Origin: Candidatus Thorarchaeota archaeon
GTDB lineage: Archaea; Asgardarchaeota; Thorarchaeia; Thorarchaeales; Thorarchaeaceae
Direction: 5' to 3'
DNA length: 29,915 nt
Assembly: GCA_016839445.1 (NCBI GenBank)
Contig: JAEOUG010000082.1
Span: 1-29,915 of the forward strand
Shown: one piece after another, positions 1 to 29,915 of the stretch
Position numbering within the stretch: the first letter of the stretch is position 1
How the letters are laid out: every line of letters begins with the position of its first letter
The notes under the pieces: generated by a model
Told to the model about the DNA's origin: nothing
Databases searched by the model: none
What the model saw: only the letters and a program-made list of their open reading frames with translations
Position numbers and translations under genes: made by a program

Positions 1-607
1 TCCAATTCACGTAACAGGTTGAGCCGGGACGTCCTACGCACACCTCTCTGTCAAGCTTGAAGGTGTGTTTGTGCCCACACCCATAGTAGTCGAAGTCCAC
101 TGGCAAGGACTGCCAATCCAAGGATAGATCGTGGGCAAAGAATAGATTGATGTCGCCTCCTGGACGGACATCGTGGAGGACTCGCTCGACGTGGCTCACT
201 GACGACCAGGAGTGCAGATGAATCTGAACGTCCTTCCCATCGTAGTCCCTGTTCACTACTGAGTAGGGTTGGTCCCCGGTGGACGTGAAAACTCCCATTG
301 TTTCAAGGCCTAAGAGCGGGCTGTGGCGGTATCTGTAGCCATACGGTTGGTCATGATTGCCTTGAAGGACGAACAGGTCTGCGCTCTCTTTCACTTCTTT
401 GAGAGCTTCTATTGCGAAATTGAGGTCGTCATTCTGAGGCAGAGAATCGTGGAAGAGGTCTCCAGTGTGAACTACAATGTCTGGCGAGTGTCTCATTGCC
501 ATGTCCAGGGCTTTCTTGAAACATCTCCTCGCGTCTTCCCTTCTCTCAGCGAGCTGAAACATTGAGCAGCCTAGATGAGAATCTGAGATGTGTGCTATCC
601 GCACCAC
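1..607 (-). CDS. mre11: Mre11/SbcD-family DNA repair metallophosphoesterase nuclease (3' end runs off window)
   Basis: Not in ORF track. Manual minus-strand translation from GTG 607 (or 604): MVRIAHISDSHLG...VVHTGDLFHD...VLQGNHDQP...FFAHD...YYGCGHKH...RPGST. All five phosphoesterase motifs are present in Mre11/SbcD order; SD-like GGGGTGGTGA upstream; no stop before position 1. Confidence 0.88.
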   Translation of the reverse strand, partial: MVRIAHISDSHLGCSMFQLAERREDARRCFKKALDMAMRHSPDIVVHTGDLFHDSLPQNDDLNFAIEALKEVKESADLFVLQGNHDQPYGYRYRHSPLLGLETMGVFTSTGDQPYSVVNRDYDGKDVQIHLHSWSSVSHVERVLHDVRPGGDINLFFAHDLSLDWQSLPVDFDYYGCGHKHTFKLDREVCVGRPGSTCYVNW

Positions 608-743
608 CTTGGCTCACCACCCCTAGTTTCCAGTCATGCTCTGTTCTCAGAAGGTGATATTTGAATCATTATGTGATGTTGACTTGGGTCACCAGTTGGG
701 TGCCTTATATCATCAGGCAAAGGAGGATTGTATGATAATGTGA

Positions 744-1445
744 GTGGAAGGAAAGACAATGCAGACCCTCACCGAAACCACAATCCTAGTGAATCTTGTG
801 ACTGCACTGCTCTCGGCAGTGCTTTCGATCTATGTAATCAGACTCTGGTACAAACAAGAGAACAGGCTCTCAACTGACCTGCCTCTCATGTTCGGCATCA
901 CCTTCGTCGGCCAAGCAGTCAACAATGTCATGCTTGCCTTGCCTCTCATGGGATATGTTGCCGCCACGCTGCTCTACTTCAAACTACGAGCTCTCTGGCT
1001 AGTCCTGACAATCTTCCCCCTGCTTGGAGTTATCGTGAACATATGGATGCCGAAGCGCCAGAAGCACCACAACAAGATCCTCGGCTTGCTGATGTTCTAC
1101 TGGCTACTTGTCGTAGGACTCAGCCCAACAGAGGAGGTAGTGATCCGGCTCCACATGCCGGTCATTCTGATGTTGACCATCGCGATGGTTGTCACCTTTG
1201 CCATCGTCTGGAAGACGAATCGCCTAAAAGAAGTGCGAAGCGAACTCATAGTACTGACCTTCGCTCTTGGGACTGTCGGGCAAGCCATCAAGGCGGTGCT
1301 CCAGCTGGATTTCGTCACGCAGGTGTTTACGGCAATTGGAACCATCCTCATCGTCATAGCGCTTGTGAACCCGTGGTATCGACGGAAGAACGGCTCTGGA
1401 AAGAGCACTAAGGCAGACCCAGAGGCTCCCTTGCAGTACGCATAG
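744..1445 (+). CDS. Stand-alone seven-transmembrane protein, function unknown (possible sensor); start may be ATG 759
   Basis: Seven hydrophobic ~20-aa segments separated by short loops, several of them basic (RLWYKQ, KRQKHHNK, KTNRLKEVR), with a basic C-tail; no catalytic motif recognised. Confidence 0.75.
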   Translation: MEGKTMQTLTETTILVNLVTALLSAVLSIYVIRLWYKQENRLSTDLPLMFGITFVGQAVNNVMLALPLMGYVAATLLYFKLRALWLVLTIFPLLGVIVNIWMPKRQKHHNKILGLLMFYWLLVVGLSPTEEVVIRLHMPVILMLTIAMVVTFAIVWKTNRLKEVRSELIVLTFALGTVGQAIKAVLQLDFVTQVFTAIGTILIVIALVNPWYRRKNGSGKSTKADPEAPLQYA

Positions 1446-1454
1446 TCTGAAGCA

Positions 1455-2357
1455 CTACCGGACCAGAAGCTGCTTCAGCATGGAGAGCAGCGCCCGCTTT
1501 CTTGGTCCGGTCTTCACTATCTTCCCGCCAAGTAGGTCCACAAAGACAGTGGTCGGCACCACAGGTATGTGGGATCCGCCGAACAGCCAATCGTAGATTG
1601 CGGTGCAGACAAGTGCCGCGTTCTGCCGGCAGGCTACAGCCACTACGGGATTCTTACCCGCCTCGGCCCTGCTCTTCGCAAATGCAAGGTCGAGGCCGGT
1701 TGGCAGAGAGGAGATGAACCTGAAGACGAAGTCGACCACGAATCTCTCACCCTCAGGAGATCTGAGGTCCTCGGGAACGGGTCCGAAGAACTCCTCAAAT
1801 GAAGGGCTCTTCACCGGATCGAAGACCCCGAGCCCTGCACCCCAGCCTGTTGCGGGGCTACTGAAGACAGGTTGCCCGTTCTCCCTTGCTCTGTCAAACA
1901 TAGCCTTCCTAATGTGCATGACATGACTGTCGAGACCATCAACGACCACGTGAGCGCCATCCAGGAATCTGTCAAGATTCTCGAGTGTGAGTCCTTCGCT
2001 GAATACATCCACCTCCGCATCTGGAACCATCTTCAGAATCTCTTCGGCGACAACTTCTGCCTTGTTTCTACCTATAGTCGATGATGTTGCGCACAGCTGC
2101 CTGTTGAGATTCGACAGCTCAAACACGTCAGGGTCTGCAAGCTTGAACCTCCTGAAGCCCATTTGGGCAAGCGTTAGAGCGACTGACGAGTTGCCTCCCA
2201 CACCAGCCTGAGCGACAACCACCTGTGCAATGTGCTCCTGTTCCTCAAGAGTGAGAATGCCGATGTTGCGATCGAAGGCAGACCAGTACTCGGTGTTCAT
2301 AGACTCTGCTTCTGTCATCTCTTCAGTTTCCCTCTGTATCTTTGGCGTCAGCATCAC
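1455..2357 (-). CDS. ThiF/MoeB/E1-like adenylyltransferase lacking the Zn-binding CxxC pairs
   Basis: FDRNIG...EEQ, AGVGG nucleotide-binding loop, ADPDVFELSNLNRQ, IGRNKAEV, VVDGLD motifs; no CxxC pairs. True start may be a few codons downstream. Confidence 0.9.
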   Translation of the reverse strand: MMLTPKIQRETEEMTEAESMNTEYWSAFDRNIGILTLEEQEHIAQVVVAQAGVGGNSSVALTLAQMGFRRFKLADPDVFELSNLNRQLCATSSTIGRNKAEVVAEEILKMVPDAEVDVFSEGLTLENLDRFLDGAHVVVDGLDSHVMHIRKAMFDRARENGQPVFSSPATGWGAGLGVFDPVKSPSFEEFFGPVPEDLRSPEGERFVVDFVFRFISSLPTGLDLAFAKSRAEAGKNPVVAVACRQNAALVCTAIYDWLFGGSHIPVVPTTVFVDLLGGKIVKTGPRKRALLSMLKQLLVR

Positions 2358-2408
2358 AGGAGGGAAATCCTCCTGCTATGCCGCCCTGAGGCGAACCTCA
2401 TGGAACTC

Positions 2409-3953
2409 CTACATCACTTCGCAAGCAGCCAGGACATCTACATTCGTTGTGAGGGGATCTGGTTTGGCCTGAACGTGGGTTGCTTTCACTTTGTCTTCGA
2501 AGATCGACTTGGTCATCCTCGCCAAGATGGTCGGTGCGAGACCTCCGGTTTCGCGAGAATGCGTGAACTCGTAGTTGATTGCACCCATTGCATCTTCGAA
2601 CGCATGTACGAACTCCACTGGATTCACATCCTCGTTCTGGAACATGGCTGCAATTGCGTAGTATGGCAGCCCGTCTTCGACGACCCCTACAACGCTGTAG
2701 TCGGTGAGTTCAGCAGATGTTCTCCTGCACGCCTCGCTGATAGCTGTGGTGATATGCTTGTCCGACAACTTCTCGCCAGCTAGATTGACAATCCTTCCCT
2801 TCCTGCCAATCTGAACCATTGTATACGGATCAGTCGAGGAGAAGGTCACCATGTCTCCGATTCGGTAGCGATAGTAGCCGAAGTTGTTAGTTATCAGGAT
2901 TTCATAGCGACTCCCGCTCTTGACCTCTGAGAGAGGAATGACCGTCGGGTCTTCGCTTTCAATCTCATTCTCAGGTATGAACTCGAAGTAGTTCACATGT
3001 GCTAGAGGTTGCACGCCTGCTCCTTCAATGATCTGGCCTCCGAGATATCCCTCTGAGGCTCCATACATCTCCAGCATACTTGCCTGAGGTAGGGTCTTTG
3101 AGATCCACTCCTTGTACGGATTGCAGTCTATGCCCATCAATGTGAACATCGTCAGATTCGGCCAGAGCGATTCAACATCAAGCCGCCCCGTGTCGTCAAG
3201 TGCATCTCTGACCCTTGCTTCGTATTTGGTTCCCCTGAATTCGTCAAGAAGCCAGGGTCCGTACTCATTCTGCATCCGACGCACAAGTGAGAGTGTCAGG
3301 GTCGTTATTCCCTGCAGCCCCGTGACATTGGCCGTTACGAGCAGCTTGGCGTATGCTCGCATCTTTGCCTCAATGTCCATTATGTTGAATACATCCTCCC
3401 CCGGCTTCATGAGCCGCTTGAAGATGGGATTCAGTCTCCTAATCATTGCCCCTGTTGCATACCCCACGGGGACCTCGCCGATGTGGTCTACAACGGCTGG
3501 CGCCCCCATGGTCACGATTGCACCATCAAAGAGCTTGGTGTTGCGAGGATCTGAATTCATCCATGCGAACCATGTCAACATAGTGCCAGCTGAAAGGTCT
3601 TTGGATCCTGCTGCAGTCACAGGCAGACGCTTCTGTTTGCCAGAGCTTCCCGATGACTGCAGATACCATATGACTGGGTCTTTTGTCAGTATTGCGCCGT
3701 CTGGATTCTGGTGGACCTTCTCCAAGTACGGTGCAAGATTCTCATAATCACAAAGCGGAACTCTCTCCGAGAACTGTTCGGGGTTGCGGATCAGGTCGAA
3801 TCTGTGCCTTCTTCCATACACGGTGTCCTGATGCCGGCTCAAGATCGACATGAGTTTCTCCTCACTCACCTCAATGGGATGATTGAGGACCCTCTCAATC
3901 TCGGAAGCCTTCCGTTTCGCCATAACCGAGACAAGCTTCCTCATGATTGACAT
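2409..3953 (-). CDS. GH3-family acyl-acid amido synthetase (adenylate-forming)
   Basis: GH3 motifs LQSSGSSGKQKRLP, MYGASEG, YFEFIP, YEILITN.FGYYRYRIGD, and GRKG..VNLAGEKL. Confidence 0.92.
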   Translation of the reverse strand: MSIMRKLVSVMAKRKASEIERVLNHPIEVSEEKLMSILSRHQDTVYGRRHRFDLIRNPEQFSERVPLCDYENLAPYLEKVHQNPDGAILTKDPVIWYLQSSGSSGKQKRLPVTAAGSKDLSAGTMLTWFAWMNSDPRNTKLFDGAIVTMGAPAVVDHIGEVPVGYATGAMIRRLNPIFKRLMKPGEDVFNIMDIEAKMRAYAKLLVTANVTGLQGITTLTLSLVRRMQNEYGPWLLDEFRGTKYEARVRDALDDTGRLDVESLWPNLTMFTLMGIDCNPYKEWISKTLPQASMLEMYGASEGYLGGQIIEGAGVQPLAHVNYFEFIPENEIESEDPTVIPLSEVKSGSRYEILITNNFGYYRYRIGDMVTFSSTDPYTMVQIGRKGRIVNLAGEKLSDKHITTAISEACRRTSAELTDYSVVGVVEDGLPYYAIAAMFQNEDVNPVEFVHAFEDAMGAINYEFTHSRETGGLAPTILARMTKSIFEDKVKATHVQAKPDPLTTNVDVLAACEVM

Positions 3954-4211
3954 TCACTTTCTCTCCTACAGTCCCGGACAGATCGCCACAAGACCGTACA
4001 AGAACACGAAGAGCGGATTATGATAAGTAGTAGGTTCTGCGGTTCTTATTGACGATAGCCTTCTAAATCCCATTAAAGATGTTATGAAAATCTCCGGCTA
4101 GAAAAAATGCATTAATAAGCCAAGTAAATAGAAATATGATGTTATTAGTGTTTTATTCCTTGAAGGATGTACACGAATATGCTGGTTTTGGGAGGTTTTC
4201 CATACGCTTTC
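3954..4211 (-). promoter_or_regulatory. AT-rich intergenic region upstream of the GH3-ThiF pair (probable promoter)
   Basis: 258-bp non-coding gap that is visibly AT-richer than the flanking CDS (e.g. AAAAAATGCATTAATAAG, GTTATTAGTGTTTTATT); no single TATA box can be assigned with confidence. Confidence 0.45.
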
Positions 4212-5780
4212 CTAAAGGTTGCGGAGCGTTGCGATGAGGGAGTGGAACCTCGACCTCGTGGAATCATGTACAGTCGCTGACGTGACCTCCACCCCTGCTG
4301 GCATCTCTCTGATCAATTGGGTGCTTATGAGCTGACCTGTGTACTGGGCGACGTTCATCCTTAGGAACAGGCTCGACCCCTCCTTGGAGAAGTAGGACTC
4401 GCATCTCGGCACACCCGCCTCGATACTGCCTCGAATTCTGGCAAGCTCTCTGTGGGGTCCTTCAAGGAATGCGATGATTTCGTCTCCAAGACCGAGGAGT
4501 TCTCCTGCAGGCATGTACTGGAGTGTGAACGCGCCCTCCCGGTGGAGTTTCCTAGAGCTGTTCTGCCCCTGAAAAGGAGTGACGCCTAGTTCTGACAGCA
4601 TCGTTTCTCGGGTACCGCTATCTGTGGGGAAGGCCCAACCAACGCCAAGGACAAGAGCATCGGTGTTTGCCAGATCTATGGTCTTCCGTGACCTGCGTTC
4701 TTCGTGCACAATCCAGTCCGACTCCCCTCCGGGCGATGGAGGCTTCCCCTTCAAGTCCACTGAAGTCCTCCATACTCCGTCCGCCCGGTCAAGGAGACCC
4801 AATCTCAGGGAGAGCCTCCTCTCACTGAGTACTGTGGCATCTTGTGAAACATCTGCATCCAGGGGAGTCAACCACATCTGTCCTCGAGCCAATCCCGAGT
4901 GCTGGAGGTGTAGACTCTCGGCGAGATGCCCCTGTGGTATCGTGGGGGGTCTTCTCTTGCTGGACATGACCAGAACCTGCTGCAGTCCAAGGCGTCTGAA
5001 GGAGGGGGTGAGTACTTCCCTTATGGCATACGACAGGGCGCGTAGTGTGAGACCTGGTGCTTTCCCTGTGCGAGGGGAGTACCTTGCCAGGTCTCCTAGG
5101 CGCGGCGAGTCGGCTCTTGCGAGCTTCTCGATTATTCCTCTGACCAGTGATGATATGGCCACATTCATGCCCTGGGACACCGCACCAACAATCATCTGAC
5201 CCAGCTGTGAAGGCTCTCCAGTCCTCCAGTCGTGGACTGCTTGGTAGACTGCCTGCAGCCACCATGGCTTTGTGCCAGTGACCTCCGAAACGGCGTACAG
5301 GGTCAGCATGGAGGATATCCAGCTGGGGCCGCTAATCTGGCTCCACTCTCTCTCCATGAGCCCTCCAGACACTATCCTTGCGAGGATGTGGCGCAAGGGT
5401 TCGTAGACTGCAGGAGGGATTCCTGCCGGGGTCAACAGATCAAGTTGGTCTAGCAGCGACCTGGCCCGTTTGAGTTCTCTCTCAGCTAATTCGAAGGGCC
5501 CAAGTGTGTCGGTGAGGACCCTGGCTGAGACCTTCCTCTTTGGGAGGGCTCGCAGACCTAAGCATGCATCCAGTTCGGCAGCACTGACGGTTTCACCAGT
5601 AGATAGGAAGTAGTCCAGTATGGCAGGGTCTGTCTTGATCTTGCGCATGAGACCCTTCAACGAGCTGCCTGACACGTCCCAACGCTCGATGAGGGAAGGG
5701 CTCCAGAGGTAATAAAGTATGCCTGAAACAGCCGGAATCCATGCACTTCCGTGACAGAAGATGGCTGAATTAGCGTTCAA
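4212..5780 (-). CDS. Large putative transcription regulator with tandem Lrp/AsnC-like (wHTH + RAM) modules; paralog of 21937-23589. True start probably GTG 5675, TTG 5660 or ATG 5648
   Basis: Two helix-turn-helix-like segments, each followed by the Lrp-type linker (LTPSFRRLGLQQVLV; SELGVTPFQGQNSSRKLHREGAFTLQYMPAGELLGL). Colinear similarity to the second copy. The ORF-track N-terminus overlaps a conserved non-coding motif. Confidence 0.55.
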   Translation of the reverse strand: MNANSAIFCHGSAWIPAVSGILYYLWSPSLIERWDVSGSSLKGLMRKIKTDPAILDYFLSTGETVSAAELDACLGLRALPKRKVSARVLTDTLGPFELAERELKRARSLLDQLDLLTPAGIPPAVYEPLRHILARIVSGGLMEREWSQISGPSWISSMLTLYAVSEVTGTKPWWLQAVYQAVHDWRTGEPSQLGQMIVGAVSQGMNVAISSLVRGIIEKLARADSPRLGDLARYSPRTGKAPGLTLRALSYAIREVLTPSFRRLGLQQVLVMSSKRRPPTIPQGHLAESLHLQHSGLARGQMWLTPLDADVSQDATVLSERRLSLRLGLLDRADGVWRTSVDLKGKPPSPGGESDWIVHEERRSRKTIDLANTDALVLGVGWAFPTDSGTRETMLSELGVTPFQGQNSSRKLHREGAFTLQYMPAGELLGLGDEIIAFLEGPHRELARIRGSIEAGVPRCESYFSKEGSSLFLRMNVAQYTGQLISTQLIREMPAGVEVTSATVHDSTRSRFHSLIATLRNL

Positions 5781-5942
5781 AGACTCGAAAAGAATCGAAA
5801 AAGCCTTTATAACATCTCAAATATGGTCGGAATTTCTATCAGATGTCTAAATCACCCTCTGAATCTTCTTACTTGTTTTCGGTGTTCTTGGGTAAGTTGA
5901 ACAATGAATTTGCCTCGTACTGAGTACAGGTGAAATGACAAG
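5741..5942 (+). promoter_or_regulatory. Duplicated cis-regulatory region, copy 1 (between regulator A and the recombination operon)
   Basis: Shares ATGCAyTTCyGTGAC, TGGTCGGAA, CTAAATC and TGGGTAA with 23637-23850 at a constant offset of 17,896, plus AGGTGAAAyGACAAG. Confidence 0.75.
5796..5812 (+). promoter_or_regulatory. Candidate BRE-TATA promoter (CGAAAAAGCCTTTATAA)
   Basis: Purine-rich BRE-like run followed by TTTATAA at 5806-5812, ~125 bp before the first operon gene; not conserved in copy 2. Confidence 0.45.
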
Positions 5943-6702
5943 TATGTCGTCGAGGCTTGCAGATGTTCTGGAGTCAGTCGTGGCTGATGACGCAGGTATC
6001 ATCGATTTGAGTAGGACCATGGAAATGGTCTATACGAACAGTGATCGGGCGGTCCTCTCAGCAGAACTCCTGTACTTCAGCGACTCGGAGCCTGCGTACA
6101 TGGAGATGAGAGTGGGGCTTAGGAGTGAGATACTCGTTGGATTCCCAACCTTCTTCTCCCTCACCGAGCGTCGTTTCCGTACTGCGGACATCCCATCACT
6201 TGTCCCATTGGTGGCAATCATTGCATCGAAGAAACGGCTGCAGGGAATCCACGACATACAGTTTGAGATCGATGAGCAGTCAACTCATGTGATCATCACG
6301 TTTGTCGGAAGAGCAGATCGCACTAAGTCCTGTCTCTCAGACTTGGCAAGCTCCATGAACCGGGTGATGGACCGCTGGAGCGGCTGGTCGGAGGTACTAC
6401 TCAGCATCCTGGACAGAGACCCTGTCCTAGGGGAGAGAATGACTGGCGTTGATTGGAGGGAGTTCTTGGCGGGTGAAGGTGGCTATGTCACGATGCCATG
6501 GTTCAGGCCAATGACGTATGCTGAGAGGGCATCAGCGCTCGAGTCCATAGTAACCGCCAGCCGAGCACTTCTGACTTCTTTCCTTTCACCTCATGAGATG
6601 AAGCACGACGAGGTCCAGAGTCTGCAGGCCTGGTTGTCCGCACTGGAACCTCAGTCGCGCGTCATTACAGCTGACCTAGAGCAAGTCACGGAGGTGGCAT
6701 GA
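5935..6702 (+). CDS. Hypothetical protein, first gene of operon (start may be ATG 5944)
   Basis: 255-aa ORF with SD AGGTGA; ATGA overlap with the next gene; no family recognised. Confidence 0.8.
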   Translation: MTSMSSRLADVLESVVADDAGIIDLSRTMEMVYTNSDRAVLSAELLYFSDSEPAYMEMRVGLRSEILVGFPTFFSLTERRFRTADIPSLVPLVAIIASKKRLQGIHDIQFEIDEQSTHVIITFVGRADRTKSCLSDLASSMNRVMDRWSGWSEVLLSILDRDPVLGERMTGVDWREFLAGEGGYVTMPWFRPMTYAERASALESIVTASRALLTSFLSPHEMKHDEVQSLQAWLSALEPQSRVITADLEQVTEVA

Positions 6703-7154
6703 TGTTAACACAGGAGTACGTATCGTGGGAGATAGGGTTGGTCTACGATGTCATGGATGAGGCTTGGCTGGCTGGTGCCAAGGCTGGCATCACACAAAGA
6801 GAGGGGCCAACATCTGACGAGGAATGGTTGGACTTCATTGAGAGCCTTAGAGTCATCCTGGATCGGATGCCGGAGGTGAAGGCTGCCGAGCCGGGTACTG
6901 CACCATCAGAGAGGTCTCTCTATGATGCACTTGGCGGCTATGTGAGTTTGACTGGCTGTCTTGGTATGGGATTTCTTTCGTTTCCTGTACCATTGATTCG
7001 GCAGGCCATGGTTCTCTCGTTATTTCCAGGCATGGATGTACGCGCAAGAGGCTCAGTGGTGAGCATCCCATATGGGGAGCTTCTGCGCTTCACCAGACTA
7101 GTCCCTATCAGAGGCCCACTGCAGGATGACCTCGGGAGGGTCTGCGATGACTGA
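6699..7154 (+). CDS. Hypothetical protein
   Basis: 151-aa ORF, SD GGAGGTGG, overlaps both neighbours. Confidence 0.75.
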   Translation: MMLTQEYVSWEIGLVYDVMDEAWLAGAKAGITQREGPTSDEEWLDFIESLRVILDRMPEVKAAEPGTAPSERSLYDALGGYVSLTGCLGMGFLSFPVPLIRQAMVLSLFPGMDVRARGSVVSIPYGELLRFTRLVPIRGPLQDDLGRVCDD

Positions 7155-8202
7155 CCTTGAGGCGGTTCCCGGAGTCGGCCCGGCGGCAGCGAAGAAGCTC
7201 AGAGAGGCATTCATCACAACCGCAGAACTTCTGAGTGTTCAGAATCCGGCTGAGTTACAGGAAAGGACCAAGCTGGGTGAGGGTACGGTATCCAAGATCA
7301 TCAAGAGCGCGAGGGACATGACTGGCAAGTTCGGCTTCCGGTCAGGTCTTGAGATAGAGGAGGAAATGCTTACGACCCCACGGCTCACCTCAGGGCTCCC
7401 CAGCCTTGACGAAGCGCTCTTTGGAGGCATCGAGGCAGGCTCCATCATGGAGTTCTATGGCAGTGCAAGAGGTGGGAAGACACAATGGTGTGCTCATCTC
7501 GCAGTTCGTGCACAACTCCCCGAGGATCAGGGGGGTCTCGCTGGTCGAGTCCTCTGGCTTGATACGGAGTCAAGCTTCAAACCTCATGTCATAAGAGCGA
7601 ATGCCGTACGATGGGGTCTGGACCCTGACGCTGCACTCGCCAACATCGGAAGGGCTCAGGTAGTGCTTAGCGGACAGATTGAGGAGATCTTCGAGACCAT
7701 TCCGCAGTTGTGTGCCGAGCAGGACTACAAGCTCGTGATCGTGGACTCGTTGACTGGTCTCTTCAGAGCCGAGTACACAGGACTTGACTCGTTGAGAATC
7801 CGACAGCAAGACATCAACAGACTTCTGAATCAGATGAGGCGAACTGGCACAGCAACTGATGCCATCTTCGCCTACACCAACCAAGTCATGGCCAAGATTG
7901 CAGTCTATGGTGGAAACCCGAACGCTCCTGTGGGCGGTCACATAGTGAGTCACGCATCCGACTACAGGTTCTACGTGAGGAAGGCCCTCAAAGAGAAGCG
8001 GAAGATAGACCTCCAGGACAATGCAGGCGTTCCAGAATTCTCGAAGGAGTTCGTACTTGGTTGGGGCGGATTCTATGAGGACTCCAAGGCATGCAAGCAA
8101 TCAGAAGCGAAGATACAGAAGTACTTCGATGAAAGGGGTTGGGGAATGAAGGAGAGAGAGGAGCCGGAGGAGGAGAGCGACTCAGAAGAAGCGGAGGAGT
8201 AG
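7147..8202 (+). CDS. radA: RadA/Rad51-family recombinase (divergent full-length paralog)
   Basis: N-terminal HhH (DLEAVPGVGPAAAKKL), polymerisation motif FRSG, Walker A GSARGGKT, LDTE, Walker B LVIVDS, FRAEY..RQQ, TNQV, GGHIVSH; acidic tail. Start moved to ATG 7147 (SD GGGAGGG). Confidence 0.9.
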   Translation: MTDLEAVPGVGPAAAKKLREAFITTAELLSVQNPAELQERTKLGEGTVSKIIKSARDMTGKFGFRSGLEIEEEMLTTPRLTSGLPSLDEALFGGIEAGSIMEFYGSARGGKTQWCAHLAVRAQLPEDQGGLAGRVLWLDTESSFKPHVIRANAVRWGLDPDAALANIGRAQVVLSGQIEEIFETIPQLCAEQDYKLVIVDSLTGLFRAEYTGLDSLRIRQQDINRLLNQMRRTGTATDAIFAYTNQVMAKIAVYGGNPNAPVGGHIVSHASDYRFYVRKALKEKRKIDLQDNAGVPEFSKEFVLGWGGFYEDSKACKQSEAKIQKYFDERGWGMKEREEPEEESDSEEAEE

Positions 8203-8212
8203 GTGGCAGAGC

Positions 8213-8653
8213 ATGAGTAAGACTAGAGGGATGATTAGGATATACAGATGCTCAAGGTGTCATAACGTAGGCTATTCTCGAGTGAGAGACCAGTCTGACG
8301 ACTCCATGTGCAGTCTGTGTTCCGCGACGATTACGCATTCGCCAAGTGCGATTTACGTCGACACGCCTGAAGAGGCGCAGCAACGGATGAAGAGCATGAT
8401 ACTACGGGCTGGACTCGAAAAGCCAGGAGTGAAGCGTGGTCTTGGTGTGAAGAAACGAGTGTTCAACATAGTCCTCTCACTTGTCGAAACCAACCGTGGT
8501 CGTCCTGTTTCACGGGAGCAGATTATGCAGGAGTGCAATGACGCAAAGATTGCCGATGACAAGGCCCAGAGTTTCCTTGAACAGCTGGAGGATGAGGGTC
8601 TCGTTATCAGTGACGGGAGTCTGATCACGGTTTCAGGAGGTGGTGTCACTTGA
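8213..8653 (+). CDS. Zn-ribbon + C-terminal winged-helix protein (DUF1922/DUF5817-like from memory)
   Basis: CSRC...CSLC followed by DTPEEAQQRM; C-terminal VSREQIMQEC...KAQSFLEQLEDEGLVI winged helix. Confidence 0.7.
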   Translation: MSKTRGMIRIYRCSRCHNVGYSRVRDQSDDSMCSLCSATITHSPSAIYVDTPEEAQQRMKSMILRAGLEKPGVKRGLGVKKRVFNIVLSLVETNRGRPVSREQIMQECNDAKIADDKAQSFLEQLEDEGLVISDGSLITVSGGGVT

Positions 8654-9240
8654 CCGCAGAAGCCGTTCAGTCAACACCACGAGCCTCAGTGATCAGTCTG
8701 GCCAATCTCCTCCAGAGGGACACTCCAAACAGGATAGCCATTGTTTCGACAGCCCTACCAGAGATAGACCCAGAGCTGTATGTCGTGACGAAGACAGAGT
8801 GGAAGAACCCAAGAGAGCCACTCCTTCATCAGCTTCCTCGGCTTCTCTCGAATCTGGAGGCTCTACGGGGCACACGGGGAGTACCATCCGAGGTGTATCT
8901 GGACAGCAACGATGGCATTGCTCTCTACTTGCCTACAGGAATACACGTGTCAGACATACCTATGGATCCAAAGAACGCCGTGCTGTTCCTGAAAGAAGTA
9001 ATCAGAGATACAATCGACTTCTACATCACAACAGTGAAGGATGTAGAGGCTCACTTCTGGAAGTTCGCCAAGAGGGAGGGATTCAGCAAGACGATTGTAG
9101 AGAAGATTGGCAGGAAAGAGGAGGGATTCCGATCTAGGTCCACCCTCTCTCGGTTCCATTCTCTCATGAGGCAGTACTTCTCCATTAAGTTCAGGATTCA
9201 TACCTCAGAGTCCTGCTTGAGGGTGGAGGGGCCGGTATGA
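8650..9240 (+). CDS. Hypothetical protein
   Basis: 196-aa ORF, TTG start in a TTGA overlap with SD GGAGGTGGTG; ATGA overlap with the helicase gene. Confidence 0.75.
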   Translation: MTAEAVQSTPRASVISLANLLQRDTPNRIAIVSTALPEIDPELYVVTKTEWKNPREPLLHQLPRLLSNLEALRGTRGVPSEVYLDSNDGIALYLPTGIHVSDIPMDPKNAVLFLKEVIRDTIDFYITTVKDVEAHFWKFAKREGFSKTIVEKIGRKEEGFRSRSTLSRFHSLMRQYFSIKFRIHTSESCLRVEGPV

Positions 9241-11207
9241 GCGCCGCCGCCCTTGATCCAATGGTGTGGTTTCCATACGAACCTAGGCCACATCAGGACA
9301 GGGCGGTGAAGTTTGCATCTCGGGTCTACTCTGAGAAGACTGTTGGTCTTCTGTCCGCTGACTGCGGCGTTGGAAAGACCATAGCAGTGCTCTCGGGGTA
9401 TTTGGCAGTACGAGCTAGAGACCCTTTCTCAAGGCTCCTGGTGCTCACACGCACACACTCGCAGTCTAAGGTCTTCGAAGAGGAGCTGACGGAGCTTCGA
9501 CTACATGATCCTGGAGAGGAGTGGCGCACAAACCTCACCGCCACTAGTATGGTGTCTCGAGTCCATGTGTGCCCCATGAAAGGACGCATGGAGCAGCTCA
9601 CAACGATGGGGTTCACGAAGCAGTGTGCGAAACTTGTCAAGACTGGCCAGTGCTCGTTCTACTGGAACTGTTACTCAAAGGGGAAGGGCGAAGTCCGTGT
9701 TCTTCCGAGGCCGTTCTTCAGAGAACAGGTGGAGTCTCTTCTGGCCACGCAGATTGTGACACGGGAGGCTGCTGAGAGGCTCTCGGAGTCTACGGGTTTC
9801 TGCCCCTACGAGGTCCTTCGATGGTGTGCAAAGAGCAGCCGCGTCCTAATCGGCCCCTATGACTACGTGTTCCGAGAACGAGTCAGGGACGCTCTTCTCT
9901 CCTCGGTTGGGTGCAATCTAGGCGAAGTCGACATACTAGTGGACGAGGCTCACAACCTCCCCGATCATGTTCTGAACTCGGAGGCCGCTGAGCTGAGCGG
10001 CAGAGACCTACTCTGGCTGAGGAAAAACAAGAAGCTCATCGTTCGTGACACTGGCGTCAAGTGGCTTGAGGACACTGTAGACTTCCTGTGGGAAACCGTG
10101 ATGCTCAGTCTCGACGGACTAAGGGATGAGAAGCGGCTTAACACGTGGGATGTATTCCCGCGTTTCGCAGACCCTTCACAGCTGAGCCAGCTTATGGAGT
10201 TCGACAGCGCAGTTGAGGGGATGGAGGACGCAATCCCAGTTGATACTCCTTTGGACCGTCTAGTGGCCTTCCTGTACTCGGGCCACAGGTCTGCCCAAAG
10301 CGAGGATTGGCTGGTCACGATTGAGCTCCTCGGAGCAGGCGAGGAAAGGTCTGAGGTCGAGGTCTCAAACACCCTACTGCGGATACGCCCGTTGAATGCA
10401 GCTGGTCTGATAGCTCCTGTCCTCAGGAGTGCGAGGTCTGCTATGGTCATGTCAGGGACACTGCGACCGACGGAGCACTACGGCAGGATGCTCGGCATAT
10501 CAAGCGCAGAGAAGGAGGACCTGCTAAGCCCCTACCCAAAGGGGACTCGGCTCATTCTCGTTGACAAGGAGGTTTCGACGAAGTACACTCTCCGAGGGCC
10601 ACTTATGTGGAGAAGGATTGCAACCCGCATCGAGACTGCTCTGCGTAGCCTGCCGCCCAACAAAAGCGCGCTAGTGTCGTTTCCGAGCTACGCGATAATG
10701 CAGGAAATCCTCAGCTACGGAATCGATTGCGGATTCAGGGAGATGCTTGTCGAGGACAGAACAATCAGAATCGAGGACGTTGAGGAGTCCGTTCTTCTCA
10801 CTCCTCATGCAATCTTCTGTGTTTACGGTGGGAAGATCAGTGAGGGAATAGACCTTGTCGAGAATGGCTCCAGCATGATCGACCTGATAATTGGCACGGG
10901 AATCCCGTTCTCGCCACCGAGCAGTCATCAGAAAGCCCTTCAGGATTTCTATGACAGAAGGTACGGCGACAAGTCTGGATACTACTACTCAGCAGTATTG
11001 CCGTCGATTCGCCAGGTCGTACAACTCGCAGGGAGGCTAAGGAGGTCACCAGAGGACAGAGGCGTTGTCGTGCTGCTTGACAAGCGATTCCTGAGATACA
11101 TGAATGCGTTTGGAGACGATGCCGCCTCAGACCTGTGGCCATTTGCCGGCGACCAAGAGCTGGCTGATGCCATTGAGCTCTTTGTCAGGGAGGTTGCAGC
11201 TCAATGA
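9237..11207 (+). CDS. xpd: XPD/Rad3/DinG-family Fe-S cluster SF2 DNA helicase
   Basis: Q motif FPYEPRPHQ, Walker A ADCGVGKT, four Fe-S cysteines (VCPM, QCAK, QCSFY, FCPYE), DEAHNL, SGTL, FPSY, GKISEGID, QLAGRLRRSPEDRGVVVLLDKRF. Confidence 0.92.
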   Translation: MSAAALDPMVWFPYEPRPHQDRAVKFASRVYSEKTVGLLSADCGVGKTIAVLSGYLAVRARDPFSRLLVLTRTHSQSKVFEEELTELRLHDPGEEWRTNLTATSMVSRVHVCPMKGRMEQLTTMGFTKQCAKLVKTGQCSFYWNCYSKGKGEVRVLPRPFFREQVESLLATQIVTREAAERLSESTGFCPYEVLRWCAKSSRVLIGPYDYVFRERVRDALLSSVGCNLGEVDILVDEAHNLPDHVLNSEAAELSGRDLLWLRKNKKLIVRDTGVKWLEDTVDFLWETVMLSLDGLRDEKRLNTWDVFPRFADPSQLSQLMEFDSAVEGMEDAIPVDTPLDRLVAFLYSGHRSAQSEDWLVTIELLGAGEERSEVEVSNTLLRIRPLNAAGLIAPVLRSARSAMVMSGTLRPTEHYGRMLGISSAEKEDLLSPYPKGTRLILVDKEVSTKYTLRGPLMWRRIATRIETALRSLPPNKSALVSFPSYAIMQEILSYGIDCGFREMLVEDRTIRIEDVEESVLLTPHAIFCVYGGKISEGIDLVENGSSMIDLIIGTGIPFSPPSSHQKALQDFYDRRYGDKSGYYYSAVLPSIRQVVQLAGRLRRSPEDRGVVVLLDKRFLRYMNAFGDDAASDLWPFAGDQELADAIELFVREVAAQ

Positions 11208-11797
11208 AACGCACGACACACTGGCTCCTTCTTTGGGTCTTGCTCGTGTCAGTCGCCGCAAGCTCCCTTGTGGTCGTTGTAACGGCTGAAACGCTGGCTT
11301 TGCGAATCATAGCATTGGCGACCATAGCTGTGGTCGGGATGTGCAGTTACGTTCTCTTGTTCAGAAAGTCTACTCCCCAGATCTTCTGGGACGAGGAGAT
11401 GGGAATCTTGTTATTGTTTGGAGTCTGGAACGTTGAAGCGAGAGCAGCTCGTCTTCTTAGGAGTGTTCCTATTGGCATAGACGTTTCCTACTCGGCGAAG
11501 AAAGTAATGCAGGCGATGAGTGAGAGGCTGCCCAAGAGTGGAAACTGCAGGTTGGACTTCGTGGTCCACCGGCCTGTGGGGAACAGCTCGACCCGCGCAG
11601 GGTTCATAGTAGCTCGATCCAAGTTCATCGGATTGCTCAGCAAGAAGCGAGTCAACGACCTCTGTGATTCTGTGTTTCAGGACGCCACAGTATTGGAGAG
11701 CGCGATGCGGTCATCGTATCCGCACACTCCGGTAGAGAGAGGTGAGCTAGAGGACGTGCGAATGATCATGACTGGGGGCACTAGCGTTGTTGTCTGA
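11204..11797 (+). CDS. Membrane protein (two N-terminal TM helices + soluble alpha/beta domain)
   Basis: Hydrophobic residues ~7-27 and ~30-54; ATGA overlap; SD GGAGGT. Confidence 0.78.
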   Translation: MKRTTHWLLLWVLLVSVAASSLVVVVTAETLALRIIALATIAVVGMCSYVLLFRKSTPQIFWDEEMGILLLFGVWNVEARAARLLRSVPIGIDVSYSAKKVMQAMSERLPKSGNCRLDFVVHRPVGNSSTRAGFIVARSKFIGLLSKKRVNDLCDSVFQDATVLESAMRSSYPHTPVERGELEDVRMIMTGGTSVVV

Positions 11798-12065
11798 AGG
11801 GCAAGAGGTGATATCGCTGCCGATTCCTCCAAGAGTCAAGATCGGTGCCGTCACAGCATTCCTCGGCAACGGCCATGGATATCGTTGGACTACAATCTCC
11901 TTCACTCCAGTTAGGATGGAGCTGGGCAGATCCTCAAAGAGCGAATTGCCGGACCTCGTGATAGTTGGGAGGACGCTCTACTCGAATGGAAACTCGCAGT
12001 CTATTCATGAGCGTCTGGGAATGGTGCTAGATCATCTTGACAGGCAAGCTGGAGGTGGAATCTGA
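11787..12065 (+). CDS. Small hypothetical protein
   Basis: 92-aa ORF that exactly fills the gap between coupled genes; its 3' end carries the SD GGAGGTGG for the next gene. Confidence 0.65.
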   Translation: MLSEGQEVISLPIPPRVKIGAVTAFLGNGHGYRWTTISFTPVRMELGRSSKSELPDLVIVGRTLYSNGNSQSIHERLGMVLDHLDRQAGGGI

Positions 12066-14387
12066 TTGTCAGGGTCAAAAGCAAACATTCTGGGTTCTAA
12101 ACCTGCAGAAGATCCCATGGACCTCATAGAGTCGAGAAGCAGAGGCACGGTGAGGAACACAGAGATTCGGTGGGATGACCGCTCCATCGGATACCCGGTG
12201 GACAAGATGGCGGGGCTTGGACTGCTAAGCTTTGCACTGGGCGTCTTGCAGCCGGCTCTTGCCCTTGCAGCGGCTTGTACCCTCCTAGCTGTGCTCTTCG
12301 TGCTTCCTAGGTTGCGGGTTCACTTGGGGGGGCTCGGCGCCTCGTCGGAACGTTGGGCTGAGGTCAGTCAGGCAGACATTGCACTAGAGTCCGAGGACAA
12401 GGTGGTTAGGAGCAGAGGAACGGGCAGAGACCGGTTCATCACAGCTCTGGAGGCTCAGCATATTGGGGCGATTCTGCCAGGTAACTTAGGCAAGGTGATT
12501 CGAGGTGTTGACACAGACTTCGGGATTCAGCTCTCCGTGAGTCTCTCGCCTCAGGATTCCAATGGTGTTGTGGAGGATGGAGTCCTAGATGCTTCTCTTG
12601 TTTCGTACCTTGAACAGAACTCCTCCGAGCAAAGACGCGCATACTTCTATGTCCGCGGAGGTGTTTGGAGGACGGGCCTCAGACTGATTGGGTCTTCATT
12701 CGATCCTACGCACCTTAGGCTCTTCGAGAGCCAGATCCTTGGCAGTCTTCCTGTGAGTGGGCTCAAGGGGGTGAGTCCTCAGAGACTCTCTGAGCAACTC
12801 TCCAATTGGGACGCAACCTCCAGCGAGCAGTCTTTCATGGCCGCCGGAGTTGAGCTCAGTGAATGGCTGGTTCAGATTCCAAGCGAACTTGCCCCTGAAG
12901 TCGGCAGCAATGTCCCTGGCGAGTTCATCTCCCCCATCAGAGCGAACTTGATGGATTACCGTATCGGCCTGGCAATCAATCCAGAAACACTCAAGGATGG
13001 TCCCCCCGTCGGCTTCTCTCACTCCAATCTAGAGGCGGGACTCCTCGTCTGCGGTGGAGACTGGAGCGACAGACTCGCTGCTATATCGGTACTCGTTCGT
13101 GAGTTGCTGAATCTCGGGAGAAGGGTCTTGATAGTATCTCAGGAAAGAGAGTCTATTCGGCTTGCAAGCATTACAGATGGTGGTATCGGGATGACCCTCG
13201 GGCAGGACCTGATAGTCAATCCTGTTGACTCCGAAGGGATCCGAAGGTCGAAGTACGTTTCTGAGCTTCTTCTTGCCTTCGAAGGCCTCGCGGGCGTGAA
13301 TCTCAGCGCGGCAACTGACTTTGAGGTTGCACTCAACCGTGTAGTGGCCTTAGGTAATGGCACAGTAGCAGATGTCACTCTGAATGAACTCGCTGAAGAC
13401 ATGGAAACAGGAAGGGTTCCGGGGAGCACCAGCTCACGCGAGTCGAGACTGGCCTTGGACTCGATTCGCAGGCTCCACGAAGGGTCTGGAGCACAAGCAT
13501 TCTACGGAACACAGACCGCATCTATGAAGCGCATCGCAGAACAGGATCTTGCAGTCATTGTGATTCCCTTCGAGTCTCCTGACCTCACCATGTTCGCATA
13601 CGATATACTCTGTCTGAAGCTCTCTGGCCTCGAACCTGATCCTGACCTAGTGGTGATCTTGGACTCACCAACCAATCTCCTGGTTAGCGGAAGCACATTC
13701 AGGTACACGAAAAAGAGCATCATGGCAATCTCCCAGGTTAGAGATCTTCTAAGGAGGGGTCCACTAGTTGCCAGTATCAAGAGCCCCGCAGGCTTACCCA
13801 ATGAGTGCGCAGACTCGTTCGGCTCATGTCTGGCTCTGCGCCTGCGCGAAACCCCTGATATCGCGGCTGTTTCCGACCTGCTCTCATTGAGTGTTGTGGG
13901 CGTCGGCATACACAGCAAGAAGAGAGTATCTTCCAGAGAGAGCTCATTCTTGAGGGTGATGGAGCCTAATCAGGCGCTTCTCTCACATCCAGAGATGAAG
14001 ACCTGTGTCCCAGTCAGGTTAGATTCTCCTCCCCCGCTTGAGCACCTTAGCTCCTCAGTAGTCCATGGGATTAACCGTGAGGAGAGATCATCTAGTGACC
14101 GAAAGAAGACCCTGCTTGAAACCATTGGGGGCAAGGACAGCCAGTCTCTCGTCCAGGTACTAGGCCTACTGACAAAGTACGAGCCACTTACTGAGCAGTC
14201 AGTTGCGCAGTTCCTGAAGGCAAGTGGATCTCCCGATGTTGACGTTGAGGCAACTCTCGCTCGACTGGAGAAGGCCAGCATGATTCTGAGGGGTCAGGAA
14301 ACCCACGGGGGAGTGTCTTACACAAACTACCGCATTACTATGAAGGGCACAATGGCACTAAGGCAGGCCGAGGGGGTGTCTGCGTAA
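12066..14387 (+). CDS. Membrane-anchored HerA/VirB4/TraD-like P-loop protein with degenerate Walker motifs and C-terminal winged helix
   Basis: N-terminal TM hairpin, then YRIG...VGF...LLVCGGDWSDRL (Walker A position), RVLIVSQ, IVNPV, VVILDSPTNL (DEAH position), LVASIKSPAGLP...GSCLALRL...D, LRVMEPNQALL; wHTH ending YRITMKG. Confidence 0.65.
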   Translation: MSGSKANILGSKPAEDPMDLIESRSRGTVRNTEIRWDDRSIGYPVDKMAGLGLLSFALGVLQPALALAAACTLLAVLFVLPRLRVHLGGLGASSERWAEVSQADIALESEDKVVRSRGTGRDRFITALEAQHIGAILPGNLGKVIRGVDTDFGIQLSVSLSPQDSNGVVEDGVLDASLVSYLEQNSSEQRRAYFYVRGGVWRTGLRLIGSSFDPTHLRLFESQILGSLPVSGLKGVSPQRLSEQLSNWDATSSEQSFMAAGVELSEWLVQIPSELAPEVGSNVPGEFISPIRANLMDYRIGLAINPETLKDGPPVGFSHSNLEAGLLVCGGDWSDRLAAISVLVRELLNLGRRVLIVSQERESIRLASITDGGIGMTLGQDLIVNPVDSEGIRRSKYVSELLLAFEGLAGVNLSAATDFEVALNRVVALGNGTVADVTLNELAEDMETGRVPGSTSSRESRLALDSIRRLHEGSGAQAFYGTQTASMKRIAEQDLAVIVIPFESPDLTMFAYDILCLKLSGLEPDPDLVVILDSPTNLLVSGSTFRYTKKSIMAISQVRDLLRRGPLVASIKSPAGLPNECADSFGSCLALRLRETPDIAAVSDLLSLSVVGVGIHSKKRVSSRESSFLRVMEPNQALLSHPEMKTCVPVRLDSPPPLEHLSSSVVHGINREERSSSDRKKTLLETIGGKDSQSLVQVLGLLTKYEPLTEQSVAQFLKASGSPDVDVEATLARLEKASMILRGQETHGGVSYTNYRITMKGTMALRQAEGVSA

Positions 14388-16579
14388 TGAGCGCCGTAGT
14401 GAGTGTACCGGACAACGTCACACGAATCTTGGAGGAGGTAGGAGTTACTCCCCGAGGTATTCAGATACAGGCTATCGATGCTGGTCTGTTACATGGTGAG
14501 AGTATTCTGGTCACTTCCCCCACAGGCTCAGGGAAGACGCTCATCGGAGAGATGGGTCTTCTTAGGGCGGTCTTGGCTGGTCGTCGAGGTCTCTACTTGG
14601 TTCCTCTGAGAGCACTAGCGCACCAAGTTGCGAGGTCTCTGAAGGATCGATATGACGGAAGAGCGGTCAGAATCGGAGTGACTACCGGAGACCTCCACCT
14701 CTCTGGTGAAGAGATGGCTGGTTTCGACGTAGTGGTGACTACCTATGAACGAGCAGACTCCTTACTGAGACATCAGGCTAGTTGGCTCTCTGAGATTGGC
14801 ACGGTGGTCATTGATGAGATTCAGACAATGTCGGAGGGGCGGAGAGGTGCAAGACTTGAGAGCGTCATCCTCCGTATCAAGCGAATGATAGGAGATGTGC
14901 AGCTGATTTCGCTCTCAGCAACGGTGGACCAGCCGCAGGAACTTGCATCGTGGCTGGACGCGAAGCTGGTAGCTTCCACGGAACGCCCTGTACCTCTTGT
15001 CTATAAGATGTTCACCACCTCAAATCGGCATCTTACGGTTCGAACTGCCACGATGGCCGTTGTGCAGTCAGAGGGTCAAGTAATCGTGTTTCACAGGACT
15101 CGGAGAGAAGCGGAGGCAGAAGCCGAGAGGCTCTCTGTCCATGTGGGGCGCCAACTAGGAACCTCTGAGAGAGACCTGCTTGACAGAGAGTTGGACTCCT
15201 TCTCTCAAAGAGAGACTACCTTGAGCGGGCAGCTTCGCAAGCTTCTGCACCACGGTGTCGCCTTCCACCATGCTGGAATCCCGTCTGGCCCGAGATGCTT
15301 GGTTGAGGACCTCTTCAGGAGGGGACTGATCCGAGTAGTCTGCGCCACCACAACGCTTGCCTCCGGAATGCATCTTCCTGCCAGGACGGTAGTACTCGCT
15401 AGCACACGTTCTCCTGAGAACCACAGGGCCCTTCTCTCAGCAAACTCTGTTCATCAGATGCTTGGCAGAGCTGGTCGGCCCGGTTACGACAGCGCCGGGT
15501 TCGGTGTTGTTCTGGTGGGCAGCAGGGGAGAATCTGATGTGGCGAAGAAGCTGTACTTTCATGTATCTGGAGAAGATGGACGGGAAAAGCTCTCTCCTCG
15601 GTACGATTCTGTGTCCAGCGCCTTGGGCTCTTCCGACCACCTTACTGAGCAGGCTCTTGTTCTGCTCGATCTCTTAGGAGAGGCGACACCTGAAGAGATC
15701 GAGGATGCACTCTTAGATTCTTACTACGTGCACTCAGGCGCGAGACGGTCAAGAAGCCCAATGCGACTGCTCATTGTGGAGTCAGTTAGCGCTGAAACCG
15801 CTATCGAACGCCATGGTCTGAGTGACACAATCAGGGCAGGGAGGGAGGGAGTGCTCGGGAAGGCTGGCATTAGAGAGTCATCTCAAGAGGTGATTGGTGG
15901 AATAGTTTCTGGCTTTCAGGGGGGTCATTTCACCTGCAGATTCTCTGCTCGCCTCAATACCAACGGCACAATAGAGGGGGCTAGTTGCTCCTGTGGCAGT
16001 CCGATAGAGGAGGGCATTCTATGTGTGCATCTAGTAGCACTTGGCTTGCAGGCCGTGCGCGACCCTCAAGCAAGTTCACTGGCTGACTATGTCATTCCAC
16101 TTGCTCTGGATGAACATGCCCCACTGGGAACTCTGACTCGACTTGGCCTAGTAGAGGCAGGGCGAGAGAAACCGTACCAAATCTCAAGGCTTGGCCGATT
16201 GGTGACCCGGCTGTACCTGAGCATCTCAACGGCGAGAGAGCTTCTCGCATGTATACCGTTCACAGATGATCCAGTTGGCTTGATGTCCCTGCTCCGTCAC
16301 TTGCTAGCCATTGAGTCTGATCTCAGACTTGATGAGTCGTTTGACCAATTCATAGGGGCCGTAGCCACGACCACAACGCCAGTCCGGGAGGTCGCCGAGT
16401 CATGTGGAATTCCTCTCGGAGATGCATTTGGCCTTCTGGACCGGTCTCGGTGGATGCTTCATGCTATCAGCGTTTTGTCGGAGCATGGTGGCCTTGAGAG
16501 ATTGAAGGACATCAGCGGAAGCCTACTGAATGCGGTTAATTCCAGACTTGAAAGGAGGTCTGTAGATGGAGATAGTTGA
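14387..16579 (+). CDS. hel308: Hel308/Ski2-like SF2 helicase with inserted SWIM zinc finger
   Basis: SPTGSGKT, VPLRALA, TTYER, DEIQ, SAT, RPVPL, FHHAG, ATTTLASGMHLPA, QMLGRAGRPGYD; SCSCGSPIEEGILCVH (CxCx9CxH). Confidence 0.88.
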   Translation: MSAVVSVPDNVTRILEEVGVTPRGIQIQAIDAGLLHGESILVTSPTGSGKTLIGEMGLLRAVLAGRRGLYLVPLRALAHQVARSLKDRYDGRAVRIGVTTGDLHLSGEEMAGFDVVVTTYERADSLLRHQASWLSEIGTVVIDEIQTMSEGRRGARLESVILRIKRMIGDVQLISLSATVDQPQELASWLDAKLVASTERPVPLVYKMFTTSNRHLTVRTATMAVVQSEGQVIVFHRTRREAEAEAERLSVHVGRQLGTSERDLLDRELDSFSQRETTLSGQLRKLLHHGVAFHHAGIPSGPRCLVEDLFRRGLIRVVCATTTLASGMHLPARTVVLASTRSPENHRALLSANSVHQMLGRAGRPGYDSAGFGVVLVGSRGESDVAKKLYFHVSGEDGREKLSPRYDSVSSALGSSDHLTEQALVLLDLLGEATPEEIEDALLDSYYVHSGARRSRSPMRLLIVESVSAETAIERHGLSDTIRAGREGVLGKAGIRESSQEVIGGIVSGFQGGHFTCRFSARLNTNGTIEGASCSCGSPIEEGILCVHLVALGLQAVRDPQASSLADYVIPLALDEHAPLGTLTRLGLVEAGREKPYQISRLGRLVTRLYLSISTARELLACIPFTDDPVGLMSLLRHLLAIESDLRLDESFDQFIGAVATTTTPVREVAESCGIPLGDAFGLLDRSRWMLHAISVLSEHGGLERLKDISGSLLNAVNSRLERRSVDGDS

Positions 16580-18173
16580 ACACGAAGTAACAGAGTCAGC
16601 AGGAACGGAAGAGAACGAGATTGAGAGGCACCTTAAGCGAAATGACTATCGAGTGTGCCAGTACCCCAATGGGTTGACCATGGGTCTCAGACTCCAGAGT
16701 GTCCCCGGCTCTCGCGGCGTAAACGTCGACGTAGTCCACATTCTGGACATGCGCATAGCTAGGTTCGGTAGAACTTCCTTGGCTGCTCAGTCGGCGGTTC
16801 TTGAGACCGTGTGCAAAGACACTCGACTCCTGCTTGCTGACGTGGGACTTGGTTCTCTCTTTGAAAGCCAGGAGATTGTCACCCCGTTCGGCAAGAGTGT
16901 ACTCCGTGTCCTTCGGCTACCAAAGGCCTCTCAGGCATCTCTCATCTACGAAACCCGGAACGTCTATGGTGTGTATTCAGATGCAAGCGTGCCGCCCTCA
17001 ACCCTGGAGTGGTTGACTGAATCCTCCAAGATGATTAGAGTAAGTGAACTTGAGCTCTTACACAGGAGTGATTCAAGATCCTCGCTTCAGGAGGTGAAGA
17101 AGGCTATTGACTCCGGCAAGTGGAAAGAGCTTGAGAAGGGCCACAGGGCAGCATGGTGGAGTCTCCTTCCACTTATCACCACAGTCGCATCTTTCGTGGG
17201 ATTCATGGCGTCAATAGTCACTTCCTCAGGCACTCTGCTAATCCCGTTGATGACGCTCGCTGTGTCAGTGCCCCTTCTGGCCTGGTTAGCAAGGACCGCG
17301 ACAGCGGCGTTGGACGCGTTCAACGAGGCTCTAGTAACCGAGAAGGCCCACCTAGAACGGGCTGGCGATGTCAATAGAATCAGAGAGGCTGTCCACGCCG
17401 GCGAAGAGAAGCTCCGACTCGTGGGGAACTTGAACTTCATTGTCACTCCCCTGATGGGTGGCGCGGGTGTAGCAATCGAGTCTGGTGATGTTGCTTCTGC
17501 CGCATCTTCTCTCTCCGCAATCCTAGATGAGTGCGTTGTACACTCTCCTGGGCTTGAGGGTGAGAAGGGGTTGGTTGGTGATCTGGGGCTTAAGAAGTTC
17601 ATCGAGCTCTTTCTCTACTTGGGCCTGGATCTCTCCGAAGATGAAGAGATGGAACTAAGTCTTGCTTATGCAGCCCTCACAGGTCACAAGTCAGCGCCGC
17701 TGGCTCAACACGAGATTATCCATCACATGGGAGTCTTGAACAATGCATTGTTTGATTGCGGAATCCTCAGTGCCGACGTCAAGTCCTCCATTGACGACAT
17801 GATGAATCTTCGGGCCGCGGGAGGATATGTCATAGAAACAGTGCGTGATGAAGCATCTGAAGAGATTGCTGAGATTCCCGAAGGTGACGAAGAGGGCTCT
17901 TCAGGAATAGATGATGAAAGTCTAGCAGAGATGAGTTCGGCGGCTTTGAAAGCCAGCGGGGATGAAGATGTCGTCGAAGCAGCAGATGAGGATGACTCGG
18001 AGCCGATTCTTGTTGCAGAAACAGTCCAGACAACCCTTGATGCGAGTGACGATCTCCCGAAGGCCAGTCCTATCGAACACGAGACGGCCGAGGGAAGAGT
18101 CGCAAAGGCAGTTGAGGAGCGCTCGGAGAGTTCCTCATCGAAGAAGAAGGAGCGCGAGGCCATTGAAGCTTGA
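16566..18173 (+). CDS. Membrane protein with central TM hairpin and acidic low-complexity C-terminal tail
   Basis: WWSLLPLITTVASFVGFMASIV / LLIPLMTLAVSVPLLAWLA; D/E-rich final ~110 aa; SD AGGAGGT. Confidence 0.8.
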   Translation: MEIVEHEVTESAGTEENEIERHLKRNDYRVCQYPNGLTMGLRLQSVPGSRGVNVDVVHILDMRIARFGRTSLAAQSAVLETVCKDTRLLLADVGLGSLFESQEIVTPFGKSVLRVLRLPKASQASLIYETRNVYGVYSDASVPPSTLEWLTESSKMIRVSELELLHRSDSRSSLQEVKKAIDSGKWKELEKGHRAAWWSLLPLITTVASFVGFMASIVTSSGTLLIPLMTLAVSVPLLAWLARTATAALDAFNEALVTEKAHLERAGDVNRIREAVHAGEEKLRLVGNLNFIVTPLMGGAGVAIESGDVASAASSLSAILDECVVHSPGLEGEKGLVGDLGLKKFIELFLYLGLDLSEDEEMELSLAYAALTGHKSAPLAQHEIIHHMGVLNNALFDCGILSADVKSSIDDMMNLRAAGGYVIETVRDEASEEIAEIPEGDEEGSSGIDDESLAEMSSAALKASGDEDVVEAADEDDSEPILVAETVQTTLDASDDLPKASPIEHETAEGRVAKAVEERSESSSSKKKEREAIEA

Positions 18174-18846
18174 GTCACTCTTGGGAGAGAGCAACTTTCT
18201 CCACATCTGGGGTCAGGCTGGAACTGGAAAAACGCTTCTAGCAACAGCGCTGGCTGCACAAGCGAGCCGATTGGGGATTGTGGAGTATATCAACACAGAC
18301 GGCAAGAGAAGCTTCATACGCGCTCTCAAGAGACACACCAGCTCTTTTGGCGGGCTTACCTCAAGAATCCGGGTGACGTTGGCAGACGGCGCATCTGAAG
18401 CCTTTGGCGCAGTTAGGTCCGTCGCTTCATCGGTTTCGCCCGAGACCAGCATGGTGGTCGTCGACCCGATTACTCGCGTCCTCGACATGTCGACAGTTGA
18501 TGATGTGATGTGGGGCCAAGAAATGATGGAGGAGGTTCTTCCATCACTCGTTGCCCTCGCCGAAGGAGGAATCCGCGTTCTGGTAGTTAGTGAAGTCCGA
18601 AACACAGACGTCGGGCTTCTACCTGTGATGTATGACTCCGTGAATCGCTGGAAGCCCCGGAACTTGAGAGCAACCAGAGGTCCAGGAAGGCATTCTACGC
18701 TCATGCTACCTACCCCTGATGGAGAAGAGGTACTTGCGCTGATGAGGGTAGATGACAGAGGCTGTCTTTGGCTAGACTATCCTGCCGGGGCGCACATTCT
18801 GAGTGAGGGTGAGCAATCATGTTTGGAAAGACAATCATGCGTGTGA
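18163..18846 (+). CDS. RadB-like short RecA-family ATPase
   Basis: Walker A GQAGTGKT, YINTD, Walker B VVVDP, VSEVR. Start reassigned to TTG 18163, overlapping the upstream stop; the ORF-track extension from 17962 shadows the upstream gene. Confidence 0.8.
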   Translation: MKLESLLGESNFLHIWGQAGTGKTLLATALAAQASRLGIVEYINTDGKRSFIRALKRHTSSFGGLTSRIRVTLADGASEAFGAVRSVASSVSPETSMVVVDPITRVLDMSTVDDVMWGQEMMEEVLPSLVALAEGGIRVLVVSEVRNTDVGLLPVMYDSVNRWKPRNLRATRGPGRHSTLMLPTPDGEEVLALMRVDDRGCLWLDYPAGAHILSEGEQSCLERQSCV

Positions 18847-19787
18847 TATCTTATGCAGTGGCAGGGGCAATAGCAGTCCTCCTGGGAGGTAGGTTGCTCA
18901 GCTCTGTTGCGTCGGTTGTTTTGGCCTGGAGACTCGGCAATCCGCTTCCACTTGCTGTTGTGACGGTTGGAACAGTGCTCCTCGTCTTCCTATCGCGAGG
19001 CGAGGCCACGACACTGCCACTTATGATTCTGAACATCATCTCATGGATTGCGTCAGCGTACATGTCTGTCGTCGTCTTCTTTGTGGCCTTGCCCTTTGGC
19101 CTAATCCTTGGTTTCACAGCGATGGCTGTAAGCCTCATTGCGGTCAGCGTAGTCAAGGACACCAGAGGCCTTGGAGGACGAGTCCGCAGCATGATCGAGC
19201 GCACAGCGATTCTTGGCGCCTCAATCCCTCTCCTCGGCCATGAGATGGATGACTCGGGCATGTTGTCATCTTTGGGCCGGCGTAACTTCGTCGCGTTTCT
19301 CGTGTCCCGAAATGAACGTGGACGGATTCTGCAGTTGATGCGGGAACGGCCTCTGCTACCAATATCCCTCTCAGGATACGAGGAAACCGACATCCTCTTT
19401 GTTCGAGATGATGGTGCAAATGCCGCCCAGATTGAGGTGCTTCTCAGAGATGCCGGCGTGGACGGCCTTGAGAAACTCTCATCCTTCCATACTAGTGCAG
19501 TCCTTAACCTTCCACTCATAGAGAAACGAGAGGAGGTCCATACACCCTCCGAGTATGTCTTCTGTCATGATGTTGCCACCGTAGACAGGCTCGTTGAGGT
19601 CTGGCCTAAGAGAATGACCCTGCACCCCAGTAGGTCTGGAGTAATAGCGATAGCGAGTGAAGACGCCGTTCCAGGATTTGAGACCCAGCCAATACCGAGA
19701 GGCCTACGGTCGACGGTCGTCATGGAGAGAAACGTTTCATTGCTTGAAGCCGGAGGGAAAGATGTTGCCGCAGAGCCTGCCGCTTAA
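18819..19787 (+). CDS. Polytopic membrane protein (~4 N-terminal TM helices + soluble C-domain)
   Basis: Hydrophobic first ~112 aa; SD GAGGGTGA; overlaps both neighbours. Confidence 0.78.
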   Translation: MFGKTIMRVISYAVAGAIAVLLGGRLLSSVASVVLAWRLGNPLPLAVVTVGTVLLVFLSRGEATTLPLMILNIISWIASAYMSVVVFFVALPFGLILGFTAMAVSLIAVSVVKDTRGLGGRVRSMIERTAILGASIPLLGHEMDDSGMLSSLGRRNFVAFLVSRNERGRILQLMRERPLLPISLSGYEETDILFVRDDGANAAQIEVLLRDAGVDGLEKLSSFHTSAVLNLPLIEKREEVHTPSEYVFCHDVATVDRLVEVWPKRMTLHPSRSGVIAIASEDAVPGFETQPIPRGLRSTVVMERNVSLLEAGGKDVAAEPAA

Positions 19788-20484
19788 CAGTGTGGAGTTT
19801 GAAGACAGACCTTTCGTCCAACTACGTCCCAGACAGCTTGACCAGACGCTTGGAAGAGTCCTTCTTCCCTCACAGGTCAGTCTGGTTCACGGTCCTGATC
19901 GGGCTCCCCTCACTCTCGTGGCCCATGCCGTCACTGCTGGTGTGGTATCTGGCGGAGGTAGATGTCTCTTCTTGGACTCTGGCGGTAACTACAACCCGAA
20001 CCTCATTCGTGCCATGCTTGGCGAAAGCGACCCTGAGTCTGTCGGGCGAATCATTGTCGGCCCCGTCTTTGGCCTCACAGACCTCACCGAGGCTCTGAAG
20101 ACAGTGAAGCCATCTGATGGAGTTCTGGTCGTGGTGGTGGACAGTCTGACCGGAGTTCTCAACCTCACTGGTGACTCTGGTTCTAAGGAGCGACAAAGGG
20201 ACTTGTTTGGAGCCCTTGAGGAACTCAGGAGGACTGTCAACAGTCACGGAGTCCATGCTCTCCTGACAGACCACTCGAGTAATGATTGGAGGACCGGCGA
20301 GAGACGCGTAGTGGGAGGTAACGTCTTGCAGCACAACATTGACACATCTGTCTACTGCTCCTGGATCCGGAAGATAGAGGACGGTATCCTCCTCACGGTA
20401 GAACGCAGTCCTGTCTTTCCTCCCCCTACGTCGGTTGCCGTGAAGCTTGGCGTTCGAGGACCAAGGTCTCCAAACAGGAGGTAG
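19762..20484 (+). CDS. RadB/Rad51-paralog-like protein with inactivated Walker A
   Basis: LDQTLG...VSLVHGPDRAPLT (GKT lost), LFLDSGGNYNP, Walker B VVVVDS, ERQRDL, VVGGNVLQH. Start reassigned to ATG 19762 (SD GGAGGG). Confidence 0.78.
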   Translation: MLPQSLPLNSVEFEDRPFVQLRPRQLDQTLGRVLLPSQVSLVHGPDRAPLTLVAHAVTAGVVSGGGRCLFLDSGGNYNPNLIRAMLGESDPESVGRIIVGPVFGLTDLTEALKTVKPSDGVLVVVVDSLTGVLNLTGDSGSKERQRDLFGALEELRRTVNSHGVHALLTDHSSNDWRTGERRVVGGNVLQHNIDTSVYCSWIRKIEDGILLTVERSPVFPPPTSVAVKLGVRGPRSPNRR

Positions 20485-20489
20485 CAGAG

Positions 20490-21479
20490 CTGGGTGTCAA
20501 GAACTGGGGGAAGATGATTCCATGGCGATGGGCAAAGGTGGAGGAGCTCGAGCCAAGGATCTTGGCCTTTGACAGCCCCAATTACCTCTCTCGCAGGCTC
20601 TCTGTCGTACGTCAACAGCGCTTCGATAGAGTCCCACTAACTCATGCCCACCTGTTCCTGGCGACGGTGCTTTCTTGCTTACGCAATCATGTCCTTCCAG
20701 TCTTTGTCTTTGATGGCCCTCCGGAACATCTCAAGAGGAAGGCAAACCCGAGCCTTATCCAGAATTCCGAGAGACTCTATCGAAGATGGAGGGCTGATTC
20801 ATTGGCGGGCTCGCCAGACATTGATCTCTCCTGCTTTGCGAGTCCGGCGGTGAGGCTCTACTTCGGCCTCTGCCACATCAAGGATCTTTGCTCTGCGTCA
20901 GGTATGCCAACCGTGCTGGCACCATCTGAAGCCGAGATGTCAGCTGCTGTGTTGAGTCGCGAGGGTAAAGTCGGGTCAGTGGTATCAAATGACGCAGATG
21001 CCCTGCTCTTCGGTGCTTCTCATGTGACCCGGAGCGTCAGGTTCTCAAAAGGGGAGATTGAGCGTGTCCTCATGAGAGACTTGCAGCGCAGACTAGAGCT
21101 TGACCTGGAGCAGATGAGGGATCTTGCGATCATCTGTGGCTGTGACTTTCATCGAGAGGGCATTCGAGGAATGGGGCCTCATAAGGGCGCAATAGCCCTC
21201 AAGAGACACGGCGGATTAGAGCCTCTTCTCAGAGCCATGGGAGTGACGCCTAGCGAGATTGAGAAGTACATGAAGGCGAGGGACGTGTTTGACGAGGGCC
21301 ACTATATCAAGCTTGGAGTCGAAAACCTTGTGCTCAAGCCGCCTGTGTCTGCTCGTGTGACAGAGCTGCTCCAACCGGCCCTTGGCCAAGAGACTGCTGA
21401 GAAGAGGTCCATGGAGCTGCTACGCCTCTGGAAGGACTTCGGGAGAGTTCAGATGACCCTCGAGGGGTGGATTGCATGA
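20490..21479 (+). CDS. fen: FEN1/XPG-family structure-specific nuclease with PCNA-interacting (PIP) box; probable CTG start (first ATG at 20514)
   Basis: (M)GVKNW N-terminus, ILAFD, PVFVFDGPPEHLK, APSEAE, SNDADALLFG, helix-hairpin GCDF..GIRGMGP, C-terminal QMTLEGWI. Confidence 0.88.
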   Translation: MGVKNWGKMIPWRWAKVEELEPRILAFDSPNYLSRRLSVVRQQRFDRVPLTHAHLFLATVLSCLRNHVLPVFVFDGPPEHLKRKANPSLIQNSERLYRRWRADSLAGSPDIDLSCFASPAVRLYFGLCHIKDLCSASGMPTVLAPSEAEMSAAVLSREGKVGSVVSNDADALLFGASHVTRSVRFSKGEIERVLMRDLQRRLELDLEQMRDLAIICGCDFHREGIRGMGPHKGAIALKRHGGLEPLLRAMGVTPSEIEKYMKARDVFDEGHYIKLGVENLVLKPPVSARVTELLQPALGQETAEKRSMELLRLWKDFGRVQMTLEGWIA

Positions 21480-21936
21480 TTCTGAAGAGGTGTTGAAGAT
21501 GAGTAGTGACGCAGGTTCTGATGTGCTTCGTATTGAGAACAGACGTGAGATCATAAGCGATGTTATCGAGTTTGCCCGGAGAGTGAGGATTGCACTATCA
21601 CTTGAGAAGGCAGGTGAGATGGAAGTGATAGTGCACGATCGTTCGGCTCAACTCTGTGCACTGGTGGGGCAGGGCGGCTTTGTACTTCTAGGACTCAAGA
21701 GCGAACTGGGTTGCAGAGGAGACCCTGAGATCTCGTTGAGAGTGGACAGGGACTGTGAGAATCCAGACGTCTACAGGGTCGAGGGCATTGCGATATCCCT
21801 CGAGACTGGCCCAGAGGAGGTTTCTGTCAGTCAAGTCAGCAATTGGATAAGGGAAAACGGTATTGATGAATGTGAGAACATCACCATTACGGAAGAGGGC
21901 GGTCACCTACGCATATTGATTGATGTCCTAACTTAA
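21472..21936 (+). CDS. Hypothetical acidic protein, last gene of operon
   Basis: 154-aa ORF overlapping the fen stop; its stop abuts the convergent gene. Confidence 0.7.
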   Translation: MHDSEEVLKMSSDAGSDVLRIENRREIISDVIEFARRVRIALSLEKAGEMEVIVHDRSAQLCALVGQGGFVLLGLKSELGCRGDPEISLRVDRDCENPDVYRVEGIAISLETGPEEVSVSQVSNWIRENGIDECENITITEEGGHLRILIDVLT

Positions 21937-23589
21937 TCAGGCCCACGGGTCTCTCCAGTTTCCTTCATCATCCGAGAAGAGCCTGCCCAAGGCCGTGAAA
22001 TAGAAGGTCTTCTGAATTTCACAGACCGCATCGATGTGCTCGATACCCATCTGCTCGAGCCTTCTACGTGCTGTTTCGGCCTGGAACTGCCCGTTCCCCT
22101 CGCGGACTCTAGCAACGGCCAGTACTCCCTCTTTTCCACTTAGTAGCCTCACGAATGGGAAAGACGCCAGAAGGCACTCTGAGACCTCCCGTTTCTGAGT
22201 CTCAGTGTTTGTCCGAGCGGCAACCATGATTCCCTGCGGAACGCCACAATACTCGACTGCAGGATAGTAGACGACACTGTATGCGTTCCTCTTGCGTAGT
22301 GCCTGTGATGCATCCCTCCTAGCTCTCACAGGTATCTCCATGTCCTCTACAAGCTTCTTGCGCTGCTCTGGAGTGCCCTGATGGGCCCACATGATGCTTA
22401 AGAGATTCCTTTCTCCCTCTGTGGGAACTCCGACTCGTTTGGATCTGGGGGACGTCTTGAATATCCAGTTCTCGTCTCTCTTGGGATGAGGGTCATCTGC
22501 CTGCATGACTCTGTAGACCCATTGCCCTATCTCCTCTCCCACCTTTGCCGTGTGGTGGAACAGGTCCATTCTAAATGAAACAGTCTCGGTGTCAGCCGTA
22601 ATCACGAACTCATCTGGACTCTCCGTCCTTTCGGCCCAGACCGGCTCGAGGAAGATGTTCAGTCCAGCGTACTTCGACTCAGAGAGTGATATGTGTTCAC
22701 AGAGCGTACCAACAGGTCTCTTCACTCTCTTGTTGGGGCCCACAATGCAACGATATCTGACTCCTAGTGAACCAAGGGAGGGCCGGAAACGCTCTGTGAG
22801 CATCAGCTGAATGTAGTTGTATATCTGAGCCGCCTGCATCCTTGGGACCCCCAAGGTTCTCATGAGATCATTGTGGTAGACGCGAACTGGCCCTCTTCTC
22901 TTGTTGTATGCAACCACCATGGTCCTAATGGGACCATATACGAGGATCCGAAGTCTATTTCTCACTGCCCGGAGGAGCCATTCGTATTGACTATTGACCG
23001 CGCCATCCATCCTGAGGCTCCTTGGGTGCCACCTTGTTGTGAGTCCAGAAGTTGTTCCCTTCTCCCCTTCCTTTGATTGCAGTGTTTCTAGCCACCGGAT
23101 TGGGGTTCTCGATGCAAGGCCGAGGTAGTGGAGATGGAGCAGCGCACTGGAAAGGAAGTCGAGTCCCTCTATACACTCGGGCCCGGGGAGTGCTTCAGGG
23201 AGGCCAATGACTGATCTCCCTAGTAGATGTGTCAGTGACTGCCTCAGGTCTGAATCAAGCGATGTGAACTCAGCTTCACTTGGCAGTAGTGACTCGATCT
23301 GCTCATCAAAGGTGCTTCCTGCAGGGTAGTAGCTTTCGCCTGTGGACCGGTAGTCCAGTATCTTCTGGATGGTTTCCGAGTCGTATGGGCCGATTGGCGG
23401 TTTCACCAAGTCATGAGCTTCGGCGAAGGAGTTCGGATCTAGATTGGGACTCTCCGACACAGCATACGACTTCCGCACTGCTGCCCGAAGGATGTAGTAG
23501 TCCTCAACCTTGGAGTACTTGGCTTGGGTTCTCATTCTCTCTAGGTGGTCGACTGATGCCATATTCCACTCCAGATACCTCGAGTCCAA
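21937..23589 (-). CDS. Large putative transcription regulator with tandem Lrp/AsnC-like modules; paralog of 4212-5780
   Basis: DLMRTLGVPRMQAAQIYN...FRPSLGSLGVRY and ERNLLSIMWAH...DMEIPVRARRDASQALRKRNAYSVVYYPAVEYCGV align block by block with the first copy. Confidence 0.6.
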   Translation of the reverse strand: MDSRYLEWNMASVDHLERMRTQAKYSKVEDYYILRAAVRKSYAVSESPNLDPNSFAEAHDLVKPPIGPYDSETIQKILDYRSTGESYYPAGSTFDEQIESLLPSEAEFTSLDSDLRQSLTHLLGRSVIGLPEALPGPECIEGLDFLSSALLHLHYLGLASRTPIRWLETLQSKEGEKGTTSGLTTRWHPRSLRMDGAVNSQYEWLLRAVRNRLRILVYGPIRTMVVAYNKRRGPVRVYHNDLMRTLGVPRMQAAQIYNYIQLMLTERFRPSLGSLGVRYRCIVGPNKRVKRPVGTLCEHISLSESKYAGLNIFLEPVWAERTESPDEFVITADTETVSFRMDLFHHTAKVGEEIGQWVYRVMQADDPHPKRDENWIFKTSPRSKRVGVPTEGERNLLSIMWAHQGTPEQRKKLVEDMEIPVRARRDASQALRKRNAYSVVYYPAVEYCGVPQGIMVAARTNTETQKREVSECLLASFPFVRLLSGKEGVLAVARVREGNGQFQAETARRRLEQMGIEHIDAVCEIQKTFYFTALGRLFSDDEGNWRDPWA

Positions 23590-23628
23590 TCCTCTCTCAA
23601 GTCTCCCTAGAATGTGTTGAGAATGACT

Positions 23629-23850
23629 TCACAGATATGCATTTCTGTGACGGTTGAGGACTTGAAAGAGTCTATAAGAGCTTCAAAACGGCTAAAAGAG
23701 ATTCAAAACTTCTATTTTGTGGTCGGAAATACTAAGAATCTACTAAATCGATTTATCAATTCCCATTCGGCTAATCGCCCTCCGTGGGTAAACTTACGTA
23801 GTTCTCCGGCAGGTCATACGCATGTGGCACCCCGAAGGTGAAACGACAAG
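23629..23850 (+). promoter_or_regulatory. Duplicated cis-regulatory region, copy 2, beginning with a 22-bp near-perfect palindrome
   Basis: TCACAGATATGCATTTCTGTGA at 23629-23650; motifs shared with 5741-5942; A-tracts phased at ~10 bp. Confidence 0.75.
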
Positions 23851-23865
23851 GAAGAGGAAAGTGAC

Positions 23866-24465
23866 TTGACGTCGGATCTACAGTCCCTTGTACTGGCCAA
23901 CCTAGTATACTCATTTCAGATGACGCCCCCCATCGTCTTGGGAGCGTCCTTTGTGAGAGTGGTGCTTCTCCTTAGCGGACAGAAGAGGGAGTTCGAGGAT
24001 TGGACGCGTAACAAGTTTCTCACCTTCCTCTCGATTGTCTTCCTACCAGGTACACTGGCGTTCATGGGCATCCGACTGATTCTGGCCCGTGTGTTTCGAA
24101 TTGCCGTTGAGGATGTGGCTAGCTCATCTACATACGGCGAGGTCAACGTCTTTCTGAAAGTAGAGAAGCCTCCTCGGGTAGGCATAGTACTCAGTGTCCT
24201 CTTCCTAAACGTGCTACTGGCAGTCTTCGTCGCATTCTCTCTGGTCGTGATTCCTGTGATGTTTCTCTTTGAGCCACTCTGGATGGGAGTCTGCTGGTGG
24301 ATTGCGGTTGGGATCCTTTTCAACTGCTCAGTGCGCTCGGGAGACCTCTCATTGCTGTTCGCCTCGCTGAAGCGGAAGCCGCGAAGTGGACTGATTGAGT
24401 TTGCAGTCTTCGTATCTATTCTAAGTCTAGCCTACTATATCCAGTTCCTGGGGGGTACACTATGA
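23866..24465 (+). CDS. Polytopic membrane protein resembling an M50-like metalloprotease without HExxH
   Basis: About five TM segments; FLPGTLAFMGIRL (where PGxxxHExxH is expected) and NCSVRSGDL (PSxxD-like); ATGA overlap with the next gene. Confidence 0.65.
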   Translation: MTSDLQSLVLANLVYSFQMTPPIVLGASFVRVVLLLSGQKREFEDWTRNKFLTFLSIVFLPGTLAFMGIRLILARVFRIAVEDVASSSTYGEVNVFLKVEKPPRVGIVLSVLFLNVLLAVFVAFSLVVIPVMFLFEPLWMGVCWWIAVGILFNCSVRSGDLSLLFASLKRKPRSGLIEFAVFVSILSLAYYIQFLGGTL

Positions 24466-27400
24466 CTAGACATGTCAGGGCCCAGACTCCGCACCTGCTT
24501 TTCAAGAAGCGTTCATCCACACCCGTATTCCGCGTCCGAAGGTGTCTGGGTCCGGACACCCTGTCTCTCAGGGTTCTGATCTTTTTCGCAGTTCTCGTTC
24601 TTCTCCTCTTCAGTACACCATCACCCACCTCTCCTCCAAGTAAGTCACTTCTAGAACCAACCGTTCTCGACACACCTGTGGGTGCCGCTGACCCAGGGAC
24701 GCCAATAGACTTCGGGCATATCATAGTGCTGGAGTTGCACGGTGGAGACATCACTCCAAGGGGTACTACACTAGTCAATTTGCTGGAGAGCCAAGGTATC
24801 CCCTGTACGCTGTCCACCATGACGGACCTTTCGTCCTCTGTAGTGACTGCTGAAGCAGTGGTTCTCGATGGGAGCTGCGGCTCAGCATACGGCACCCTCT
24901 TTGCAGGTGGAGCACTGCAGGCGCTGAAGTCCAGTGGCTTGCCTCTCATTCTCGTAGGTCGCGCAGCTTGGCTACTGCACAGGCTTCGTGGCACCGGTCC
25001 CCCCTCATTGACCGCTCCGCTAGCAACGGCACTTGAAGAGCATCCTGATTTCAGCGGGGCGGTCTTCCTAGAGTACCCCCAAGACCTCATACTAGGCAGC
25101 TCACTAACAACAGAGGCGGGACTCCTCTTGCCCATAGATCAAGTACAGACCTCTGATTCGAGGCTGGTGAATCTCACCACATCGACATCAGATGTAATGC
25201 TAGCTCCCCTACGGTATGTTTCACTCCCTAACGATATCATGCTTTTCGGACCTGAGAATCCTTCACTTCTAACAGGTACCGGGGAAGGACTTCTAGCCAA
25301 TGCCATCTCGTTTTCTCTGGCTATCGGAGAATCCAGCGTGGCAAGTGCCATCGCTGCACAACAGGCAAGCGGACTGACTACTCTCTCAGGGGGGTTCGCG
25401 TATTCCCACAATCCGTCAATGGACGCAACCTATCATGCAATTCACGCAATCAATAGCCTGCTATCACCTACTGGCTTCGACACATGGCGTTTGACGAATG
25501 CTCCACTTGTTTCATCAATACTTGAGACGCTCCTCGTTGACCTAGGATCTGAGAGTGGATTCAGGTCATCACCCTACAATGCACTAACCTTGACAGCGAC
25601 CGCCCAAGGGCTCTGGCTGGTAAGCACAATGGGTTTGAGCTCATCCATCAACGAGGCAGAGATTGTGACCTATCTCGGCAACCGACAGGTCTCCGGCGGA
25701 TTCGGCGACAACATCATCGTGACGCATGCAGTAGTAGAGGCACTTCATGCTTCGGGAGATCTCGACTCAATCGATGTCGAAGCACTGGAGTCGTGGCTGC
25801 GAGGGTGTGTGATCACGGGATCTGACACGGGAGACCTCAATCAATGGGGTGGCATAGGCAGCAATCCGAACGGTGGCACAGGGCGCAACTCCTATGCGGC
25901 TGCATTCACTCAATCCCTCTGGAGCCTCGGAAAGGCCCATACCGACCCTCAAAAGTTGACAGAGTGGATTCAGAGCACTGCTGTTGGAGATGGCTCGTTT
26001 ACGGATAGCACTGGGCTTGATCAGCAGATTACGCAAGGCACCGCAGCGGCTCTGACAACCATGTCCTTGATGGGAACCCTCAGCAGCGGGAACAAGACCG
26101 CAGGTCTCATTTGGCTTGGTACGAATCAGCTTGAGTCAGGTTCCTTCGGAATCGGTCTGGCTCAGTATGACATCGTAGGGAAGACTCCGATCGCATCGGC
26201 TGTGGCGACAAGTCTTGAGAGAATGTCCGAGACCTCTGGAGCTATAGTCTCGGGCCTTCTGGACTACTGTAGTAGCATAACCACGGCAACGGGCTTCGAA
26301 CCAATGGAGCTGCTACCGTCTCTGATGTGGACGTATTGGATGGCCAGAGGGACTCAATTGAGCCACTCCCCTCTTGTTAGCCTTAAGGCTGCAAGAGAAT
26401 ATCTGGACCAGTTTGAGGGCTATGGATTCTCGATGTACCCTGGCTGGGGGAATCTTACCAAGAACACTCCTCCTGAGTATGCATATCAGCAGTACTATGA
26501 CAAGGGCGTTTGGGGCTACTACTTCGGCGTGGCCACCGCGTCAATAGCGGGTTGGGTCGTTTCTCCAGGGCTGAAGTCTGACATCTCCCTGTATCTCTCC
26601 CTTGCACAGACTTCTGGTGGTCATTTCCGGCCCTCCAGTTCTGGTACCGCCCATATGCAATACAGCGTCGCGGCAATCGAGGCTCTCTATCTTCTGGACG
26701 AGTTGGACACAATGTGGTACCGTTCCGCCCTCGAAACGTCAATACTCTCACGATACAGTGGTGGTCAGTGGTCACAGTCAGGCTGGAATCTAGAGCCCTA
26801 TGCTGGCTGCCAATCGGCAATAGACTTCCTGAGTACGAGAGCGGCCCTAAGACTTGGGCTCATCACGCAGTCCATGGCCACTGAAATCGAGTACGTGATT
26901 GATGCCAGAGTGCAGTACAATGACCTAGTGTCTCTGAGTTGGGACGTGGAGACTCTAACCCTGCTAGGGGCGGCCGGCTTCGGAGCGTCTCTCTCCGATA
27001 TCTCAGAGGATGCTGTCCTGACTGTACTGCAGTCCTCATTCTCCGGTGGATGGTACAACTCATCTGATCTCTGGCAGCCAGTGTTTACAGCCAGAGTACT
27101 CGAACTAGCCTCATCTCTTGGTCTCAGAGCAAGAATGTTCGACGTTCAAGGCGATACAATTTCCCTCACGCTGCCCACAGAGGTCTTCTCCGGTAACACC
27201 CTGGAGATTGGTGTGGCTGTTGGCTCAAGCACTGGAGGACACAGAGTTCTCGTCTTCGCTTTTGATGAATGCACTGAGTTCAGAGAAGTGCTGGCAACAG
27301 ATACCCTCTCAATCCCTGTCCCTGGGGGCCCCGGGTATCTGGGAAACCATAAGGTCTTCGTGATGCTTTCAGACTATGGTCAGGCTAAGGCCTTTGAAAT

Positions 27401-29915
27401 GGGAGCAGTTGATGTCCTTACCTGGGTGGACAGTCAGTTGACGATCGGTGGTGTGTCCTCTGACATGCTATACGGAGAGACCTCCGTCATCAGGGTTCAG
27501 CTGCTCGACGAATACTCGAACCCAATCTCAGGTGAGACCGTCGTAATCACAGCGACTTACCTGCCGGCCACAGTGGTCCTCCAGCAGGCCCTTGTGACTA
27601 ACTCATCGGGTCACGTTTCCTTGGTGTGGACTCCGACAAATCCCGGTGAATACTCGGTCGAGGCGGAGTATGCTGGGGCTGCGGGCACCGGAGCGAGTTC
27701 TGACATTGCCTTCACTTTTGTTCGAATTGAAACAGATGTCACTCTTGAATTGCCCGAGTATCTTCAGGTCGGGAGTCCCTCCTGGATGCTCATATCTACG
27801 ACTGGTCTTGACTCGCTGCCTGTCGATGTACAGGTCGAAGTGACAGTCCTTGGTCCGATGGGAGAATTGGTCTATCAGTCATCTGTCACAACATTCAACG
27901 GAGAAGCGAATGTGACATGGACGCCGGTCGTCAGAGGTGTGAACGATTTCACAGTGATGTTGACCCGACAGGTTTGGTTTGAGGAGTCGAGCACGGCGTT
28001 ATCGGCTGGTGTGTTTGAAGCTCCAAGCATTCAGGTTGAGTTCTTGGAAGAAATCGTGGCTCCTACTGACTCTACGGTTCTCGTTACGCTAACAGATAGC
28101 TCAGGTGCCCCCCTGGAGGGAATCACGGTTGACATCAGGCTCTGGCTCGATAGTGCCCTAGCTCTTGACATACAGCTGACATCGGCCTCTGATGGTACTG
28201 CTCTCTTTGAGATGCCCCTGGACTATCCGGGAGACTTGCTGCTGGTTGTTTCCACCGCAGCTGATGGATATCTTCTCAGCGAATCGGCAGAGGAATCCTC
28301 AGTGGTGCTTGGGCTGACTGCCATCACGATAAGCACGCCCGGCACACCAATCGAACAGGGGACGACACTCGGGATAACGGTAAGCCTTCGCGACTGGACA
28401 GATACACCCATGGTTGGGGCTAGTGTCACCATCTCTGTTTCCTGGGCCAATGGCACAGTCATAGAGATCGTAGGCTTGCTTACCGGCTCCGGTGGGACCT
28501 GTTCCATTGGGCATGAGTTCAGAGATGTTGGTGACTTCTGGATTGCAGCAGAGTACGTGGGAACGGAGCTCAATGCCTCGGTGGCAGCCGTTCGTGTTCA
28601 GAGAGTCCGTGTGACCCCAGACCTCCATCTAGCCCATGACCCCATATGCTTCGTCGAATCCGACACAGAGTTCGCTGTCGGCATCACTGACGCATATGGC
28701 AACTGGATACCAGGCAGAGTCCTGGTCCTCACGGTGGAGATGGCTGGTACAGCTGTCTACGAGGTGGCGTTCAGTTCGATAGAGGGGCTCCTCACAATCC
28801 ACTGGGTTCCCGAATCCAGAGGTCTTGTTGTCGTCACGCTTGAGCACGCAGCTGACCAGTTCTTCCTTGCCAACTCTACTTACACCACAGTGTCCGCCAT
28901 GACGCTTGTAGATGGCATGGTCGAGCTGGAGTCGGACGAAGTCGACATCTTCTCTTCTGTTGTTATCACCTATTCGCTGGTCTCCACTGGGGATGTAGAG
29001 GGCATTGAGGTTGTTCTCCAGGTTCTGGGTATGGATCTAGTTCCAGTGTGGACAACCAGCGGGCTCACTGATGCCAGCGGAGTACTCACAGTCAGCTATT
29101 CAGCACTCCATTGCCACGGTATTCTGCTAGTGGTCGCAGCACCGGCAGAAGACCAGTTCATGCTAGGTGGTGATGCACAGGTCTCGCTAAAGGTCTGGAC
29201 CGATGCTCACGTGTCCACACAGTTCACACCCTCTCCTCCAACCACTGGCACTGAGATAGTGGTTCTTGTCGAAGTGACGGATGACCTTGGAGGTGTAATT
29301 GATGGTCTCCGCTTAGCAGTCTCTGTCTACGATATCTACGGTGCAAGGTTGTTCACTCAGTACGTCGACACTACTGACGGTGCCGCCAGTGTTTCCTTCG
29401 TACCCTCCAAGTGGGGGGTATATCGAGTCGGCGTCAGTTCGACGGGCGGACAGACCATACACTCATTCGTTGTAGACCCTGACGAACACATGCACACAGT
29501 CTATTGCCCCACCGAGATAGCATTGCTCGTTGAGTCTGTCGAGATTGAGGTCGGCACGGCAGTGGTCATCAATGCTCGTCTCACCAACATCCTAGGCAGT
29601 CCTTTGGTTGGCATGGTGGTCAATCTGACAATTCATGGCGACACGATGATCGGGCCCGTTACACGCACAACGGACTCCGCAGGGATGGTCACGTGGACTG
29701 TAGATCTAGACGAACAGGGCTTCTGGGTCCTAGAGGGCGTGTTCTTCGGACTCGGCACCTATCTGCCTACGCTAGAGACCCTTGATCTGCACTCCTGCTA
29801 CGGAACCTCAATCACATTGGTTCTGAACAATGGTTCGGAGGTCGTTGCGGGAGTCACTCCATTGAATGTCAGCGTCCTCCTGGCGGACTCAGCTCTTAAC
29901 CCTCTAGAAGGTCGA
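24462..29915 (+). CDS. Giant secreted/surface protein (>1818 aa, incomplete): signal/anchor helix, prenyltransferase/squalene-cyclase-like alpha/alpha-barrel repeats, tandem Ig-like domains
   Basis: Not in ORF track. ATG 24462 gives MTRHVRAQ...RVLIFFAVLVLLLFS. Spot translations stay in frame to the window end: YLGNRQVSGGFG, WIQSTAVGDGSF, WLGTNQLESGSFG, then ~100-aa repeats VQLLDEYSNPISGETV, VTLTDSSGAPLEGITV, VSLRDWTDTPMVGASV, RLTNILGSPLVGMVV, VLLADSALNPLEGR. Confidence 0.85.
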   Translation, partial: MTRHVRAQTPHLLFKKRSSTPVFRVRRCLGPDTLSLRVLIFFAVLVLLLFSTPSPTSPPSKSLLEPTVLDTPVGAADPGTPIDFGHIIVLELHGGDITPRGTTLVNLLESQGIPCTLSTMTDLSSSVVTAEAVVLDGSCGSAYGTLFAGGALQALKSSGLPLILVGRAAWLLHRLRGTGPPSLTAPLATALEEHPDFSGAVFLEYPQDLILGSSLTTEAGLLLPIDQVQTSDSRLVNLTTSTSDVMLAPLRYVSLPNDIMLFGPENPSLLTGTGEGLLANAISFSLAIGESSVASAIAAQQASGLTTLSGGFAYSHNPSMDATYHAIHAINSLLSPTGFDTWRLTNAPLVSSILETLLVDLGSESGFRSSPYNALTLTATAQGLWLVSTMGLSSSINEAEIVTYLGNRQVSGGFGDNIIVTHAVVEALHASGDLDSIDVEALESWLRGCVITGSDTGDLNQWGGIGSNPNGGTGRNSYAAAFTQSLWSLGKAHTDPQKLTEWIQSTAVGDGSFTDSTGLDQQITQGTAAALTTMSLMGTLSSGNKTAGLIWLGTNQLESGSFGIGLAQYDIVGKTPIASAVATSLERMSETSGAIVSGLLDYCSSITTATGFEPMELLPSLMWTYWMARGTQLSHSPLVSLKAAREYLDQFEGYGFSMYPGWGNLTKNTPPEYAYQQYYDKGVWGYYFGVATASIAGWVVSPGLKSDISLYLSLAQTSGGHFRPSSSGTAHMQYSVAAIEALYLLDELDTMWYRSALETSILSRYSGGQWSQSGWNLEPYAGCQSAIDFLSTRAALRLGLITQSMATEIEYVIDARVQYNDLVSLSWDVETLTLLGAAGFGASLSDISEDAVLTVLQSSFSGGWYNSSDLWQPVFTARVLELASSLGLRARMFDVQGDTISLTLPTEVFSGNTLEIGVAVGSSTGGHRVLVFAFDECTEFREVLATDTLSIPVPGGPGYLGNHKVFVMLSDYGQAKAFEMGAVDVLTWVDSQLTIGGVSSDMLYGETSVIRVQLLDEYSNPISGETVVITATYLPATVVLQQALVTNSSGHVSLVWTPTNPGEYSVEAEYAGAAGTGASSDIAFTFVRIETDVTLELPEYLQVGSPSWMLISTTGLDSLPVDVQVEVTVLGPMGELVYQSSVTTFNGEANVTWTPVVRGVNDFTVMLTRQVWFEESSTALSAGVFEAPSIQVEFLEEIVAPTDSTVLVTLTDSSGAPLEGITVDIRLWLDSALALDIQLTSASDGTALFEMPLDYPGDLLLVVSTAADGYLLSESAEESSVVLGLTAITISTPGTPIEQGTTLGITVSLRDWTDTPMVGASVTISVSWANGTVIEIVGLLTGSGGTCSIGHEFRDVGDFWIAAEYVGTELNASVAAVRVQRVRVTPDLHLAHDPICFVESDTEFAVGITDAYGNWIPGRVLVLTVEMAGTAVYEVAFSSIEGLLTIHWVPESRGLVVVTLEHAADQFFLANSTYTTVSAMTLVDGMVELESDEVDIFSSVVITYSLVSTGDVEGIEVVLQVLGMDLVPVWTTSGLTDASGVLTVSYSALHCHGILLVVAAPAEDQFMLGGDAQVSLKVWTDAHVSTQFTPSPPTTGTEIVVLVEVTDDLGGVIDGLRLAVSVYDIYGARLFTQYVDTTDGAASVSFVPSKWGVYRVGVSSTGGQTIHSFVVDPDEHMHTVYCPTEIALLVESVEIEVGTAVVINARLTNILGSPLVGMVVNLTIHGDTMIGPVTRTTDSAGMVTWTVDLDEQGFWVLEGVFFGLGTYLPTLETLDLHSCYGTSITLVLNNGSEVVAGVTPLNVSVLLADSALNPLEGR

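Follow-up and report, generated by a model that had tools for sequence, protein, structure and literature searches.

A conserved GH3-ThiF gene pair in Thorarchaeota as a candidate oxidase-free route to cyclised N-acyl amino acids

In some members of one Thorarchaeota family, a gene encoding a GH3-family acyl-acid amido synthetase is directly followed by a gene encoding a zinc-less ThiF-like adenylyltransferase. Sequence comparison suggests, with a probability that we put at roughly 0.55, that the two proteins act in succession: GH3 would form an amide between an acid and an amino acid, and ThiF would cyclise the conjugate to a lactam or a saturated azlactone without the help of an oxidase. If true, an Asgard archaeon would make a cyclised N-acyl amino acid with two genes and independently of CoA. 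The small number of known ThiF reactions on small molecules would grow by an oxidase-free branch fed by GH3, and a near-core GH3 of Thorarchaeota would gain a function, as would its conserved seven-helix neighbour. A 2025 review names only OxzB as a ThiF protein acting on a small molecule (PMC12596934). No description of a GH3-ThiF pair was found in the literature searched, the coverage of which excluded most subscription journals.

The gene pair and its conservation

The window, i.e., the whole stretch of DNA that was analysed (29,915 nucleotides), makes up an entire contig (G000:C46). The genome to which it belongs is 2.9 Mb in size and 90% complete, and the names of homologues place the host in Thorarchaeota. 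The window contains the following features:

744 to 1445, plus strand: seven-helix membrane protein without a Pfam family, 233 aa, tail-to-tail with the ThiF and GH3 genes
1455 to 2357, minus strand: ThiF-like adenylyltransferase without a zinc site, belonging to the PRK08223/OxzB-type group, 300 aa from a GTG, likely start ATG at 2318
2356 to 2400, minus strand: intergenic stretch with two predicted hairpins, AGGAGG inside the stem of the second
2409 to 3953, minus strand: GH3-family acyl-acid amido synthetase, 514 aa, Pfam PF03321, PF23571 and PF23572

The GH3, GH3_M and GH3_C domains each scored above the Pfam cut-off in the 514-aa ORF, and all three nucleotide motifs, as defined in PMC12493201, were intact (SSGSSGKQKRLP at residues 100 to 111, YGASE at 297 to 301, and GYYRYRIGD at 359 to 367). 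Judged by these three domains and three motifs, the protein is an intact member of the acyl-acid amido synthetase family. The ORF at 1455 to 2357 matched the Pfam ThiF family with an E value of 3.8e-33. Its adenylation residues R30, G52/G54/G55, D75, N83, R86, Q87, K99, D140, and D143 were invariant in six orthologues, and we take their roles to be those established by the ThiF/MoeB precedent. None of its three cysteines (89, 243, and 251) forms a CxxC motif, as the preliminary description had stated. The same description had noted the lack of a ubiquitin-like or ThiS partner gene nearby, and the window indeed holds no stop-to-stop frame of 50 to 250 aa ending in Gly-Gly. It was also right that the two genes are co-oriented, both being intact and on the minus strand, but the 51-bp gap that it gave between them counts from the GTG at 2357 and is likely 90 bp. 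Since the closest ThiF homologues are 284 to 290 aa long and the ATG further upstream is not in frame in the relative L110, translation probably starts at the ATG at 2318, 39 nt further in (287 aa). Both hairpin stems of the intergenic stretch are also predicted to fold in L110 with changed letters, in a comparison of two sequences without a shuffle control. The GH3-ThiF junction was spanned by contigs from two of four sequencing runs (X3 and X5, belonging to two studies). Scans for sigma-70 promoters and terminators, the models of which are unsuited to archaea, were at chance level (2 versus 2.8 and 2 versus 2.9).

Upstream of GH3 and on the same strand, positions 4212 to 5780 hold an ORF of 522 aa that matched nothing in Pfam or NCBIfam and homologues of which were found in 3 of 33 other clustered loci and in L110. 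A long co-oriented operon (5935 to 21936) encodes RadA-like and second Rad51-like proteins, XPD/Rad3 and Hel308-like helicases, and an XPG/FEN nuclease, and also contains several ORFs without annotation; the genes at its beginning are conserved throughout the family. Between 24416 and 29915, the final 4.8 kb past the 239-aa ORF carry short ORFs only (up to 121 aa).

We found orthologues of the ThiF protein in 12 of 400 Asgard genomes, all within the Thorarchaeota family of the window (11 of its 85 other members), with a total of 14 copies. The fourteenth copy begins at a contig end. Since the other 13 lie directly behind GH3, on the same strand, the adjacency is not a matter of chance, and the preliminary description, which had called for a check of co-occurrence, is upheld in that the pair is conserved. 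Among nine metagenome loci of the Thorarchaeota type, seven agree with the pair and two are too short, some of them overlapping the genomes and thus not being independent. GH3 itself is much more widespread: it is present in 64 of the 86 family genomes (21 of the 23 high-quality ones), and about 52 of these 64 have no ThiF. ThiF is therefore tied to GH3, and GH3 is not tied to ThiF. Because most GH3 copies are found without ThiF, the latter is an addition to a GH3 function that predates it, i.e., an optional tailoring step on a gene that usually faces a gene for a seven-helix membrane protein. Both linked and solo GH3 copies occur in G017, G023, G027, and G382, and the comparison of the GH3 sequences gave no residues that cleanly separate the two states.

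This distribution bears on the possibility that the two enzymes share no substrate, ThiF having been inserted once behind a conserved GH3, then carried along or lost, and acting on another carboxylate. That GH3 works without ThiF in most genomes is compatible with this, as are the broad synteny of the locus (the GH3 site is usually conserved, between Mre11-Rad50 and the RadA-like operon) and the broken ThiF copy of G034. On the GH3 tree (54 rows), the ThiF-linked state accounts for seven changes, in which gains and losses are indistinguishable and which could represent repeated losses. However, ThiF is found behind GH3 despite differing flanks in G028, G034, G355, and both copies of G359, and its relatives elsewhere adjoin enzymes making N-acyl amino acids. 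We regard unrelated substrates as rather improbable.

The GH3 of the window groups with the solo GH3s of genus g10 (98) and not with those of its own genus, g1; its RadA-like neighbour is closest to the copies of g1, g9, and g3. This mismatch may reflect the sorting of paralogues or transfer within the family.

Affiliation of the ThiF protein

Sequence evidence supports the view that ThiF belongs with the FeeM-linked, OxzB-type cyclases and not with TcdA, MoeB, or UbaA. Profile comparison revealed homology over the full length of ThiF to domains of OxzB architecture (254 columns, E = 1e-49). The C-terminal half matched only OxzB-type proteins, the matches to TcdA and E1 enzymes ending at residue ~170 to 200 (E = 0.11 for the C-terminal half against TcdA) and TrzS-type domains matching the N-terminal half only. 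The OxzB-type references are ThiF-nitroreductase fusions linked to FeeM-like genes, used as stand-ins chosen by architecture and context, and the label is loose, since one row of the set (L199) has no oxidase match. The PRK08223 model gave 182 bits, below its cut-off of 266. The best structural match of ThiF was AclA (PDB 9egb), with an identity of only 20 to 22%; in profile searches of the PDB, AclA scored 103 bits over positions 5 to 250, and the top match, TcdA, scored 111 bits over positions 20 to 155 only. The two nearest relatives outside Thorarchaeota were P0041 and P0042. As ThiF is placed among bacterial sequences, it was probably acquired from bacteria.

In a competing reading, ThiF would be a tRNA cyclase of the TcdA kind or would act as the E1 of a ubiquitin-like or sulfur-carrier protein. 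The adenylation core is common to TcdA, ThiF, MoeB, and UbaA; TcdA, like all 13 ThiF orthologues counted (13/13), has no CxxC (E. coli MoeB and ThiF have two), and it is the top single-sequence PDB match (E = 3e-11). The best trees, built without the characterised sequences of OxzB, TyzB, and AclA, do not group ThiF with TcdA. The AU tests were borderline (P = 0.146, 0.050, and 0.018 for a grouping with TcdA; P = 0.19 and 0.068 for a grouping with the zinc E1s), and the tree tests appear to exclude the TcdA grouping only weakly. Phylogeny had been proposed as a check in the preliminary description: ThiF falls outside TcdA in the best trees, without a clear rejection of the rival groupings by the AU tests. 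Other evidence speaks against a TcdA or E1 function, starting with the C-terminal half of ThiF, which has no detectable homology to these enzymes. The NCBIfam models of TcdA and UbaA gave 51 bits each (the TcdA cut-off is 304) versus the 182 bits of PRK08223, and ThiF is acidic (pI of 5.2, versus 8.8 for E. coli TcdA). Moreover, there is no zinc site and no carrier gene in the window, a canonical E1 is encoded elsewhere in the genome, and a distribution as patchy as that of ThiF sets it apart. Together, these observations make such a function very unlikely.

A second archaeal group of PRK08223-like ThiF proteins was found in Methanosarcinales (L160 and L163), which do not fall within the Thorarchaeota clade. 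A GNAT gene lies upstream in L160, and genes for a PALP enzyme and a methyltransferase lie downstream.

Proposed chemistry and its alternatives

The described oxazolone systems, OxzAB of Pseudoalteromonas rubra and TyzACB and TrzAS of mycobacteria (bioRxiv 10.1101/2020.06.11.147165; PMC10404671; PMC12856293), share with the pair an enzyme making N-acyl amino acids beside a ThiF-like ATP-dependent cyclase. They differ in having an acyl-CoA N-acyltransferase where the pair has an ATP-dependent GH3 using a free acid, and in that the host here is archaeal. According to PMC12856293, oxazolone ThiFs adjoin an oxidase and an acyltransferase. At least 16 of the 39 non-Thorarchaeota ThiF loci had a neighbour of the FeeM, GNAT, or autoinducer-synthase type and others were nitroreductase fusions; GH3 was not found among those of their neighbours that were scanned. 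FeeM (PF21926) was found in 0 of the 86 family genomes and its profile matched nothing in the loci, TyzA-type proteins being outside this search. A bacterial precedent for GH3 in this position is OlsH of Singulisphaera acidiphila, which makes N-acyl ornithine from a free fatty acid with ATP and Mg2+ and has minor activity with lysine and arginine, as reported in PMC12493201. Since the pair is conserved, FeeM was not found, OlsH provides this precedent, and ThiF is of the OxzB type, the earlier proposal that GH3 stands in FeeM's place is sound.

The GH3 of the pair nevertheless does not score as an OlsH. Both are prokaryotic GH3 proteins with the three motifs, but the NCBIfam OlsH model gave only 135 bits, under its cut-off of 620, and the partner is ThiF instead of an alpha/beta-hydrolase O-acyltransferase: no OlsI occupies the operon position, and at loci where a conserved gene follows GH3 in the same orientation, that gene encodes ThiF. 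N-acyl amino lipids are said in PMC12493201 to be absent from archaea. Plant GH3 enzymes such as JAR1 (AtGH3.11; E = 2.5e-21) belong to the same fold family and share the nucleotide-binding motifs; they are distant and have no ThiF partner, and nothing in the sequence of the archaeal protein points to a particular hormone as substrate.

In the route that we favour, GH3 likely couples a free carboxylic acid with an amino acid at the expense of ATP, and ThiF likely adenylates the carboxyl of the resulting N-acyl amino acid. An internal nucleophile would then close the ring without an oxidase, the whole amounting to two adenylations in series. With a diamino acid, the outcome would be a lactam, which is stable and is the ring type of the ACL route; other amino acids would yield a labile saturated azlactone, which may be handed on. 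We infer these reactions, the action of ThiF on the GH3 product, the co-transcription of the two genes, and every substrate. ACL (N-acyl-cyclolysine) signalling was reportedly described in Bacteroidota by Linares-Otoya et al. in 2025, AclA (PDB 9egb) being said to form the lactam. The ACL system is also discussed in PMC13419125 and PMC13080023. It has a LuxR-type regulator, while no LuxR-family regulator was found among the scanned ORFs of the window or the conserved neighbours, and its acylating enzyme is replaced here by GH3. The pair most likely works like the OxzAB or ACL routes and is a member of neither, because the searches found no acyltransferase, oxidase, or LuxR gene of these systems.

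The absence of an oxidase also shapes the expected product. The described oxazolone pathways carry a flavin oxidase, but none of the OxzB or TrzS type was fused to or near any Thorarchaeota ThiF copy, and in this 90%-complete genome the profiles of the OxzB- and TrzS-type oxidase halves gave at most 29 bits, from short generic motif matches only. The term oxazolone, as used in the preliminary description in the sense of these pathways, is therefore not supported: the product is likely an N-acyl amino acid cyclised without an oxidase, and not a classical desaturated oxazolone. The latter could still be made by an unlinked oxidase of the nitroreductase family acting in trans. ThiF is by sequence nearest to OxzB-type domains, and the genome yielded 11 nitroreductase matches, spread over about 9 genes; the low oxidase scores and the empty neighbourhoods argue against it. 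Thorarchaeota are described as anaerobes. The samples bearing this DNA are mostly sediment, with no RNA sample among those listed, and desaturation by Tyz and Trz requires O2 according to PMC12856293 and PMC10404671. We consider this scenario extremely improbable.

A lactam of the AclA kind is at least as plausible as an oxazolone, and we lean slightly toward a ring closed through the side chain (a lactam or lactone) as the product that persists, because there is no oxidase to stabilise an azlactone. Such an azlactone may not accumulate, since TyzA and TyzB alone gave no cyclised intermediate detected in vivo, as stated in PMC12856293. This lability leaves some room for a different outcome, in which ThiF activates the GH3 product and hands it over to an external acceptor: an amine, a protein, or the head group of a lipid. 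In that case, the azlactone or adenylate would be no more than an intermediate, and the end product would be a membrane amino-lipid or an acylated protein and not a free ring. The products of OlsH feed membrane lipids, the ThiF/GH3 loci have a membrane protein and, in many cases, a CPBP/Rce1-like protease as neighbours, and the C terminus of ThiF forms a basic helix of moderate amphipathicity. However, the hydrophobic moment of this helix (0.65) is barely above the 95th percentile of the protein (0.59) and lower in some orthologues, and no conserved acceptor or acyltransferase gene lies alongside the 14 copies. Transfer to an outside acceptor is thus unlikely, though it deserves some weight.

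The seven-helix neighbour and other GH3 contexts

The model of the membrane protein facing the pair has seven long helices (pLDDT of 81), in line with seven hydropathy peaks, and none of the 18 members of its family had a Pfam match. The Foldseek list for this model consisted of GPCRs throughout, with E values of at least 5.7e-3 (none at or below 0.001) and TM scores of 0.4 to 0.6; any seven-helix bundle may yield such a list. Kinship with HisKA_7TM was looked for and not found: the Atlas lead was only 0.83, and the hhalign E value was 0.11 against a five-sequence profile of the 7TM domains of kinases beside bacterial ThiF relatives; no kinase gene neighbours the GH3-ThiF pair. Of the 53 family genomes examined, 27 have the seven-helix gene facing GH3 at a distance of no more than 2 kb, 22 do not, and 4 are too short at this locus to tell. 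ThiF is located between the two in 7 of the 12 ThiF genomes, and G382 has two seven-helix/GH3 units in tandem, one with ThiF. The same arrangement was found in a distant Asgard family (f12), where the gene faces GH3 in 16 of 18 genomes (15 by locus and the sixteenth by coordinates). These 18, most of them of one genus, were picked for having the seven-helix gene, which 18 of the 19 genomes in the family have. GH3 identity with this family is about 26 to 32%, and no other neighbour is shared. Against a dedicated partnership, the two genes were not adjacent in any of 13 genomes with GH3 from seven other families. No GH3 was found within the 1.5-kb flanks of 14 seven-helix loci from more distant Asgard families, one of which faced a zinc-less ThiF of another subgroup.

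On the basis of the model and of this arrangement, the seven-helix protein is a candidate receptor or membrane partner, the receptor role being a lead and not a result. For the quorum or hormone-like cue suggested in the preliminary description, this gene provides circumstantial evidence only. In an Asgard N-acyl-amide module, GH3 would make a ligand, the GPCR-like protein would sense it, and, in some Thorarchaeota, ThiF would cyclise and so alter the signal. Quorum-type responses occur in archaea, the signals remaining unknown according to a review (PMC13419125). We consider this module a speculative and fairly improbable scenario; if true, archaea would have their first defined pair of a synthase and a receptor, and the closest relatives of eukaryotes would combine plant-type GH3 conjugation with a receptor of GPCR shape.

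Two further observations count against a dedicated partnership. Second copies of the seven-helix gene lie away from GH3, with a CPBP protease gene beside them in 13 of 20 loci. A GH3-specific subfamily was considered and rejected: adjacent and non-adjacent copies intermix (12 changes, versus a mean of 15.5 after shuffling). Fusions of the seven-helix protein with a CPBP/Rce1-like protease were found at L088:5671-7254, L089:5007-6659, L113:6285-7850, and L266:5789-7327, and the two genes are adjacent in many other genomes. At L305:418-2220 (G223, f9), a different zinc-less ThiF is tail-to-tail with a seven-helix homologue, in a genome that gave no match to the GH3 of the window.

GH3 genes occur in several other contexts in Asgard archaea. 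The genus g28 of family f12 (G057, G160, G161, and G162) has 8 to 12 GH3 matches per genome, an expansion resembling that of plants, and L261 (G161:C43:9000-27275) contains seven full-length GH3 genes in a tandem array, followed by an ABC transporter. At L262:4122-9589 (G038, f3), GH3 directly follows the gene for an aldehyde ferredoxin oxidoreductase and precedes that for a methyltransferase, all three in the same orientation, a hint that acids derived from amino acids could be acyl donors. GH3 adjoins a conserved hexapeptide-repeat protein of 376 to 425 aa in L267, L268, and L270 (f26, f30, and f25, respectively), and in L270 and L271 it has B12 radical-SAM genes as neighbours.

Follow-up and report, generated by a model that had tools for sequence, protein, structure and literature searches.

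Control regions built on 15-bp boxes are known from the Lrp family of archaeal regulators. In Sulfolobus solfataricus, the Ss-LrpB control region contains three regularly spaced 15-bp boxes with the consensus TTGCAAAATTTGCAA, and approximately 100 bp of DNA is wrapped, according to the account in PMC1802622. A different use of the Lrp/AsnC fold is seen in the siroheme decarboxylases NirDL and AhbA-AhbB (4czc, 4ch7, 4czd), of which NirDL is a haem-pathway enzyme. At the level of whole regulons, the UV response of the Sulfolobales (ups pili, Ced DNA import, TFB3) relies on a promoter hexanucleotide, a short signature that couples a surface-structure operon with DNA transfer and recombination genes, as far as the accounts in PMC5817253, PMC6101591 and PMC11823120 describe it. 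The locus described here, from a Thorarchaeota genome, resembles each of these systems in part. To our knowledge, almost nothing has been established on gene regulation in Asgard archaea, and we know of no organism with this gene cluster that is in culture.

Organization of the locus

The window is a stretch of 29,915 nt from a Candidatus Thorarchaeota archaeon (contig JAEOUG010000082.1). Its central portion is occupied by opA (5935-21936, + strand), a recombination operon of 16 co-directional genes whose products were assigned with Pfam and NCBIfam. These include a RadA paralog (7126-8202), an XPD/Rad3-like helicase (9237-11207), a Hel308-like helicase (14387-16579), two RadB-like ATPases (17962-18846 and 19657-20484) and a FEN1-like nuclease (20514-21479), all on the + strand, and the gene order is kept in five other genomes by synteny comparison. 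The second operon, opB (23866-29915, +), was delineated by Pfam and synteny. It opens with the gene of a 199-aa protein (23866-24465, TTG start at 23866), present in 62 of the 87 genomes of the order, and continues with a giant surface protein of more than 1818 aa (24462 to the window end), in which Pfam recognizes Big_1, macroglobulin MG4, filamin and prenyltransferase-like toroid domains. On the opposite strand, P0001 (4212-5675) is divergent to opA and P0002 (21937-23562) is divergent to opB, the two being paralogs of a candidate regulator family. Also on the minus strand lie genes for a GH3-family adenylating enzyme (2409-3953) and a ThiF/E1-like adenylyltransferase (1455-2357), both assigned by Pfam and NCBIfam and together spanning 1455-3953. 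PADLOC called no defence system in the window, returning only generic helicase and E1 similarities; among these, the XPD-like protein resembled type IV DinG, and a helicase resembled HamB and others. A literature search, in the texts available to it and with PMC12993045 included, returned no description of the gene cluster, the promoter module or the P0001/P0002 protein family.

Similarity between the two upstream regions

The original prediction paired five motifs between the regions upstream of opA (copy A) and opB (copy B), and all five pairs are found exactly where it placed them: ATGCACTTCCGTGAC at 5741 with ATGCATTTCTGTGAC at 23637, TGGTCGGAA at 5824 and 23720, CTAAATC at 5847 and 23743, TGGGTAA at 5889 and 23785, and AGGTGAAATGACAAG at 5928 with AGGTGAAACGACAAG at 23836. 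The first four pairs are offset by 17,896 nt and the fifth by 17,908 nt, a shift of 12 nt, and the hand count of 71/130 identities from 5741 was reproduced. Identity amounts to 85/155 over 5741-5895, and the best gapless 160-nt window holds 87 identities. Against 300 dinucleotide-preserving shuffles, the test proposed along with the prediction, 87/160 compares with a mean of 61.7 (sd 2.1, maximum 70; z = 12). Control comparisons of upstream-A with upstream-B regions across genomes, 300 in number, gave a mean of 63.9 (sd 3.2) and reached 87 in 1/300. The result is less striking under +1/-1 gapless scoring, where the A/B score of 15 is reached by 1.3% of 300 cross-genome controls.

The likeness ends at the intergenic borders, and the coding flanks at the same offsets show 72/300 identity on each side, which is the chance level. 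The 15-mers ATGCAYTTCYGTGAC and AGGTGAAAYGACAAG have exactly two occurrences each in the 2.9-Mb assembly, both within these regions. The similarity of A and B is thereby confirmed as real and as confined to intergenic DNA. The neighbouring proteins have diverged, as had been claimed; P0001 and P0002 are only 23% identical (E 1e-10), a distance at which neutral DNA beside them would be randomised. No notable inverted repeat was found at the module copies. In four DNA runs, the contigs recovered for 5000-24900 were short and near-identical and the blocks were without variants, with the second region patchily covered; the comparison was uninformative.

Anatomy of the module

The module was described with R1, a sequence model from 23 module copies that followed an earlier profile from 10. 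Copy A occupies 5727-5894 (+; E 4.5e-13) and copy B 23626-23789 (+; E 1.6e-13); both were in the training set and so match by construction. The best-conserved part is box 1, a 15-bp element in a 5-5-5 format that reads ATGCA-CTTCC-GTGAC in copy A (5741-5755, +) and ATGCA-TTTCT-GTGAC in copy B (23637-23651, +), where together with 23628-23636 it forms a 24-nt near-palindrome, TTCACAGATATGCATTTCTGTGAC. The family consensus is tTGCA-N5-GgaCC; across the 23 aligned copies TGCA never varies, and the G of column 27 is nearly invariant. Seen from the divergent genes, both copies of box 1 are upstream as well. The distance is 66-93 nt for P0001, whose frame is open up to 5780 and whose start, judged from the P0002 family alignment, is probably either GTG 5675 or ATG 5648, and 75 nt for P0002, which starts at 23562.

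Between box 1 and block 2, AT-rich TATA-like stretches are present in 23/23 aligned copies. The TATA position is ambiguous within the module, there being two AT-rich candidates, which in copy A are TTTATAAC at 5806-5813 and AAATAT at 5818-5823 (+). Block 2, TGGTCGGAA, follows at 5824-5832 in copy A and 23720-23728 in copy B (both +). In the CGG core of this block, G is nearly invariant (at least 90% of the 23 copies) and C is the majority letter, and the block resembles ATATGGTGGAGC, the block 2 of genus g15, which stands 83 nt after that genus's box 1. Farther downstream, block 3 (CTAAATC; 5847-5853 and 23743-23749) and block 4 (TGGGTAA; 5889-5895 and 23785-23791) are identical in the two copies at the same offset (all +). 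The start-proximal 15-mer AGGTGAAATGACAAG (5928-5942, +) contains a Shine-Dalgarno-like GGTGA and the ATG (5935) of the first opA gene. Its counterpart AGGTGAAACGACAAG (23836-23850, +) precedes the TTG start (23866) by 16 nt and reads ACG instead of ATG; the two are identical at 14/15 positions and have no other occurrence in the genome. The predicted conservation of these motifs holds in part, in that box 1 and the CGG of block 2 are kept across genomes, whereas in the 23-copy alignment CTAAATC, TGGGTAA and the 15-mer are common only to the two copies of this genome. These last three may be alike because the two copies exchanged sequence and not because each is constrained separately.

A third, degenerate copy (C; 4051-4183, -) lies upstream of the GH3 gene, with the ThiF/E1-like gene also downstream of it, and carries a box-1-like AGCATATTCGTGTAC at 4183-4169 and CGGA at 4096-4093. 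R1 matches it at 4051-4158 (-) with an E of 3.4e-4 per genome; it was outside the training set, and was already the third-best match genome-wide with two earlier profiles (E 8.5 and 0.44). In copies A, B and C alike, CGGA begins 87 nt after the start of box 1. The two predicted regions are indeed homologous, but they are not a pair, with this further copy before GH3 and up to 11 copies in relatives.

The module in related genomes

With R1, copies of the module are found in 24 of the 28 genomes of the genus at E <= 0.01, from 1 to 11 in each; the present genome has three, all inside the window (upstream of opA and opB, and the degenerate one before GH3-ThiF). A match stands directly upstream of the first gene of opB in 19 of the 24 genus genomes that have this gene and directly upstream of the first gene of opA in 11/20, leaving 5/24 and 9/20, respectively, without an upstream match; both first genes are preceded by a match in 10/19 genomes. 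These recoveries extend beyond the training data, as R1 matches before opB in 9 of the 14 genomes whose copy stayed outside training, and the 10-copy profile likewise recovers untrained copies at the expected place before opA or opB in other genomes. Of 86 family genomes, 31 have a match at E <= 0.001; the absence of any in eleven other genera is a control for specificity. A profile from the two window copies alone had suggested that the motifs were not conserved elsewhere, as it had no further match in the genome and none before 29 loci with P0002 homologs; this was overturned by the 10- and 23-copy profiles. Compared pairwise within a genome, the regions upstream of opA and opB are alike in 8/29 genomes (z > 4.5 against cross-genome controls) and not above controls in 21/29.

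Other genera have their own sequence versions of the module before the same operons, and the block sequences differ between genera. In genus g4, a 21-nt block 1 occurs 5 times, with 0 control matches, before opA, opB, GH3, a PCNA/primase-like operon and a HerA-like gene. Genus g15 has six copies in which invariant 20-nt and 14-nt blocks lie 83 nt apart while the intervening DNA has diverged, a pattern that indicates selection on the sites rather than a recent repeat. The GH3 gene is preceded by the module in other genera too. A tblastn search of this genome with the additional g4 and g15 members (PCNA-like, primase-like, HerA-like and small proteins) gave no match at E <= 1e-3, and the positive control worked.

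Module copies are always oriented to the downstream gene and stand back to back between GH3 and opA. A reverse-complement comparison of upstream A with upstream B scored only in G003 (32), consistent with such back-to-back copies. In the loci examined, the distance from a copy to the next co-directional ORF downstream, if there is one, is 100-320 nt. Genes like P0001/P0002 stand divergent and adjacent to a copy twice in G000 and also in G079. The module recurs above chance before the same non-homologous operons, both within and across genomes, as is expected of an operator that defines a regulon. The original proposal of a regulon signature under selection, coupling the recombination and surface-protein operons, is supported in that the module family precedes both operons in related genomes.

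P0001 and P0002 as candidate regulators

Neither P0001 nor P0002 matches a Pfam family (E <= 0.01), an NCBIfam model (E <= 0.001) or a PADLOC family, the HTH and AsnC models being among those searched. An AlphaFold2 model of P0002 (pLDDT 91.3, pTM 0.92) shows an N-terminal helical domain followed by two tandem modules, each a winged helix with a ferredoxin-like, Lrp/AsnC-like domain. Residues 210-541 of the model align with the tandem-Lrp protein NirDL (4czc; Foldseek E 9.8e-6; VIA Z 10.2, 261 residues aligned, rmsd 5.5), and residues 377-530 align with whole Lrp/AsnC regulators (2dbb, 8q90, 2e7w, 1i1g, 2cg4 and others; 133-146 residues) at a Z of 4.6-5.6, where values near 5 are weak alone. 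On this model, P0002 has the predicted Lrp/AsnC fold, a winged helix-turn-helix followed by a RAM-type domain, and P0001 belongs to the same family by sequence homology. Both of the helix-turn-helix units that are predicted have a basic third helix, as read from sequence; the aligned putative recognition helices differ between P0001 and P0002, though both copies carry the same box. Homologs of P0002 known as proteins are 79%, 57% and approximately 50% identical, and metagenome-contig scans for closer relatives, made with the single protein and with a 7-sequence alignment, yielded no confirmed locus. P0001 and P0002 are candidate regulators of the module.

Like NirDL, P0002 has two tandem Lrp/AsnC-like modules in one chain, but sequence identity is 8-11% and NirDL is without a counterpart of the N-terminal 200 residues of P0002. 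Moreover, the P0001 and P0002 genes, unlike that of a haem-pathway enzyme, stand beside conserved operator-like boxes in a DNA-repair/surface-protein cluster. It speaks against a regulatory role that the structure closest to P0002 is that of an enzyme, a siroheme decarboxylase, and not of a regulator.

The likeness to Ss-LrpB concerns the DNA. Here too, the box is 15 bp in a 5-5-5 format, its TTGCA half-site is identical to the Ss-LrpB half-site given in the published account, and the candidate regulator's own gene diverges from the control region that contains it. The conserved positions, which would be contacts if a protein binds, likewise extend over 100-150 bp and lie 83, 106 and 148 bp from box 1, that is 7.9, 10.1 and 14.1 turns, in rough agreement with the helical repeat. 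In contrast to Ss-LrpB, the box of this module is asymmetric (TTGCA ... GGACC/GTGAC), and none of the other blocks repeats it. The candidates measure approximately 490-540 aa, and in each an N-terminal domain of 200 aa accompanies two dissimilar Lrp-like modules; they match no Lrp/AsnC sequence model, and their putative targets are very large operons.

A proposed regulatory module and its alternatives

We consider it reasonably probable that the A and B regions are copies of a directional promoter/operator module of approximately 160 bp that defines a small Thorarchaeota regulon, with P0001/P0002 as the most likely factor. The module would consist, in order, of the 15-bp 5-5-5 box (here ATGCA-YTTCY-GTGAC), approximately 50 bp of AT-rich DNA ending TATA-like, block 2 and a leader. 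Block 2 (TGGTCGGAA) would lie at or just upstream of the probable transcription start, giving a leader of roughly 100-140 nt. Since the module precedes opA, opB and, in degenerate form, GH3-ThiF, all three would be switched together. The P0001/P0002 genes, the divergent neighbours of the module, would most likely encode the factor. Lrp dimers recognize palindromes of 15 bp; by analogy, P0002, in which two different Lrp/AsnC-like winged-helix and effector-domain modules in a single chain may form a built-in pseudo-dimer, should read the asymmetric 15-bp box. As box 1 lies 66-93 bp from the P0001/P0002 start codons, both genes would be autoregulated. The inducing signal is possibly DNA damage or a small-molecule effector. 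Several observations count against this reading: the box of genus g4, TTGCA-N5-GTAAC, is inverted relative to its operon, P0001 and P0002 differ in their putative recognition helices, and a share of the genomes has no R1 match before opA or opB or no A/B similarity above controls.

The conserved blocks might instead work in RNA and couple the operons post-transcriptionally, in a 5' leader common to them that is structured or binds a protein or an sRNA. Box 1 alone would then be a DNA element, or else part of the leader of the divergent gene. Blocks 2-4 and the Shine-Dalgarno-proximal 15-mer do lie downstream of a TATA-like stretch and hence would be transcribed, the differences between the two copies of box 1 are both C/T transitions, and TTCCG of box 1 is complementary to CGGAA of block 2, with a similar arrangement in genus g4 that includes two G-U pairs. 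Yet box 1, the most conserved part, is upstream of both TATA-like stretches, and blocks 1 and 2 of genus g15 show no mutual complementarity. A scan of the whole window on both strands against Rfam 15 gave 0 matches at E <= 1, and four folds of the leaders and of the box 1-block 2 stretches gave z-scores of -1.24, +1.90, +1.11 and -0.57 (200 shuffles each), with no stability signal. We hold an RNA leader to be unlikely. Much the same applies to the idea that the module is a core promoter of a special type, recognized not by P0001/P0002 but by a basal factor of its own (a paralog of TFB or TBP), for which the Sulfolobales UV response with TFB3 would be the analogue: in S. acidocaldarius, the available accounts place ups and ced genes under a short promoter motif and TFB3 (PMC5817253, PMC6101591). 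Block 2 directly flanks the TATA-like stretch, copies are strictly directional and the regulon content (RadA, helicases, FEN1, PCNA/primase-like, HerA-like, surface protein) resembles a DNA-damage or DNA-exchange response. But no TFB or TBP gene is in the window, box 1, with approximately 65 bp between it and the nearer TATA-like stretch downstream, is too distant to be a BRE, and the block sequences change between genera much faster than is usual for basal-factor contacts; we regard this reading as unlikely.

Explanations without a regulatory function fare worse. A non-functional remnant of a segmental duplication of paralog gene and intergenic region, kept alike by gene conversion, would account for each copy having one paralog beside it, oriented alike and with start codons at matching positions (23562 - 17896 = 5666, against 5648/5675). 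It would also fit blocks 3 and 4 and the 15-mer being private to this genome, and copy A of G000 being closer to its own copy B than to orthologous copies. The A/B identity, though, takes the form of short exact blocks at fixed spacing between flanks at chance, which is not a conversion tract; the same module precedes the same operons in genomes with one paralog only or none adjacent; and the six g15 copies keep two invariant blocks while their spacers have diverged. We hold this explanation to be very unlikely. Least probable of all, to the point of being negligible, is an origin as ends or relics of a mobile element, either a MITE or attachment-site direct repeats around an 18-kb insert. The 17.9-kb opA segment is flanked by direct repeats and relatives have several copies per genome, but Pfam and NCBIfam reveal no integrase, transposase or recombinase family in the window, and the copies are without a long exact core or terminal inverted repeats, their similarity being block-wise. 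Gene order around the copies is also conserved across genera, and in the examined loci they keep to their place 100-320 nt before the next co-directional ORF where one is present.

Implications

Beyond the regulatory module itself, a wider interpretation can be drawn, which we offer as speculative and, in its entirety, unlikely. The module could mark an inducible Thorarchaeota "DNA-transaction" regulon, in which a dedicated second recombination machine (RadA, XPD, SWIM-Hel308, RadB-like and FEN1 paralogs, with PCNA/primase-like and HerA-like members in some lineages) is switched together with an adhesin-like giant protein of the cell surface and a modification pair of GH3/E1-like type, as an Asgard counterpart of the Ups/Ced DNA exchange of the Sulfolobales. 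The regulator would then represent a new class, a single-chain double-Lrp pseudo-dimer on an asymmetric 15-bp box that wraps approximately 150 bp of promoter DNA, and regulator and box would co-diversify into a private code per lineage. The Sulfolobales regulon, as the cited accounts present it, differs in phylum, motif, genes and factor, which there is a TFB paralog, and its damage induction is experimental, whereas for the Thorarchaeota regulon induction by damage is a conjecture.

What is gained is a sequence-defined regulon, with a model that finds putative promoters in 31/86 family genomes, and a defined family of candidate regulators, one of them modelled with confidence. The co-evolution of operator and regulator could be followed in the natural series that the versions of the module in different lineages form.

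Paired control regions and the genes they separate

Both control regions are divergent intergenic regions. The first is bounded on the left by P0001 (4212-5675, minus strand; start probably GTG 5675 or ATG 5648) and on the right by the recombination operon opA (5935-21936, 16 genes). To the left of the second lies P0002 (21937-23562, minus strand), for which alignment with closer homologs places the start at ATG 23562, and to its right is the surface-protein operon opB, which encodes a protein of 199 aa followed by a giant surface protein exceeding 1818 aa, in which Pfam finds Big_1, macroglobulin and filamin domains. GH3 and ThiF-like genes are found on the minus strand upstream of P0001. All motifs named in the original prediction are present in the window where it placed them, with pair offsets of exactly 17,896 bp for the first four pairs and 17,908 bp for the fifth, a start-proximal 15-mer (5928 / 23836), and the hand-counted identity of 71/130 given in that prediction proved exact on recount. 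Given where P0002 starts and P0001 probably starts, the 17,896-bp offset thus keeps their start codons in register too.

This similarity exceeds that of shuffled DNA. The best 160-nt gapless window contains 87 identities, above every one of 300 dinucleotide-preserving shuffles (mean 61.7, sd 2.1, maximum 70), and only one of 300 cross-genome controls (mean 63.9, sd 3.2) attained this value. A cruder +1/-1 score of 15 is only marginal, being attained by 1.3% of controls. The coding DNA flanking both regions, compared at the same offsets, matches at chance level (72/300 on each side). The source assembly is 2.9 Mb in size and 89.8% complete, with the window forming one entire contig (C46). Contigs from four DNA sequencing runs over the locus are near-identical, with patchy cover, and no RNA run was found to contain the locus.

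The opA products include RadA, an XPD/Rad3-like helicase, a Hel308-like helicase, two RadB-like ATPases and a FEN1-like nuclease, while ten of the 16 proteins have no family in Pfam or NCBIfam. RadA and FEN1 are second, more divergent copies in the genome, the better-scoring genes being located outside the window (C43:14191-14904 and C133:6378-6659); RadA scores 314.9 bits elsewhere in the genome vs 185.7 bits in opA, and XPG_I 91.4 vs 71.8 bits. Because better RadA and XPG_I genes occur elsewhere, and because RadA is the sole opA protein above an NCBIfam cut-off, opA gives the impression of a paralogous machinery dedicated to recombination.

Relatives conserve this cluster. Among 87 genomes of the order, matches were obtained to the first gene of opB in 62, to the first gene of opA in 54, to the P0002 family in 60 and, mostly weakly, to P0001-like proteins in 24. 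Mapping with tblastn showed GH3, opA, a P-like gene (in most genomes) and opB in the same order in five other genomes, the 16 opA genes being all present and likewise in order. In some genomes of the genus (G033:C25, loci L124-L126), the first gene of opA (A1), together with a second copy of A2, is split off the operon. There, the detached A1 adjoins a P-like gene approximately 10 kb away, the remaining opA, from A2 onward, directly abuts opB, and each separated opA start has its own module copy. In one related genome, the homolog of the first opA gene (G031:C362:479-1207) contains a single in-frame TGA.

Anatomy of the module

R1, a model built from sequence only on 23 aligned module copies, has three matches in this assembly, all within the window: copy A (5727-5894) upstream of opA, copy B (23626-23789) upstream of opB, and copy C (4051-4158, minus strand) upstream of GH3. 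Copy C was outside the training set and is matched at E 3.4e-4 per genome; with two earlier profiles it was the third-best match genome-wide at non-significant values (E 8.5 and 0.44). Its box is degenerate, AGCATATTCGTGTAC, and the distance from the box start to its CGGA is exactly 87 nt, a spacing shared with copies A and B. In copy B, box 1 supplies the right half of TTCACAGATATGCATTTCTGTGAC (23628-23651), a near-perfect palindrome of 24 nt; copy A lacks a left half of that type.

Each copy comprises, in order, a 15-bp box, approximately 50 bp of A/T-rich DNA ending in TATA-like stretches, the CGG-containing block 2, a leader of 100-140 nt, and a GGTGA-type ribosome-binding site with the start codon. 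This layout would be that of an archaeal promoter in which an operator lies upstream and the core promoter carries a second site. Module copies are strictly directional, and the interval between GH3 and opA holds back-to-back copies in several genomes; the P0001 gene lies between the GH3-side and opA-side copies in this genome, as it does in G008. Because box 1 is separated from the other three blocks in this genome by 83, 106 and 148 bp (7.9, 10.1 and 14.1 helical turns), blocks 2-4 may occupy the same DNA face as box 1, which is only suggestive, the motif starts being arbitrary.

Recurrence in the genus and the family

When approximately 450 nt 5' of opA and of opB were compared in 29 genomes, the two regions were alike within eight of them (G000, the genome of the window, and G008, G079, G077, G076, G026, G003 and G033; z > 4.5 vs cross-genome controls) and did not exceed these controls in 21. 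The sequence of the common blocks varies from genus to genus. Within G008 (genus g4), a 21-nt block 1 occurs five times, with no control matches, and precedes opA, opB, GH3, a PCNA/primase-small-subunit-like operon and a gene for a 1041-aa HerA-like protein. The former operon (L145, G008:C16, 2947-5999) encodes a weak RPA3/Ten1-like OB-fold protein, a PCNA paralog and a primase-small-subunit-like protein; the latter gene product carries DUF87 (L146, G008:C79, 3306-6431), and the module lies upstream of each. Extra ORFs also separate the P-like genes of G008 from the module copies, namely a 484-aa leucine-rich-repeat protein (L058, 4646-6100) and a 124-aa ORF (L059, 4216-4590), such that the module at these two loci adjoins the operon and not the regulator gene. 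G079 (genus g15) has six copies, which precede opA, opB, one GH3 gene, a GH3 remnant beside a divergent P-like gene, and unknown genes. The assembly of the window has no homolog of the additional regulon genes seen in G008 and G079.

Ten copies from one subclade of the window's genus align on a TGCA-N5-G[GT]AC box with TCGGr approximately 83 nt downstream. In other genomes, the resulting profile recovers copies outside its training set where they are expected, upstream of opA or opB, as well as inverted copies directed at GH3. The 23 copies underlying R1 share an invariant TGCA and the consensus tTGCA-N5-GgaCC. At E <= 0.01, R1 matches 24 of 28 genomes of the genus, with a maximum of 10-11 copies per genome. 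A match in the right orientation lies directly upstream of the first opB gene in 19 of the 24 genomes having that gene (9 of 14 where the copy was outside the training set), upstream of the first opA gene in 11/20, and upstream of both in 10/19. Family-wide, at E <= 0.001, R1 matches 31 of 86 genomes (22/27 in g1, 5/17 in g12 and one in each of three further genera) and none in 11 genera; the g12 matches are positioned upstream of opA.

Twenty further copies from the genus were fetched together with their downstream genes. These genes comprise the A2-RadA start of opA (n=3), GH3 (n=2), a metallophosphatase (n=1), an ORF of 60 aa followed by a TPR protein (n=4), and, in two genomes, proteins of approximately 950 aa with several sigma-70-region-4/HTH-like motifs (n=2); the remaining copies precede a protein of unknown family or a contig end. 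In the four TPR cases (L175, L182, L185 and L188, four genomes), the ORF spans 60-67 aa and the TPR-repeat protein 166-179 aa.

Interpretation of the module

The original prediction of a shared regulon signature tying the recombination operon to the surface-protein operon is essentially right, as the module stands upstream of both in relatives. The element is a predicted cis-regulatory module linking a recombination operon of paralogous genes to the operon of a giant surface protein and to GH3-ThiF, and it is part of a regulon signature that is both lineage-wide and lineage-specific in Thorarchaeota. Three less likely explanations were also weighed: a basal factor dedicated to the module, the remnant of a neutral duplication, and a mobile element. 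In G079, an invariant 20-nt block and an invariant 14-nt block 83 nt downstream persist in all six copies, and the DNA between them has diverged; this pattern indicates selection on the sites and not a young repeat. An element acting at the RNA level is not supported, since Rfam yielded no match and fold z-scores range from -1.24 to +1.90, although such a reading could apply to block 3 (CTAAATC), block 4 (TGGGTAA) and the start-proximal 15-mer, which are common only to the copies of this genome. That same restriction would also allow a degree of sequence exchange to have occurred between copies A and B. Operator-defined regulons are familiar in kind; in the open-access papers and preprints searched, no description of the cluster, the module or the protein family was found, leaving the particulars of the Thorarchaeota module undescribed there.

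A tandem Lrp-fold family as candidate regulator

P0001 and P0002 are paralogs (23% identity, E 1e-10) without family matches in Pfam, NCBIfam or PADLOC. The P0002 family is small, with 76 representatives among 1.8 billion library proteins; closer homologs of P0002 show 79%, 57% and about 50% identity to it. P0002 was modelled at high confidence with AlphaFold2 from an alignment of 56 sequences (pLDDT 91.3, pTM 0.92). Residues 1-205 form a helical domain with no clear structural match. Residues 210-541 match NirDL (Foldseek E 9.8e-6; VIA Z 10.2, 261 residues aligned), which has two Lrp/AsnC-like modules in a single chain, an arrangement that this part of P0002 is predicted to share, and residues 377-530 match entire Lrp/AsnC regulators in model comparisons (Z 4.6-5.6). 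This new tandem Lrp-fold protein family is the best candidate for a putative regulator of the module.

Lrp-type dimers recognise 15-bp boxes. The Ss-LrpB study gives the consensus TTGCAAAATTTGCAA and describes three regularly spaced boxes in the protein's own control region, with approximately 100 bp of DNA wrapped (PMC1802622). A single chain that combines two unlike Lrp-like modules should recognise a 15-bp box that is asymmetric, as TTGCA-N5-GGACC is, and reading of the asymmetric box by a P0002-type regulator would fit. Against a regulatory role, however, the closest structural match of P0002 is an enzyme, NirDL. Lrp/AsnC sequence models gave no matches to P0001 or P0002, and the aligned third helices of the two proteins differ.

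Across its full length, P0002 is 32-33% identical to homologs from another genus (L006-L008, g16), and it is more distant from the homologs in its own genus (24-28% identity; 640-720 aa); a P0001-like second paralog beside opA occurs only in this genome and G008. Together, these relationships suggest that the regulator genes may have arisen by an old duplication with losses, or by lateral replacement.

Follow-up and report, generated by a model that had tools for sequence, protein, structure and literature searches.

Exchange of chromosomal DNA for recombinational repair has been described for the Ced (CedA/A1/A2/B, CedD/E) and Ted (TedA/B/C) systems (PMC11868833, PMC11823120), which are VirB4-based import systems, the Ted loci lying beside HerA and Rad50 genes (PMC9905601). 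In the archaeal HerA-NurA-Mre11-Rad50 cluster for end resection, the gene of a HerA-superfamily ring protein lies together with those of a 5' nuclease and of its partners in recombination (PMC13748450), and Matsuo et al. (2025; PMC12722695) reported two RadA clades for Heimdall-, Gerd- and Njordarchaeia and, with less robustness, for Lokiarchaeia; the words 'Thorarchae', 'operon' and 'neighbor' are absent from the main text of the latter paper, and gene context is therefore not treated in that part of it. The locus compared here lies in a window of 29,915 nucleotides, the whole stretch of DNA analysed, from a Candidatus Thorarchaeota archaeon, an identity with which the source names of the nearest homologs agree; no paper describing this operon was found in the literature. 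Its products probably form a dedicated membrane-associated recombination machine, and the locus gives this Thorarchaeota genome, beside its canonical recombination genes, a fast-evolving second set fixed with membrane proteins in one conserved operon.

The ORF listing of the window places 16 plus-strand genes between positions 5935 and 21936 (Table 1), overlapping or nearly abutting in the way that an earlier note on this DNA had claimed. At the extremes, neighbouring genes overlap by 29 nt or lie 29 nt apart; the junctions are -4, -29 (-8 if g03 starts at ATG 7147), +10, -4 and -4 from g01/g02 to g05/g06; -4, -11, 0, -1 and -14 from g06/g07 to g10/g11; -11 (g12 from TTG 18163), -28 and -26 (g14 from ATG 19762) from g11/g12 to g13/g14; and +29 and -8 at g14/g15 and g15/g16. 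An SD-like motif and the lengths of the orthologs point to the TTG start of g12. SD sites, previously ascribed to most of the genes, are matched (GGAGG, GAGG, GGAG, GGTG or AGGA in the 20 nt before the listed start) in 13 of 16, with the exception of g08, g12 (longest-ORF start) and g15. The proposed 16-gene unit stands for g01-g15 only: g16 has the codon usage of a gene, and this in no frame but its own, and since its homolog is seen in 0 of 25 related loci, and nowhere else in the genome, the conserved unit comprises 15 genes. A Pfam family is absent from 10 of the 16 genes.

Table 1. Coordinates and reading of the operon genes and two flanking genes
Feature	Position	Strand	Reading
g01	5935..6702	+	255-aa orphan that opens the operon
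g02	6699..7154	+	151-aa orphan
g03	7126..8202	+	RadA paralog with HhH domain, RecA core and acidic tail; ATG 7147 may be its start
g04	8213..8653	+	zinc-ribbon (CxxC...CxxC) protein; C-terminal winged helix, read by eye
g05	8650..9240	+	196-aa orphan
g06	9237..11207	+	XPD/Rad3-type Fe-S helicase paralog
g07	11204..11797	+	membrane protein: N-terminal hydrophobic helices, then ~130-aa conserved domain
g08	11787..12065	+	92-aa orphan
g09	12066..14387	+	VirB4/HerA-fold protein, membrane-anchored
g10	14387..16579	+	Hel308-like helicase paralog with SWIM-type CxC...CxH insert
g11	16566..18173	+	membrane protein with long hydrophobic helical hairpin
g12	18163..18846	+	RadB-like P-loop protein, Walker A intact; longest ORF from 17962
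g13	18819..19787	+	membrane protein: 3-4 N-terminal TM helices, then ~170-aa domain
g14	19762..20484	+	RadB-like, Walker A degenerate; longest ORF from 19657
g15	20514..21479	+	FEN1-like 5' nuclease paralog
g16	21472..21936	+	154-aa lineage-specific ORF, outside the conserved unit
550-aa orphan	21937..23589	-	convergent to, and conserved neighbour of, g15
522-aa paralog of the 550-aa orphan	4212..5780	-	between GH3 and g01

The RadA, XPD-like, Hel308-like, two RadB-like and FEN1-like products named earlier are confirmed by Pfam and NCBIfam matches. The product of g03 matches Pfam Rad51 (E 2.4e-54) and HHH_5, scores 265 bits with NF003301 (cut-off 259) and 246 with TIGR02236 (cut-off 361), and keeps the Walker A GGKT and the Walker B Asp in 19 sequences. 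In g06, the Pfam domains DEAD_2, HBB and Helicase_C_2 are accompanied by 160.8 bits with TIGR00604 (cut-off 247), by archaeal XPD as the closest PDB matches, and by a Walker A, DEAH and four Cys conserved in 19 sequences. The g10 helicase (Pfam DEAD and Helicase_C, SWIM at E 0.006) is covered by Hel308-type NCBIfam models over approximately residues 5-450 only, with scores below the cut-offs; its top PDB match, Hel308 2p6r, extends over residues 12-448, and the C-terminal half is unlike Hel308. Motifs I, II (DExQ) and SWIM of g10 are conserved in 19 sequences, and the SWIM motif is absent from the canonical Hel308 of the genome. Similarity to RadB is weak both in g12 (TIGR02237, E 3e-9), where SGKT is conserved in 20 sequences, and in g14 (Pfam Rad51, E 7.1e-5; TIGR02237, E 2.6e-7), where 19 sequences have HGxxxxPLT at the position of Walker A. 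Finally, g15 bears XPG_I and XPG_N (Pfam), scores 110.7 bits with TIGR03674 (cut-off 352), has archaeal FEN1 as its closest PDB matches, and combines acidic active-site residues conserved in 18 sequences with a C-terminal Q..L motif. The catalytic motifs of the operon enzymes are kept across 18-21 orthologs, and RadA, XPD, Hel308, the two RadB-like proteins and FEN1 constitute, judging by these motifs, a complete extra set with its catalytic motifs intact.

Canonical RadA is encoded on contig C43 (315 bits, versus 186 for the operon RadA; 38% identity with g03), canonical Hel308 on C20, FEN1 on C133 (31% identity with g15) and an XPD-like gene on C77 (25% identity with g06); because these genes lie elsewhere, the operon enzymes are a divergent second copy, as the earlier note had claimed. 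In the RadA tree g03 forms a clade of its own (support 100/99). Genomes that share 89-91% identity in canonical RadA share 62-72% in the operon copy, so that the operon evolves at about three times the pace of canonical RadA. A rather unlikely alternative is that this set serves internal repair of the cell's own membrane-attached chromosome (for instance at broken ends or stalled forks, or by gene conversion between copies of the genome), with no DNA crossing the membrane; in its favour, every enzyme belongs to a repair or recombination family and has intact motifs, but a housekeeping set is already present in the genome, including a NurA-HerA pair on contig C20 separate from the operon, and the roughly threefold faster evolution, together with the clean deletion found in one relative (see below), is unusual for core maintenance.

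Hydrophobic helices were found by a Kyte-Doolittle scan in g07 (11204), g09 (12066), g11 (16566) and g13 (18819), the identical four membrane proteins claimed before, and none of them matches a transport or metabolic family in the Pfam search; one segment of g12, exactly at the threshold, is taken for a core strand of the RecA fold. The g09 protein consists of a TM hairpin (~45-90), an alpha/beta N-domain, a P-loop-type domain (288-660) and a C-terminal winged helix. Its AF2 model (pLDDT 75.8, helical hairpin visible) aligns in VIA with VirB4 4ag5 (Z 28.9, rmsd 2.7, 327 aligned) and further with DndH-C (Z 26.3), HerA (25.9) and TrwB (21.9); the VirB4/HerA fold is also matched by Foldseek (E 1.4e-12), the Sir2-HerA and DUF4297-HerA complexes are among the structural matches, and the family member P0172 bears Pfam DUF87/HerA_C. 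The Walker A lysine is missing from g09 in every lineage checked (the P-loop position is GGxWxxR in Thor; other lineages mostly have GGxxxER or variants), which makes g09 unlikely to be a translocation motor as CedB or VirB4 is. The comparison with Ced and VirB folds that the earlier note proposed thus finds a VirB4/HerA fold in g09. The g11 protein has no known fold: its beta-rich N-domain (18-158), hairpin (185-266), helical C-domain (280-432) and disordered acidic tail are modelled by AF2 at pLDDT 78.5 (at least 90 for 304 residues), Foldseek gives no match at E<=0.001, and the top VIA wide match (Z 9.8) is to the hairpin only. Neither g07 nor g13 has a PDB match, g07 resembles neither g09 nor g13 in profile comparison, and nothing was returned for g13 from the ESM Atlas. 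By hydropathy, the TM parts of the operon membrane proteins are hairpins or 3-4 helices, and no VirB6/CedA-like channel (6-7 TM) or VirB2-like pilin was recognised among the operon proteins.

The locus thus resembles Ced and Ted in encoding a membrane-associated VirB4/HerA-fold protein with small TM proteins, the ATPase-like domain of g09 being closest to VirB4 by fold. It differs in that g09 lacks the Walker A lysine, whereas CedB, TedB and VirB4 are motor ATPases, and carries a winged helix; in that the CedA/VirB6-like channel and the VirB2-like pilin are not recognised; in that the operon itself holds recombinase, mediators, two helicases and a nuclease; and in its host phylum, Asgard rather than Thermoproteota. 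The HerA-NurA cluster is approached through the DUF87/HerA-annotated member of the g09 family and through HerA as a top structural match; unlike that cluster, however, the operon has a membrane-anchored ring-protein candidate without the P-loop lysine and a FEN1-type nuclease instead of NurA; it lacks Mre11 and Rad50 (Pfam), and a separate NurA-HerA pair is encoded elsewhere in the genome.

The overall reading offered here, a tentative one, is a membrane-associated second recombination system coupled to chromosomal DNA exchange, its substrate being most likely DNA that crosses the membrane, inward or outward, in a Ced/Ted-like manner. In this scheme g09 would be a ring-shaped, probably non-hydrolysing membrane scaffold with g07, g11 and g13; DNA held by the scaffold would be unwound by the two helicases working in opposite directions (XPD 5'-3', Hel308 3'-5') and trimmed by the FEN1-like 5' nuclease, and the RadA paralog would be loaded onto the resulting single strand with the aid of the RadB-like pair, for which the SWIM finger of the helicase may be a docking site. 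DNA exchange would in this way be coupled directly to recombination, as in the VirB4-based Ced/Ted systems of Thermoproteota; we infer the physical contacts among the operon products from operon structure alone. Bacterial natural competence (ComEC, ComFA, DprA, RecA, ComM), in which a membrane apparatus and a helicase for incoming single strands act with a mediator and a recombinase, follows the same logic by analogy only, and no ComEC, ComFA or DprA family was found in the window (Pfam). Internal repair would assign g09 the role of a DNA-binding membrane tether, for which the missing Walker A lysine, tether-like rather than pump-like, and the lack of a recognised channel or pilin both speak.

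The order g01-g15 is kept in 24 of 24 related loci from 14 genera, with the same chromosomal flanks (4/4 same-genus loci and 20/20 loci of 13 other genera), the gene-order conservation that the earlier note had proposed to check; the 20 further loci include 15 complete ones, 2 ended by contig edges and 3 without detectable g01-g03 or g02, and no inversion or other-strand match occurs in any examined locus. Common flanks among the 25 loci are GH3 (12), the 550-aa gene (18) and a 199-aa gene (15). In the relative G011, a clean deletion has removed g03-g15 and retained g01 and g02. The locus is chromosomal and vertically inherited, but dispensable, and its fixed, inherited place also suits internal repair. 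Since relatives of g09 are found in none of the phage, plasmid or IMG/VR collections, it is not a mobile element. Conjugative elements are typified by VirB4-fold proteins, and the operon genes diverge from the host copies, but it is very improbable that the locus is what remains of a plasmid or virus once integrated, a conjugation or replication module with incidental repair genes, given the lack of such relatives, the identical insertion context in 14 genera, the even GC content along the contig, and the absence of integrase, capsid and replication initiator families from the window.

Antiviral or anti-plasmid defence, in which g09 and the TM proteins, as a membrane-anchored sensor-scaffold, would recruit the helicases and nuclease to destroy DNA injected across the membrane, much as helicase-nuclease defence systems linked to the membrane do, is unlikely on balance, although fast evolution and dispensability, as seen in G011, fit it equally well, which counts against the DNA-exchange reading. 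In the Sir2-HerA and DUF4297-HerA complexes, both structural matches of g09, a HerA-family protein is joined by an effector, a PLD-type nuclease follows the g09 homolog in genome G068, and PADLOC matches g06 to the type IV-associated DinG (227.8 bits) and g10 to HamB (up to 128.9) and PDC-M23B (151); these PADLOC matches, however, are to generic helicase cores, with HamA, Cas or any other partner absent. A HerA-fold protein with a nuclease or helicase is likewise shared with Zorya, Sir2-HerA/Nezha, DUF4297-HerA and Hachiman, whose partner genes are absent here (PADLOC) and from which the operon differs in being fixed, vertically inherited and equipped with recombinase and mediators. Defence islands are typically patchy and mobile, so that one fixed chromosomal site over 14 genera counts against defence, as do the lineage-specific clades of the RadAs described below and the lack of g09 relatives on phage, plasmid or viral contigs; we know of no defence system with a full recombinase and mediator set, which also counts against it.

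A simpler version of the same gene association is present in other Asgard families, as compact modules of a RadA paralog, a g09 homolog, a SWIM-Hel308, a FEN1-like or PLD nuclease (the latter 3' of the g09 homolog in G068), a RadB-like protein and membrane proteins. RadA-, RadB-, Hel308-, FEN1- or XPD-type genes lie near g09 homologs in 9 of 11 non-family loci, TM proteins in all six inspected, and the module helicase is distinguished by its SWIM insert in 5/6 distant loci; large extracytoplasmic proteins recur beside the modules and point outward, against purely internal repair. The module RadA is an extra copy in 5/5 genomes tested. In the gene tree called for earlier, the module RadAs are grouped in lineage-specific clades and all set apart from the canonical ones, on one side of a moderately supported branch (76/81; long branches involved); the likeness to the second RadA clade of Matsuo et al. 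(2025) is confined to this split between module and canonical copies.

In eukaryotes, SWIM-Rad51-paralog and HELQ-Rad51-paralog modules occur as the Shu complex, SWS1-SWSAP1 and HELQ-BCDX2. The operon likewise encodes a helicase of the Hel308 family and a SWIM finger together with two paralogs of RecA fold, of which one has a degenerate Walker A, but its SWIM finger lies inside the helicase, and g06, g10 and g15 find their best PDB matches among archaeal rather than eukaryotic paralogs.

Among the orphans, g01 and g02 have no Pfam, NCBIfam, PADLOC or PHROGs family, and PDB profile searches gave no sequence match for g01 and nothing significant for g02; g04, g05 and g08 have no Pfam family, and the PDB profile search was empty for g05. 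Of the 20 further loci, 19 have a detectable g01, 17 a g02, and all 20 have g05 and g08. Both CxxC pairs of g04 are conserved in 21 sequences and its architecture is also read in the compact modules of genomes G101 and G030, and a g05 homolog is present in genome G025. A homolog of the 550-aa orphan, whose relatives are all 'hypothetical' or unnamed, adjoins g15 in 18 of the 25 loci; the insertion of its 522-aa paralog is seen in this genome only (0/25 related loci), and the two, the only copies in the genome, share 23% identity (E 1e-10).

The earlier note had described 16 coupled genes on one strand, and the analysis recovered them as 16 tightly packed open reading frames (g01–g16), with junctions between a 29-nt overlap and a 29-nt gap when g12 is taken to start at TTG 18163 and g14 at ATG 19762, and with Shine-Dalgarno-like motifs ahead of 13 of the 16 listed starts. 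The window spans the whole of contig C46 (29,915 nt) in a metagenome-assembled genome of 2.9 Mb (completeness 89.8%, contamination 6.45%); the nearest homologs of the window genes carry the source name Candidatus Thorarchaeota, and the 19 sequencing runs listed, from six studies, are all DNA. Six of the genes are identified by Pfam and NCBIfam: g03 as a RadA-type recombinase including its HhH domain (Pfam HHH_5, Rad51), g06 as an XPD-type Fe-S helicase in which Walker A, DEAH box, four Fe-S cysteines and the arch/HBB domain are all present, g10 as a Hel308-type helicase core that also gives a weak SWIM match, g12 and g14 as weak RadB-like P-loop proteins, and g15 as a FEN1-type nuclease with XPG_N, XPG_I and the acidic residues. 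No Pfam, NCBIfam or PHROGs family was found for the remaining ten; among these, g04 is a zinc ribbon protein whose C-terminal part, on visual reading, resembles a winged helix. A hydropathy scan placed hydrophobic helices in exactly the four proteins named beforehand as membrane proteins, with two predicted transmembrane (TM) helices each in g07, g09 and g11, and 3–4 in g13. The unit as first drawn proved one gene too long: g16 looks coding, but its counterpart is absent from 25 related loci, and the conserved unit is g01–g15.

Features of the window and of related loci, with positions (loci without a contig or locus code lie in the window)
Feature	Position	Strand	Remarks
ThiF-family and GH3-family (acyl-adenylate-forming) genes	1455-3953	-	upstream, divergent from operon; GH3 a conserved neighbour, also in related genome G025
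Upstream paralog of 550-aa orphan	4212-5780	-	opposite flank of operon; unique to this genome
Operon g01-g16	5935-21936	+	
End of g03	8150-8202		strongly acidic tail
End of g11	17870-18173		strongly acidic tail
550-aa orphan	21937-23589	-	convergent neighbour of operon
Giant protein, >1818 aa	24462-29915	+	runs off contig end; alpha-alpha-toroid (Prenyltrans/TED-like), Big_1, Filamin, MG4 domains
Canonical Hel308 match, window's own genome	G000:C20:24101-26149		one in-frame TAG inside
Deletion locus, related genome G011	C97 (L093 118-5489)		g03-g15 missing
Third RadA paralog, genome G052	G052:C31:8730-9620		on another contig; nests in module clade of RadA tree, very long branch
Small Arf/Ras-like GTPase, genome G101	L042 2913-3521		same strand as module, which it begins
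PLD-type nuclease, genome G068	L039 8376-9311		directly after g09 homolog, at FEN1-like gene's place in other lineages

Further RadA, Hel308, FEN1 and XPD-like copies lie on other contigs of the same genome, in keeping with the earlier proposal of a divergent second recombination set. The canonical RadA on contig C43 outscores the operon RadA (315 vs 186 bits), the Hel308 on C20 reaches 617 bits vs 279 for the operon copy, a FEN1 of which g15 is a paralog is found on C133, and an XPD-like gene opens C77; identities of the operon proteins to these copies are 38% (RadA), 34% (Hel308), 31% (FEN1) and 25% (XPD). The reading of the operon enzymes as the housekeeping copies of the genome was rejected on account of these separate genes. 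Most operon enzymes do not reach the curated equivalog cut-offs: g03, a divergent RadA paralog and not the housekeeping copy, passes NF003301 (265 vs 259) and falls below TIGR02236 (246 vs 361), g06 is under the TIGR00604 subfamily cut-off (160.8 vs 247), g15 under that of TIGR03674 (110.7 vs 352), and Hel308-type models cover residues ~5–450 of g10 only, with scores far under the cut-offs (280 vs 1200; 331.6 vs 887). The full five-domain Hel308 architecture was not found in g10, which carries a SWIM-type motif in its C-terminal half instead. Among solved structures, it is archaeal XPD, Hel308 and FEN1, rather than eukaryotic paralogs, that g06, g10 and g15 resemble most. Conserved over 18–21 orthologs are Walker A and B of RadA, Walker A, DEAH box and the four Fe-S cysteines of XPD, motifs I and II (DExQ) and the SWIM CxC...CxH of the Hel308-like helicase, Walker A of g12, and the FEN1 acidic residues; Walker A of g14 is degenerate and conserved in that form. 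Judged by these motifs, the operon enzymes are not decaying, despite their divergence.

Synteny across relatives, to which the earlier note had pointed, is extensive. The order g01–g15, on one strand, recurs in four genomes of the same genus, with all 15 genes in G001 and G015, g02–g15 in G006, and g03–g15 in G002, whose contig ends there; a further 20 loci, drawn from 13 other genera of the family, all keep this order, 15 of them with all 15 families and two cut by contig ends, and none of the 20 shows an inversion or an other-strand match. Detectable g01–g03 are missing from G248, and g02 from G160 and G245; the last (locus L064) contains two tandem g03-like ORFs. The flanks are also shared: across 25 loci, a divergent GH3-family gene borders the operon in 12, the convergent 550-aa orphan in 18 and a 199-aa gene in 15, with a giant surface protein further downstream. 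The common gene order and flanks indicate that the operon occupies a fixed chromosomal position and is not an island. A mobile-element remnant is thus a very improbable reading, rejected both for the common flanks and because relatives of g09 were found in none of the plasmid, phage and IMG/VR collections searched; tblastn with g09 found nothing in plasmids and phages, and of 18 pattern matches in a g09 search of viral contigs none was confirmed. In G001 and G100, the canonical RadA lies ~78–79 kb upstream of the operon RadA on the same contig (C1 in both); this like distance indicates that the wider chromosomal arrangement is also conserved.

Of 76 other genomes of the family, 52 gave a match to a g09 profile; four genomes without a match were inspected, two of which (G278 and G016) could not be assigned. 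In G136, the operon is present and runs off the contig end after g06, and in G011, the convergent 550-aa gene comes immediately after GH3, g01 and g02, a natural clean deletion of g03–g15 which indicates that the system is dispensable and which offers a ready comparison for population genomics. Canonical RadA is 85–91% identical among five Thorarchaeota genomes; the operon RadA is 72% identical in G001 and 62% in G006, where canonical RadA stands at 89% and 91%, respectively, and the other operon proteins are 28–54% identical in G001. By these identities, the operon evolves fast.

The likeness to VirB4 for which the earlier note had proposed to test the membrane proteins emerges in g09. Its AF2 model, built on a 15-row alignment (mean pLDDT 75.8), opens at the N-terminus with a helical hairpin where the hydrophobic segment lies, followed by an alpha/beta domain, a P-loop-type domain and, at the C-terminus, a winged helix; in this predicted structure, residues 288–660 best match the VirB4 C-terminal domain 4ag5 (Z 28.9, rmsd 2.7, 327 aligned), with further matches to DndH-C, HerA and TrwB (Z 26.3, 25.9 and 21.9). 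Foldseek relates g09 to TrwK (E 1.4e-12), and full-length TrwK/VirB4 chains align with residues 100–672 at Z 16–19 and rmsd >9; a PDB sequence-profile search with g09 gave nothing at E<0.1, the best match being a HerA-type NTPase (E 0.18). The Walker A site (strand-loop-helix) reads GGxWxxR in 15 sequences from Thorarchaeota and G025, and GK[ST] is absent from all 11 homologs of other lineages, and in most of them the site has GGxxxER or a variant form; the Walker B aspartate is retained. Lacking the Walker A lysine, g09 is probably not a motor but a scaffold or a ring that binds DNA. A g09 profile run against 1.84 billion representatives returned 2630 relatives with E<=0.001, 133 of them with E<=1e-30, in clusters whose members' source names include Baldrarchaeia, Helarchaeota and Lokiarchaeota. 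Pfam was applied to 16 of the relatives: P0172 has DUF87/HerA, another a winged helix, and 14 have no family. A complex prediction of g09 (280–773) with g15 scored 0.00 and gives no verdict either way.

The association extends beyond the family of the window. Among 11 loci fetched around g09 homologs, all from other Asgard families, nine contain RadA-, RadB-, Hel308-, FEN1- or XPD-type genes, the other two being short contigs (13.6 and 8.2 kb), and TM proteins are encoded inside the module in six of six loci inspected by hydropathy. The module of G101 consists of twelve tightly packed genes on one strand, in the order small GTPase, orphan, Hel308-like helicase, zinc-ribbon protein like g04, RadB-like protein, TM protein, RadA paralog, small orphan, TM protein corresponding to the N-part of g09, g09 C-part, 268-aa FEN1-like nuclease and 4-TM protein. 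In five of five genomes tested, the module RadA (150–252 bits) is an extra copy, a higher-scoring RadA (333–351 bits) being found elsewhere. In an unrooted tree of 25 RadA rows, the module RadAs of Thorarchaeota and G025 group in a clade (100/99) and those of families f7 and f19 of the genome set in another (100/100), and a branch supported at 76/81 has all 13 canonical-type RadAs on the same side; this topology, which involves long branches, fits one old duplication. Several distant module helicases score 418–532 bits against the Thorarchaeota g10 profile vs 345 bits for the genome's canonical Hel308, and the SWIM-type motif occurs in five of six, the canonical Hel308 being without it; the distant module FEN1-like genes are not separated from canonical FEN1 by HMM score (100–114 vs 107 bits). 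The linkage of recombination genes with membrane proteins is phylum-wide in Asgard archaea, and ancient within them.

Among known systems, Ced and Ted are VirB4-based import systems, and HerA and Rad50 neighbour Ted loci (PMC9905601). The VirB4-family ATPase fold is shared by g09 in its AF2 model, whereas the intact Walker A GxxGxGK[ST] of a VirB4-like motor is not found in it. The VirB6/CedA-like channel is a multi-pass protein of 6–7 TM helices; two or 3–4 helices are predicted in the operon proteins by hydropathy, and the modelled g11 gave no match. The genes to consider for a VirB2-like pilin (CedA1/TedC), g07 and g08, have no Pfam family. The operon also differs from the HerA-NurA-Mre11-Rad50 cluster: no NurA, Mre11 or Rad50 Pfam family occurs in the 16 genes, and NurA and HerA form an adjacent pair on C20. 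Internal membrane-tethered repair is a rather unlikely reading. Antiviral defence is improbable to a similar or greater degree: PADLOC helicase-core models match g06 and g10, and weak matches involve g04 (LmuB, E 0.0087) and g12 (four models, E 3.7e-4 to 4.2e-3), but the other 12 genes gave no match and no complete listed anti-phage system, such as HamA with HamB or Csf proteins with DinG, was found in the operon. A second RadA clade has been reported in some Asgard groups by Matsuo et al. 2025 (PMC12722695), the main text of which mentions neither Thorarchaeota nor gene context; likewise, SWIM is unmentioned in the main text of a Ski2-family survey (PMC10946056), and a full-text literature search, supplements aside, yielded no description of the operon. 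We rate the operon as one that joins HerA/VirB4-centred DNA-processing clusters with archaeal recombination genes, its novelty lying in the membrane linkage and the degenerate P-loop.

As read from the sequence, the operon is a dedicated, intact, extra recombination toolkit in fixed linkage with membrane proteins, and a membrane-associated recombination machine is its likely general function. In such a machine, a g09 ring with g07, g11 and g13 would hold DNA at the membrane, the XPD (5'-3') and Hel308-like (3'-5') helicases would unwind it, the FEN1-like nuclease would remove 5' strands or flaps, and the RadB-like pair, which may dock on the SWIM finger of the helicase, would load the RadA paralog for strand invasion. 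By analogy to the VirB4-based Ced and Ted import, the most likely substrate would be DNA crossing the membrane; the full reading, a membrane machine recombining such DNA, is put forward tentatively, somewhat short of an even chance. A doubtful extension of it is an ancient, sex-like trans-membrane recombination apparatus of Asgard archaea for exchanging chromosomal DNA between cells, in which a degenerate VirB4/HerA ring would dock incoming DNA onto the RadA paralog, and the SWIM-Hel308 with two Rad51-paralog-like proteins would be a prokaryotic forerunner of eukaryotic HELQ/Shu-type mediator modules. The origin of recombination, of its many paralogs and of sex is an open question, and the operon brings to it a concrete conserved gene set, with a second RadA lineage, a SWIM-Hel308, two RecA-fold mediators, and XPD and FEN1 paralogs tied to membrane proteins and a putative VirB4/HerA-fold scaffold. 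If DNA exchange holds true, archaea would have elaborated the VirB4 theme independently for a third time, and, as we know of no gene-transfer machinery in Asgard archaea, this would be the first there; in the case of defence or membrane-tethered repair, a full recombinase toolkit would still be put to a use not described before.

Of the other membrane components, g11 gave a confident AF2 model with pLDDT 78.5 (304 residues >=90), in which a beta-rich N-domain is followed by a long hydrophobic hairpin, then by a helical domain, and last by an acidic tail predicted to be disordered. Foldseek found no structural relative of g11 at E<=0.001, and weaker matches were distrusted (VIA wide, Z<=9.8 on the helical hairpin only, and four-helix-bundle rows including one HEPN entry). 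PDB sequence-profile searches with g01, g02, g05, g07, g11 and g13 gave nothing at E<0.1, an ESM Atlas search no usable match for g11 and g13, and hhalign no detectable paralogy among the membrane proteins (g07, g13 and g11 vs g09, and g13 vs g07; probabilities <=1.2%).

The two 550-aa-type flanking genes belong to an orphan family, of which they are the sole copies in the genome, and are distantly paralogous to each other (23% identity, E 1e-10). Homologs of the giant downstream protein occupy the same place in six of 25 related loci. Large TM proteins also lie inside modules of other lineages. In G031, a toroid protein of 1081 aa overlaps the RadB-like gene; its homology to the giant protein of the window is not claimed, the toroid-repeat similarity being weak (E 0.02). 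Homologous M28-peptidase-like proteins of 888 aa and 1016 aa are found inside the modules of G063 and G068, respectively.

Follow-up and report, generated by a model that had tools for sequence, protein, structure and literature searches.

A Hel308-type helicase of Asgard archaea with a predicted SWIM-type module in its winged-helix domain, encoded beside recombinase paralogs

The open reading frame at 14387..16579 on the forward strand of a 29,915-nucleotide stretch of Candidatus Thorarchaeota DNA (assembly GCA_016839445.1, contig JAEOUG010000082.1; hereafter the window) encodes a Hel308-type SF2 helicase of 730 aa, the winged-helix domain of which is interrupted by an insertion of ~105 residues that is predicted to form a SWIM-type module. 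The reading that we regard as fairly probable is that this protein is an active Hel308-type, ATP-driven DNA helicase/translocase from a lineage that is confined to Asgard archaea and sister to canonical Hel308, with a zinc-binding SWIM insert and without domain 5, and that it is dedicated to a conserved operon made up of second-copy recombination and repair proteins.

A Hel308-like helicase with a DEIQ motif II had been proposed in an earlier sequence-only reading of the window, and both sequence and fold bore this out, since Hel308 was the best match by either approach. In a phmmer search of the PDB, the top match was Afu Hel308 (2p6r; E 5.7e-74, residues 12-448), and residues 668-709 matched the ratchet of Afu Hel308 weakly (chain residues 578-619). 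An AlphaFold2 model of the whole protein (mean pLDDT 86.6, pTM 0.83) returned Hel308/Hjm structures as its top Foldseek matches (TM 0.65-0.76 over ~760 alignment columns) and has the ring layout of Hel308, with RecA1, RecA2, winged-helix and ratchet domains. In 27 orthologs sharing 49-86% identity, motifs I, II, III, IVa and VI (PTGSGKT, DE[IV]Q, SAT, FHHAG and QMLGRAGRPG, respectively) are invariant. Motif IVa is AFHHAGI in the helicase (residues 292-298; H294, H295, A296 and G297 invariant in the 27 orthologs), and F/YHHAGL is named as the motif IVa of Hel308/HELQ in the available part of a published account (PMC10484726). The helicase falls short of the NCBIfam equivalog cut-offs for Hel308 (NF040935 and related models; 280.3 versus 1200 and 331.6 versus 887 bits), with a model alignment that spans only residues ~5-450; therefore, its substrate may differ from that of Hel308.

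The domains follow one another along the forward strand. The RecA1 core (14459..14935, residues 25-183) was recognized by the Pfam DEAD model (E 2.3e-29) and contains the Walker A sequence PTGSGKT at 14519-14539, of which P45-T51 are invariant in the 27 orthologs; motif II follows at 14813..14824. The RecA2 core (15200..15484, residues 272-366, Pfam Helicase_C) includes FHHAG at 15263-15277 and motif VI, QMLGRAGRPG, with Q357-P365 invariant. The secondary structure of the model places a beta-hairpin (strands 391-396 and 399-404) at 15557..15598, which is expected, by analogy, to act as a strand-separation pin, a role known from Hel308 structures. The first half of winged-helix domain 3 (15599..15748; helices 416-430, 435-442 and 446-454), delimited with the model and an alignment to canonical Hel308, is followed by the inserted module (15749..16072, residues 455-562), which is modelled as two short helices, a four-stranded sheet and a helix and falls in a gap of canonical Hel308. 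The second half of the winged-helix domain, placed by translation, model and alignment, occupies 16073..16222 and includes ISRLGRLVTRLYL (residues 596-608), and the ratchet domain 4 (helices 613-722), placed by the model and the tail length, occupies 16223..16552.

The sequence-only reading had noticed a CSC-x9-CVH pattern at about 15986-16030, and translation locates it at exactly these positions: the segment reads CSCGSPIEEGILCVH (residues 534-548), a CxC-x9-CxH arrangement that supplies the putative zinc ligands C534, C536, C546 and H548. All four residues are invariant in 27/27 orthologs, and among 31 inserts from diverse Asgard lineages sharing 18-61% identity, no other column is invariant; the conservation of the Cys/His residues, on which the earlier proposal depended, goes beyond chance because it holds in every ortholog and every diverse insert. 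The beta-strand-like segments that had been noted ahead of the Cys pair correspond in the AlphaFold2 model to four strands (492-498, 502-508, 514-523 and 529-534), and a helix (547-558) starts at the C-x-H. When canonical Hel308 was aligned to the helicase, a single gap of ~100 residues appeared within the winged-helix domain. Accordingly, the earlier claim of an insert stands, with its placement between the helicase core and the wing/ratchet segment refined to a position inside winged-helix domain 3.

A model of the insert alone (pLDDT 86.0) was compared with 48,161 chains in a fold search, in which the top match was ZSWIM8 (9rwz_M, residues 115-216; rmsd 3.8 over 90 aa) with a Z of 6.3, a middling score given that the caution line of the tool is 8. 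No other match reached a Z of at least 5 (runner-up, 4.0), and ZSWIM8 was also the top match (E 0.086) when the same model was compared with the PDB in a second, independent search with Foldseek, in which nothing scored at E 0.001 or better. The SWIM domain of ZSWIM8 is assigned to residues 172-208 in the available part of its description (PMC13083262), inside the matched range. A search of PDB sequences with the insert profile gave nothing below E 0.2, and thus no solved structure was found by sequence. The Pfam SWIM model (PF04434) scored 20.4 bits on the helicase insert alone, against a cut-off of 19.6, and 16.5 bits, under that cut-off, on the full-length protein; 7/31 inserts matched it at E 0.01 or better, and a relative labelled as Baldrarchaeia (779 aa; L040 = P0071), which has its insert at the same site, reached 27.7 bits. 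Within Thorarchaeia, many further positions of the insert do not vary, among them G504, G505, R518, S520, G531, L549, V550 and G553. The SWIM fold suggested earlier is thus also the predicted one, and conservation and modelling together support the view that the inserted module is a real SWIM-type module with putative zinc ligands.

The motif II region translates to VIDEIQTM at 14807-14830, with DEIQ at residues 143-146 (D143, E144, I145, Q146), and D143, E144 and Q146 are invariant in 27/27 orthologs. Across the wider alignment, Q occupies the last position of motif II in 7/41 and H in 32/41 SWIM-bearing rows, and Q was found in 1/83 rows that lack the SWIM signature; in these sequences, DEIQ is therefore not a trait of the SWIM-bearing family as a whole. 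DExQ is also found in RNA helicases and is the typical motif II of Suv3. The absence of a C-terminal HhH domain, likewise suggested by the sequence-only reading, was upheld: no HHH Pfam match was obtained in the helicase, and only 41 aa follow the ratchet W689, as compared with 114-122 in four canonical Asgard Hel308 proteins, a tail that leaves no HhH domain 5. The canonical Hel308 encoded in the same genome carries HHH_5/HHH_2 (Pfam). In Hel308, domain 5 (HhH) is an autoinhibitory brake and annealing module. A single loss of domain 5, imposed as a tree constraint, was 63 lnL worse, and the AU test gave it neither support nor rejection (p-AU 0.072); forms with and without the domain were told apart only roughly, by a regular expression and the length of the tail (e.g., P0084 has a tail of 203 aa of another kind).

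The same genome, a 190-contig assembly with an estimated contamination of 6.45%, also holds a canonical Hel308 (740 aa; DEIH; Helicase_dom4_arc, 96 bits; HHH_5), and the SWIM-bearing helicase is therefore a paralog. The CxC..CxH pattern occurs at the same place in 36 of the best 150 representatives of 50%-identity clusters, and of the 20 clusters for which organism names were sought, 10 had them, in every case from Asgard archaea. For phylogenetic analysis, only representatives of 640 to 1000 aa were kept, and no tree included L044 and L045, two degenerate paralogs. With the insert columns removed, a FastTree analysis, from which every second SWIM-less representative had been dropped, recovered a clade of 40 SWIM rows and 2 others with a support of 96, and a separate clade of 42 canonical Hel308 rows with a support of 100. 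The canonical clade had a support of 100 in two trees, with the helicase outside it. The deep branches among SWIM forms were left without resolution in the IQ-TREE quick tree, for which, as for the AU tests, only 18 canonical rows were retained and 7 SWIM rows were set aside as near-duplicates or fragments; a tree in which all SWIM rows were constrained together gained 57 lnL over the free quick tree (p-AU 0.958), and the SWIM rows are thus compatible with a single clade. When a canonical Hel308 was used to query one Loki-type genome that is 100% complete, the SWIM form was the sole Hel308-like match. On the sequences sampled, SWIM-bearing Hel308-like helicases occur across Asgard archaea and group separately from canonical Hel308.

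In Thorarchaeia, the helicase gene lies within a 15-gene co-directional array, in which the stop codons of genes overlap the start codons of those that follow. The array is headed by a second RadA-like recombinase with HhH and Rad51 domains (7126..8202, forward; Rad51, 184.6 bits, as compared with 315 bits for the canonical RadA on contig C43), and an XPD/Rad3-like helicase (DEAD_2, HBB and Helicase_C_2) is encoded in the same array at 9237..11207 (forward). The gene immediately upstream of the helicase (12066..14387, forward), which is co-conserved with it, specifies a 773-aa protein with an N-terminal hydrophobic segment, and its stop codon shares one nucleotide with the helicase start (TAATG); this is probably a HerA/FtsK/DUF87-like P-loop protein, as its language-model features resemble DUF87/HerA/CedB-like clusters of a protein atlas at 0.90-0.92, a comparison that carries no alignment or E-value. 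Downstream, and again on the forward strand, a 535-aa protein that has an acidic tail and is predicted to form membrane helices (16566..18173), whose gene overlaps the helicase gene by 14 nt, had no family in Pfam or NCBIfam and no usable protein atlas match. It is followed by RadB-like paralog 1 (18163..18846; 38 bits with the NCBIfam RadB model, the cut-off of which is 172), with an intact Walker A (GxxGxGKT; G17, G22 and K23 invariant in 12/12), by a 322-aa hydrophobic protein without a Pfam family match (18819..19787), and by RadB-like paralog 2 (19762..20484; Pfam Rad51, 22.6 bits), in which Walker A is degenerate (HGPDRAPLT; no GK[ST]) and the Walker B Asp is kept. A divergent, second-copy FEN1-like nuclease (20514..21479, forward; XPG_N and XPG_I) scored 112 bits with fen_arch against a cut-off of 352, as compared with 434 bits for the canonical FEN1 on contig C133. 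Rfam gave nothing over the window.

The order of the helicase, the 535-aa gene, RadB-like paralog 1, the 322-aa gene and RadB-like paralog 2 is identical in 11/11 Thorarchaeial loci, and the seven genes from the 773-aa gene through the FEN1-like gene form a complete set in 8/11. Outside Thorarchaeia, helicases without domain 5 have a RadB-like gene nearby in 8/11 loci (7 families) and a FEN1-like gene in 4/11. Where a SWIM-bearing helicase retains domain 5, neither a RadB-like nor a FEN1-like gene lies nearby (0/9 loci). All of these counts are drawn from related genomes and are hence not independent. Since the insert is present in the domain-5 forms, which have none of these neighbours, the SWIM module is older and more widespread than the operon. 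Gene order links the helicase to recombinase paralogs, and it implicates the helicase as a whole rather than its finger.

Under the favoured reading of an operon-dedicated DNA helicase, the SWIM module, with C534, C536, C546 and H548 as ligands, would have entered the winged-helix domain of the sister lineage, and the Thorarchaeial form would additionally have lost the HhH domain 5. The operon would consist of second copies of RadA-like, XPD-like, two RadB-like and FEN1-like proteins, together with HerA/FtsK-like and membrane proteins. The RecA1/RecA2/ratchet ring would travel 3′-5′ on single-stranded DNA and open or remodel branched recombination intermediates, which the RadA- and RadB-like proteins of the operon would build and the FEN1-like nuclease would trim. 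The winged-helix domain is the part that Hel308 uses for substrate recognition, and the SWIM module could form a zinc-stabilised accessory surface on it. Because the module is tied to the helicase lineage and not to the operon, it probably serves first to contact the substrate or branch point or to organise the domain, on top of which partner docking may have been added. As domain 5 is absent, the motor would have to be controlled by partners acting in trans.

The sequence-only reading had suggested that the fusion could recruit the neighbouring RadB-like proteins. In its full form, this alternative takes the SWIM finger to be a Shu2/SWS1-like dock for these paralogs, and thus an archaeal fusion of the HELQ-Rad51-paralog and Shu themes; we consider it unlikely. 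It would account for the linkage of domain-5-less helicases to RadB-like genes (11/11 Thorarchaeial and 8/11 other Asgard loci). It would also suit the loss of the P-loop Walker A lysine from RadB-like paralog 2 in 11/11 orthologs, as the Rad51 paralogs of the Shu complex are similarly non-catalytic. Further precedents, from the available portions of the sources, are the SWIM domain of ZSWIM8, which organises protein-protein assembly (PMC13083262), and the binding of HELQ to the BCDX2 Rad51-paralog complex (PMC13623763). However, the insert is also found in domain-5 forms, which have RadB-like neighbours in 0/9 loci, so the finger is not operon-specific, and the linkage concerns the entire helicase. 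Of the earlier suggestion, the link of the helicase to the RadB-like genes is supported by conserved gene order, which does not show that the finger binds their products.

It is also doubtful that the operon serves membrane-coupled, Ced-like DNA uptake or exchange, with the helicase processing incoming DNA and its SWIM module contacting the 773-aa or the 535-aa partner. Both of these genes overlap the helicase gene, their products and the 322-aa protein have hydrophobic segments, and the clusters resembling the 773-aa protein (0.90-0.92) include 'DNA import protein CedB', but such atlas matches are leads only. A gene like that of the 773-aa protein adjoins the helicase in another Asgard order (L038) and lies within the stretches retrieved for two further loci (L085 and L087), but the clusters of other Asgard families lack these membrane genes. 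Moreover, Pfam, NCBIfam and PADLOC were blank for the 773-aa, 535-aa and 322-aa proteins, no canonical Walker A was seen on reading the 773-aa sequence, and no pilus or channel component was identified.

That the module is a mere structural zinc knot, steadying an enlarged winged-helix domain and having no ligand of its own, appears rather improbable. Apart from the four ligands, there are zero invariant columns across the 31 diverse inserts, the pattern expected if the metal site alone matters; nevertheless, the many additional residues that are invariant within Thorarchaeia and the retention of an insert of ~105 residues across many Asgard lineages suggest a conserved surface. Assignment of the cluster to anti-virus defence or a mobile element, with the helicase as a HamB-like (Hachiman) effector, is highly improbable: the PADLOC HamB and PDC-M23B models (up to E 9.6e-45) and a HamB structure in the PDB (E 1.9e-29) do match the helicase, but these matches are confined to the common SF2 core, no HamA and no other PADLOC model was found at E 0.0005 or better among the seven neighbours scanned, GC is even over the window (0.52-0.55), and the gene order, constant across the sampled genera of one archaeal family and partly across others, points to vertical inheritance. 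An RNA helicase, as the DExQ of Suv3, whose Pfam model (DEXQc_Suv3) scored 34.3 bits on the protein, and the DEIQ of the ASH-Ski2-like helicase of the same genome might suggest, is scarcely credible, given that the nearest relatives by sequence and fold are Hel308 DNA helicases, FHHAG is retained as motif IVa, the identifiable neighbours are all DNA recombination/repair paralogs, and sister lineages of the same architecture have DEIH.

The gene belongs to a distinct subfamily in which a Hel308 motor is combined with a SWIM module; its brake-less forms are retained beside recombinase paralogs, with a flap nuclease alongside in some lineages. From archaea to humans, recombination is limited by helicases of the Hel308/HELQ type. 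The available part of a recent review (PMC13623763) treats their targeting to Rad51-family proteins as an open question, and the present system could show how a winged-helix accessory finger and partners in trans replace the built-in control by domain 5. Its recognition would also improve annotation, as the SWIM-bearing genes now carry merely the general label 'DEAD/DEAH box helicase'. No printed description of a SWIM-bearing Hel308-like subfamily was found in the literature searched: 'SWIM domain' was absent from the papers on Ski2-like helicases, HELQ, Hjm or winged-helix domains among the matches listed, searches combining SWIM with Hel308, SWIM with helicase and Asgard, or Thorarchaeota with RadB gave nothing relevant by title or abstract, and the module goes unmentioned in the available part of a survey in which archaeal Ski2-like helicases were analysed phylogenomically, 27 Thorarchaeota genomes among them (PMC10946056). 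A much bolder proposal, which we hold to be quite improbable, is that the eukaryotic helicase-Rad51-paralog axis (HELQ with BCDX2; Shu2/SWS1 with Rad51 paralogs) had its archaeal precursor in the Asgard-wide SWIM-Hel308 lineage, with motor and finger on one polypeptide, the finger coupling to catalytic and non-catalytic RadB-like mediators encoded alongside, and finger and helicase separating later in eukaryotes. Under this same proposal, the SWIM form might even be the sole Hel308 of Loki-type genomes, which would put it near the ancestry of HELQ and POLQ.

Compared with archaeal Hel308/Hjm (2p6r, 2zj2/2zj8, 2va8 and 9b15), the helicase has in common RecA1, RecA2 with its beta-hairpin, the winged-helix and ratchet domains and motifs I-VI, including IVa, but it adds a SWIM module of ~105 residues in the winged-helix domain, lacks domain 5, has DEIQ as motif II and falls outside the canonical clade. 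HELQ and the helicase-like domain of POLQ belong to the same Hel308 five-domain lineage and, unlike the helicase described here, keep domain 5; HELQ has, in addition, an N-terminal extension, and POLQ is not known to have a SWIM domain. The link to Rad51 paralogs is known for HELQ as a complex, HELQ working with RAD51 and the BCDX2 paralog complex, whereas here it is given by gene neighbourhood alone; in the part of the same review available, the five-domain description of Hel308/HELQ has no zinc module, and the word 'zinc' occurs 0 times (PMC13623763).

With other SWIM zinc fingers (PF04434; Shu2/SWS1 and ZSWIM8), the insert has in common a CxC-xn-CxH pattern that runs from the end of a beta sheet to the start of a helix, but the module of the helicase is embedded in a winged-helix domain. 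Shu2 and SWS1 are SWIM proteins that partner Rad51 paralogs in the Shu complex, and the likeness to them remains an analogy. The closest resemblance in the modelled fold is to the SWIM region of ZSWIM8, which, in the available description, binds zinc (PMC13083262). The ASH-Ski2-like helicase of the same genome, a member of the archaeal Ski2-like RNA helicases, which form a separate clade and were used as an outgroup, also has DEIQ, together with two cysteine motifs, a zinc finger at the N-terminus and a CxC-x6-CxH within the DUF5814 at the C-terminus; the possibility that the latter motif is the same module as the SWIM insert was rejected (hhalign probability 0.1). Mtr4 and Ski2 carry an arch/KOW domain inserted in the winged-helix domain, according to the part of the survey available (PMC10946056). 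They are eukaryotic RNA helicases and the fold of the arch is not that of SWIM, but the arch provides a precedent for the addition of adaptor modules at the winged-helix domain of Ski2-like helicases.

The gene for the SWIM helicase, a Hel308-like protein of 730 aa, occupies an open reading frame at positions 14387-16579 of the window (+ strand), and its start codon (ATG) shares 1 base with the stop codon (TAA) of the preceding gene, as read from the sequence. A Pfam search placed a DEAD domain at residues 25-183 (E 2.3e-29) and a Helicase_C domain at residues 272-366, and the best sequence matches among solved structures, which are limited to residues 12-450, are archaeal Hel308/Hjm proteins (2p6r, E 5.7e-74; 9b15; 2zj2; 2va8). 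Translation of 15986-16030 (+ strand) gives CSCGSPIEEGILCVH, which contains the CSC-x9-CVH segment, and that of 14807-14830 (+ strand) gives VIDEIQTM, with DEIQ as motif II; the coordinates and motifs of the sequence-only reading are therefore exact. That reading had also described the protein as having no C-terminal HhH domain, and the protein indeed ends without domain 5, the C-terminal HhH module of Hel308: 41 residues lie beyond the ratchet tryptophan, compared with 114-122 in canonical Asgard Hel308, so that this domain is truly missing rather than just divergent.

An AlphaFold2 model of the protein, built from a 27-ortholog alignment (mean pLDDT 86.6, pTM 0.83), has Hel308/Hjm as its first structural matches (TM 0.65-0.76), followed by POLQ helicase domains and Brr2. 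In the model, the winged-helix domain is interrupted after its third helix (446-454) by an extra module (residues 455-562) and resumes at residue 563, and canonical Hel308 aligned to the window protein shows a single gap of ~100 residues at this site. The insertion proposed earlier is thus confirmed, but its location is inside the winged-helix domain, and not simply, as had been suggested, between the helicase core and the wing/ratchet segment. The module is composed of two short helices, strands at 492-498, 502-508, 514-523 and 529-534, and a helix at 547-558; C534 and C536 close the last strand, and C546 and H548 open the helix. These four putative ligands are the only invariant columns in an insert-only alignment of 31 Asgard loci, whose inserts share 18-61% identity with that of the window, and the module would bind zinc through them.

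The insert modelled alone (pLDDT 86.0) had a sole match at Z >=5 in a search of 48,161 PDB representatives that was independent of Foldseek, namely residues 115-216 of ZSWIM8 (9rwz_M; Z 6.3, rmsd 3.8 over 90 residues), with the runner-up at Z 4.0. Foldseek again ranked ZSWIM8 first, though at just E 0.086. The matched range includes residues 172-208, described in passages of the ZSWIM8 report as its zinc-binding SWIM domain (PMC13083262). The Pfam SWIM model gives a split result: in the full protein it matches residues 529-552 at 16.5 bits, below the cut-off of 19.6, whereas the insert scanned alone reaches 20.4 bits, barely above it, and 7 of the 31 Asgard inserts match at E 0.01 or better. 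A SWIM-type module is genuinely present in the window protein, with fold evidence of moderate strength.

A query with residues 400-730 matched 66 proteins (46-100% identity, mostly ~730 aa), the named members of which are nearly all labelled Thorarchaeota. In an alignment of 27 of these (49-86% identical to the window protein), C534, S535, C536, C546 and H548 are invariant, so the conservation of the Cys/His residues on which the sequence-only reading depended holds throughout. D143, E144 and Q146 of motif II, Walker A, SAT, motif IVa (HHAG) and motif VI are likewise invariant; the protein is a motor of the Hel308 type whose ATPase motifs are intact and whose winged-helix domain contains a conserved SWIM-type insert.

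A search of 400 genomes from the phylum found C-terminal matches of full length (E 1.3e-62 or better) in 57 genomes, all of the window's family, and weaker matches that start at the SWIM signature in other families. The helicases encoded at the latter loci are Hel308-like, 710-850 aa long, and have CxC-xn-CxH at the homologous position; motif II is DEIH in some and DEIQ in others, and domain 5 is missing from some and retained in others, as in a 779-aa protein labelled Baldrarchaeia (Pfam SWIM 27.7 bits, plus HHH_5). Another form, of ~845 aa and from a different family (L046, L093-L098; one cluster labelled Lokiarchaeota), retains domain 5, and its CxC-x20-22-CxH loop is long. In a 100%-complete genome of the Loki-type family (G207), a query with canonical Hel308 matched, at E 1e-20 or better, no Hel308-like protein other than the SWIM form, and the housekeeping Hel308 of this lineage may itself carry the module. 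When 1.84 billion representatives were searched exhaustively with phmmer, 18,127 matches were returned, and 36 of the best 150 have the SWIM signature at positions ~315-590; 10 of 20 examined clusters bear organism names, all Asgard (Hermod-, Baldr-, Jord-, Loki-/Prometh-, Hel- and Heimdallarchaeota, and "Asgardarchaeia").

Several Thorarchaeial genomes also encode a third, degenerate relative of 740-811 aa (L044:5596-7809, + strand; L045:7566-9998, - strand; L090-L092), which is 23-26% identical to the SWIM helicase queries and retains the signature CSCE[SA]WK[YF]Q..CKH (Pfam SWIM ~16 bits in the scanned L044 and L045). It showed no motif II of the DExH/DExQ type, a Pfam scan of L044 and L045 gave no helicase match, and its loci have no adjoining recombination gene; judged by these sequences, it looks like a helicase-dead SWIM scaffold.

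The genome that holds the window (2.9 Mb, 190 contigs, 89.8% complete) encodes a canonical Hel308 on another contig (C20, L002:1420-3639), of which the SWIM helicase is a paralog. This Hel308 has 740 aa, DEIH, the archaeal domain-4 Pfam model (96 bits) and HHH_5/HHH_2, and its gene starts 20 bases downstream, on the same strand, of a gene (L002:2-1399) assigned as MCM-like from a reading of its translation. The same genome encodes an ASH-Ski2-like helicase of 875 aa (contig C62, L003:823-3447), the motif II of which is likewise DEIQ; its C-terminal DUF5814 holds CGC-x6-CDH, a SWIM-like spacing, and a profile comparison of this region with the Hel308 SWIM insert found no similarity.

All trees were built after removal of the insert columns. 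In a FastTree analysis (86 rows, 574 columns), 40 SWIM rows and 2 signature-less rows form one clade (support 96), 42 canonical rows form a separate clade (support 100), and one SWIM row falls on the long outgroup branch. A quick IQ-TREE analysis (55 rows, LG+G4) again recovered the canonical clade (support 100) and grouped the window protein with its Thorarchaeial representative and a sister-family form (support 99), with the branching of the remaining SWIM lineages left unresolved. A tree in which all SWIM rows were constrained together was 57 lnL better than the free search (p-AU 0.958), and a single origin of the insert is therefore compatible with the data. Constraining the forms without domain 5 together cost 63 lnL (p-AU 0.072), so that domain 5 may have been lost either once or several times.

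The SWIM helicase gene lies within a single tight, co-directional array on the + strand (5935 to 21936), in which stops and starts mostly overlap. In order, the array encodes two proteins without an assigned family, a second RadA-like recombinase with HhH (Rad51, 184.6 bits), two more proteins without an assigned family, an XPD-like helicase, a further such protein, a 773-aa protein (12066-14387), the SWIM helicase, a 535-aa protein, RadB-like 1 (18163..18846), a 322-aa hydrophobic protein, RadB-like 2 (19762-20484), a FEN1-like nuclease (20514..21479) and, in fifteenth position, a 154-aa protein. The recombination and repair members are extra copies; the same genome encodes a canonical FEN1 (434 bits) and a canonical RadA (315 bits) on other contigs, and the FEN1-like gene of the array reaches 112 bits where the cut-off is 352. 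RadB-like 1 keeps the Walker A GxxGxGKT in 12 of 12 sequences, and RadB-like 2 has lost the P-loop lysine (HGPDRAPLT) in 11 of 11 aligned orthologs, with its Walker B aspartate kept; the two thus make up a pair, one member presumably catalytic and the other not. Just past the array, the - strand carries a 550-aa ORF (21937-23589) without a Pfam match.

Linkage of the helicase to these Rad51-family paralogs is tight and recurrent, and extends to the flap-nuclease paralog in some lineages. The order helicase, 535-aa protein, RadB-like 1, 322-aa protein, RadB-like 2 is found at 11 of 11 loci of the window's family, and all seven genes from the 773-aa to the FEN1-like gene at 8 of them; contig ends truncate two of the others, and the third has no detectable 773-aa gene. 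Outside the family, domain-5-less SWIM helicases (11 loci, seven families) have a RadB-like gene in the fetched stretch at 8 loci and a FEN1-like gene at 4; of the three without RadB-like genes, two lie on short contigs, and the other has in their place genes of the RadA-like, XPD-like and 773-aa-like kinds. Where the SWIM helicase retains domain 5 (9 loci, three families), none has a RadB-like or FEN1-like neighbour. All these counts come from related genomes and overstate independence.

At the Thorarchaeial locus without a detectable 773-aa gene upstream (L049, G368:C1, around 8566-10398), the helicase position holds a 985-aa open frame, to which just residues 116-724 of the window protein align, and which may have a different N-terminus or be a fusion. 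At L039:3008-4184, part of a cluster with a helicase nearest to a Jordarchaeum-labelled protein, a Roadblock/LC7-domain gene and then a small Arf/Ras-like GTPase gene follow the FEN1-like gene on the same strand. Finally, a giant protein of >1818 aa (window 24462-29915, + strand, running off the end) has a prenyltransferase-type alpha-alpha toroid together with Big_1, filamin and macroglobulin MG4 domains. The toroid domain recurs in a 1081-aa protein encoded directly next to the RadB-like and SWIM-helicase genes of a Baldrarchaeia-labelled genome (L041:12286-15528); this recurrence may be due to chance.

Within a specialised module for recombination or repair, the SWIM helicase probably serves as the DNA motor. 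As a rival reading, the array would be a membrane-coupled system of DNA uptake or exchange: three array products have hydrophobic segments, and the 773-aa protein, which has a hydrophobic hairpin at its N-terminus, resembles DUF87/HerA/FtsK clusters, one named "DNA import protein CedB" (0.90-0.92, a likeness in language-model features only). Searches of this protein against Pfam, NCBIfam and PADLOC found nothing, and an in-frame 92-aa ORF ends immediately before its listed TTG start, so that the true start may lie further downstream. The docking of RadB onto the SWIM finger in the manner of Shu2/SWS1, as first proposed by analogy, seems unlikely, although the SWIM domain of ZSWIM8 is described, in passages of the report on it, as organising protein-protein assembly (PMC13083262). 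As a feature of the helicase lineage that predates the operon and is more widely distributed, the SWIM surface more likely serves primarily to contact the substrate or to organise the winged-helix domain. A defence system is improbable, given that the PADLOC matches are confined to the helicase core and no partner was found.

Passages of a review on Hel308 assign substrate recognition to the winged-helix domain and describe domain 5 as a brake on ATPase and helicase activity with a role in annealing (PMC13623763). Because domain 5 is this brake, helicases without it would need control in trans, for which the co-inherited RadB-like proteins would be the obvious candidates. Our literature searches found no account of Hel308, Hjm or HELQ carrying a SWIM module, and passages of a 2024 survey of archaeal Ski2-like helicases do not mention one in Hel308 (PMC10946056). 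As a figure legend of the same survey describes, Mtr4 and Ski2 also carry an accessory domain, the arch, inserted at the winged-helix domain (PMC10946056); in the window protein, this place is taken by the SWIM module.
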